Both the position numbers and the translations under genes were made by a program. Below, piece after piece: positions 1-64,000 of a stretch of 64,000 nucleotides of DNA; position 1 is the stretch's first letter; each line of letters opens with the position of its first letter. The DNA comes from Bugula neritina (taxonomy: Eukaryota > Animalia > Bryozoa). The stretch spans positions 30,990,773 to 31,054,772 of the forward strand of contig OZ037766.1 in the NCBI GenBank assembly GCA_964035545.1, in the 5' to 3' direction. The notes under the pieces were generated by a model that saw nothing but the letters and a program-made list of their open reading frames with translations, was not told where the DNA came from and did not search any database.

Positions 1-69
1 TCTAAATTTTAATTGAATGAGAAGGGATAGTTTTGTCCTTTCACTAAGATGATAGTTGCTTTGCATTAG

Positions 70-3000
70 GTACTATGGGCAGAATATAACCAGTTACTGT
101 AAAGCTGGCTATGAATATCCAGATGGATCAACAACTTCCTCAGTTGAATGTAGTATTAACGGGACGTGGATCTACCCACCCACTGAGTGTCAAAGTGAGT
201 ACATCAATGCTCATGCAGCCTATCTCTAGCTGCTAATGGATATAACACAAATATATCTACGTACATTGTACATCCCATATCATTATTTTAGAAAAGGATT
301 GTGGGGCAGTAGAAAATATGACTGGGGTGGAATGTTACGTTTCATCTACAGTGTACCAAAGTGTGGCTAGCTGCAGATGTAAAGATGGTTATGAGAGAAA
401 ATACTTATATTATTATCGAGGAAGGTATTATACAGACAACTATTACACAATGACTTGTCGCTCCAATAGCCAATGGAGCCGGCCTGATGACGGTAGACAA
501 AATTATTGCACCAGTGAGTTATTTATGTCTTAACTAAATTGAAGTGTTGTCAAAACTGCAGTGAGAAAAGAATTTAGCTGACCATAATGTTTTATATAAC
601 ATACACTGAAAGTTTTTGCAATATTGTCTTACAAACTTGCACTTTTATTGATTTAATCATCAAAGAGATATGTTGTACATGGTTTAGACTTGAGCTAATT
701 ATATGCCAGTTCAAAGCTAATTCTTTTAGTGTTCACTATATAAACCTTAAGCTATCGCACAAAAAGACGTAATTTTAAAAACAGCACTCTGACTTTTTTA
801 GTTTGAGCTTTTTTATATATAAAACAGAAATGAAAAAAAACTGTCAAAAAAGTTGCACAGCTGAAAGTTATAAAAAGAAACTAGATGGGCAAATAGGATA
901 TTTTTTTACAAAATAACTTGCACTTATTAGCTATATCAGAGCTTTCATAATCTTTGACAGGGGTGCAATGTCCTGCCTTGAACCAAAACATTCTTAGCAA
1001 TGTAGCCTCATTAAACTATACTGGAACAAGCTATGAAGATATAGTTCTGTACACATGCATACCTGGATATGAGACAAATGTTACTGAGAGTATTTGGTGT
1101 CAAGCTAACAAAACCTGGTCAAGCTCTGCTGGCTGTGTCCGTGAGTTTTCCATGCATGTATATATCTATCAAAAGTTAAATCCAACAGACATGAACACTC
1201 TAAGTTCAATAGGTTCTTGCAACAGAGCCTGACACTCTTTTTTATATTTTTGCTGCAGCTAAAGATTGTGGGACACCTCCAATTGTACAAGATGGTTATG
1301 CTGTAGACTACATGGGCTCAACAACTTTCTCGTCTAGGATATTTTATAGTTGTAACAGAGGCTATACAATAATTGGATTATCTTCGATTGTATGCAATGA
1401 GAATGGAGTATGGACCCCACCACCCATTTGTCACAGTAGGTTGATTCCAGGCTAATAAATGTATTCGGCTATACATGCATACAAGCATCTGAATATTCTA
1501 CAGTTCGCCCTGAACAAATCCAACTATATCAAATGCATCTTAAATATCCTTCTGTTGATGTTTCCTAATTAACCCTAAGGTGGATTTATAAATAACTGCG
1601 ATTCTTACTGTACAAAAATGACAGCTATAGTTAAAATTACAATTACAAATTTATTTCAGGAATAAGATGCAATGAACCACCAGAAATCCAAAATGGCCGA
1701 CGACATGTTGGTGGTCATTATTATGGAGATTCAACAGTGTATGAGTGTGATATTGGCTATCTTCTGTCTGGAAAATCTTCTATCTCCTGTCAGTTTGACG
1801 GGCACTGGTCAGCCAGGCCTGAGTGTCATGGTGGGTGTGTAAATGTGAATGCCATCTCTTTACTATCACAGCTCAAGTGTTTATCATTTATAACTTGTTA
1901 CACTGAAAAGTTTACAAAACAACATTGGCAAGTTAGAAATTGCTTTATTCATCCGTTTATACATGTACATGCCCTGGCTTACATTTTATGTTTTACAACC
2001 AACAAGGAAAACACTGTTACTTGCTAAACTTGGCCATCTTTTAAATTTTAGTGTTGAGGCTCTAAATTATGTATGGCTTAGTTAGAGGTGATGCAGTTGA
2101 AGTGATGTTTAAATGAACAGGATAAAGTTAGTCATGGGTGGTCATGAGGATAATTGTTGATGATCCAATATACTTGTATTCTAATTACATTAAAAATACA
2201 ATATGTTGCTCATTATCTATGGAAACATCATGGATATTTTGTTGCTCCAATCACATTTCCCCAAATAGATATAAATGTATCTGAAACCAGCTTCATGTTT
2301 TTTTATGTTGACCTTTCATTGTATAACTGTTGGTATCGAAGAGGTCAAATAGTTGTTTGATTTATATTACAGATAACTTGACATTTATAGCAGAAAACTA
2401 AATTGTTTAATAAACTGAAAAACATAAACAGCCGTTATATAATTTTAGCTTCATCCTGTGGGCGGCCACCTTATGTTGAGCATGGTTCCTTCAAAATTAC
2501 TTCTGGGTACAAGTTTGCTGAACATGTAGAGTACACGTGCTTCAACGACTTTATGTTAAATGGAGTGAACTTTGCAGTCTGCTTATCTAACGGTAGCTGG
2601 AGCAAGCCACCCTCGTGCCTTTCAGCTGCAAAGGGTGCAGCAAGAAATCAAATACCCCCTTCAGGTTTTTTTTCAATATTTAGATCAACTTTAACACCAA
2701 GTAGAGTTGCATCAGATATTTTAATTTTTAATAATCAAACTTTCTGATAATTTTGGCAATACTGTTTTTTATTATTAGAAGATAAAAAATAAACTCAGTT
2801 TCTTTTATTCAATTGTTAAATCAAGAAAATTATCAAAATTGTTTGAAACTGAAAGAACAATCTCTTCCATATCAATCACTATAAAGACTCATGAGAGAAC
2901 AACCAAAACCCAGACCGACACTGATCACATTTACAATACTTTAGGTTTGACAAGGAGCAGTCAGGAGAGTAAATCTGGACAGTATGCTAGCCTACCTCCC

Positions 3001-3767
3001 AGTCAAGTACATAACAGTCTTGCTTCCAAACACAGTTCTGCTATAAGTGGATCTGATCATAGCGGGCTAGTTGTTGGGGTTGCAGTTTTAGCAGCTGTCC
3101 TCTTTGTTGTGTTGGTTGCTATAGGAGTTCGTAAGGCACTGAAAGCAAGGTAAGTGAGCAGTGTCTGATGAAAGTGACACAGGTAAACGTGGCACGGGAA
3201 TTCTGACACAAATGGAAATATAAGTAAAAGTGGCACATTTTAATATTGGTTTCTACAGGTTTTGAGGGTTTAGGTTTGAAGGTGAAGGTTTGGGGTTTGG
3301 GCTTAGGCAAATTCAGCACCAGCTGGTCATTCTATGCTAAATCAACAAGGCCAAAACCGACCCATCTTAGAATTTTTAGTAGAGTATTTAAAAACATGTC
3401 AAATGAAAAAATATCCAATATATATTTACCCTCATTTCTTATTAGTTTTGTAGTTTGGGCACTTTTTTGTGAAGTTGGTAAAATATTGGTACTTTTTTCA
3501 TTGGTTTTGGTACTGAAGGTCAACTTCCTAGATTGTTTATCTCGGAGAAAATTGAAGATAAACCTTTTATATTTTTATGGATGATAGTTCTACATTATTT
3601 TATTCAAATTGAAGCAAAAAACCTGCTATAAGTGTTGAGAAACATTTTCTGTTGAACTAAATTTTTAGGTCAAAAATTCGGTAATCTTAAAAATCATCAA
3701 TTTCCCGGCACTTTAAATTCACTTTTTTACAAATAGCTATGATTTTGGTACCTTCAGCACTTAATAA

Positions 3768-3858
<91 letters not shown>

Positions 3859-5648
3859 CACATTGAAAAAATTTCAGCTTTTTACTAGCATAATTTTCAT
3901 CACAACTGCGTGTTGAAATCTTAAAATTATGCAATTATGCACTATTTCATGATAAGAAAACTCAATGTGGTTATAAATGATTTGTTTTACAAGTGGTTTC
4001 ATTTTAAAAATGTTGGTATATATTATATTATATTAAAAACTGTATTTATATGTTGTTCCTTCATGGATGAAATTGACGAATTTTTGCAAGTTTCGCCTAT
4101 ATTTAAAGGTACACTTTGTACAATTACTGAAACATGCATGAAGTTATAAAAATGTACCAACATCTTTTACATACCTGCTATCGTTTTTCATAACATTTAA
4201 ATTTAATTTGGATATCATTACACGTCATATATGATTGATCAACTTGGGTTCATTTTCTAAACAAACAGTAGTAAACTGTTTGTTACAATTTAAAAGCACA
4301 ATAGATTTAAAACTCACGCGCTCCTATATAATAATATGTGTCTGTGTGTGTTGAAAAATTTTGCGGATAGTAACTAATAGTAGTTTGTAGGTTTTTTATA
4401 AAGGGAGACAAGGTGGTCATGTTGTTGTAGAGCCTCACCTGACAGTGTTGTGTAAGGGCTTCATTGCTGGTGCTAGAGTGTCAAACTGCGTTATTGTAGC
4501 TTTTACCCTTAACTCAACTGTGCGTATCATCTAGTTCAACTGTGTTAAGCCATGCATAGAGAACTACTGCATTGCAAATCTAGCCTCTCATGAAGATGAT
4601 TTTAGACTCCATGCTTAGTGGAACTCTTTTCAACTATAAGTTATGACATAAATGCCTGTGATAGTGTAAGTGGAATGATTCAAAGGCAAGCTGCTAAAAC
4701 TGATTTGCAAGTAGTGACTTTCAGACATTTCGTTAACTCCCAAGACTTATTCTAGTAAAGCTTACCCTACTTAAAAAATGTGACTTTTCTTCTGTATCAC
4801 TAGAGATATGTTAGAACTCTTTCCCAGTCTCAGATTTCTTGCTTCTGACTTGTAAAGGCTGTGCCTGGTATCCGTGAATATTATTGTTCTATCCCTACAG
4901 TTAGAAGTACCAATTTTTTATTAACTTAATTCTGCTCACAAATAGTGCCATAACTACAAAACTATTAGGAATTAAGGGCTATAATTGATATTTTATATTT
5001 TTTCATCTGACATGTTTTGGAATTACCATACTAAAATCTTGAAAAAATTTCCAAAAACATTGTCAATTTGGCATGGGATGACCCACAAGTGTGCCATTTT
5101 TACTGGCATGTTTGTGTTATTTTTACTTTTTTAATTTTTACCTAAAATTGAGTGTTCAATAGGTCACATTTTTCTTTTTCAAAACACCTAAAATTTGACT
5201 GATTTAATTCCCTTAACTTTGGCAGGTTTTATAATACAATATTCAAAAACATTAATAGCTATTCAAAAAAGTTATGCGAACCTGAGTATGCTCAGCTTAT
5301 ATTATCATGTTTCATTACAAATTTTGGCTTGAAATGAGTCGAAGCTTTAAGAAGCATGAATACCTTATAACTTCCGAGGTAACAATATATTTGCATTATA
5401 TTTTGCTTACACATAAAAGACACTCATTCCTATAAAGAACTCTTTTTTTCTTTACAATAGTTTTACTCACGTAGGGTAAGAATGAAAAAAAGCATTACTT
5501 TATTTTATATGTTTTATGTTTTATTAAAAGGCAACGTTCTGAGAGACGTAATGTGTGTCCTGCAGCAGTGGAAAATGCTCTCTACACTTGCGAAGGGGAG
5601 ACAATGACTGTTTATTCATTTACAGGCAATAAAACTACAGGAGACTAA
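70..5648 (+). CDS. Multi-sushi (CCP/SCR) type-I transmembrane receptor, paralog 1 (5' end lies upstream of the window)
   Basis: Phase-compatible GT-AG exons: 70-194, 292-513, 961-1140, 1259-1435, 1660-1830, 2449-2664 (donor inferred), 2945-3149 (acceptor inferred; TM GLVVGVAVLAAVLFVVLVAIGV-RKALK) and 5531-5648 (tail RQRSERRNVCPAAVENALYTCEGETMTVYSFTGNKTTGD*). The extracellular exons carry the CCP pattern C..PP...Y.C..GY...C...G.W....C. Confidence 0.88.
3325..5083. mobile_element. ~1.76-kb non-autonomous TIR DNA transposon in the last intron of sushi paralog 1
   Basis: Left end GGTCATTCTATGCTAAATCAACAA; reverse complement of the right end GGTCATCCCATGCCAAATTGACAA. It is absent from the homologous intron of paralog 2 (empty site GGCAAATTCAACACCAGTGTGCCATTTT on the minus strand at ~14743-14770). 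No transposase ORF. Confidence 0.75.
3775..3855. repeat. (TA)n microsatellite
   Basis: Pure TA run. Similar runs at ~10362-10421, ~27491-27591 and ~30655-30776. Confidence 0.95.
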
Positions 5649-6023
5649 CTTGGCCTTATGTGTCTGCAGTCTGTTTTCTAGTTTTCAAAACTTTCAAATA
5701 ATGTTGACGTTATAGTTTTAACTGTTACAAGGACTGCTTTTATATACAAATAGAAACTAATTTGTTCTTTTATAAGTCAATGTAATTTGTGACTTACTAA
5801 TTATACTTCCCAAAGCTGCATGTTCTTATATATATATAGTATATCAAAATTTATTCTAAAGACGTTAATGAATATGAGTCAACCCTATGACGTATATGTT
5901 CGTTATATAGTAAAGCAAATATTATATATCGTATTTTATATAAAATAAAATATAATATGTTATTATATAATCTGACATAATACTATGGATTAGATCATAT
6001 ATCATTGTAAATCATGTATTATA

Positions 6024-6860
6024 GGGGTAACGAGGAGGGGGGCATAACACCTGTTTTTCAAGTTAATAATTCAATAATCTTCAGTCTAAATGCTGCATCT
6101 GTTGTCTATTACAGGTACCAGTCTTTTGTTTCTATCTATCTCACAACTTTTAGAATAATGACATTTTCATAGCAATGAAAACGGCCCATTGTGCCCTGGT
6201 ACTGGGGTACAATGGGCCACTGGGTGGGACACAACAAATATATTGAAACTTTGTTGATTTGGTCGCATCTAATCTTTATTTAATTAGGATACACAAATAT
6301 AAATAAAAATAATTCTTCAGATCTACAGCAAAAATCATGTTTTAACTGTACAGTTTGTACCACCACAGATAGCAAGGGGAGGCAAAATCAAAAGCACATG
6401 ACCATTTCTACGGCACCATTTTTACTATACCTACTGCTTAGAACTGAATTTTTTTTTCTATCTCCACTTCACAGGAACGATTTCATCAGCAAAAACTTTA
6501 GTAACATGTACTACAACATTCCGAGTGGATTTTTTTATGAACTGTAGCTGAGGTGCATGGCTGAGGTTTGTGACTGGAGTACGGAAGAGAGAGGGGAGAG
6601 CAAATGAGCAAATTACAATTTATTTTAGTCAAATACATGTATATTCCCTCAATGATATAATGTATAATGAATATCATATGGCTATCCAATAGTAGCAACA
6701 GCAGAGTTTTTTGCATGATGTACAAAATGGCAAAGCTCTAACCTCACCAAATGTATAAAGGCCTTTTAGGGGAGCTCCACCTTGTGGTTTGGTAGTCTTA
6801 CCATGATGGCTTTGGTACTTTACAAAAAGGTCAGAAATGGCTATATCTATAGATTTTATT
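6024..6860 (+). mobile_element. Truncated, diverged copy of the 1.3-kb GGGGTAACGG-TIR element (right end missing)
   Basis: Starts TA|GGGGTAACGAGGAGGGGGGCATAA, contains the internal palindrome GGCCCATTGTGCCCTGGTACTGGGGTACAATGGGCC, and is colinear with 30777-31630 up to AAGGTCAGAAATGGCTATATCTATAGATTTT, where similarity stops. Confidence 0.85.
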
Positions 6861-6906
6861 GATAATGTGACCCTTAAGGAAGATGATAACTCTTCAGAAA
6901 TTTTAG

Positions 6907-7628
6907 CCATCTCTTCTAAAGACGGACATGTATATCAGCAGAGTAAAACTTACAAGGAGAAAACTAAATCAAATGGATTTGCAATTGGATTTTCCGATTT
7001 GGCAGTTATTTTGGCTGCCTTCTGTATTTTATTTGTCACTTGGAGACTTTTTAAAATTAGGTAAACATGTAGTTGATAATTTTGTTGATAGATTTGAAGT
7101 TTATACTAAATACTTGGTCTAAACTCTGTTGCCCATATAGTATTGCCGCATTTACTGATTGCAACTTTTACTGTTTAGCACATCAAACAAATTAGTTTGA
7201 GAACTCAGCTGGTAATTATTTTTGGGTTGGAGGGTTCATTCAGTGCTCTTACTCAGAATTTTTTTCTTTTATAAACTATGTTGGTGAATTTCAATGAACT
7301 ATATTAGTTATACATCTATCTATTTGTTATTATATGCTGCAGTGAAAAATACTGAATAGTTGGGAGATATTTTTTTCCCTCAGCCATTTGTTGAAAGCTT
7401 GCAGTGCAGCAGTAGAGAACTAACCCCACTCTATAAATTCAGCTTTGTGCTGTAGTATAAACAGTATTGCTCTGTGCTATGTTCTTATTGGCTTATTCAG
7501 TTGTGCATAACTTATGTAGGAAGCGAAGAGGTCAGTGTGCAGTGACTGTAAGCAATGCTCTCTACAGCAGTGAAGGCCAAATTATGACTGTCTACTCATT
7601 TAAAAGCACTAAACCCTCAGAAGAGTAA
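6907..7628 (+). CDS. Orphan stalk/TM exon (6907-7060) plus cytoplasmic-tail exon (7520-7628) paralogous to the sushi receptors: alternative 3' end of paralog 1 or remnant of a third paralog
   Basis: ttttag|CC ATC...AAA ATT AG|gtaaac encodes ...GFAIGFSDLAVILAAFCILFVTWRLFKIR. tgtag|G AAG... encodes KRRGQCAVTVSNALYSSEGQIMTVYSFKSTKPSEE*. It has the same phases (1 then 2) and the same NALY/MTVYSF motifs as the other two tails. Confidence 0.75.
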
Positions 7629-8472
7629 ACTCTATCTTATATGATTTCACTGTAACTACTTAGCATTAACTACCAGAAAAGATGAATTGAGAGCTTAAAT
7701 TGCACTTCTACGTACGCTCTAATATAGTAAAACTTACCATGATAAATGCAGTAAGAATATGTTTATAATTACTTTATAGGGGTAGCTAATAAGATGCTGA
7801 ATATTTTTGTAACATAATATATTATTGTATAGTCAAAGTAGCATCGATAATATTGAGCATGGCAAAATGCAAATGATGGTAAACACTTTTCTGCTTTAAA
7901 TTTCATATGAAACTTAAAAATTGCTGAAAAAGCTTGCAGGCAAATATAAGCAGTTGCATTGTAGTTTCTTTTACTTAAGTCAAGAATTATTAATGTCTGA
8001 ACATGTTATAGCTGTGAGCTAAGCTACTGTCTTGAATTGCTTTAATATAGTTGTTTGAGAAGTCATGCAAGCAGCCTAATATACTGCTGACTTAAATCCA
8101 AGTATATCTATTTTTGCTTTCTAATATAAGCATTTTGAAACTAGTATAATATTTTGAGTCTGTATACTTTAAACTACAATTTATATGCATTGCATGCTAC
8201 ATTTATTGAACCGTAACATTGTTTTTGGGTATACCATACCTGATGCTTTTTATGCATGTGGCATAGTATTGCAATAATTATGGTTTGATATGTGATTTAA
8301 TATGATATATAATATGCTGTAATATAATGATAAAAATGTGATACATTCTAGATATAAAATGTAATCGTGCATGAAAAAATATTAAATAATTTGATATGAT
8401 ACTATTGATGAGCTTAGAAAAATTAGCAAATAGACTCGCAATAGTTGAACTTTGAACTTGGAGCATTCAGCC

Positions 8473-9108
8473 TATACTCTCTCGGACTACACACTCTCTC
8501 AGACTATATACTCTCTCAGACTATATTACACTCTCTCAGTATATATATACTCTCTCAGACTATATTACACTCTCTCAGTATATATATACTCTCTCGGACT
8601 ATACACTCTCTCAGACTATATACTCTCTCAGACTATATTACACTCTCTCAGTATATATACTCTCTCAGACTATATATACTCTCTTAGACTATATACACTC
8701 TCTCAGACTATATTACACTCTCTCAGACTATATTACACTCTCTCAGTATATATATACTCTCTCAGACTATATTACACTCTCTCAGTATATATATACTCTC
8801 TCAGACTATACGCTCTCTCAGTCTATATACTCTCTCAGACTATATTACACTCTCTCAGTATATATATACTCTCTCAGACTATATTACACTCTCTCAGTAT
8901 ATATATACTCTCTCAGACTATACGCTCTCTCAGTCTATATATACTCTCTCAGACTATACGCTCTCTCAGTCTATATACTCTCTCAGACTATATTACACTC
9001 TCTCAGTATATATATACTCTCTCAGACTATATTACACTCTCTCAGTATATATATACTCTCTCAGACTATACGCTCTCTCAGTCTATATAGCATATACTCT
9101 CTCAGACT
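8473..9108. repeat. Minisatellite of ~18-20-bp units (CTCTCTCAGACTATATTACA / CTCTCTCAGTATATATATA variants)
   Basis: Directly visible tandem array with alternating unit variants and no unique spacers. Confidence 0.95.
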
Positions 9109-9730
9109 CCTATAAATCTCTACTCCATGAAAATAAGTGAAAAAACTGCTTTTGCTTGAAAAGCTATGGCAACATCATTATGCTCAAGTGATCGCATGAA
9201 CTCATAGTGTCCTTCATCAAAAATAGTTTGAGTAGAGATAGGGGAATCCCTAACATTGGCTGTAATCTCTATGTTACAAAACATTTAATTGCTGCAAAAT
9301 CAATTTGAACAAATTCGATTGTTTCGGTTTTAGATTATTTCTGATATAGTTGGAACGAAACAGTAAGATGTATGATCATTTAAATAATATGGGGATTAAG
9401 GGTTTTGTTTCATAACATTATATATTCTAATTGTTCTTTTATTATTTTGCACCATGACAAGTAGAAATGTGAAAATTACAAGTGTTGTGTTCAAAGCTAA
9501 CCCAACAAATTCCACATTCTTGGCGACTCCCCCTCAGATATTTGGTTTAAAATAAATCCACCCCTCTGAACACTGCTACGATGATGATTCACAGAATATT
9601 ATAATAATTGCAAAAGCCAAATTTGTTGCTAATGTAGTTATATATTAGCTGCAGTATTGATAATTTAGTAAAGCAGTAAATAAGTCCTTTTAGTCTTTTC
9701 TAGAAAACCAATTTAGTAAGAACACCTTGT

Positions 9731-10357
9731 ATGGTAATGGAACTTTTAGTGCTTGCTGGAATTCTGATTATACAGCCAACTCTTGGTGAGTTCAACTAAA
9801 TTCTACAATTCATTATGACAATTCTAAGTGTCTTCATATGTAAGTTGTGCATCTTATTATTACTATCCTATCTATGAGTGTAACACAAATATTTATATGA
9901 AAATATGGTGTATCTAGGTTAACATTTGGTATATGCATAATTGATTCAACAATATATCAATGATATCTTCATGTTGCATTACTTTCTGTATAATTATTGT
10001 TTATCTGTTCACATGTAGAAATTTTATTTACTTTATGTTTAAAATTTGTTGAAGAATCTCATGAGGCACACCATTTTTAACAAGCAAAGATGATATGTAC
10101 ACCCTACTGCTTACTCTATGAGGCTGATCAAATCTGTTTTTATATAAAACTGGTTGATAAATTTGTTGTATATAAGAGTGATAAATTTCAATAGCCCAAG
10201 ATCCAATAGTTTTAGTTTGAGGCGGATATGAGGTTTTTCATGAGCATTTTTTGACTTGCTACATTTCTTACATGTCTTACCCTAATCTATAAGTTGCTGT
10301 ATTGTTAGCATTCACCTATGTAATATGGTATAAGAATTTAACCACCTGCAGTCCATA

Positions 10358-10423
<66 letters not shown>

Positions 10424-13400
10424 ATATTATAAAATTTAAATTGAAAAGCTCTACCATCTTGTTTTACTAGGTATGGTTTCTAGCCAGCCATGTGGGGACC
10501 CACCAACAGTGTCTAATGCTACTGTAGAGGTTAATGAGACAGCGGTACCCTACGTTGCTGCCAGGTACACATGTGATGCTGCCAATGGATACGTGCTGAC
10601 AGGAAATGACACCATCTACTGCTTTAATGCCTTTCAAATGAATATATGGAGTTCATCACAGTTTACATGCACAAGTAATGGATTACTATAATAATTTCTG
10701 TAAATTCCAGAACTTTTCTCAATAAATGCTGTGGACTTCAGTATATTAGAAAGTGGAAGCTGAGCAACTCTGAGTATTCATCGTATTGTTATATTTTACT
10801 ATATTGTTATGTATTATTTATAATGCTAATAAATACTAATTCCTATATTCTAACCATCTTTACTGCATTAAAAAAGCTGAATTTTAAAAATACCATAAAT
10901 AGATCATTAACCTGAGCAGTATTAATTAGTTGAATGGCCAGTTTTTCTTGTTGTTTGTTAGAATAAATTAGAATATACAACTTTGAACGTTGACTCTTTT
11001 TTATTTTTAGGGATAAAATGCTCTGAGGACCCTTATGCAGACAGCAATCACACAACAACTAATTTTCAGACAACCAGCACTGAAAGCTACAGAGATTTCA
11101 TTGAGGATTACCGTTATGGTTACAATCATCAATCTAACAGTTATGGATATTGGATTACCAGTTACCGCATGGCTGTACAGAGCAAAAATGTGTAAGCATT
11201 TGAACATATACACACACATTAGTAATAAAAAATGCAGCATGAAAAAATACTCTTGTTTGATGAAACTATGAAATACACATGACTGCAGTCATGTGTGTCA
11301 AATGCAGCAGAGAGAATTGTGCTAAAATCACAATTTTATTCCAATAACAGAAGTTATTTTTAGCAGTTGAATATAAGTACCTATATAGTCTGGCCTATTA
11401 TTCTTCTTCTATTTGGGCTACACTCATTTATAGCTATGCATTCAGCATAATTCAGAGCAAAATAAAGTTCTACACACATCACTTCTAATTATAATAAGCA
11501 AACTATAGAAGTTTCTCTGACATGCCATCATTTAACGGTGACATTCATTTTGGAGGTTTTTATCAATAATACAATAGTTATTTTGCATTATAGGTACTAT
11601 GGACAGAATATAACCAGTTACTGTAAAACTGGCTATGAGCACCCTGATAGATCTACAAATGCTTCAGTTGAATGTAGTATTAACGGGACGTGGATCTACC
11701 CACCCACTGAGTGTCAAAGTGAGTACATCAACGCTCATGCAGCCTATCTATAGCTGCTAATGGATATAACACAAATATATCAATGTACATCCCATATCAT
11801 TATTTTAGAAAAGGATTGTGGCACAGTAGAAAATATGACAGGAGTGGTATGCGACGTTCCATCTACAGTGTACCAAAGTGTGGCTAGGTGCAGATGTAAA
11901 GATGGTTATGAGAGAAAATATTCTTATTCTTACCAAAGAACGTATACAGACAACTCTTTCACAATGACTTGTCGCTCCAATAGCCAATGGAGCCAGCCAG
12001 ATGACGGTAGACAAAATAGTTGCACCAGTGAGTAACTTATGTGCCAGCTAAATTAAAGTTCTGTCAAAACTGCAGTGAGAAAAGAATTAACTGACTATAT
12101 AAATGTTAATATAATTATTAAACATTGAGCTTTTCTGCAATCATGTGATGTCTTCTCCATTAGTGAGGTCTGTGTTGGGTTGTATGAACTCGGGCTATTC
12201 ACACAAGCTCACAACTAAAGCTTATTGTTTCCTAAAGCTTTATTCAAGTTATCACATCAAAGGACATAATTTCAGAAACAACACTAATTGACTTCTTTCT
12301 AATTTAACTTTTCTTTTTATATAAGAAAGCAAAAGTGAAAAAACATGTAGAAAGAAGTTTCAGCTGAAAGCTTTTATAAAACACCTATTGCTTAACTGAA
12401 TAGTCAAATTTGCGATTTTAGCAAAATGATTTGTTTTACCAGAACTTTTATGATCTTTGACAGGAGTACAATGTCCTGCACTGAGACAAAATATACCGAA
12501 CATGGTCTCATTAAACTACACTGGGACAAGCTTTGAAGATACAGCTCTGTACACATGCATACCAGGATATGAGACTAATATTACTGGGAGTATTTGGTGT
12601 CGAGCTAACAAAACCTGGTCCAGCTCTGTTAGCTGTGTTCGTGAGTTTTCAATGAATGTATACATATTGAGAGTTGAAATCAACAGACATGGGAACTTTA
12701 TCTAAGTGAGTTGCTGCAACAGAACTTGACATTCTTTTTATATTTCTATTGCAGGTAAAGATTGTGGATCACCTCCTATTTTGCCAAATGGTTATGTAAC
12801 ACACTACGTCTACACAGCAACCTTTCAATCTAATGTCACATACGGCTGTAGCAGAGGCTATATATTAGATGGAGCCTCTACTATCACATGCAGTGAGGAG
12901 GGAGTGTGGACCACGCCCCCAATTTGCCATAGTGAGTTGATTTCAGACCAATAAATTGTATTCAGTCACGTAAAAGCATATATAGAATTGTTGCAGTTTG
13001 CACTCAAAGAAACAAACTGTAGCAAATATGATCTTAAATATTCCTTTGGTAATGTTTCATTAAACTTAAGATGAGTTTTATTTTAATTCTTACTGTACGA
13101 AAAAGACAGCTAAGTCCTATAACATCTGATAATTAAAACTTTTTTCAGGAATAAGATGCAATGAACCACCAAAAATCCAAAATGGCCGCCGGCATGTTGG
13201 TGGCCATTATTATGGAGATTCAACGATGTACGAGTGTGATATTGGCTATCTTCTGTCTGGAAACTGTTCCATCTCCTGTCAGTTTGACGGGCACTGGTCA
13301 GCCAAACCTGAGTGTCATGGTAGGTGTGCAAGTGTGAATGCCATCTCTTTACTATCATAACTTAAAGGTCTCTGAGTTGCAAAGTTTAAAGAACAACACT

Positions 13401-15501
13401 GACAAGTCAGGAATTGCTTTATAACTCATTAGTTGTGGTTCAACGATCTGGGTGGCTCATAACATTTTACTTTGTAAAATAGCACACAACACAGTTACTT
13501 GCATAAATTTGAAATGAACCTAAACTTGGCCATCTTCCACACTTTAGTACACAGCAACAGCTTTTGTATATAAAGTTTTTTTTGGAACTTTCAATTTTGA
13601 CTTGAGTAAAGACAATGAAGCAATTTTTAACTGAGCAGAATAAAATCAGAATAGATATTCATTAGTTTTCTATCCTTAATGTTGGTAAACCAATGCTTGT
13701 ATTATTGTTTACTATCTTTAAAGACCGGATGTTCTGCTGCTAAAATGGAATATCTCCAATTAGGCACTAAATATGTATGTGAAACTAGCTATCTGGTTTT
13801 TATCATGTTGACCTTTTACACTTTAGCTGTTGGTTTCAAAATGGTCACAGCTGGTTGAACAATCACACAGCTAGTCAGACGTGTACTGCTGAAACATATT
13901 GTTTAATAAAGTGGGAAAACATAATATAAGCTGCCATATATAATTTTAGTTGTATCTTGTGGGCGGCCACCCTATGTCGGGCATGGCTCCTTCAAAGTGA
14001 CTTCTGGGTATAAGTTCACAGATCATGTGGAGTACACGTGCTTCAATGACTTTATGTTAAATGGAGTGAACTTTGCAGTCTGCTTATCTAACGGTAGCTG
14101 GAGCAAGCCACCCTCGTGCCTTCCAGCTGCAAGGAGTGCAACAGCTCAAATACCCCCTTCAAGTTTGTTGGCTTCTACTGCAGCTACTTTCCCGATGATC
14201 AAGTCAACTGCAGCACCGAGTAGAGCTGTATCAGGTGACAAACCTTCTGGTCATCCTTGTAATATCTCTTCATAGTATTAGAGGATAAAAATCAACTCTG
14301 TTTCTTTTATCCAATTGTCCAATCAAGAAAATTGTAAATCTTTTTAGAAACTGAAAGAACAATCTCTTCCATATCAATCACCATAAAGACTCATGAGAGA
14401 ACAACCAAAGCCCAGACCGACACCGATCACATTTACAATACCTTCGGTTTGACAAGAAGCAGTCAGGAGAGTAAATCTGAACAGTATGCTAGCTTACCGA
14501 CCAGTCAAGTACATAAAAGCCTTGCTTTCAAACACAGTTCTGCTAAAGGCTCCACCATAAGTGGGTCTCATCAAAGCGGGCTAATTGTTGGGATTTCAGT
14601 CTTAGCGGTCGTCCTCTTAGTTGTGTTGATTGCTATAGGAGTCCGTAAGACACTGAAAGCAAGGTTAGTGTGCAGTGTTCATGGTAAAAGTGACACAGAA
14701 AAAATTAGCACTAGTAAAAATGGTACAAATAGAAAAGTAGGTAAAATGGCACACTGGTGTTGAATTTGCCCAAACTTTCATCTCCAAACCCAAACCTCAA
14801 TATTGAAAATGTGCCAATTTTATCTACTTTCCCATTTGTGCCATTTTTGCTGTGACATTTGTCACAGTGTGTTATTTAATTTACCTGCCTTTTTATTTGT
14901 ATGATTACTACCTGTGCCACTTTTACTTGTGCCATTATTACCTGTACCAATATTACCTGTGACATTTTACTGTGCCATCTTACTGTGATGTTTTCACCTA
15001 AAATCGAGTGTGCAGTAGGTTTCATTTTTCTTTTTTTTCAAAACACATAAAATTTGACTGATTAAATTTCTTCAATCTTTGCAGCTTTTATACAACATTC
15101 AAAAAATTACTGTTGGTATTCAAGAGTGGTTTTATGCTATGATACTTTGAGTATACTCACACTATAACGTATGATTTGGCTTAAAACAAATCTACCATAC
15201 ATATAAGCATAAATATCGTATAATTTCTGAGGTAATAATATTTACATCATTTGCTTACCTAAAAAATATTCGTCAATATTTCATTTTCACAAGAATTTTA
15301 CTCTTGTAGAGCAGGATCGAAAAATATTAATATTTTAGGTAATACATTAATTTGTTTTATATGTTTTATGCTATTTCTAGAAGGCAACGTGCTGAGAGAC
15401 GTAATGAGTGTCCTGCAGCAGTGGAAAATGCTCTCTACACTTGCGAAGGGGAGACAATGACTGTTTATTCATTTAAAGACAATAAAACTACAGGAGACTA
15501 A
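9731..15501 (+). CDS. Multi-sushi (7 CCP) type-I transmembrane receptor, paralog 2, complete
   Basis: Signal-peptide exon 9731-9785 (MVMELLVLAGILIIQPTLG). CCP exons 10471-10674, 11011-11191 + 11594-11718 (split domain), 11809-12027, 12464-12640, 12755-12931, 13149-13319 and 13950-14234. Ser/Thr stalk + TM exon 14348-14663. Tail exon 15381-15501 (NAGNAG acceptor). All phases are compatible and there are no stops. Confidence 0.9.
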
Positions 15502-16442
15502 CCACTATTTAGCTCTTTGTATATCCATCAGTTTCAGTCAGTTTTCAAGTCTGGGAAACTTTTAAATAATGCTGACATGTTATAATTTTAAGCATTAAAC
15601 TGGTTCAACCACTACTTGTCTATGCATACATACACAAACTAATTAACTGCTCTATCATGCTTTTATCAAAATGTAACTTGTGATTTATTAATTATAATAT
15701 TTTGCTATGCTGTAAGTTCACTATAAGTAAGGAAAATATTTTATATCATACTTTATAGAACATGTTATTTAATGTATCATAATATAATATAATATGATAT
15801 ACAATATAAACTATTATATAAGATAGTATAATATATGGTAACAAATTTTGTGTATTAGATTACATAATATATCAGACAATATTATATAATTATAATATGA
15901 AGTTTCCAATGTTCAATTTACTGCAGTTATAACCTTTTTCATAGTTTTGTTATTGTGTAGAGAATATCGTTAAGCTCAGTGCAATTCCAAACAGTTTTCA
16001 TAATGCATAAAATCTATTATCATAAACTTACAAGTTTATCAAAAGAATATTTTTGATTTGTAAAGTCAATTAGCCAAAATAAATTAACAGCTGCATGAAA
16101 TATATTTTTAAAAAGATTTCATACAATTATTATTTGAAAAAAGCCCATCACAGAAGTGGAATTTGCATGTTTATTTATTGCTTATGTGTGTAATAATATT
16201 ATAATTTATCAAATTTTTTGAACTCAACAATCGACAGTTTAAATTGCAAAAAACTACTTTTTAGAGTTGAGTTTTTTCACAAAGTAGACAAGTCCTAGAT
16301 TTATCAAATATTTATTAATTTTCTTATAAACATAAAGCTAGAAAGTGAATAATGCTTGAAGTAAGTAATTGTCTGCTCTTGTGATGCCATTGAGTGCATA
16401 AAGTTATATTCATCAAAACACTTACAATAAAAATCCTATAGC

Positions 16443-16583
16443 TATAAAAGCTCATGCAGGTTTATAGTCACCATCCCTGTGAGAAACCCCTGATATAAAG
16501 GGTTTTTGTTCAATTGGGCTAAGGACTTGTTTAAACGTGGCACAGGAGCAATTATGACTGGATGCTCCACCTAACATCATCAA
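16443..16583 (-). mobile_element. Partial SINE (3' body only) of the family at 26820 and 57911
   Basis: Shares GTTTATAGTCACCATCCCTGTGAGAAACC...GGCACAGGAGCAATTATGACTGGATGCTC..CCTAACATCA with the full copies but lacks the tRNA head. Confidence 0.8.
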
Positions 16584-18075
16584 TAGCGATAAGACAGTTT
16601 TGTATTCATCCACTTAAATCTTATTTATAAATTAAGCAGTTTGCATGTGTTAGTTATATAACTATATATATATATGCGTTTATACATATATCTACATACT
16701 TTTAGTTCAAATTGTAAAGTGATTATTCATGCAGATTGCATAATCATTACTTATAGAGTCTCAAAGAAAGCACCCATATTGATATGTTTATCAACAAATT
16801 TTAGAGGAGGTTGAAAATGGTTTGCTAAAATTATATTTCAGATTATTTTGCCCTTCCAATAATATAAGAATGTAAATAAGTTAGAAATGCAGCTTTTAAC
16901 GTTGTCATTCAATCAAACCCTTATATAGTTTGATTAGGGATACAAACCAAATTCCGTTGCAGGTTGCATAGCAACTACACAAACCCTGTAATTGATAAGT
17001 AGACACGTCTGCATTGATATCACCTTTAAGGTAGGCTTAAAACCACTCATGTTTGATCGTGGTAAGATTATCTAAATTGTTTTCTGTTTGCAAAAAACTA
17101 GATACAGCTTTGTTTGATTGAGACTCACATAGCCCAAGCAAATGCACCCCTGGTTGATTATATAATTTTGTACCTTAAAATTGATTTTGCTCATTGTATG
17201 TACAGTGAATAACTTTCAGTATACATGGCTAGGGCCAGCAATAAGTATAGCAAAGAATTTCTCATTCTGATTGCTAAGTTTTATTATGCACTTTACTCAA
17301 ATACAAAGATATGAATTCAGTTTATCTCTATAATATATGACTAAAGCATATAAATTTACATTCCCACATTGCGCTATAATAGATTGTTCCATGTTGTGGT
17401 ATTAAAATTACCAGTAGACAACTTGGGAAAGTTTAAACGTAATTCATTTAAAAAGGCTGCTAGCTAGCTGTTAGATATAAGCTTACAAAAATAAGTCTGA
17501 ATAAAATGTGGCATTGTGCTAATAGCTTGGAAGTGTGAACAAAATAAACTCATTTGCATGATGTAGTTTTAAGCGTAATATTTACATAAAATAAAAGCAA
17601 TATTTTGCTGCTTTTAGGATACAAAACTAGCTCCAGCGGTTTCACCATCTTAATACAGTTATAAGCTATTAAATTATAAGACCTAAGTCAAAGTGACTTT
17701 GATAGCTAAAGCAATTACGGTCATTATAATGGAAGGAACAGAGTAAAATATGCTGTAGCCATCATTGCATCTATCAGATGAGTTACAAACGCAAATCGAA
17801 GTAGAAACTTTTGTCCCATTCTCCACGTACTGACAGCCTAACTTTCGGAAATCTGATGGGACGCACCCCCTGCAACAGAAGAGAGTAGCCTTAGAGGCTT
17901 ATGCAGTAAACTCCGTACAGTATCTATAGAATTGAGCAGAGTTATATACGCTAAATTGAACTCATTTTAGTTGTTGCACATATGCCGGCTTGTTAAAACA
18001 TTATAGCAAATCTATAAGCTAGAATTAAATTGCTACAAGATAGCCTTATTAGAAATATTTAAACATGTATTAAAT

Positions 18076-18310
18076 GCATGTGACAAGCACTCTTTATTAG
18101 TATGTGACATGTGCCATTTTTTCTAGCATGTGACATGCATGTGCTCTTTTCTATGCCATGTGACATAAGCCGTTTCTATATATGACATGTGACATAAGCC
18201 GTTTCTATGTCATGTGACATGTGTTCTTTTCTGTTGCATGTGACATATAGGCTCTTTTCTGTTGCATGTGACATATAGGCTCTTTTCTGTTGCATGTGAC
18301 ATATAGGCTA
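18076..18310. repeat. Degenerate ~27-28-bp tandem repeat (GCATGTGACATATAGGCTCTTTTCTGTT)
   Basis: About 8 units sharing the ATGTGACA core; the last ones are near-perfect. Confidence 0.85.
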
Positions 18311-20641
18311 CTATAATATAACATACCTTATGACAGAAAATCCAGTGTAGTTTGTTCGATTCATGCAAAGGTCAGTGTCACGTGAGCACGTCATCGTTAA
18401 ATCTCTGCCAAGGTCGGTCTGAGTGTAGCCACAATAATATTCATCTGACTCTTCCTTTAATGAAGAACAGTGAACACACTCTATACCTCTGGTCCCTGGG
18501 TGAACACAACATGGCTGATATTACCTATATATAATTTTAGCCGCAGCCATACTTAAGTACTGTAATTGTGATATTTTGGAGCCGTTACGTGAGTTTCAAA
18601 TAGGATTGACTATAAAAAAGTTGACATAGATTTAATGATTTGAACAACAAAGTTTATATTAGAGTTGTTATAGTGAACAATATATATTAAAGTTGCAAAA
18701 TCAAAAAGAACCACAAGAAAGGAAAAATTATTCTACCTGTTACTGTTATTTTGTATTTTCTCTATTACATGAAAGTTGGATCTTATATAAGCAACTAATG
18801 CATATATTATATATATATATCTTTAATTCCAAGTTATATATATATATATCTATTATTTTATAGTCTTATTTTAGTCTTTAATTAATTTTAGGCATTCAGC
18901 CTAAGTTCCCTATTCACAATAAATACTCACCAACTATGACGCTGCTCAGTAAAAGTATCCAAGTTATAAGATTAGCAGCCATTTTCAGTACCTTCAGCAC
19001 CACGCAGTCATGTGTCAGCTGATAGTATCCTTTAATTCAGCTTTACGTCTACTTACAGTCTAGAAGTATGTGTCTTGTGTCATATAAAAATACTTTGCGT
19101 CTTATTTTCCTAGTTTCCTCATAGCATCATAAAAATATTTATGATTACTTGTTACTATATAATATCTGTTTGCTTTCTGGTTTCACAATTATATAGAGGG
19201 CCCTTGAAGATTTTGCCAAGGGTACTTATTGCTTGCACTTTGAACTGAGCTGTTGCTGCAATCTTTTTATCACATTGATTATTGTTAAACACGATCTTTC
19301 TAAAATGTGACAAAAAGAGCAAAACTTGAAAAGTTGGTGTTGAAGCATACAGGAACTATGTCTGTGTTATTTGCACTATATAGCTTGGTTGAGTGCTTTA
19401 AATGAAAGGCTATTTTAGTGTGGCTTTACTCAGTTTTGCGTGACCAAAAATTAAAAACCTTGGCTAAGCTTGGCCATAGCATTGTTATACTCTTGCTTTG
19501 CTTTGTTGGGTACCGATATAACTGAGTTGAGACTTTTATTGCATCACACAAAATTTTTTGGTTACTTATATAACTTAGTAATTATTATAAATAAACTATA
19601 ACTATCAACCTGATGGTTCTATTATAGCTAAATCTAACTTACAAAACAATTCTGCTATCAAGTTTGAACAACTCTAGTTGATATAAATAATCTTTATTAT
19701 ATTTACATTATGGTCAGGCAGATATGGTCACACCTTCATAAGCATTTACTTCACTGTATTATATAGGGTCTGATGTTCTAGATGAAATTTATCAACTAAA
19801 GTTGTATCAATAGAATGCATGGATTCTTTTTGTAGCTGATTTAAAAGAATACTATTTTCCACTACTCGGCATGCATGGCACATAACTATATGATTGGTTA
19901 ATAGAAAACTACATTTGTACATCTTTAGCTCATGCTTTGAGACTATGGGCGGGCAACAAAATCACTACATTTAAAAGCTACACGCTACATGCACTATTAT
20001 AGCTTGATTAGAAGCAATAATATTCTTTCTACAACTACCTTCAGCACAAGCACTTTATCTAATAATTGGGCCAGAAAATTTAATTACAATAGATGTGCAC
20101 CACATATTTAATTTTTTACGTCTAGCAATCAGTCTAGTTTTCTACTTTTATCTATTTTACGTTTTTTGCTTACTTGTTTGGTAAATTAAAATTTAACAAG
20201 AAAACATGAATGCATAGAAACTTCACCATTTTGGATGCACTTATATGCTTGATTCAAATGCATGCAAAATTTAAAGCTAAGTAGACTGGCTAAATATTTG
20301 TATATAGTCAAGTAAACTCACTTCGCTACTGCAGCAGGCTTCTATATGAGGGTATTTATAAAAATTGTATTAAAACTGCAAAAATAATATCTGAACAAGC
20401 ACTGTGAAACTATATAGTAAACAATTATTTATTGCTTCTAAAAAGGTTCACAAAAACATTATGAAAAAGTTGGAAGTTCAACATAAATCCGCTAATATTT
20501 TACATAATGCCTCGTGTACAAAAATACAGCTGCATCATCCACCAGCAACTGTTATATTTACTACTGCATTTACTTCAATTATAATAATATTCTTGGTTTA
20601 CATAATCTACAATATGTTTTAACTTATCATGCCTAACTACG

Positions 20642-20800
20642 TAAACTTTCACTTTAAGAGATAAAATTCCTAATTAGAGTGTTACTATTCAATTAACATG
20701 ACCCTGTTATAAATAATGTTAACACGAATCTGCTATGCTACAGTTGTTATTTGAATAGTAACAATCTAATTGAGAATTTTATCTCTAAAAGTGAAGTTTA
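20642..20800. repeat. Long imperfect inverted repeat (~56-bp arms, ~46-bp loop); MITE/foldback-like
   Basis: 20642-20698 (TAAACTTTCACTTTAAGAGATAAAATTCCTAATTAGAGTGTTACTATTCAATTAACA) matches the reverse complement of 20745-20800 with few mismatches. Confidence 0.8.
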
Positions 20801-21833
20801 TGGCAGCGTTATAATGAGATTGTTAGCTCTTAATTATGAGATGCAGAGATAACAAAAGCTTTGCTTTAGACTCTTAAGTAAATACTAGTTAGAAAAGGAG
20901 GAGGCCTAGGATATTCTGTTATCCCCCCCCCCTTCCAAGCAAAAGCTTATGTCTGTATTTTGAGCTAAGAAAAACATAGCAACACTGGCCGCCCACTTAA
21001 ATTGTTGCTTAGAAATAGAGATAGAGCTTGTTTTACACAAGGCAGGGCTGTTCAACAGGCAGTCCTTATAAGGCTGTCTAACAGGTGGTCACGGGGCTGT
21101 CCAACAGGTGGCCCCAGGGCTGTATATTCTGCAAAACAAAGGCATAACGAATAAAATTATTTGGCACACTTGTATGAAATAAATGGAAAAACCACCTTTT
21201 AAATTTCTTATTTATATATGTATGCTAGAAAATGCAGCTGGCAGTAACTATATTAGGACTTCACTTCACTTCACATGTAATGATTCATATAAATTTAGTA
21301 TAAAGTATAATTTAAAGTGTAACAAATGTTGTAGTTTTTAAATTACTTTATACCAAAGCTAAATTTTACAATGTGGCCATAAAATAGCTAACTTTAGTGG
21401 CCTTCATTCTGAAACAGGTTGGCAGGTACCTTTAAATTAGAGCTGAGGTATACACTGTATTTCTAAGCTTCTTCGAATGGATTTTTAATCATTCAATGTT
21501 TGCATGGAAGTGATTGCATCTAATGAAACCACAGCCATAAGTTGATGCAAAGACAATTCAACAAATTTATTGAATAATTTAAGTAATGGAAACTAAACAA
21601 TGTAGTTGCATGGCAGAAGCATAGATCAGCAGAGTATTAGGGTATATAAGTTTACCATCATTCCTAACTTGATAAAATTTTTACTGACTATGAAACAGAA
21701 CATGCTGGCTATTATATAATAGTAATGGTATTTTTGGTGTAAGGCTGTTGGCAGATACACACAACTAGTGTAACAGTCATAATATTTAGTGAAGTGTATA
21801 TAAAAAAACTAGACCGACTTTATTCAGGGCAAT

Positions 21834-21996
21834 CACTGCGTTTCCATGACTGCGCATAATGCGAATGAATACTTAGTACGGATTATTTGTGGTTTGTGGT
21901 TTGCATTACCTTATAGTCGCGGTTTCATCCGATGTAACTGTTTCCATTAGCCGAATGAAAAAATCCATTGCATAATGCGATAATGGAAACGCAGTG
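21834..21996. mobile_element. ~163-bp MITE with 14-bp TIRs
   Basis: Perfect terminal inverted repeat CACTGCGTTTCCAT ... ATGGAAACGCAGTG; internal repeat GCATAATGCGA occurs twice. Confidence 0.65.
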
Positions 21997-22748
21997 TATA
22001 AGCAACTGCTAAATTGCTAAACATAAAAGATGTGACCTTGTAGAGGTCAGAGGTCAAACGTGAAGACAATTATTTGCTGCAATTAATAGCACTTAAAATA
22101 TCTTTGACAATTACATTTATTGCAGTAACAAATTATTCACAGCTGAACACAACTTTCAAGAGAGTATATCCATGCATATTGGCTTTATAATAAATTGTAT
22201 CATACCATATTCATTATGCAGATGACATACTATTTTTATATAATTGATCGATTTTTATATGGTGCTGCATCACAGGATGTGATAAATTCTCCAGTTTGAA
22301 GAATATATATTCATACACCCTGTAGTGTACAACAAGCACAGTGTAGAATAAAAATCATAAAGTCAACTTAGTTTCACGCAGCGTAAGGTAAACCTTGTAA
22401 CCAAGTTGAGATAATGCATTAAACTATTTGGATAAAACACAAGCTGCGTCTCATCAATTGCTATAAACATTCTGCATTATCTTAAGCTCATCAAGCTTTC
22501 TTTCGTGGGAACTGGGAACAGCATCAGAACTAAATGTTATTGTCATGGAGACAGGCAAACAAGTTTCTAATCTACCAAACTAACTGTAACAATAATCCCT
22601 AAGATAAATTGATGCAACGGGTAATGGAAATAAAATATAATATCAACAAAAAAGTATAAAAAGATGGCAGAGAAATTGGTGCTGCCATTAATTGCTAGGA
22701 AAGTAAGACGTCAGCATTACAGTGTTTTAAGCAAGTACTTAGGAGAAG

Positions 22749-23182
22749 ATGAAGGTGTCTACTACCCTATCTCTACTAGCAGTGATGCTAACAGTTTATA
22801 TTTCAGGTAAGATTTGTTGATGTATTCTCACATGATAAACATTTTTACCGACATAAATTGGTTTAAATTAAAAAATGAGTTCAGCAAGAAGGCAATCATG
22901 AAGCTTGTTCGTTGTTTAAAAAAACTGATATGCATTTTGGTCTTATAAAAATTTGTATATGTAAATAATTACATCTGGTATACATTCGTCTATAATTATA
23001 ATTATTCTAAATTATTCTTCTTTTGTTATTTGAGTTTTTTTACTTACTAGATTATAATCTTGCATATAGACACTGGTATAATTTTATTGCAATAAAAGCT
23101 TTTCATAACAGAAATTTAGGTTGATAACATTGATAATGTATAAATCATAACTTTATTGAAAACTTTATTAAAAAAACCAGTT

Positions 23183-23216
<34 letters not shown>

Positions 23217-23788
23217 TATTTAAATATTATAAGATTGCATGCAAGATATTATAAGTGAAGCATGCTATTGTCTTTCTAGAGGTCAAAGGTTTAGATTGCA
23301 TAGTTTGCTCTACTGGCTCCTCTAACAGTGACTGTGATAATGGTGAGACAAGTTTTGATAAAGTATACAAGACCTCTTGCCCAAGTGGTAACAAATGTGT
23401 AAAATCAACAAGATGGTACAAAGATGGACGAGATACTGAAGTTTTTAGGTAAACCTTTATATTTAATAAAAAATCTGATTTTGTTTCAGCTTCAGAAATT
23501 CCAATACTTGTTCGGTTGAAAAAACTATGGCATTTTTTAAATTTTGCATGTACCATTTTAAGGTTTATTAGTCTGTGCAGATGTTTTTCTTAAAATTAAG
23601 ATTTCTATGTTTATAGAGGGTGTGCAAAAGGATATGATGTTGGATGTGCTGTTGTACAAAGCTATCTTGGATACAAATATGAAGAATGTGTCTGTGATGA
23701 AGACGAGTGTAATACAAGCAGCTCTCTTAGCATCTCCATGTTTGCCCTGATGACATCATCACTTTTTGCAGTCTGGAAAGTTCTGTAA
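22749..23788 (+). CDS. GPI-anchored Ly6/uPAR three-finger protein A (quiver/sleepless-like family)
   Basis: Exons 22749-22806 (signal MKVSTTLSLLAVMLTVYIS), 23280-23448 and 23617-23788. Ten Cys ending CVCDEDECN, then a GPI-type signal TSSSLSISMFALMTSSLFAVWKVL*. Confidence 0.9.
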
Positions 23789-24527
23789 ACTCAGTTGTAC
23801 TACTTTGATTACTAGCGATTACATAAGATTTATGTAAAAAGAAAAATTTGTTTGTTTTATAGAACATAGATGATTTCTACAAAATATTTTCTGTAAAAGA
23901 AAATTGTGTCAAGAATTTTGCCATGACTGTCTTTTAGATAAGAAGTGAAAATTTTGACATCAATAAATCTTTTGCTGTTACACGCATTAAGTCTGTATTT
24001 TAAGATGACTACTATTTTCATATAATTGATTGGTTTTTATATGATGCTGCATCACAGGATGTGATAAATTCTTCAATTTGAAGAAACTAGATTAATAGAT
24101 TCTGTAATACTATAAGCACAGTGTAGAATAAAAATAATAAAGTCAACTTCGATTCGTGCAGCATAAGGTAAAGCCTTGTAACCAAGTTGAGATAACGCAT
24201 TACTATTTGGATAAAACACAAGCTATATATTCTTATCAATTTTGAACTTTGAATTCGGCATTATCAAGCTCATAAAGCTTTTTCTCCTTACAACAGCATC
24301 ATAACTAAATGTTATTGTCATGGAGATAGACAAACAAACAAGTTTCTAATCTACCAAACTAGCATTAACCATGATATCTAAAATAAATTGATGCAATAGG
24401 TAATGTAAATAAAATATAATATCAACAATAAAGTATAAAAAGATGGCAGAGGAATTGGTGCTGCCATTAATTGCAAGGAAAGCAAGAAGTCAGCATTGCA
24501 GTGTTTTAAGCAAGTACTTAAGAGAAG

Positions 24528-25570
24528 ATGAAGGTGTCTATTACCCTGTCTTTACTAGCAGTGATGCTAACAGTTTATCTTTCAGGTAAGATTTTTGTTG
24601 GATTTTTACATGATAAACATTTTTACCGACATAAATTGGTTTAAATTAAAAAAATGAGTTCAGCAAAAAAGCAATCATGAAGCTTGTTTGCTGTTTAAAA
24701 AAGCTGATAGGTATTTTGGTCTTATAAAAATATGTAAATGTAAATAATTACATCTGGTATACATTCATCTAATTATAATCATTCTAAATTATTATTCTTT
24801 TGTTAGTTGAGTTTAAAATATTATATATAAATCCTTTTGAAATTTTACTTACTAGATTATAGTCTTGCATCTAGATACTGCTATAATTTTATTGCAATAA
24901 AAGCTTTTCATGACAGAAATTTAGGTTGATAATATTAATAATGTATACATCATAACTTTATTGAAAAATTGATTAAAAAAACCAGTTTAAATATTAGTAT
25001 TTAAATATTATAAGATTGCATGCAAGATATTATAAGTGAAGCATGATATTGTCTTTCTAGAGGTTAAGGGGTTGGATTGCATAGTTTGCGATACTATAAG
25101 GTCCCCTAACAGTGACTGTGATAATGGTGAGACAAGCTTTGATAAAGTATACAAGACCTCTTGCCCAAGTGGTAACAAATGTGTAAAATCAACAAAATGG
25201 TACAAAGATGGACGAGATACTGAAATTACTAGGTAAACCTTTATATTTAATAAAAAATCGGATTTTGTTTCAACTTTAATAATTTCAACACGTTTTCAGT
25301 TGAAAAAAAACATGGCATTTTTTAAACTTTGCATGTACCATATTAAAGTGCATTATTCTGTGCAGATGCTTTTCTTTAAATTAAGATTTTTATGTTAGAG
25401 GGTGTGCAAAAGGATTCGATGTTGGATGTGCTGTTGTACAAAGCTATCTTGGATACAAACATGAGGAATGTGTCTGTGATGAGGATGAGTGTAATACAAG
25501 CAGCTCTCTTAGCATCTCCATGTTTGCCCTCATGACATCATCACTTTTTGCTGTCTGGAAACTTCTGTAA
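24528..25570 (+). CDS. GPI-anchored Ly6/three-finger protein B (recent duplicate of A)
   Basis: Exons 24528-24585, 25061-25232 and 25399-25570; 10 Cys plus GPI signal. Promoter, introns and 3' UTR are colinear with A in a ~1.78-kb duplication unit. Confidence 0.9.
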
Positions 25571-26558
25571 ACTCAGTTGTACTACTTTGATTACTATAGA
25601 CATTATACATAAGATTCATGTAAAAAGAAAATTTTGTTCATTTAGAACATAGATAATTACTATAAAATATTGTCTGTAAAAGAATATTGTGTCAAGAATT
25701 TTGCCATGACTGTCTTTTAGATGAGAAGTGAAAATTTTGGCATCAATAAGTCTTTTGCTGCTATATACAAATTTCTTTTTGCTAACAAAATAAAAATGTA
25801 CAAAATTCTTTATGTATAAAGTAATATAATTGATACTTTTTAGCATATTTTCAACAAATATTTTCACAACAAATTAATAATTTCTTTAAGAATTTGTCAA
25901 AACTCTATAGCTTGAAATGTGAAATAATTTCATTTCTAATAAGTTAATTATGAAAAGCAATGGCAGAAACATGCAAAACACATGCACATACTGCTTGTAT
26001 TGTGTTACAAAATGTATAATATATCCAATGAATATATAGAAGCACATTTTCTTAATTAATGGCTCAATTATCAGATACACTCTCTGATCATCCAGGAGTT
26101 TCTATTCAAATACAATTGTAAGATAGAAATGTATATCTCAAAATACAGCCGTTTTATATAAGCTAAAATTTTAGTTTCAAGAACCTAAAGTAACGCTTGA
26201 TGACTTAAAGTTTTACTAAGTCTGTAACTTCAGTTGTACATCTTAAAAACTAATTAAAATTTTATTTAAAATTTGATATCTGCAAGCTCTAGAAAGTCTC
26301 TTACATGGTTATATTTACAGAACTGTTAACACCTGCTAGAGTACACATACCACCACCATAGACATACTCACATATCCACTTTTCCGTACATTTGTAGTGC
26401 ATCGCAAAAACTAAACCCTAGCAGGCAGGTTTAAGGAATAATTTACAATAAGTAGCTCACTCCACTTTATGGCAGAGTCTATATTACTTATTGAATTATT
26501 TACAGCATAAGTTTGCGGTCAGTTTTATATTGGTTGCAGTCAGACCTTTATAAGTTAT

Positions 26559-26823
26559 TAACTGCAGAGTATAGACATATAACTACAGAGTATAGACATA
26601 TAACTACAGAGTATAGACATATAACTACAGAGTATAGACATATAACTACAGAGTATAGACATATATAACTACAGAGTATAGACATATATAACTACAGAGT
26701 ATATAGGCATATAACTACAGAGTATAGACATATAACTACAGAGTATAGACATATAACTACAGAGTATATAGGCATATAACTACAGAGTATAGACATATAA
26801 CTACAGAGTATAGACATATAACT
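26559..26823. repeat. 21-23-bp minisatellite (ATAACTACAGAGTATAGACAT)n abutting a SINE 3' end
   Basis: About 12 tandem units, directly visible. Confidence 0.95.
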
Positions 26824-27035
26824 CACGCAAGTTTATAGTCGCTATATATCCCTGAGAGAGCCCCTGATAGAAGGGTTTTAGTTATATCGGGTTGAGGACT
26901 TATTAAGATGAGGCACAGGAGCAATTATGACTGGATGCTCTTCCTAACATCACCAATGGCCTTTGTCGGGTTCGAACCCATGATTTCGTATTCACTATAT
27001 AAAGCGAACGCTCTAACCCCTAGACCACAACTGCT
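26820..27035 (-). mobile_element. tRNA-derived SINE
   Basis: Minus strand reads AGCAGTTGTGGTCTAGGGGTTAGAGC (A box)...GGGTTCGAACCC (B box), then a non-tRNA body ATTGGTGATGTTAGGAAGAGCATCCAGTCATAATTGCTCC. Homologous to 57911-58120. Confidence 0.85.
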
Positions 27036-27490
27036 CCCTAATTATAGACAGATAACTATATACAAGATATAAGCATATATAATTATAGAAAGTAAAGAAT
27101 TAACCTTATTTGACTATATATCTTGGCTTTCAGCTTTAATATACACTTTTCAGATGAGTATGCCAAGCATATTGGCTTTATGATCAAGTTTATGCAATAA
27201 AATTTCTTTCTTATGCGTAGGTTCAAAGTAAGTCATTCACCAGTTAATCACAGAGAAAACATAGAAAATCCTTTATAACTTTGGAGCTCATATACCTTAC
27301 TGCATCACAGTATGTAATAAGTTCTGTAATTTAAATAGAAAAACAGATTCCTAGACTCTTTAGTAACTTAATTTTATGCAGCTTAATTGATAAAACCTGA
27401 AATAAAGCTGTGAATTGTTGTCAATACAAACAAAAACTGTTAGTTTTGTATTAATAAGTAATTTATAAGGCTATATAGTGTGTGTGTGTG

Positions 27491-27594
<104 letters not shown>

Positions 27595-27993
27595 CTTATT
27601 TTTCTATTTGTACCATAATTATCAGTGCTATTGAAACTAGAATTAGCAATATCGACAGAGCAGAGCAGTTGACTGATACGCTGTTATCAACAGGTGCCAT
27701 CAGCTTCAAGTTTCAGCTGTTAAGATAATATTATATTTACTTTCACACTGAGTACGTTTGTCACTGGTTCAAAAAATAAACATGAAAATAAATAGTGTTG
27801 TGACCATTTCTATAGAAACATGTAAACAGCTACTCAGCTATGCAAAGTTTATAAAAGGTATTGGATATAAACAAAAGGATTATAACATTTAAGCTTATAA
27901 AAATATCAAATACAATTTTGCTGCTGCCATTAATAACTAGAAGATCAAAAAGTCAACATTTCAGGGCATCAACTGTATAACGATTCAGATAAA

Positions 27994-29100
27994 ATGAAGG
28001 TGCACACAGCGCTGTCTTTACTAGCAGTGATGCTAACAATTCATATTTCAGGTAAGATTGTTGACGGTTTGTTCACATGGTAAGCATATTATTTCTTTAT
28101 TTAAATTTGTTTATCAATAACAAAAGTTATTAGCACAAACAAACAGGCAGCCTTGGAGCTTTGAGTGCAACAGCCGAGCAGTGATTGAATATATTTTTTA
28201 AACAAAGATTTATGAGAACTCTAATTTAATGAGAAAAAGTATCCACAAACATCGTAGAGTCTGTAATATTTCATCTAGCATATGCTACCATGAAACTACT
28301 TTGAATTTTTGTATACTCTTGATTGATGTTAAATTTTTATAACCCTCAAAAAACCTTATTTAATAAATTGCAATCTTGCATCTTGACACCTCAAATTATT
28401 ACGTTATCAGCTTTTTCCAACTAATATTAAATTCAAGGTGATTGTTTATTAGGTAATAAAAACTGTGTTTACTCAACTGTATTTGTGAATCCCTTTAATT
28501 ATTATTAGCTTACATGTTGAGTAACTTTTAGAATTATAAAATGTAAAGGTGCAGTTGTTTTTTAGAAGTTAAAGGGTTGGACTGCGTAGTTTGCACAACT
28601 AACCCAAGTAACAGCGACTGTGATAATGGAGAACTCAGCTTTGATAAAAAGTATAAACAATCCTGTCCTAGTGGTTACAAATGCTCAAAAGCAACGACAT
28701 GGCTAGCAAATTCGCAAGACACTTATGTACAGAGGTAAATATCTATTTTTCTAAAGAAGTATAATTCTCTAACTAATATCAAAGCTCTTTGGTTTTGTGA
28801 GTGAGACTTTCAAGTACTATGCCATATACTAAGGAATGCTGAAATATTTTTTAACTTGTAATTAAACATTCCTATTTTTTGTACAAGATATTTTTATTAA
28901 CCTCGAATAACCTTCTATATTTCAGAGGATGTATTAAAGGGTACAATGATGGATGTACAGTTATAGAAAGTTATCTTGGATACAAACGTGAATTGTGCAT
29001 CTGCAATGAGGATGAGTGTAATGCAAGCAGCTCTCTCAGCATCTCCATGTTTGCCCTGATGACATCATCACTATTTCTTATTGTCTGGAAAGTTTTGTAA
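27994..29100 (+). CDS. GPI-anchored Ly6/three-finger protein C
   Basis: Exons 27994-28051, 28566-28734 (EVKGLDCVVCTTNPSNSDCDNGELSFDKKYKQSCPSGYKCSKATTWLANSQDTYVQR, missed by the ORF track) and 28926-29100. Confidence 0.9.
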
Positions 29101-30651
29101 ACTCAATTCTGTAGCTTCAAATATTGATAATTTCATAAGAATGCAAAAGGCAAATTATGTATTATTTTCTAAATTCTTTTCTGCGACAAAATATGGTGTC
29201 ATGCATCTCGCTATTACCATCTTTCAGATGAGAATATTGGCCACAGTAAAACTTATTATATTGCTATAAATTATAATTTATAATCAAAATTAAATTATAA
29301 CTTAACTATAATTAAAATTTTAGTTTGAAAATTATTAATATAAATGGTTGTTTATAATATTCCAAGAAAATATGTAAATTTAAGCTGTCAGTTATATATG
29401 TTTTTATAATGTTTGTCAAATTTCATAGATGGATTAACTGTATTTTATATAAATAAAAAATAATTACAAAAACTATTTCATGCACTGTGTTAAATCATAA
29501 TTTAGACTTTATTACATTATCTGTTTACCCATAATGCTTTGACACATATTTTCAGTAATATGAGCTGTTATAATATATCGTGAGCTGTAGAAATGTTTTC
29601 AGTTGATGTGAAATGGCAGTACTTCTTATTAGTAGTAGTTTATTTCTAACATGTCTATTATTTTAATTTGGCTACATATAAATTGATCTTAATACTTCAC
29701 AAAAAGGCTAACAATTCTTGATTGTAACTGCCTTATTATGGGTTATTCCCTCTTGTAGCTCTTTAAAGTGTAATTTTTCTGGAAATTTAATTATTCTGTC
29801 GCCTTATTGACTTGCCTAATGTATTCTGTAGTAGAGCTACTTTGATGAAATCATCTTCTAGATTCTAGAATATTTATTATATGTAGTCTGATAAGATGAG
29901 TCAGCCCCTACGTGTTTTCACTATGCTTGAAATAATATCTTCTTCATATTAATAAGCAGTCAATAAACTTTGTGACAGGATCCATAAATTTTGTAATTTT
30001 CTCTATAAATTTAGGCCAGGAGTTTACAGGTATACAGCATAATAATGTATAAGTATATCAAGATAGTCTACAAGCTTTATAGTGTTATCCTATAAATGAT
30101 CTATATGCATATATCGTTATAGCCGAGTGGTATACTACTAGCGCATATATCTAATTACTAAGTTACTAAGTTACTAAAAGGTGCAACCTTTGCCTATGGG
30201 AAAAGTATTTCATAGTATACCAGTCCAGTACATCTTCCCTTAATAACAGGAATGAGATTTTATCCACATGCAGACATGCACGAAAGCACTACTTGGGCAA
30301 CGTTACATAACAATTCAAACACTTATTACCTATTATAAATTAGCTTTTTTCCATTGAATAACTAGCTTTTTTCCATTGAATAACTAGCCTTTTTCTTATT
30401 GAATAACTAGCCTTATAGTCTAATCCTTTTATAGTTGGAATGCTTTATAGATTGTATTTATTTATTTATTTTTAGTCTGACACTTATGCGTGCAGTTCAC
30501 TGTACGAAACTATTTAGTCGTGTGAGATTTTTTTAAATAAAAAATATATATCTTTAACAATCTGAAAGCACTACATTATATTAGCTCTGTCACTTGTGAT
30601 ATCGAACACTTTACTTTGCTGGAACTCCAACTATAGATTGACAATCAGCAT

Positions 30652-32101
<1,450 letters not shown>

Positions 32102-32297
32102 TATATATATATATATAATTATATATATGTTATCAAGACTGACATCACCAACTTTCATATAGAAGTTTACTTTGTTATCACCAAGTGCCATCAGCCTCAA
32201 GTTACTCCTGTCATATATTGTTATCTTTAATTTTGTCATACGCATGGGTTTGTTCTAAGAAAAGTACAATATTTAAAAACTAATCGATGTTATCACT

Positions 32298-32320
32298 GTT
32301 TCTATGGAAACATGTAAACA
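32298..32320 (+). promoter_or_regulatory. RFX X-box + forkhead composite motif upstream of Ly6 gene D, conserved upstream of all six paralogs
   Basis: GTTTCTATGGAAAC-AT-GTAAACA ~150 bp upstream of the ATG. Equivalents at 37815-37837, 35295-35317, 27806-27828, 22539-22561 and 24314-24340. Confidence 0.55.
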
Positions 32321-32462
32321 GGTTTTCAATTGCGTAGAGGTAATAAAAGAAATTTTATAGAAGCAAACATCCTATGGATGAGAATATTATAAAATATCAA
32401 ATACATGTTGGCTGCTGCCATTAAGAGTCAACACTTCAGAGCATCAACCAACTCTGAAGAAA

Positions 32463-33686
32463 ATGAAGGTGTCTACTACCTTATCTTTGCTTATAACAGT
32501 GATGTTAACAGTTTATATTTCAGGTAAGATTGTTTGTGTATTCTTTTATTGCATAAACCTGTTTAGTTATATAAATGTGTTTCACTAATTAAATATAGCT
32601 CTCTTGACACAGTAACACTTTGAGTATAATAGAGAAACAGTTACAAAAGTTGTTTTTTGAAAAATAGTTTCCTTCACCTAAAGCCTAACCTCAGACTTCT
32701 AGCTAGCTAGCAAGCTGTACACATATCTAGCGTGCTAACTGTTACAATACAAAGACTACCTAGGAATCTTAACACTACAATTTTGTTGCTTTTTGAAAAA
32801 CTAATATGAATTGCATTTTAATTATTATACAACAGACATCTAAAATATTTTACAGTACCTGATAGCATTTGATACACTATTATACCTCTTTTCATTTATC
32901 CTAATTGGCGTCTATAGTTATTAAGGTAGCCATTTTAAAACTCCACTTCATAAAATGAAGTCTTTTATCTGAATTGGCTAATCGTCACATATTATACATT
33001 TTTTATAACAAAATCGTAAAGGAATACTCTGGTTTGTGTTGATAAAACGCCTTTATCACTCAAATTGAATTTCATAGCATATTACTATTTGTTTAAAATT
33101 TAGATGAAATCACGGATTATTGAAATTGTGGTAATCCAATTTTTTGCAGCGGTTAAAAGTTTGGATTGCATAAAATGCATTACTAATCTCAATAACCACG
33201 ACTGTGATAATGGTAAGACCAGCTTTGCGGATAAATATAAGTATTCTTGTCCTCGTGGCTCAAAGTGCTCAAAAGAGACAAAATGGTATTCAGATGGAAG
33301 AAGTACTTATGTCAGCAGGTTAATTTTTATCCTTACCAAAAATAGCAAATTATAGCAAGTATAATCAAATATTGTTTCAACTTTTCAACAGTTAAGATAT
33401 TTCAAGTGTCTAACACTTTTTAGTTTGAGGTTTAAAGAATTAAAGTATGAAATTTTTTTTAGCTTTATGCATCATAATAAAAATAAAATATAAATGCTTA
33501 TATTTCAGAGGATGCACTGTAGGATATGATGTCGGGTGTGTTGTTCAAAAAAGTTATCTTGGATACAAAGAGGAATTTTGTGTCTGCGATGAAAATGAGT
33601 GCAATGCAAGCAGCTCTCTCAGCATCTCCATGTTTGCCCTCATGACATCATCGTTTGTTCTTACAGCCTATAAGAAACTTCTGTAA
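32463..33686 (+). CDS. GPI-anchored Ly6/three-finger protein D
   Basis: Exons 32463-32523, 33150-33318 and 33509-33686; 10 Cys, CVCDENECN and GPI signal. Confidence 0.9.
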
Positions 33687-35450
33687 ACCAAGTTCTGTCA
33701 CTTTGGATATCAAAAGTTTCATAAAAATATCTAAAATAAATTTTATCTTCTAAGCTTTTTTAATCTCTAGGTAACACATTGTTGAATAGGATATGATGTC
33801 ATGTATCTTGTTATGACTGTCTTTTATGCAGATGCAAGAGTTTTGACATTAAAAATTATGTTTAAAATTTCTTATAAAACCTTTTATTGTTATATAGAAA
33901 TAACTTATTATTTGTCATTTTTTTCAATTAAAACTTACAAACTCATTTGTGTGAATTATTTATATAATTTTTTGAAAATAAAATTTTATTGTCAGTTTAC
34001 CATTACTCTGTGCCTTCATCTTGCAAATATAATTTAACGTCTGTGAGCTGAATAACGTATTATATTATACAATGTATTATAATAAAGCAATATATATGAA
34101 CTTCTATTACATAATCTATAGATTTAATAATATCTTTATGGCTCTATATAAGTGTTGTGTCTTCAATTTATTTATTGTACAATCTATATATATAAGCTGT
34201 TTAATAGGTTCTCTAAATTTAATAATACATTAATTATTTCAAGTTCAAACATTCTATATTTCACTATTTTTGGTGCATGCGCATTTTTCATTTTGCTAAT
34301 AGAAATAAGCTTATCAACTGTTTGATTTTTTAATTTACAAAAAATATGACTATAGCCATCTGCTAATCAATTATCAATCATTATTTTACATATGATAATT
34401 TATTCCTTTAAACTATATTATATTTCACTATTATATATATCAAGTGTTAAAACTTGCTATTTAAAAACGCCTGACTGTTTTCAAATTAATTAATTGTAAC
34501 TGTTAGGCTTATCTTATATTGCATTCTGTGTATACTGGCTTACAATAATTTTAAATGGTTTATTGAAAAAAATTCAATACTAATGAATGTTTATCTATTT
34601 ATAAGCAAGCTCTCTTTTATTAACTTTCACTATTTTTAGTATCTAGAGTGAGTGCTTTTTTTGTCAAAACTGCATCAATTTCTTTTTATAAAATACAAGA
34701 AAATATTCAAAGTGATATAAATAACATCTATATGCTGAAGCATATAATAATTGAATACTTTTATCGCTTAGAGTTCATTTTACAAAACATATTATAGTTA
34801 TGCAACGATGGTACCGTACAAAACCTTTTACTTAGTTCATATTTATCAACACGATATATTGGGAGTTGGACAAAAACTTTGTTTCAAAATGCTGTAAAAT
34901 GAAGTATATTTATAGTTTAATTTCAGAACAATGCAGAAGTGTTTCAGAAGATTTACTTGAAAGCATAAACATCACAAATAGAATATTTTTAATATGAGGT
35001 GTTTCACACTTTCCTTGACTTGTTGTACAATTGTTAAGTGCATGGCAAGTCAAGTTAAGGAAGCTATGTATAAAGTTAAAATAGAGTATTAGTATTTATA
35101 ATTCATTAAAACTGACATTGATGACTTTTCATATAGATTATAAAAGTTTATAATAATTATACTGTTATCACCAGGTGCCATCAGCTTCAAGTTTCCGCTG
35201 TTACATAATGTTATATTTAATCTTGTCACACTGATTATGCTTATCGCTGGTTCTAAGAAAAAGAAAAATATAAAAACTAAATGGTGTTGTGACCATTTCT
35301 ATGGAAACAAGTAAACAGTTTTGTAGAAACAAGCATGTTACGGTAGGTAAAAATATAAGAATAGCTAATATAGATTTAGTGCTGCCATTTAATAGGTAAT
35401 GGAAATTTGAATAGTCAGCATTCTAGAGCTTCATAACTAATTCCAGAGAT

Positions 35451-36507
35451 ATGAAGGCGTCTGCTACACTGTATTTACTAGCAGTTGTGTTAGCAGTCTA
35501 TATTTCAGGTACGATTGATTAATGCGTTCTCAGATATAAGTAAGCCTGTTTAATTACATAAAGGTGTTAGATCAAAGGAAAGCTACAGACTACTTTGTTA
35601 TTTTTTAACCAGCTAATATATGTGATTTTATAAAAATTAGAATGTTGTTATAGGAAATATTTTGCAATATGTAATGCAATTTAAAAAACTATTATTTATA
35701 TGTTTTCATATATCCTAATTATTGCCCAGATTATTCTTGTATAGCCATCTTAAAACTTCACCTTATAACGTGCAATTTTTTATCTGAATTTACTAATTAT
35801 TACATATTATAAACTTTCTTATAGTTAAAATTCAAGTGAGTGTTATGATTTGTGTGTGAAAAAAAATTTAGATTTTGAAATTGACTTTAATTCGTAGCGT
35901 ATTACCTGCTATTGGTTTGCATCTTGGATAAAATTATTATCAAAATTATTAAAATTGTGATAATACAATTTTTATAGAGGTTAAGAGCTTGAATTGCATA
36001 AGATGTGCCACTAACAATAAAAACCACGACTGTGATAATGGTAAGACCAGCTTTGCGGAGAGATACAAGTATTCTTGTCCTCGTAGATCAAAGTGCTCAA
36101 AACAGACAAGATGGTATGCAGATGGAAGAAGCACTGAAGTTAACAGGTTAATCTTTATCTTTATTAAAATACAGCATTTTAATTGCAATCAATTATTATT
36201 TTGATTCTGAACAGTTTATCTATCATAAGTGCTTCAAGTGTTTTTCTTATTTTGGATTTAAAAACCTAAAACAATAAAAACTACTCTTAACTTGATGCAG
36301 CAAAACAAAATGTAAACATATTCTTATATTTCAGAGGATGTACCGAGAATTATGATGTTGGGTGTGCTGTTCAAGTAAATTATCTTGGACACAAAGTGAA
36401 TTTTGTGTCTGTGATGAAAACGAGTGTAATACAAGCAGCTCTCTCAGCATCTCCATGTTTGCCCTGATGACATCATCACTCCTTCTCACAGTCTAAAACT
36501 TCTATGA
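35451..36507 (+). pseudogene. Ly6/three-finger gene E, frameshifted in exon 3
   Basis: Exons 35451-35508, 35978-36146 and 36335-~36507. CAC AAA GT- GAA TTT TGT (paralog D: TAC AAA GAG GAA TTT TGT) is a 1-nt deletion at ~36397 that removes the last three Cys. A second lesion GTC TAA replaces the Trp codon at 36494-36496. Confidence 0.75.
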
Positions 36508-37369
36508 ACTCATTTATGTCACTTTTTGATATTGAAAATTTTATAAATAATTTCAAAGAAGTTTTATCTTGCAACATCCTCTAATCTTTGTGGATGTTAC
36601 ATTGTTCAACACTTTATTGAAATAGGATATGGTGTCAAATTTTTTTCAGATGAAATGCGAGAATTGTAAAATTGATCTGTCAGTTTGAAAATATCTTATT
36701 TTTATATAAGCTTTAGCATTTGTTTATTCTGTCAATTAAAGCTTGCAAAATTATTTGAAATTGTATTATAATTTAATTTATTTTTTTTTAAAATAACAGT
36801 TCAATTTTGGCTGTAACATATAATATGTTTTTGAAAAGCCTGTCACAAGTCCATAGCATGGAAATGCATGGTGGATTTTTATTTTAATAAACATTAATTA
36901 TAAAAACTAATGATGAAAAGTTTTCTCTGGCAATTGAATTATCTATAATTTTTTCAATTTAACATTTAGTTCATGAAGTTAGATCAAATTTAGAGTTTAG
37001 CAAAAAGATTGCTTGAGTTTCACAGATCTGCATTTGCTACTACATCAAATGATATTATATTGTGTCAGCTGTTGTAATATTATATCAGCTGTTATAGTCT
37101 ATAACAATAAAAACAATTTGATAATTTACTTTTGAAATATTTTATTTCTTTGTCTATATAATTATACTCCACATGCTTAAAATGCAGTAAACTGATTGCG
37201 GAGGTATGCCTTTTCAAAAGGTGGATATTATTTTGTCACATTGCTTAGTCAACAGCGCCTCAGAGATGATAGTTTTATATTGGTTACCGTTTGTCTGATA
37301 TATTTATAAATAAATAAATATTATATAAATATATGCGTGCATTCGTGCGTGCGTAGGTGGTGTATGTGT

Positions 37370-37373
37370 GTAC

Positions 37374-37416
<43 letters not shown>

Positions 37417-37420
37417 TAAG

Positions 37421-37461
<41 letters not shown>

Positions 37462-37483
37462 GCTTGTGCGTTTGCGTGTGCGC
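37370..37483. repeat. (GT)n/(GCGT)n microsatellite
   Basis: Directly visible. Confidence 0.95.
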
Positions 37484-37995
37484 GGCATTTATATTGCAAG
37501 TGAATGGTAGTATTTCACGTATCTATATAATAAGTGGTCCATATTGTGTGCTTTTCATTTGACTAAATTGATTTTTTACTCATGTCAAATGAAGCACATC
37601 AAGATTTAAGAGGTTGTTTACTGTGTTGAATCATAGCTTATCAAAACTCTCCCTGACTTTCCATGTAAAAGTTTGATGACACACTGTTATCAACACGTGT
37701 CATCAGTTTCAATTTCTTGTTGTTGACATAATGTTTTGTTTACTTTTGTCACTTTGTCTATTACTGTTTCTAAGAAAATTATAGTATAAAAATTAAATGG
37801 TGTTGTCATGCACTGTTTCTATGGAAACATGTAAACAGGTTCTCAATTGTACAGAGGTAATAACAGCAGTTTTATAGAAACAAACATAATATTATGAAAG
37901 ATAAAAATATAAGAATAGCAAATACAGTTTTACTTCGGCCATTCACTGTTTATAGAAAGTGTAAAGTCAGCATTGCAGTGTTTCATGCAAGTACT

Positions 37996-39138
37996 ATGAT
38001 GTCAACTACCCTGTCTTTACTAGCAGTGATGCTAACATTTTACATTTCAGGTAAGATTTCTTGCTGTATATAATATTATATTCATTGAAATAAAATTGTT
38101 AAATCTCGGAGCGCTTATGCGTACTGTAACTGTCAGCACAAAAGTTTTTTTTACTTCTTTCTCAGAAAGTTGAGGTGGACATAATGCTCCATAAACATGC
38201 TTAGATACAAAAACTCTATAGTACAGAAAAGCATTTTTTACACAATAGAATGACTATAATTCTTTCAAAGGATTTTGTTTCCTTAATAAATGTCAGACTG
38301 CTTTAGCTTCCCTAAATATTCATTTCTTTATCTGCATGCAAGCGTTCACTGCAGCTATATAGGCACTGATAATTCCATTCTCGTTTTCAAAGAGATAAAG
38401 AAAAACTCTTAGTTATTATGCACGTGAAGAAAATTTTAGTAACTCTAAATAACCATACATCATAAAACCTTTTAATCATTATAATTTAAAAACTAATTCA
38501 AAAATTAAATAAAATAAACTTTGTAATAGCGTCAAATAATGTATATTTTGCTTTTTAGAAGTGCAAGGTTTGACTTGCATAAAATGTTATACCAGGCATT
38601 ATGACAACAATGAATGTGATAATGGTAAGACCAGCTTTCCAGAGAAATATAAGTATTCTTGTCCTGATAAATCAAGATGCTTCAAATCAACAAAATGGTA
38701 CACAAATAGAGGAAGTACTGAAGTTAATAGGTATACATGCGCTTCAACGCAAAAATTCTAATTTTATTCTCTTACTTTATTTTTTAGCAAATTTACCAGT
38801 TTGATTACACTTATGAACATATAAATATTTTATGCACCTTAGAAATTTTTTCAGCAACTGCTATAAAAAATTCTCAACAATCTAAAAGATTAAAGTATTA
38901 GGAATTATCTTAAAATTCAGACTTCATTAAAATAAAATTTGTAAATTCATTTCTGTCTTTTAGAGGATGCATTCAAGGATATGATGTTGGATGTGTTGTT
39001 AAAGACAATTTTCTAGGATACAAAGAGGAATTTTGTGTCTGCGATGAAGATGAGTGTAATACAAGCAGCTCTCTCGGCATCTCCATGTTTGCCCTCATGA
39101 CATCATCACTTCTTCTCACAGCCTGGAAACTTCTGTAA
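37996..39138 (+). CDS. GPI-anchored Ly6/three-finger protein F
   Basis: Exons 37996-38050 (MMSTTLSLLAVMLTFYIS), 38559-38730 and 38964-39138; 10 Cys plus GPI signal. Confidence 0.88.
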
Positions 39139-39751
39139 ACCAAGTTCTATCACTTTGGATATCAAAAATGAATTACAAACAGTAATTTTCAATTTTGTTA
39201 AATTTTATATTTTGCATTTTGAAATCTTTTCTGCAACAAGATAATATATTATGATTTCTTGCAAGGACTGTTTTTTAGGAAAAGAGTGAGCTTTGACATC
39301 AGAGGTTTGTTATTATTGCTAAAAGTAGATTTTGATGATTGCTGAATTTTAAATAAATTAAATGTTTTAAACACTGGCAATAGACAGTTGTAGTGTGGCA
39401 ACTATATAAAGACAGTCGCAGCGTTTTTCCCCGTACACCTGCAGGCTATCTGCAGGCCATCTGCAGGCCATGCACCTGCCAAGCTTCAGACTCAACTGCT
39501 TTACAAGTATTGCTGTCAAATCTGCTTGGCTTTAAAGTGATAAACTGTCAAAGCATTTCTTTACTATCTTAGAATAGAAGAAGTTAATCTATTACTTTTT
39601 AAGGAAAAAGTCAACCTTTATACATATTCAAAAAAATCAACTACCTTTGATATCAAGTTTAATAAGTTACAGTTCAATTTTAAAGTTAATTCTAGAATAT
39701 GTAATTGTAAATCTAGCAAGCTACTGGCCATCTGCTTATTAGCTAAAAATA

Positions 39752-41071
39752 GGGGTAACGGGGGCACAACGGGCCGAATTTTGCATTTGTTGCTCTCATT
39801 CGTCTGTTTTTCAAGTTACTATTTCAATAATCTCTAGTCTTAATGCTACATCTGTTGTCTATCACAGGTACCAGTTTGTTGTTTCTATCTTTTTCACAAC
39901 TTTCAGAATAATGAAATTTTCATGACGAAAAAATTGGCCCATTGTGCCCCGGTACCGGGGTACAATGGGCCACTGGGTGGGGCACAACAAATATATTGAA
40001 ATTTTGCGTATTTTGTTATATCTGATCTTTATTTATTTAATAATACAAATAAATAAAGATACACTTTCAGATCTAAAGCAAAATTCATGTTTTAGCTGTA
40101 CAGTTTGTGCCACTACGGATAGCAGAGGAAGGCAAAATCAAACGCACGTCATTCGGTTCCGCAGTGCCATTATCATCACTGTTTAAAACTAAAAATGTTT
40201 TGTTATTTTTACTTCAGAGCAACGTTTATTAAAAAAAGAACTTTACTAAAATGTATTACAAAATTCTGAGTGAACTTTTTTCAATGAACTGTAGCTAAGG
40301 TGCATGCATGGCTGAGGTTTGTGACTGGAGTACGGAAGGGAGAGGGGGGAGCAAATGAGCAAATCACCATTTATTTCAGTCAAATGCATGTATATTCTCT
40401 CAATGGTGTAATATATAATAATTATCATGACTATCTACTAGTAGCAACAGCAGAGTGTTTTGTATTATGTATAAAACGGCAAAGCTTTAACCTCACCAGA
40501 TGATTTGTATTAGGGGAGCTTCAACTTGTAGTTTTGTAATCTTACCATGATGTCTTTGATATTTTACAAAAAGGTCAGAAATGGCTATATTTATAGATTT
40601 TAGTAACAGTTCAACCAACTTTTTGGGCAAACAAACTAATAACAGTAATCAGGGTGCAATAATCAGGTGGCCCATTGTGCCCCGGTCAGCGTGGCCCATT
40701 GTGCCCCGTGTGGCCAAATTGAAAATAAATGTGCCTCAAGGAAAATTTATTTCAGTGTTTGCTGTTATACTAGTTAAGCATGGTAGAGACAAGCAATGGC
40801 AACAATATTAGTAAAATCTAGACTTCTTGCCTTTGAGTGTAAAAAGTTATAAGGCTTTAACGACATCCTAAAAAGTTTACAAAAAGTAGGTAAAAACAGT
40901 TTTTCACTCGCCTTTTCAATACGTATGTTCCACAAGTGTTGAAACTACAAAAGCTGAATAATTATGTCAATATCTTTTTATGAAAAAAAAATCACAACTC
41001 TAAGTCAATAAGTTCTCTCACAATTTGGCCGGCTTTTTGTACCCCTATGACCATTGTGCCCCCGTTACCCC
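39752..41071 (+). mobile_element. Second full-length copy of the 1.3-kb TA-TSD TIR element
   Basis: TA|GGGGTAACGGGGGCACAACGG ... CCATTGTGCCCCCGTTACCCC|TA; colinear with and highly similar to 30777-32101. Confidence 0.9.
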
Positions 41072-41328
41072 TACTGGCTTTCATTTAATAGTAAAAATGA
41101 CAACGTTGCGCATTGTTAACTAACCATTGCAGCATTTGTGGTGCTGGAATTCTATATATTTCTGTGGCAATCACTAAAACCAAATCTAACAACTAGAACT
41201 TTGAATCCCATGTATAAACAACATTACATCATGATTCCTTTTATTTAAAGATTTTTTTCCTCTCAAGATATTATAAAGCAATTCCTTTGGTATACCATAT
41301 ACTAGTATAGGCTAAAGTTGAATGTGTT

Positions 41329-44300
41329 TTAAATTAAAGGTGGATTGCTAGAAAAGTTAAACAGTTCAAAATCATTTTTGTATAGAATCTGGAGCTGTGT
41401 TAGCTGTAGTTTTGTTAGCTTTCTATAATAAAAAGAAAGGGGCTTGTGCTTGCCTCCCGTATTGCCCCATGAAGAATCAACTCTCATGTCTAGTAGATGC
41501 AAAGCTGTCTCCATATCTTGACTCATGTGATTAAAGTGTCCTAAAAGGTAGCAGAAATGTTTTATATAAATCTAAATTACTTAAATTTACAAAATTTCAT
41601 AGGTCTGCATATGATACATAAATTTTAATTATTTCTATCGAGAAAATTAACTCATTTAATATTTTTGGCAAAAGATTCGGAAAATTTTCACCTTTTTCAA
41701 CACAATAAAAACATTCAAAACTTTAAATAGCTAAAACAGCATATAATATTATATAAAAAATTTACGACTATTTGATAACAGAATATTTTCTATTAATGAA
41801 CCAAGTTTAATGAAACTTGTAAATCAACTTTGAAAACTGTTTTTTTCATCAAAGCACCATATTACTTGTCACAGACTAAGGTTTATGTTAATTAATCAAA
41901 GTGACTACTTCCCACTCACCAACTATATTAAACTTTATGAGACAAACGTTACAGAGAAGGTGTTGAGGTCTCCAGTGCATGTCCAGAAGTTCACCAGCCT
42001 GTGCAGAATTCAGGCTAACATTACTCTGCGTCTTTGCTTTTTCTAATATACAATCTATAAACTACATAACAGAATATACGTTTTATTACCATAATGTAGT
42101 AAAGCAGTATAATATATATTATACTTTCATCTATAGCTTCAATAATTCTGTTACAACCAAATTGATTAAATTTATATTGTATTCTTTGAAATTTATAGCA
42201 AAATCTGCTTAATTTTCAGCAAATCTTGAAAACTGTAATTTGATGAAATATAACTAGCCTACCTTTTTATTTAATAAGTTTAGTTGCAAGCTACTCATTG
42301 AACTAAGAGAGCATATCCGAACTTACTTGTGGGAATGTGAGTATCGGAGAATCTTTAGTCATCCATGAGCAAGGATTCTTCTGGGTTCTGGTATAAATTC
42401 CATTGTTCCTCAACGCCTTGTCCTTGTATGCAGAAACCAGTCTGTCATACGGATCTCTGAAATATGTTGGAATAAAATACAGTAGTACTAGTAATACTAG
42501 TACTACTAGTATTACTAGTAGTACTAGTATTACTAGTATTACTAATATTACTAGTAGTACTAGTATTACTAGTATTACTAGTATTACTAGTAGTACTAGT
42601 AATAGTGGTAAATGCGGTAGCAGTGGCAGTGATAGTATAGCAGTATCAGATGTGATGCCCAACATTTAACACTTCTTTGAAAAAAAACAGCGAAAGCAGC
42701 TGCATTAAAACTTTTTGTCCACTTCAGCTATACTTCAACAGCTGTTGCCGTGGTGCAGAAATAGTTGCTAAGGAACAGACCTCACAAAGATCATTCTATT
42801 GGCTAGTTGAGCTGTAGAGATGTTGACACTTTCAAACAGTGAATGTGGCGTCATGTTTATCTTTTCCCAAGGCGTCTGCCAGCCAGTTCTGTAACAAGAA
42901 GCGACATGAACACTCTTTCTATTCTATGAGTAGCAAAAATCTTATTTGAATTTAACTCAAATTATGCACACAATGTTGAAGTAAAATGCACACTACGCAT
43001 AAAAGTATTTTTTCCTTTTAAAAACAATGAGTTCTAAACCTGGAGTCATCTTGAAGAATGGCATTTACTGTCGCTTTCTCTTTAGATAACTCTTTAAACA
43101 GCATTGTCCTCCATGAGGTCCACCCGCATTTTGGGACTGGGCAGTACAGCAGTGACTTTTCTTCGTGTCTCAAGTAAGCCATATATTTATAAAGTGGGGT
43201 ATCCCTGGTTCTTCTTGGTATATGTGACCTACATACAGAGACCTATATAGCATTGAGTCATGCCGCAGCAACAGTATGCAACTGTAACTTGTGCTGATGT
43301 AAGATGAAGAAAACAAAACAAAACTTGTTTACTTTAATGAGTTTAACTACTTAAAATTGTAGTCTTTACAAGCCATTTCCTCACATGCGCAGTAAATTTA
43401 TTTTCAACTTGGCATATGAAAACATGAGCTAATTTGTCAAAATCACTTTTATAATATCTTCAATCTCCATGCAACTTTTGATGTCAAGGCTAAACAATTC
43501 TAAACTCCTGTATAACATGTATAGGCACTAAACTAAAACTGGGACGGCCAGGTTATAGTTCAATGCAAGTAGCTGCAGTTATGTTCATCTTAGATAACAT
43601 TGTAGTTCATCCATTAGCAAATTTTGATAACTGTTGTTCTGACACCTATATGTTTGGATTAAATAATAATGTATCACATAATAGTTATTATTATTAGAAG
43701 ACATTTCAGGAAAAGGAAGTAAAACCTTAATAGTGTAAATAGAAATGCACTGCTTCAATTAATTAAAAGTACTTAAGTGAAATTGCACCATTGTAATACA
43801 AAAGTAAGGCAATTCCTGAAACCTCTTGTACTAATAATATTAAGATATGTTTGGCAATACCTCATGGATCACAAAATTTTATTGGTAACACCTGTGTTAC
43901 CTGACAACACTCACCCTAGTTCTGGATGTCTATTGCAGACGTGTGTTATTCTCAAAGATCTCTTCAGAAGAGCTTCTGAGGCGTCATAAGAGAGGTCATA
44001 AGAAAGGTCTTTTTGACTATTACTTATATATCTCAAGGATTTCCAAAACCTCTAAAGTAATATTTACATGAACAACAGTGTAAAAGCTCACTAAAGTTTT
44101 ACAAATGCCACCTGGTAGATCTAATAAACTAATTATGTCCTTGGTGCTCATAACTTATCTAGAAATCATAAGTTTTGTCTGCTTTAGTATTTATATATTA
44201 TATATTCGCAAATAAAATGACATTGCAGTAGCTATTATATAAATGCAAAATTATATTTTCAAATGAAATAACTATTGCCTGTATAGCTAAGCAATTGTAG

Positions 44301-44658
44301 CTTTTACTCTGCTACAAAGATTAATAACCCCTCCCCCAACCTCACCTGGCTTTTCAAAAGCTGCTAGGTTATAATTACAGTGTTGTTGGAAATTTTCATT
44401 GATGTCAAATGTAAATAATAAACACTATTAATTAATCATTAGTTGAAAGAGAATGTTGATATGCTAGTAGATTATTTGCCATCAAGATATCACTATAAAA
44501 TTGAAATGTCTTAAGACTCTGTGAATCCAGCACAATGATCTCTATATACGTACCTGAGAAGTTTTGTTGACTAGAGTTATAGATCTCATTGAAAAGAAGA
44601 CATAAATGCTAACGGTAAGAATTAATGATGCTAGAACACATTTGTCCAAAGGCTTCAT
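41329..44658 (-). CDS. Golgi carbohydrate sulfotransferase, CHST11/CHST8-14-like (Sulfotransfer_2 family)
   Basis: Type-II anchor MKPLDKCVLASLILTVSIYVFFSM (exon 44658-44554). 5'-PSB LLYCPVPKCGWTSWR (~43150-43110), 3'-PB MIFVR|DPYDRLVSAYKDK, HWRPQHLLCNVCLIKFNIVG (~41980-41921), and C-terminal YYRKL...LYKNDFELFNF. Seven coding exons in compatible phase. Confidence 0.9.
42480..42610. repeat. Intronic (TAG/TAC/TAT) low-complexity repeat
   Basis: AGTATTACT-type units lying just upstream of a CHST acceptor on the minus strand. Confidence 0.85.
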
Positions 44659-45971
44659 TTTCCTTTCTGTGTAGTAAGATTTGTCTTCTCTTTTACTTGT
44701 TTGAAGCCTAAAACTATAAAATATTAAATAATAGCTTTCATAAAATATTAGGGCCGTGTCAAGTCTAATTATAGTTACTATTAAATATGCTTCAGTGGTA
44801 TCCAATGAAGCCAAAGAATAATACGAATAATTCAACATTTAATGCCTTAATATAATATAAGAGTGGAACTAAAATAAATTATTTGCAATTTATTATAGAT
44901 AAGAGATAATAATATTTAAGAGTTATCAAAATGAAACTGATCAGTGTGACTCATACCTTAGCGTTGGCAGCTTAAGTCAGCCCCATATCTCAGCAGCATG
45001 TTGATTAATACACATAGTCAAGTTTTCTTTAACTCTAGAAATGTCAAATTGTGACATTGCTCGCTACAACTAAAATAGCTATGCGGTTTTATTGCAACTC
45101 AAGATACAATTCAGTGACATTAATACAATTATGCTGTGCATCCTTTTTCACACATGCGGTTATTGTTTTATTATATAGTTGTTACTTTGAAAGATAACTG
45201 AAGAGTCATTATCAGTTGTTGAAGTTTTATGACTTGCATAAGTAAATACTGCATCATTCCTACAGTAGTTCAAAAAGTTTAAATTATGTTCTAGTTTTAT
45301 GGCTAATTTAAGTAAGCTGTGACTGAAGTTGCCAACTGCATTGTAAAGCACAATACTGCGCCGAAACAATTGAATAAGTTATAATAGTTGTTTTCTTGTT
45401 GCAATGTAAATTGTTTTCTTCGCACAATAAGAAGAGTTCTCAGTTAGACATGAACTTTATTAAAGTTACAGGCGAAGTTCATGTTTTTATACCAGCAACA
45501 ATACATTATATTTCATTGGCTTAGAAATAATATAATATACAATTTGAAGTTGTTTTATCAATACACAATATTTTCTGCTTTACTACTACAGTGCACAAAG
45601 AAAAAAAAGTCATTACGATTTGCTGCCTATAACCTCCAGTTTTAAAAGGCAGTACTGTTTATCATTTCACTTCCAAAAATTATAAGCGAATATATCTAGA
45701 TAAATCACATGATAAATCGGCTACAAAAATAACTCGGTGAAACGAAAAAATGAAGTGCGAAAATAATTTTTTTCAAGAATGATTGTAGGTTGGAACAATT
45801 TATGCAAAGAAATAAAAGTTAAACTATAAACTAGAAAGCATTCACAGCGAATTGCAGGATCAAGTCACACATGATCTCCAATGTGACCAATCGTGATAGA
45901 GTTAACAGAGATTCACTGTGACATGTTCCACTTGTTGACACGTGCCACAAGTGCTTGAAAGGTGGCTGCAT

Positions 45972-48900
45972 CTATCTTCTGTATAGTTTGATATCCAACT
46001 GCTTGTCAGGAGTGTAGAACACTTTCAGTATTCTGTCCAATTCTAGGGTTGAATCGACCAGCTCTATGCGGAATTGTCTAACCATCTGCGAATGTTCAAG
46101 AATATCGACATGAAGGCATCATGGTAATAAAATAGTATGCATGCATAGATAAGTTAACAATATTTATTATTATAGTAAAGAATTAGTAAATGTTAAAAAT
46201 TCTAAGTTACTGAAATTTCAAGTTTACATTATCTTTTTTGAAATAGTTAGTTTAAAGGAACTTGCAGTAGAACTGCTTCACTCAATCAACTTGAGTAGGT
46301 TACAGCCACACACTTACATGTATCTACTTTTAGCTTTTACATTTTCATTGTAATTCTATGTTTCATGGTAAAACAACTCCAAAGCTAAACTAAAAAACGT
46401 GGAAATTTACTTAAATGCTCTATTTTTTTCCTAGTTTAAATTTTAAAACTGAGATGAGAAATTAAAGTTATTTTTAATTGGATATTTCTGTCAAACTTTG
46501 CCATATGTCTAAATTATTTAATACACAATTTCTTATTTTTGATTGCATAAACGTCGAACTATGAAAAGGTGAACTATATTGAAATGCCACAAGTCTTTTG
46601 TGGTCACAAGTGACGAGTACATACCGTCATGGCTGCCATCATAAGTTCCTGTTCGGCAAATCGTCTGCCGATGCACATTCTAGCCCCGTGTCCAAAGGGT
46701 ATAAATGAGAAGGGGACGATACGGGACCTCGCCTCCCCCAACCACCGCTCAGGAATGTATTCCATTGGTCTGTGGAAATACTCTTCTAGATGGCAGATTA
46801 CATCACTTCCTGTATTGACTATAAACTACAATGTAGGATAGGAGCTCTCAACGTTCATACTCACTTATACTACAGGACAAGACAACACTGACCACTATGA
46901 CAAGAAAAGATAACTCTAAAAATCATTAACGGAGACCATTGCATGCATGATACACTCTCAAGTAATACCCATTTTGCTGAAAAGGCAATGGAACAATTAA
47001 CAAAAGATAAACAATAAAATTGGTAATATTATTCAGGCTGTTGAAATACCATACATTTCTTCATAATGCTTTCTTATTTTATATGAACATTCAACCTCTT
47101 CACAACTTAGATTATGCCCTGGAATTATGATTGCTTCGGCTGCATTTCAAATTTTTAGATTGCTATAAAAATTAAGATGAACTTTACGCAGTCAGAAACA
47201 AACTTTCATGATATAAGAATGGGTGGATGTGCTATCTTAGGTCAAAATACTTCCCTATTTTCACTTTTCTGTGTTTCGCAATATATAACCTTTACACTAT
47301 TAATTTTCTAATGTAACAGATGGGTAATCTATATATTCTAGTTCGAACCTTTTGCTGGAACAATAGAACATTCTAGTACACTAGATAACACTAGAGAGGG
47401 GGGTCTACACAATGTCAATTACACTCACCCCTTGTGGTACAGTGTAACCACTTAGTCTTACATCAGTTGTAGTTATTCTTACAGTACCAGTTACAGGAGG
47501 GGACAATCTACAGTAAATTTCAGTGTATAATTTGCAATTGGAAGCTGCCCAATATATTTCATAGAAGTCTAGTGAGCATAGATTTAATGTAATTAATAAT
47601 CAAGAAATGAAGCAGAGATTGAGAAAAAACTGAAATTGATATTTTAATTCTCTAGTTAAAATCAATATTTATTTACTTTTCATTAACATCTAAAAACCTG
47701 GCATAGAATTGGTGAAGTATTGTACTTACAAGTTAGCAAGCTAGTAAATTGATCTTTTAGCCAAATTTAGAGCTTTATTTATACGTATATGAACCACTAT
47801 TTTTAAAAATGTAGTGCATGTTCTCTTACAAAAAATGCTAGATAATAAAATTAGAAAAAATTTAATGAAGACCCATCTATAGAAACCTTAGCAAAGGGCA
47901 TAAATATGGCATCCACTGTTTTATTACACATATCAATAGTTAATATCTCACTTTGTGAATTTTTATAGGAAATAAATGGTAGTATTTTAGTTTAAAAGAA
48001 GAGCTATTATGCTAGTATGCATGGTTTTCATAAATCAAAAATTTTGATTTCACTAGTAGCCTGTAGACAACTCCAATAGTAGTCTGCAGATGATGTAATA
48101 TTATGTGTCACATAGTGCATGCCATACTCACCTCAGTGACTCCTTGACACATGCCTTCAGGTAGGGCAAGTTAGAGAGAGCACTTGCTGGCACCTGTCCA
48201 TCATCTGGCATGTGACACATAATTTCCTTATATAGGGTTTGTTGAACTCTGGGATTTCTAGCCAAGTGGTACACAAGAAAGGAAAGTGCATTTCCTGTCT
48301 ATACAATAGTAAGTCACATAAAACCGCTTCAGATGTGTGATATTGTGATATTAAAAACTTCAATTTGACTACGGTGAAGTTGTAAAACATGTTATTTATA
48401 GAAAATTCAAACTTTTCTAAATGATGGAATTGGGCTGTAAATACTTCTAAATTAAGATATAAATTCCACCTCAAAGGTGACTCACCGATTCAACGCCAGC
48501 TATAAACAACTCTTCAGCAAATAGTTTAGCTTCTTTAAAACTCAAATCATCTTTAGTCATGAGCTCCGAAAAGAAACAGTGTGGTTTATTCTTTATAGAT
48601 GCGCCTGTAAGAAAATAACAGTAGTTGCGCTCTCTTGTAAATCAAATAAAAATAGAGGATAACTCTCAAAATAAACAGATAAAACAGATAAAATATTTGC
48701 AGGGGAATTATTTTAATACATTAGAAATCAAAACCAAGACAGTAATGATAACAATTTTTATAAAACAAACTCAAAGCTGTAATGCTTATGAAAAAGCTTC
48801 CAAAACTAATTTCATAGTCACAAATAATAATTTAATTCCATTGCAATACCAAACTGTAAAATCAATTAACAGCTCACCAGCCTACTGAATAAGTTAAACC

Positions 48901-51900
48901 ACCAAACTAATGAACTATACTTGAACTTAGCATAAAAATCATTCTTGTTTACAATAATTTTAGGAATGGGGAAAAGTAGCAAACAAAGCGGCCACGGTTA
49001 GAAACTGAAAATTGTCTTTTGCACCGTCCAATTAGTTTGTAGAAAGTACGTCTGCAACAGCTATGATTCAACTTGAATTAGGTCAACAAATTCAAATGGG
49101 TAACCTATAATTTGAAGAAAACAGATATACCATCACTTGATTACACACTTATAATTGTTATCAAATCATCTCACAATAACTTACCAATAAGTGATACTTA
49201 AGCTAAATTGGAGTCTAGCCACAAATAGCTTATCAGAGATCAAAATAATAGTGAGTCCAATTTATAAAATACAACTAATTTAGAAGTGAAGACTTTGGTA
49301 CACCAAGCAAACGGTACACCTGACAGCAATATGGCGATGTAAAGTCAAACTCTGGTCAACTCAACATACCTATCTTACTGCCCTCCTTCCCACTAAGTTC
49401 AGAGTCTGGATACCCATAGCCCGAGATTAACTCTTCCATTAACCTGAATAAGTAACACCAGGCACTCTGTATACAGCATAACAACATTTTGGTTAAAATC
49501 AGTAGACCTCAGGCTTTTTAGTAATAAATGAATATTGCCAAGTTTCAGAAGATATGTAATTCATTTTATAGTGTTGTTTACTTGTCAGTCATTTATAACA
49601 TTGATTCAAGTTTTTAAATTTATATTTCTGTGTAATTAGTATAATGCTATATATTAATACTAAATCATCCATAGCTAAAGCTTCTGTTAAAAAGTTTAGA
49701 CACAGGACTCTGCACATTTAGGTCTAGGTAATACTGATCTATTTTTAGTTCTCTATATAAGTTACGATATAATATAATAGTTATAGAAGGATAACTTAAG
49801 AGCAACAAGACTAAATTACCAGATCATATCTCACACTATCGACTAACTTGAAGCTCTCTCGATGCTGGTATAACCAATCTTTGTATAGCCTTGTTTCCCA
49901 CAAAGCGCTCCACGGAGCCATGGCAAAGCCCCGAGTTGTGAGTGTAAACAGCTTGTCCATAGTGCTACACAGCCTGTTTCCTAGTGAATTAGGATCCTCT
50001 GTAAAGCTGTTCATTTCAGCTCCAATCAATATTTTACCTACAGCTGTACATATACATTAATATATTTACCTACGGCTTCACATATGCATCAATATGTAGT
50101 TAGCTACGGGCTGACATTATTTACATTAATATGACTACAAGCTTTAAGCAATCAACATATTTTTTAAGATTATTTTTGAAACAACATACGACTCTGAAAT
50201 TTCCTCCACGCTATTTTATGGTTATTGTAGAATATTGAAAGTTACAAGTTGTAAGCACCACCTACATTCAGCAGCAAACCGACACGCCCACAACCTGAAG
50301 TCAGTAATAACTATCTCATTAGAGTCCCTTCCCTTTTCATTGGACGTTGGATGAGTTGCTTTGTGATTGGATAATGCTGAGAGGAAGCTATTGCAGACGT
50401 CCAACTGCTGAGAATAAAACTGAGTTGCAGCCGACGGCACAAGGAATATCTTCTGCATTTTAGATCTAATCTCCGCCCATTCACTTCCATTGCTGCAAAT
50501 AGCCAGACGACACTGAATATACCCACTTATGCATACACACATATAGCATAGAATTATAGGAGTAAATTACACACTATAACATTATCATTAAATTGTTGAG
50601 TAAATAGTAAAGAGCTAGTACAAGGTTCAACCTCTAGTGTTTAACCCACAGTAGCCATGGTTACGGACCAACTTAAGGATATATTAGTATTTACTGCAAG
50701 ACGTGGTGAAAGCTTACAGGTGGCTGATGCTTGGCTCCAGATGTCCTCGTTTTATAGCCAGATCAAGAAGTGGGAGGACTGGTCTTAACGGCCACCGGCT
50801 GTCGGCTCTCAGCAAAGTACCAACATCTTCAGCAGAGTATATCTACAGCAGAGTATATCTACAGCAGAGTATACCTTCAGCAGAGTATATCTACAGCAGA
50901 GTATATCTACAGCAGAGTATATCTACAGCAGAGTATATCTACAGCAGAGTATACCTTCAGCAGAGTATATCTACAGCAGAGTATATCTATAGCAGAGTAT
51001 ATCTACAGCAGGGAATATCTACAGCAAGAAGAAATCAATAGTAACAAGAAATAATTTATTTTATTTTATAAATATACAATATAGACAATCTGCTAGATGG
51101 TTCTTTGAGACTTTCTGAACCCAAATAAACAGTGACTGTTTAATTATAAAGTAGAACGATCATTTTAGAGCCAACATAGATCAAGCTATATAATATTATA
51201 CAATGAATGTCATGTTATTGTCATTTTCTATTTGTAATGAGGTAACTAATAAAACAAACTATGCTTACTTCAACTAGATTTCCTGATGGATAACGAATAA
51301 CAGGCCCCATCTGGCGGCAGAGCTTCAGTTTCAAACAGTGAATTTTCTCAGGAGGGATAGACCCTGTAACAGAAATGAACATCCTGACTGTCTGTCTAGT
51401 ACATTACAGAAGGTGTTGAGTCTTCTATTTCATGATACAGTGATGTAAAGTTATGTTCATGCTTAGCAATAAATTTTACATCAGGCGAGTGTGTGGAGAA
51501 GCAGTTGAGTCAGGTTTATTGGAAAAATTAACATTGCAAACATATTATTATTCAATATAGGCCTACTGGTTTTATTTTCAGAAATTTCATTTCTTTAACT
51601 AACGAAAGAATTTACACTCTAGCCTGAGAAAAACTCTTCTATTTCAGTAAAAACACTACAGGGCAATGCAAAAAACTGCCAACAATTTCTGTCAAAAAAG
51701 TACTTAGCCTTAAAACTGCCACGATGAAGTATATTGCTGCAGTTTAACTATGATTGGCTGACATAATTACCAACTTAAAAAATATGAAGTAGATGGCAGC
51801 ATCGAACTCTTTAGACCGAGTTTCTCAGTATGACAGATTATGAATTAAGTTTTAAGGCTATATTAATAGTTGGTTTCCAACAGATGACTCCCAATTAGAC

Positions 51901-52287
51901 CAAAAAGCCCAAGTCACAGGTAGGTAATTTTACTCAACAGTTTCCAGTGTGTTATACCAGAGATACAAACTGATGGTGAAACACTGCCACCCTGTAGTGG
52001 CAAGAGCCAAATGACCTTGAACTTTGTACGCCTAAATTTTATTATCAAGTGTAGATTTTCACAGCTTATGGACCCAGAGTCAAATGTGGAACTTTTGTTT
52101 CAGCAGCCAAACAGATTTGAAATTATAATAAAAATAATAGATAAGGTCAAACTAATGGACGGCACAAGTGAAGGTTTTTACCAATAACAAAATATTGTAT
52201 AAGTAATGGTATCTTACCCAGAGGCTTCAGGTTTCTCATTAGAGTCCATCTTGAGAGTTGAGGAATAGAGGTGACACATTTAGTCAT
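45972..52287 (-). CDS. Cytochrome P450, probably mitochondrial clan
   Basis: Heme motif FIPFGHGARMCIGRRFAEQEL (~46705-46640), IPERWLG, K-helix VKESLR (~48145-48131) continuing LSPPVTGTVR..LSGYTVPQG, I-helix ELFIAGVES (~48513-48487), C-helix NGSEWAEIRSKMQK, and stop at 45972-45974. The basic N-terminus MTKCVTSIPQLSRWTLMRNLKPL lacks an ER anchor. The start and 5' exons are less certain. Confidence 0.88.
50830..51026. repeat. 16-bp minisatellite (CAGCAGAGTATATCTA) x12 spanning a CYP splice acceptor
   Basis: Twelve units counted from 50830 to 51021. On the minus strand each canonical unit reads TAG|ATATACTCTGCTG. Confidence 0.95.
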
Positions 52288-53635
52288 TTTGCTACAAGAA
52301 CTGTGCAACTACTTTGCCACAGTGTCAAACACCAACTATATTGATCTCCAGGCTAGATTGCAGCCTCTTAGTTATAATAAATGTCTTCACACAGTTGGTG
52401 GCGGAGCTTGACAATGCTGTAGCTAATACTACGTGGTTGTACAGCACAGCTTGGCGAAAAGCTTACTGTACAATAAGCACACTGCTTTTCTGATTATATC
52501 TAAAAGTATCAGCTACATACTTGAGGCTTTTTAAAACTGTATGATCCACCTTAAATTTATATACTTACTGTATAACATAGACCATCTCTAGATATATTTA
52601 TTTGATTTTATCAATAAGTAACAATGGGTTCATGCTAATTTGGGGGCTGGTAAACTATTTTCGCTATAAAACTGTATCTAGTATTATAAAATGTCAAGCT
52701 AATTGGAGATAAAATATAAACTAGATTATGGTCTTTGAGTACGCAGGAGATATTAGCTCTAAAAATAAACTATGCATTACATATCATATTGTTTATGATG
52801 TACATCTTTTAATAGCTCCATCCATTGTTTAATACGAACACCTATTATAGAATGCCAAGCAGAAAATGCACCATGTCAAGTAGAATATACTGTAGTGGGA
52901 TGAAGCAAAATTAGAAAAAAATTGGTCCTCTTCTAAAACACAGCATGAAATCTCAGTGCAGCTTTATTTTTAACAAGGAGATATATTTAGGAATTTCCTA
53001 TACTTGTGGAGGAAACCCAAGTAGTTGCAACATTTTAGAATTTAGATGAATAAGCTCATGTGAGTTAGATGTTAGAGGGAGCCACCCACTCTAGGTAATA
53101 ATTCTACCTCTACAAGTTTTGGTTTAGGCAAACAAATAATCTCGAGTAGATACTTTCACTCCTGCAACAGAGCTGCATTTAGCATGTCAGATAAAGTGGC
53201 ACCAACAGCTTCAACTGTGCAGTAATCCTTTCTTAAACATGCAAAGTGAACTGACTTTAATCATTATTCAAAACTAATAACACAGCATTAGAAGAGAGGA
53301 CATAACTCCAAAACTAATTTAAAAATCTACAGCTTAAAATATGAAGAAATCTGTAAAACTAGGTCGATACTGGAGGCAGAGAATTATTAGATAATAAATT
53401 AAAAAAATAAAACAAGAATATGGTTATAGTGCCAGTTTTGTGTCCTCAAATTTTGCAGCCTAGTAAAGCAAAAAGCGCAATTCTACCTTTCAATTATTAA
53501 ACCTACAACTAGTTCAACCAGTGTAATATGGTGTACTAAGCAAGTATCTCAATATTGATTGTAAGCAGGTAAATGGACAGTGTGTTATATTTCCCAAGTT
53601 TATTGTAGTCAAGAATAACAGATAACTACATTAAC

Positions 53636-55423
53636 TCATTGCTCGACTTCCTCAATGTTCAGCTTCTCAGACACATATATTCCGTCCAAGAACTTTCGGA
53701 TGTCTTTATTTTTCACTGAAGTACTCTGTTGGATTCTGGCAGCTAAAACACAAATCATCAAATTTATTACAAACTGAGAGCATTTGATTTATGGATGGCT
53801 GAGCATTGAGAGGCTGACTGCTGCTGCTTCAACACTTCCAGTGCAAATTTCTATTACAGATTTATTACAAAATATTTCTTAAAAGTTAAGAATGCAGCAA
53901 GAAATGAGCTGTTCAACCCAACAATTTATAAATAGAAATTAAGTATAGGCCTACGGCAGAAAATTAGTTGACCAATATTGAAGAGCGAGATGTTGGAGAG
54001 ATGGGGATATAAATTAGTTGCATACAGAAGAAAGAAGACAACTCCAGCCATGAACCCTGAACTCGACTGGCACAAAGAATAATCAAGTGGCATGTAGAAT
54101 AAATTGATATATCTCCATGTGACTATATTATTAGTAGAGGAAGAAGTCACCTACAGATCTAATTTTATTAAACCGATTAACCCTCAACTAACACAATGAC
54201 GGTTGGCAACAACCATAAAACCTGTTTTAGAAGTTATTTTGCACAAAAAACTGCATCTTTTACAAGTAGAGGATATTTCGTTGAAAACAACACTGCTAGT
54301 TAATAGTTAATGCAATTTCAGTTGTTAGTAATTTCCCGGCTTACGATGAGGCAGTAAGTTAAGGCTGACTCATGTTAAATGAGCTGATGATCAAGACTTG
54401 AGATTCAGACCCAAAGCATCATGATTACTACAGAAAGCCTATTGAGTGTCAAGTTGAATATAAAATCAATGAAATCGACTTACCAGCTTGTGAAACTGCA
54501 TCAATATCGTTTCCATCGATCTGGTACTCATCTTTACTTCCTGTGTTGGCTGCCGTGACTCCTTCGGGCATCATTACAATTCTGGTGTACTTTTCCCCCA
54601 GAAAGTTACGGATTTCAACTTTCCTTCCAGCTTCACTGATTGCGATGTTGATGGGAAAGTGAGCATACACACTCTTCATTTTGTATCTGTATCCCTAATA
54701 TTGAAAAATAAAATAGCTTTAAGTCAACAGCAGAAAGATAACACTAAAATATCAAGGGATGCCTTGTATAATAAGAGCTACTAGAAAGTTTTCACTGAAT
54801 CATAAGAAACCAAACACTTTAATATGGCTTATATATCAATATATTATTTAATCGCCATTCAATGAAAAAGGCACTAGCTTAAGGTAGGTTACTTGAAACT
54901 ATTGCTGCAAGAGCCAGTGCAGAAAAGAATATAAAATCAAATGACCAAGTGCTACAACTGTTAGCCTCACTAGAGGATTCTTAAAACTTGAACAATCGAA
55001 CTGATTACTAGTAGTAGTACTACTATAACATTATTCATCTATTGTATAACTAACAGCAACAGTAACACTAACTTCAACTTACTTTTAGTTTTAAGTTAAA
55101 CAACTTTGGCTTTAAGAAGTTCATTTAACAATTATAAAATTAAATATAATTGATATGTTATAGCTACTTACTCTCTGAACACCAGTAAACAGGTTCTGAA
55201 TGTGTGAGCATACAGTGTTGACAGCAGCCATCTCTTTCTTATTGCTAAACCATTTTTCTACTCGGATTGTATTTTTGCCTATGACGCGGATGTCAATTTG
55301 CAAATGACCAAAGTTACGCTTTATGGTGCCTCTTGGACCGGTCACGGTTACTTTCCTGGACTTTACAAAGAATTTGCAGTTTTCAGGAATGGGAATATCC
55401 TGAACACAGTGGATGGTCTTCAT
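53636..55423 (-). CDS. RPL9: 60S ribosomal protein L9 (uL6)
   Basis: Exons 55423-55172 (MKTI...[17 protein letters not shown]...[14 protein letters not shown]), 54694-54484 ([16 protein letters not shown]...[13 protein letters not shown]) and 53742-53636 ([26 protein letters not shown]). Confidence 0.97.
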
Positions 55424-55636
55424 GTTGACTACAATGGTAGTAAACGGATGAATGTAATTGCAAGCAACGAAAAACACGAGCTATTGCCTAGCTAGTGAGT
55501 AAAATATATTAGAACTTTATAAAATAAAATCTACCCTTTTATTTCACTTTCATGAATTGCTCGATTACTGAAACTAAGCTTTAAATAAATTAGATTATAA
55601 TGTTGAATTAGATTGAATTCATACAGTTGTACTTAC

Positions 55637-55662
55637 ATTCACAACACAGGAAACGAAAAAGA
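55637..55662 (-). promoter_or_regulatory. RPL9 TCT/5'-TOP start site and short non-coding first exon
   Basis: Minus strand TTCTTTTTCGTTTCCTGTGTTGTGAAT|GTAAGT, with a matching acceptor TTGTAG|TCAAC-ATG at ~55429. A polypyrimidine start is typical of ribosomal protein genes. Confidence 0.7.
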
Positions 55663-56194
55663 ACGTAATGAGAACTCTGGGATATATTTATTTACAGCCC
55701 GTGTATCGGGTTGTATCATTTTATTCCGATTTTTAAACAGGCGCTCGTAAAGTACCATCTTACTATATAGCTCCGTTACTTCCACTTTGTCAGTTACTGT
55801 CAATTTTTCGATAGTTACTGGCAAGTTGAGCCACCTTTTAAGTTGAAATAAATAATTAATAGAATATATACTATTCACTAATATTAAATGATATTGCTTT
55901 TTTATTAGTTTGACTGTTTTCTTTGTCGCGTTGTGCTTCAATCTGCAGTGAAGTTCAACTTCATGTTTAAAAAGAAAAGTAATTTGTAAAACCCTCTCGG
56001 CTCTCAGTCTCACTCGTGACTCTGGCTCTAGCTCTTACTCTTAGTCTTAGTTACTCATACTGATAGTGATACTCATAATGAGAGTGAGTTCGTTAGTTAC
56101 TTTTACTCTTAGTTTTACAGTTTGAGTTAGTGAGTTACAGTTGGTGTGTTGCTTAGTCTTGGTCTAGCTATAAGTATAAGACTAAGAGTAAGAC

Positions 56195-57289
56195 CTCAGT
56201 TACCTCCAGATTTCGATCATGCTAGACCACTAGGTAGCAGAAGCGGCATGCCTCATATGTTTACGGTTGGTCAGAAAGTAAAATGCATACAATAGTCCAT
56301 AAATTGGTTGCAGTGTGTGTTGCAATATTGTTGATTAGTACAGGTAAGTTAACCTGTCAATGTTTAGATTATTCTGTGTGTAAATTAGTCTTGCAAGGAT
56401 TGTTCCCTTTAAGGTCACGGATTGTCCGTGGCAAGAAGCTGTTATAATAGCAGTTATTATTGGTGCTGACTGATCTTGGCTGTCCTAGTGTTTGGGCCCT
56501 AGTTTGGATAAAACTTTCCGGGGTATTTATTAGTTCGTCATACGCTGCAGAGAGTGCTGGGTGATATTCTTCCTTTTGGAGTATCCTCATAAGGAGTCTT
56601 AGCCGTTGAGTTCTTCTTCTTTCATCGAGGGCGGCCAGCTCCAGTCTTTCTTTTGCTTTTCGCACTCCTCTTCTACCCTTGATGTTAGCTATGGCTCTTA
56701 CTGCCCGTGTTTGTACCTCTTCGATGGAATTTATTTCTTTTGTAGTATAGGGGTCCCAAACAGCAGAAGCATAGTCTAGGTGAGGAAGGCATAGGGATTT
56801 GTAAGCCATGAGTCTCACTTTTTCGGGTGCCCAGTGCAAAGCCCTTTTGATCATCCCCAGTTGTTTGTTTGCTAGCAATATTTTGCTCTGGATATGATTA
56901 TCAAACTTCAGGTTGGCCTGTAGAGTCACTCCGAGGTATGTTGATTTGTCCACCTGTTGTAGAACTGTGCCATTTAACGTGTAGTGTGCTGGTATATCTT
57001 GCTCTTTGAATGCCATAATTTTGCTCTTTTTAACATTGAACTCCATACCCCACTTTGAAGCCCAACTTCCTGCTGCATCTATGTTCCTTTGAAACCTTAG
57101 TCTGTCTTGGTCATCTGAGACAGGCTGGTAGAGGAGGGTGTCATCTGCGAAGAGACCAACTTCACAATCAACACAGTCAGGGAGATCATTTATGAACACG
57201 AGAAACAGTATGGGGCCGAGCACAGAGCCCTGAGGTACCCCAGACGTCACTGGCAGTGGTTCTGACTTTTTGCCATCAAGTACGACCCT
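56195..57289 (-). mobile_element. 5'-truncated non-LTR retrotransposon (CR1/L2/jockey-group LINE): RT C-terminal half plus 3' UTR
   Basis: Uninterrupted ORF 57250-56369 with SGVPQGSVLGPILFLVFINDLP, LFADDTLLY, YLGV, LDYASAVWDPY and FLPRTIRD. Coding similarity begins abruptly at ~57289 (RVVLDGKKSEPLPVT). Higher GC than the flanks. Confidence 0.93.
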
Positions 57290-57451
57290 AATCTTATTAA
57301 TATTAGTTATTACTATTAGTATTACTAATAGAGTAATACTATAGTAATACTAATACTTAATCTTAATTCTTATTCTTATGTCTTAAAGTTATTCATACTT
57401 ATAGTTCTAGTAGTAGTACCACTACTAGGTCTACTACTACTTACTAGTACT

Positions 57452-57523
<72 letters not shown>
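57452..57523. repeat. (GTA)n microsatellite within a low-complexity region
   Basis: Directly visible. Confidence 0.95.
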
Positions 57524-57524
<1 letters not shown>

Positions 57525-57910
57525 AACTAGAAGTAGACGTAGTACTTTCAGTTCTTAATTTCAATTTTTTTTCAATTCACTTTCAGAATGACTATGAGTT
57601 TGAATGGCTGAAGGTGAATAGCAGAATTAGAGTAAGAATATTCGTACTGAGAAATGGCACTGTGATTGTCATTCACTCATTGGATTGTGAGAATGATTGT
57701 AAATGTAATACTTATACTAATACTGTAATAGTAATGCTTATACTTATAGTTATAGTTATAATATTAATTATACTTATACTTATAGATTATAATCACTCAT
57801 TAGTCATTATATATAGATATATATATATGAATTATAGTTATACTTATTCACCTAATAGCTTATAGTTTTACTGAATAACTAATATTAATACTATTACTTA
57901 TCCTTATAAA

Positions 57911-58120
57911 AAACTTGCGCAAGTTTATAGTCACTATCCCTGTGAGAAACCTCTGATGGAAAGAGTTTTTGTTAAATCGAGCTAAGGACTTGTTTAGATG
58001 CGGCACGGGAGCAATTATGACGGGATGCTCTTCCTAACATCACCAATGGCCTTTGTCGGGTTCGAACCCATGACTTCATGCTCACTAGGCAAACACTCTA
58101 ACCCCTAGACCATGGCTGCT
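57911..58120 (-). mobile_element. tRNA-derived SINE, full length
   Basis: Minus strand AGCAGCCATGGTCTAGGGGTTAGAGTG (A box), GGGTTCGAACCC (B box), conserved body, and 3' palindrome AAACTTGCGCAAGTTT. Confidence 0.87.
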
Positions 58121-59546
58121 TATAGTTATAATTATAACAAATAATACTAATAGTAATAATTTATTTTAATTGGAAAAATCAAAATTACCTATATTTTTAT
58201 CTTTTTGGTAGTTGTGAGAGGCCTCTATCAATTGGATTTCTACAGAATCGATTGGAAATTGTCAAACTCAAGATCAGCTCATCAGATTTAATTTTACCAC
58301 AGTAGCAACAAGTGTCAAAATTGTGATAATCAAAATTACAGACTTTCTTAATTAATCTCAAGTGTTTTTAAAAAAGTTAAAATTATGTTTTTATTGCTAA
58401 ACTTTCATAGTTCTACAAACTGTGACTAAAAATAACCATATAATAGCACCTCGCTAATGATTAATTTAATTTTTTCTGCTGATTGATGTAAATTATGTGA
58501 AAAACTGCATTTAGTACAGTAGTCAGCTGCTGGCAGTTAACAACTCTAACATATTGTGAGTGCAAATCTCACTGAAGCTTTACTTGAGCTTTCCTAGTTG
58601 GATATGCTATACCTATGTTTGTATTGTTCTGGTTTAGTTTAGTTTTCTTTAAGCTGATGCAAAAAGGCATATAGAAAAAGGGTTTGCTAATTTAGTTCAT
58701 TAATTTAATTTAATTTGGTTTAGCCTACTGATGTTGAGTTCATGTTCCACTAGTGTGCACAAAATTTACTATGAAACCAATATGCTTGGGCATACTGCCT
58801 GAACTTGTACTCAGGTGATAGCCAAGATATATTTGTGAATAATGTAGCAGTGAATAACTGTAGCATGTCACAGATTCTTAGAAAACCTCAAGTTATAAAT
58901 AAAGTCAAGTGAAAACTTGTACAAGATGGCTTTTTATTATCTAAATTTTTTTCCAAGTTCATATTTTAAGTAATAAATCGCTAGGATCCAAATAACCAAT
59001 AAGCTTTGCAAATAATTAGTAACTATGAAAAAATTTATTCTCTATCACAATGGGCCATTGTTATCTCAGCCACAGCACATTTAGTAAAATCATTATGAGA
59101 GATAATTGAGTTGTCTTATAGACTCATGCAAATGAACCCATGAGTGTATCAATACATTTATTGATTAATCATGCAAACAAACAAAATGTCTTCTTGTTAG
59201 ATGGTAAATACAATAGGGTAATGAATATGATATAAAAGATGTCTATTGATTGCACTAGAATATCACAGTTAATAATTTTAACAAGACATTATAGTTCTCA
59301 TCACCAATCCGATTCGTTTAGTCTGCGACATATTTATTCTCGACATATATTTCTTTACATTGATAAACATCTAAAAACTGAAAACTAGTTCCAATTTTCG
59401 GCATTTTCAAATTTACCACAATTGTTTATCAGTGCAGCCACATCCTTAGTTTTGAGGTGCAAGACTTGTGACGAATTCCTTCTCACCATAATATCTATTC
59501 GGATTAATAAGCACTGTGATGATATAATATTTTAATTCTGCTATCA

Positions 59547-62500
59547 ATGTTTCGGAAAAGAAAGATTATATTAAAGCTTCTATTTTTTCTGGTGGTGTGT
59601 TTCATATTGTTATATTACGTTGATATAACTGATATAAAGGATAGTAGGAAAGCTGTTGCAGTTACAAGTTCTTCAAAGACTGTTACGGGTTCCGCACCAC
59701 CCACCAACGCATCAACACCACAAGGACCTAAAGGGTTAAAGGTCGTGTATGCCTCTATAGATCACTGTAAAAAGCCAGCATATAACCCTGACTACAGTGC
59801 TCTGTGTTACAATTCCAAAAATATAACGTAAGTGTAATGCCTTTATATGCTTCATCAGTATTCAATTGATAGATAATTTTTCAATTTTAAATATTTGAGA
59901 GAAAAAAGCTGCTTAAAATCTAAAGGAATCAGATTGCACTTGTGTGAGAAAAGCTATGTATATATTTTTAATTAGAAGAACCCAGTTACTGTAAAATGGT
60001 AAATTTATTTTTAACCAACTTTGACTTTAAATTAACTTCACTCCATTACATTCAACATTGAGTTAGGTCACTCTTTCAAAAGCAAGTAATGTAGTAAAAT
60101 TTCTATAGTCAGTACTCTGGTGTTTGTAGAAACTATAAAGGTGTTGGAAGTTTAGACTGCATAGCCAATCACATCTCATTGGAATAAGAAAATGTGGAAC
60201 AACAGATGTAATTAAATGGTTTCAGTACCACCAGAAAAACACTAAACTGCAAGTTAAAGTGAGTATGTATGTAGACATGCGTTGCATGTTTTCACTGAAA
60301 TTACTTTTAAAGCATACTAAAGCAGTAGCTAGTAAGAAATAAACAATATGCTCTAAAAGTTTTCTACCTTCCACCGCCTAGATCTGATTATAAGCTACGG
60401 CATTTCTTGCACACAATAGACAATGCATTCTGCAGAACAGGAAGGAAAGGTATTACTTCGCTATGATAATAATGGTGTGGTGAATGTATAATATTCTTGA
60501 ACACTTCATAGGGTGATAATATCCAGATATCTATCAAATGCCCCTTTGACTACTATAAGAGAGAAAGTGTAACAGATCCTGGTATGCAAAAGGATGTGAT
60601 GAGATATTCTCCTGGTAACATACTGTTCTCTGGTGTGAGAGGAAGAAATAACACTCATCTAATTATACAGACTACTATACAGTACTTAGCATTTCTGGAT
60701 GACCCAGAAAAGAGTAAATATCTGCTCACACTCAGGAATCCAACTGACAGGTATTGAAAGAATCTATTAGCTGGCTATATGATGAGTAAATATGATATTA
60801 TAGTTAGAAAACTACAAGATTATATTAATAATGTCAAAATCACACCTAATTTAATAATTATACATACCTATAATAATATACTCGTACATATACATGAGAG
60901 TTCAGGCATGCTTATATATATGCATATATAATTATAATATAATAGAATTATATATTTATATGTTATAGGTATAAAATTATTATATTATATATTATTATGC
61001 AGCTGCTGTACATATATTATTGAGTTATAAATATATTATACATTCTTATTAAAGAAGCAGTTTGCAAATGTTATTTTTAATTTATTGCACAACAGATGAA
61101 AAATTAACATCTATAAATTTCTTATTTATAATAATATGTAGACATTCTCACTCAATTTAATAGTGTAGTTTTTGACTAGATGCCTGGTTTTGGTATTTCA
61201 GACTGATTTCTTATCTCTTCCATGCCCACAAACAGAAGTGGATTTACCGTAATGTAGCTACTTCCAACTTCAATGCCACCCTTGTACATACTATCGTCAT
61301 CTCTTTGCTGGAGAAGGTAAAAGCATGTTTACAGAAGAATGGAGAGCTAGCATGTGTGTATATGTATAACTCTCGTGATGGCAACTTGGACGTAAGTGTT
61401 GTAAAATGCAATAATATTGCTTCATCTTATTGAAACATGCGATTCAACAGTGCACTTATCTTGCACTTACTTTGATGTTTGCACCTTGCACTTTGCTCTG
61501 CAATCTTATAGTATACATTATAATACATTATTCATTTGTTTATGTTTGAACTTAGTTCATTGAAATAATACAGGCCTATTTCAAACAAACTTGTTAACTC
61601 TACTTTTGTATTCTAGCAATAGCTGTCAAAAATTTTCAGTTAAATTATTTTATAATTGGGATATAAGTCAGTTATCGCTTGTATTTTTCTCAAGTATATT
61701 GCACATTCAAATAAGCAAAACTAGGTTATAATTGCATACAAACTTTGCAATATGAAAGAAGACTCCTGTATGCTCTAATTATTAAATTAAATAATTACTA
61801 ATTAAATTACAATGCCCGATCTCTTTAGCCTGGAAACAGTCTTAATTTGACTGGTATTTACAGTTTCTTATATTGCTAGCTATATATAAATTACCATATT
61901 GCAACTCATATTTTAGCTACCAACACAGTTTATCATTTTTTACAAAAATCTACCCGCTCATAACATCAACTAAATTTGTTTAGCCTACGTGGAAGTAACA
62001 ACATATATTTCAGTCAATATTTGGCAAGTTGCACTAAAACTTGTTTGTTTTCATTTCCTAAGATTAATAATTCAAATTATTGTTGCATGATTTTTATTGA
62101 ATATTTTAGCCTGTTATACAGCATGGAATGTATGTAGTGTATATTGAAGAATTGTTCAAGTTTATACCAAGGGAGCGAATCTACATTAATCAATTGGAGG
62201 AATATTCTCTTAACCAGGTAGTTTACATTTCAGTCACATGTGCAAATGCTGGCCAATCAATGCATTGCTCAGTTGCAATTTACTTTATAATTAAATACCT
62301 ACTGTTATACATTTATTATATTTATTGTATGGAGTTGTCTTCTATTGTACTATTTGGCTACATGGAAACATTAGTAGTTACAATGTTATGCTTGATGACT
62401 TATGGAACAATATTTACTAGCAACTGGTTAAGTATTTTATTGAATACATTTTATTAAAACATCTAAATCACAACAGCTCATAAACTTACATAACAATTAG

Positions 62501-62807
62501 CACGTATTAATTTGTATTATTTCAGCTTTTCTCAAAATTAAATGAAAGCATTGCATAGAATAGAAGTCTTGAAATTTGTTTGTAGCTGCAGACGGCAGCT
62601 AAAATGGTAGAATTCTTTGGAAGAAAACTGGACATAACAGAAGAAACAATTGCAACGTCATATAAAAGTAGGAACAAAGGCACTAAAACGGGCGTCCTCC
62701 CAGAAACTTTGAGTAAACTGGACAATTTTTATAGACCTTATAATCAACGACTAGCAACTCTACTGGGTGATAAGAAATGGCTGTATAATGGAGAGGCTAA
62801 GCAATGA
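59547..62807 (+). CDS. Carbohydrate sulfotransferase 15-like (GalNAc4S-6ST family)
   Basis: Type-II anchor MFRKRKIILKLLFFLVVCFILLYYV (exon 59547-59827). 5'-PSB HLIGIRKCGTTDV (~60172-60210), 3'-PB YLLTLRNPTDR|LISY (60750/61202), ACLQKNGELACVY, and GMYVVYIEELFKFIPRERIYINQLEEY. C-terminus LDNFYRPYNQRLATLLGDKKWLY. The exon-2 acceptor and frame are ambiguous. Confidence 0.82.
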
Positions 62808-63222
62808 TAGCTTTTTAATTATTTTTAATCAACATGCAAGCTAATATTAATTATTGTTAAATGCTCATATTTTACAATAATAATTCACTAACAAGCACAA
62901 ACGACAGCAAACTAAGGGACTGTATTTATATTACACACAAAACCAGCCAAATTGTACTACAAAATGTGGCTGCTGTAATTTGAATTAACATAATTTACAA
63001 TTCCCATGTGGTTTCCAATTTCTTCATATGAAAGCTTTTGTGCTGAGAAGATGACTAACTTCCAGTTAGGCTGTGGGGTTATTTTCTTTATTTAATTTAG
63101 CAGATTTTTTATTTTAAATATTTTCCATAATATTGTGTTGCATTGTGTTATTACTTCAATTGGTCACGGCATTAAAAACCAATTAAATTTATTAAAGAAA
63201 TAAAAGCTTGCATATGATTGGT

Positions 63223-63815
63223 TCAAATGTATTCATCATCCATATCTGAGGTAAAGTCCAGGTGATCTACAAGACCTCCGTCCTTGTAACGCTGATTGAG
63301 TGACATAAACTGAATGATGAAAGCCTCCAGGTGAAATATATCCTTAGATCCTAGCTGTAGCCTGTGCTCATAGGTAGCAGCTATCTTCACCAACTCCAAC
63401 TTCAGTTTACCAGGAAGGGCTTCCAGAAGCTCATCAACCAGAGTCTAAAATAAATATCCACTCTGTATCCTTTATACATGGAAGTAAATGAAAATACTTG
63501 GTCAGCTCACATCCTATTGGCTAGATGCAACACAATCTAACCAATAATAGCATCCGTATTGTATTATATCGGAACACAACAGTACGGCCATTACACTTAC
63601 AGTTCTTATGGTCATACTTACAGTCACTATAGTTACACTTACAATCATAATAAATGTATGTACAATCTTTATAGTTGCACTTAGTCATTGTAATAGTACT
63701 TACAGTTATTATAGTCATACTTACAGTCATTATAGTCATACTTACAGTCATTATAGTCGTACTGGGTATCAAATGTATTTGTAGTTGATACAGCCGTTCT
63801 CTAATCTTCATCAGC
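63223..63815 (-). CDS. RFC3: Replication factor C subunit 3 (38-kDa), last two exons; the gene continues beyond the window
   Basis: Exon 63815-63746 RLMKIRERLYQLQIHLIPSTTIMT and exon 63444-63223 TLVDELLEALPGKLKLELVKIAATYEHRLQLGSKDIFHLEAFIIQFM...*, which match the recognisable RFC3 C-terminal motif YEHRLQLGSK-I-HLEAF. Confidence 0.88.
63590..63758 (-). repeat. 21-bp tandem repeat spanning the RFC3 splice donor
   Basis: Minus-strand unit GACTATAATGACT|GTAAGTAT repeated about 7-8 times, decaying into the intron. Confidence 0.85.
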
Positions 63816-64000
63816 CTGAAATTGTTTAACTTCATAAATTATAATGCAATCGGACCCTGTGACAAGGAACATAATTAGTAACACAGTCTATTTATTGCTT
63901 TGAGCATTAGGAAAGCAACTCCTAAATTTCAGAGTAGAATGATTACTGCAGTTGACAGCATTTAGTAGAGAACTGTCATTGGTTACAGTCATCCTCTAAT

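Follow-up and report, generated by a model that had tools for sequence, protein, structure and literature searches.

Sushi (CCP) and Ly6 domains occur in several described families of surface proteins. In Botryllus, fester combines a single SCR with three TM segments, is extensively alternatively spliced, and shows high polymorphism linked to FuHC (PMC3549757). In CD46 and CD55, an N-terminal CCP array sits on a Ser/Thr(-Pro)-rich stalk, which is followed by a single TM and a short tail. Invertebrate QVR/Quiver-type LU proteins (PF17064; PMC13719153) combine a signal peptide, an LU pattern of 10 Cys that closes with CN, and a GPI signal; two exons share the coding of the LU domain, and the genes form tandem clusters. 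Among bryozoans, fusion specificity is known, but neither self/non-self nor gamete recognition has been linked to any gene (PMC3342096).

Here, a Bugula neritina locus in which sushi and Ly6 genes lie side by side was analyzed in a window (the whole stretch of DNA under study) of 64,000 nucleotides. Like fester and uncle fester, its sushi genes encode sushi-containing surface proteins at a duplicated locus with a partial-duplicate neighbour, here an orphan TM and tail. Unlike fester, they have seven CCPs, one TM and an omega (dN/dS) below 1, and the parallel with fester drawn in an earlier note on this DNA is not matched in architecture. Their domain types and domain order are those of CD46 and CD55. 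The parallel with CD46, CD55 and CD59 proposed in the same note does not go beyond this likeness of domain type: the receptors have seven CCPs, a CCP2 split by an intron and extended by a Tyr-rich insert some 35 residues long, and a CCP3 with six Cys and a Tyr/Arg insert. The Ly6 genes share all the QVR-type features listed above, but their exon-wise profile scores are below the Pfam cut-off, their subfamily is limited to this locus and a distant cluster on chromosome 7 (C7), their loops are positively selected, and an invariant nucleotide island lies at their GPI signal.

A real bryozoan recognition candidate would be valuable, and the evidence presented below supports something more modest. 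On the one side there is a clearly bounded Ly6 array, whose fingers evolve fast and whose copy number has changed between cryptic species; on the other, a small family of receptors that have unusual Tyr-rich loops in their CCPs and a cytoplasmic motif of their own. Both gene sets are concrete and cheap targets for expression and population work.

The two arrays and the sushi receptors

The locus very probably belongs to chromosome 2 of B. neritina, 2.5 Mb from the chromosome end. Three sushi genes (S1 to S3) adjoin seven Ly6 genes (L0 inverted, L1 to L6 in tandem), and high-copy repeats are interspersed among them (Table 1). Both arrays are on the forward strand, with the exception of L0, which lies between them. 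The earlier note had placed the two families next to each other on the same strand, as we find, but its gene counts are revised here to three full sushi and seven Ly6 genes. Its description of dense transposon insertion, followed on the right by ordinary single-copy genes, agrees with our results. Of the repeat of about 1.05 kb, at least 503 candidate copies, 90-97% alike, were counted in the genome, and the repeat next to the S3 TM exon had a contig depth 100-500 times that of neighbouring bins in all three sequencing runs used (all DNA). The right flank of the arrays contains a sulfotransferase exon, RPL9 and a LINE RT fragment. No match was found when the window was searched against Rfam.

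Table 1. Features of the locus, in window coordinates (negative values lie upstream of the window)
Feature	Position	Strand	Details
S1, sushi receptor gene	-10907 to -3703		wholly upstream of the window
S2, sushi receptor gene	-1508 to 5645	+	straddles window start, CCP1 and CCP2a upstream; from Pfam Sushi and paralog alignment
S2 exon ORFs	CCP2b 56-226; CCP3 246-530; CCP4 951-1229; CCP5 1213-1452; CCP6 1635-about 1830; CCP7+stalk 2391-2744; stalk+TM 2779-3150; tail 5475-5645	+	borders inferred
S2 exons above Pfam Sushi (PF00084) cut-off	56-226; 951-1229; 1635-2024; 2403-2747
Tyr/Arg-rich insert, S2 CCP3	393..452	+	between 2nd and 3rd canonical Cys; from alignments
Orphan S1-type TM and tail exons	6807..7625 (TM 6807-7061; tail 7461-7625)	+	between S2 and S3
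S3, sushi receptor gene	10440..15498	+	complete from CCP1
S3 exon ORFs	CCP1 10440-10688; CCP2a 10962-11192; CCP2b 11466-11750; CCP3 11754-12032; CCP4 12454-12702; CCP5 12730-12951; CCP6 13133-13357; CCP7 13925-14272; TM 14338-14760; tail 15343-15498	+
S3 exons above Pfam Sushi (PF00084) cut-off	12730-12951; 13133-13357; 13997-14275
Tyr/Arg-rich inserts, S3	CCP2a 11061-11165; CCP3 11910-11963	+	from alignments
Very high-copy interspersed repeat	14640..15039	.	just 3' of S3 TM exon; another at 15640-15839
L0, divergent Ly6-like gene	17686..18985 (signal about 18985-18925; LU 18520-about 18335; LU+GPI 17898-17686)	-	10-Cys pattern and intron position as in L1-L6
L1	22749..23788 (exons 22749-22806, 23280-23448, 23617-23788)	+	132 aa
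Near-identical nucleotide island	23721..23770	+	GPI omega site and start of hydrophobic tail; in every Ly6 unit, e.g. 29030-29079 and 39068-39117
L2	24528..25570 (exons 24528-24585, 25061-25232, 25399-25570)	+	133 aa
L3	27994..29100 (exons 27994-28051, 28566-28734, 28926-29100)	+	133 aa
Interspersed repeat, about 1.05 kb	30789..31837	.	second copy 39760-40807; degraded copy 6007-6751
L4	32463..33686 (exons 32463-32523, 33150-33318, 33509-33686)	+	135 aa
L5, pseudogene	35451..36496	+	1-bp deletion at about 36396-36400, exon 3
L6	37996..39138 (exons 37996-38050, 38559-38730, 38964-39138)	+	133 aa

Each of the three full sushi genes is predicted to encode a single-pass membrane receptor with seven CCPs. 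CCP1, CCP2b, CCP4, CCP5, CCP6 and CCP7 passed the Sushi profile cut-off and have four Cys and the conserved Trp. CCP3 scored 15.7-16.9 bits against a cut-off of 20.7; it keeps the C..GY..C..W..C pattern and has an extra Cys pair. A word search with the CCP3 exon revealed no homologue among 5.8 billion proteins, and an AlphaFold model of CCP3, made with three paralogs, had a pLDDT of 50 and was unusable. The stalk of S1 is of a long, PTT-repeat mucin type. The short tail carries a conserved di-tyrosine motif, NALY..EG.TMTVYSF, and genome-wide the tail exon was found only in four copies, all at the sushi locus. Inspection led us to reject these tyrosines as ITIM or ITSM, because the +3 residues are not hydrophobic. 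The products would be type I membrane proteins with a Ser/Thr-rich stalk and one TM helix, in which the Tyr/Arg-rich loop inserts of CCP2 and CCP3 set the paralogs apart and are likely to form the binding surface.

An 11.5-kb segmental duplication was detected, in which positions 41-3237 match 11563-14753. Around the orphan exons, positions 6858-8346 match the S1 3' region at 79%, and the tail is 91% identical to that of S1 in amino acids; this orphan is a decapitated remnant from a duplication breakpoint inside the S1 3' end. Among paralogs, omega was 0.12-0.67 per exon and 0.25-0.34 overall, and it reached 0.43 in the Tyr-rich inserts of the S2-S3 pair (dN 0.27, dS 0.65). No diversifying selection is therefore detectable in the CCP receptors, which had been described as diversifying. 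Between S1 and S3, the dS of CCP5 was 0.17, versus 0.82 between S2 and S3, and that of CCP6 was about 0.2 in all pairs. The uneven divergence of the sushi genes thus tracks dS, which indicates gene conversion at the scale of exons. The membrane-proximal part had been described as homogenised, which is true of CCP6 but not of the S1 stalk and TM, which differ from those of S2 and S3. Contigs from a diverged lineage map onto the S3 introns with about 90% identity. With the DNA runs, X1 heterozygosity and sushi-gene haplotypes were confounded by cross-mapping between paralogs. Taken together, segmental duplication would have produced the sushi trio and left one decapitated remnant, gene conversion would have swapped exons, and purifying selection would now hold the receptors.

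The Ly6 genes

L1 to L6 have three exons each, with canonical AG/GT splice sites, and are predicted to encode 132-135 aa with 10 Cys, a CN motif and then a hydrophobic GPI tail. All 10 Cys are invariant in L1 to L6 and L0, and the domains end in ...C.C....CN, which is the LU spacing. As judged by inspection, exon 1 encodes a signal peptide (M-K-V-...hydrophobic...-S), and CN is followed by TSSS and a hydrophobic end. The products are predicted to be GPI-anchored three-finger proteins. The only Pfam family matched by the Ly6 exons was QVR (PF17064), with E values of 0.0017-0.043 on four exon-3 pieces and scores of 15-20 bits against a cut-off of 27.3; in the same exon-by-exon search, exon 2 gave no match. 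The best match was that of L3 (E 0.0017), whose Atlas neighbours are QVR/UPAR_LY6 clusters. Over the Ly6 genes, Atlas neighbours were QVR, PSCA and SPACA4 clusters, QVR being the commonest among the named ones, which is to be taken as a lead only. CD59 was absent from both profile and Atlas matches, and profile searches of PDB with exons 2 and 3 separately returned nothing useful. L0, a single-copy gene in the genome, had no Pfam match.

L2 is sister to L1 (99% bootstrap). In L5, the deletion causes a frameshift leading to a premature TAA, which truncates the GPI tail. Its orthologue in the other B. neritina lineage (contig L018) is intact at the deletion site, and the contig orthologous to L4 (L015) is 87% identical. 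At least 5 L1/L2-type copies were found in this diverged lineage, versus 2 at the studied locus, the contigs being about 1-2 kb long and their status as paralogs or alleles inferred. Gene birth and death, as proposed in the earlier note, is thus visible in the sushi remnant, the L5 pseudogene and the copy-number difference between lineages. When two of the other lineage's Ly6 genes were compared over 2-4 independent assemblies, 0 coding versus 7-8 non-coding differences were counted, so that in this small haplotype sample the expected polymorphism does not appear in coding sequence.

Within the L1/L2 clade, omega fell from 0.80 in exon 2 to 0.39 in the LU-coding stretch of exon 3, and to 0.25 over the GPI signal. 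It was 0.22 at positions invariant in outgroup paralogs and 1.01 at variable positions, where dN averaged 1.4 times the distance in introns. Comparison of models M2a and M1a gave an LRT of 16.3 with 11 sequences, 21.1 with 7 sequences and 15.7 for exon 2 on its own tree; the site model was our own codon code with fixed topology and scaled branch lengths, and recombination between tandem paralogs can inflate such tests. The selected class comprises about 14% of codons, with an omega of about 3, in exon 2 only (fingers I-II). The diversification of the Ly6 loops claimed earlier is thus supported by a positive-selection signal in exon 2 (LRT 15.7-21). We propose that the Ly6 set evolves by birth and death, as indicated by a fresh pseudogene and by L1/L2-type copies that number 2 in one cryptic lineage and at least 5 in the other, and that positive selection would act on about one codon in seven, the disulfide scaffold and GPI signal being kept invariant. 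Such a set might track a fast-changing extracellular partner, be it a microbe, a gamete or another surface protein.

Meaning of the adjacency

Genome-wide, at least 486 sushi exon candidates, about 21 Ly6-like loci and about 39 QVR-like exon hits were found, and bryozoan genomes have about 41 LU proteins each (PMC13719153). Because each family has many members, in clusters throughout the genome, the chance of a sushi-Ly6 adjacency is roughly 13-32%, by our own estimate from family sizes. No sushi exon was present within 50-70 kb of the paralogous Ly6 cluster on C7. The earlier note was right in seeing two lineage-specific, tandemly duplicated families of surface proteins, but its linked allorecognition or complement-control complex finds no support in this chance level, in the C7 cluster or in the identical coding exons. 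Two independent surface-protein families lying side by side, each with the evolution proposed above, is the explanation we hold to be probable. Both sets of products would be cell-surface binding proteins, and their adjacency would have come about through tandem duplication in a region rich in gene families, rather than reflecting a functional complex. The region is most likely a duplication-prone distal part of chromosome 2 in which both families are lineage-specific. On sequence alone, a functional link between the neighbours would still be conceivable. More generally, that two large, clustered families are neighbours says little about whether they function together.

Could the Ly6 divergence be neutral decay after duplication, under relaxed constraint, and its positive selection an artefact of gene conversion? 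Conversion is evident within the Ly6 array, the mean pairwise omega at variable positions (1.01) does not clearly exceed 1, and the site-model test was not significant for exon 3. We nevertheless consider it unlikely, since reading frames are open in 5 of the 6 tandem genes, which also retain every splice site and all 10 Cys, dN at variable sites is higher than the intron distance for most pairs, exon 2 gives its signal on its own tree, and 14 simulations under M1a on the 11-sequence tree reached a maximum LRT of 5.6, well below the 16.3 observed there. Quite unlikely too, and slightly more so, is that the products assist membrane complexes of neurons or epithelia as accessory proteins, with Ly6 members acting like Quiver/Sleepless, Lynx1 or the septate-junction proteins Coiled and Boudin, and the CCP receptors like LEV-9 and Hikaru genki, which are receptor-clustering proteins. 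QVR matches, in Pfam and among Atlas neighbours, are in line with such a role, and Drosophila Ly6 proteins have documented roles in septate junctions and excitability (PMC3058042, PMC10264074). Housekeeping modulators are, however, usually conserved single genes, whereas this locus has lineage-specific tandem copies and a pseudogene, its loops reach an omega of about 1 or more, and copy number differs from one cryptic lineage to the other.

A linked self/non-self locus, for colony allorecognition or for sperm-egg recognition and self-incompatibility, in which polymorphic CCP receptors and Ly6 proteins would be receptor and ligand or co-receptors, would fit two duplicated, lineage-specific surface families on one strand, the selected Ly6 loops and the copy numbers that differ between lineages. 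It would also recall the Ly6 protein Bouncer/SPACA4, which acts in species-specific fertilisation (PMC8488580), and would meet the gap left by the missing genes of bryozoan fusion specificity. We judge it very unlikely, given a sushi omega below 1 everywhere, the absence of coding differences in the two Ly6 genes compared over 2-4 assemblies, where non-coding sites vary, a C7 Ly6 cluster devoid of sushi neighbours, a chance adjacency that is far from rare, and an architecture unlike fester. Its specific form, a bryozoan system of colony or gamete recognition in which the CCP Tyr-rich loops and the selected Ly6 fingers would bind each other or share a polymorphic partner, with differences in copy number and loops helping to isolate the cryptic lineages, is slightly more doubtful again. 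Least probable, and highly so, is protection of the host surface against its own thioester or complement-like effectors, with the CCP receptors in the role of CD46/CD55 and the Ly6-GPI proteins in that of CD59. The CD46-like build (CCPs, Ser/Thr stalk, TM, short tail) and thioester-domain genes at 4-5 loci in the genome speak for it. Against it, the likeness to RCA proteins is at the level of domain type only, the search of 5.8 billion proteins gave no homologue of the atypical CCP3 exon, and the nearest Ly6 relatives are of QVR type rather than CD59; a search for ANATO (anaphylatoxin) domains was also empty, which counts little as the control search was silent. Two independent families thus remain our preferred explanation.

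A nucleotide island at the GPI signal

Among distant Ly6 paralogs, the island is 94-95% identical, compared to 68-82% for the LU-coding part and about 50% for the intron, in agreement with the homogenised membrane-proximal Ly6 part reported in the earlier note. An RNA hairpin was ruled out as its cause (z-scores -0.05 to +1.8). A pattern scan for the block in metagenomes gave 0 matches, in a collection that omits the JGI contigs, which carry it. In the other B. neritina lineage, the GPI-signal island is identical.

Anatomy of the two arrays

The earlier note had described sushi (CCP) membrane receptor genes followed by Ly6 genes, and this anatomy proved real and well described. In the Darwin Tree of Life assembly, Bugula neritina has nine chromosomes and 216.00 Mb (PMC11480708). 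DNA of the window is 26-37% G+C, and its genes are split. Most Cys-rich plus-strand exon ORFs in 56-2747 and 11754-14275 exceed the Pfam Sushi cut-off. The 40 kb upstream of the window were also examined for sushi genes, and contain a third one, S1. All three genes, S1, S2 and S3, are alike in layout: seven CCP modules are followed by a Ser/Thr-rich stalk and a single TM helix, and the tail has an exon of its own. In S1, a long PTT-repeat mucin forms the stalk. An intron splits CCP2, in which a Tyr-rich insert of ~35 residues sits where the classical CCP hypervariable loop lies. CCP3 scores slightly below the Pfam Sushi cut-off; it contains six Cys, with a Tyr/Arg-rich insert separating the second canonical Cys from the third. 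Signal-peptide exons of S1-S3 were not found.

The tail motif NALY..EG.TMTVYSF occurs in four exons genome-wide, all at this locus. One belongs to an orphan pair of TM and tail exons that shares 79% identity with the S1 3' end across 1.5 kb, which places the left breakpoint of the 11.5-kb duplication making S3 inside S1. From this resemblance, the orphan pair would be a decapitated remnant of that duplication. Both exons have kept open frames, with a tail omega (dN/dS) of 0.36 relative to S1; they could be a relic, or could serve S2 as an alternative 3' end. An Asp was gained in the orphan TM.

The six Ly6 units (L1-L6) are repeated between 22.7 and 39.1 kb. Their exons code respectively for the signal peptide (ending in phase 1), fingers I-II, and finger III with the GPI signal, and splice sites are AG/GT throughout. 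Products are 132-135 aa long; their ten Cys are invariant, and the terminal CN motif is followed by small residues and a hydrophobic end. The pseudogene L5 has lost 1 bp and carries a premature stop. A seventh gene, L0, shares the Cys pattern and intron position of L1-L6. Its second intron holds a 28/56-nt tandem repeat (18102-18309). In an exon-by-exon Pfam search, QVR was the sole family touched, below cut-off, and Atlas neighbours fall in QVR, PSCA and SPACA4 clusters. The subfamily is limited to this locus, except for a cluster at C7:12.69-12.94 Mb that is 33-43% identical. By pattern and gene structure, these genes appear to be of the ordinary invertebrate Ly6/QVR kind, and seem unusual in two respects, selection on the loops and an island at the GPI signal.

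This island of 45-60 nt encodes the GPI omega site together with the beginning of the hydrophobic tail. Distant Ly6 paralogs share 94-95% identity in it; around it, the part of the exon coding for the Ly6/uPAR (LU) domain is 68-82% identical, and intron and 3'UTR ~50-60%. It is also identical in a diverged B. neritina lineage. RNA structure was ruled out as its cause, no stable fold being found.

Features of the locus (window coordinates; minus sign, upstream of the window)
Feature	Position	Strand	Content
S1	-10907 to -3703		7 CCP + Ser/Thr-rich stalk + TM + tail exon
S2	-1508 to 5645		7 CCP + Ser/Thr-rich stalk + TM + tail exon
S3	10440 to 15498		7 CCP + Ser/Thr-rich stalk + TM + tail exon
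Orphan TM exon	6807-7061		S1-type
Orphan tail exon	7461-7625		S1-type, fourth with tail motif
Short repeats	14640-15039, 15640-15839		very high-copy, directly downstream of S3 TM exon
L0	17686 to ~18985	minus	seventh Ly6-like gene, divergent, single-copy, inverted between arrays
GPI-signal island	23721-23770, 25503-25552, 29030-29079, 33613-33662, 36438-36487, 39068-39117
~1.05-kb repeat	30789-31837, 39760-40807; degraded 6007-6751		interspersed, non-coding
Sulfotransfer_2 exon	42303-42665	minus
Separate ORF	59547-59831	plus	resembles type II membrane anchor

Divergence of sushi genes and Ly6 fingers

Both families had been labelled as diversifying, a label that suits the Ly6 fingers and does not suit the CCP receptors. 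Among sushi genes, omega measured by the Nei-Gojobori method was 0.12-0.67 by exon and 0.25-0.34 overall. Divergence is patchy and dN tracks dS: dS of CCP5 is 0.17 for S1-S3 versus 0.82 for S2-S3, and that of CCP6 is ~0.2 in every pair. Such a pattern looks like the signature of exon-scale gene conversion rather than of diversifying selection. For the S2-S3 pair, omega is 0.43 in the Tyr-rich inserts (dN 0.27, dS 0.65) and 0.28 in the remaining ectodomain.

Comparisons of Ly6 paralogs gave omega values of 0.13-0.45, at saturation (dS ~1). Within the L1/L2 clade, exon 2 had an omega of 0.80, the LU part of exon 3 one of 0.39, and the GPI signal one of 0.25. When codons were partitioned independently, by whether positions are invariant or variable in the other Ly6 paralogs, omega was respectively 0.22 and 1.01, and dN at variable positions was on average 1.4 times the intron distance. 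We then compared M2a with M1a in a self-written codon model (GY94, F3x4, fixed IQ-TREE topology, one branch-length scale). The LRT was 16.3 with 11 sequences (p = 3e-4), 21.1 with the 7 ingroup sequences (omega2 = 3.9, 22% of codons), 15.7 for exon 2 alone on its own tree (omega2 = 3.4, 14% of codons) and 2.7, not significant, for exon 3 alone; it never exceeded 5.6 in 14 simulations under M1a. Favoured sites follow Cys 2, in finger I, and run along finger II. This argues only moderately for positive selection on the Ly6 fingers, because such tests can be inflated when tandem copies recombine.

Copies in a diverged lineage

On one 6,000-letter stretch, at S3, sequencing run X1 was found to be DNA of the assembled individual, and runs X2 and X3 DNA of a diverged lineage, which maps onto S3 introns too; S3 is therefore older than the lineage split. 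Contigs of all three runs lie on introns, as DNA does, none proved to be RNA, and paralog cross-mapping masked any heterozygosity. Via exon-ORF proteins, Ly6 contigs (L015-L026) were collected from two JGI B. neritina metagenomes and two SRA runs. Their introns differ by ~10-15% from the window, and they thus come from a diverged lineage, like X2 and X3. In that lineage L5 has an intact orthologue, L4 has an orthologue too, and there are an L6-like copy and at least five distinct L1/L2-type units versus two in the window, where L1 and L2 are sisters in the tree. The L6-like copy (L021-L024) shares only ~73% identity with L6, and the conserved splice donor of its exon 2 is missing from the expected phase; it may be a pseudogene, or else a copy that the window genome lacks. 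Two Ly6 genes of this lineage, each in 2-4 independent assemblies, showed 7-8 non-coding and 0 coding differences, which argues weakly against allorecognition-grade polymorphism.

Adjacency of the arrays and their surroundings

A linked recognition or protection complex, as previously proposed, is an idea only, which the available tests do not favour. The sushi genes resemble CD46/CD55 in layout only, and fester, with one SCR and three TM segments (PMC3549757), is unmatched by genes with seven CCP and one TM. Thioester-domain genes exist in the genome; a search for the anaphylatoxin domain, a weak test, found none. Sushi exon candidates number at least 486 genome-wide; the 150 that were scored fall into ~37 or more separate loci. 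Five of these loci lie within the last 5.5 Mb of chromosome C2, where sushi exons form at least five distinct clusters in 28.07-32.60 Mb; duplicated CCP genes are therefore abundant on this distal arm. Ly6-like loci number ~21, and a published survey counted ~41 LU proteins in each bryozoan genome (PMC13719153). Assuming 37-100 sushi loci and a target of ~40 kb each, we estimate that chance alone would place 0.14-0.39 Ly6 loci within 10 kb of a sushi locus, hence a 13-32% chance of at least one pair. A local sushi HMM, which recovers every CCP exon of S1-S3, found no sushi exon near either part of the C7 Ly6 cluster, in the surrounding 50 kb and 70 kb.

Right of 41 kb, the window holds a sulfotransferase exon, RPL9 and a LINE RT fragment. 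Given the Sulfotransfer_2 exon and the ORF resembling a type II anchor, Golgi-type enzyme genes may flank the arrays. At the short repeats downstream of the S3 TM exon, contig depth is 100-500x background in all three DNA runs. Candidate copies of the ~1.05-kb repeat number at least 503 genome-wide and are 90-97% alike; the repeat unit contains a short internal inverted piece at ~177-213.
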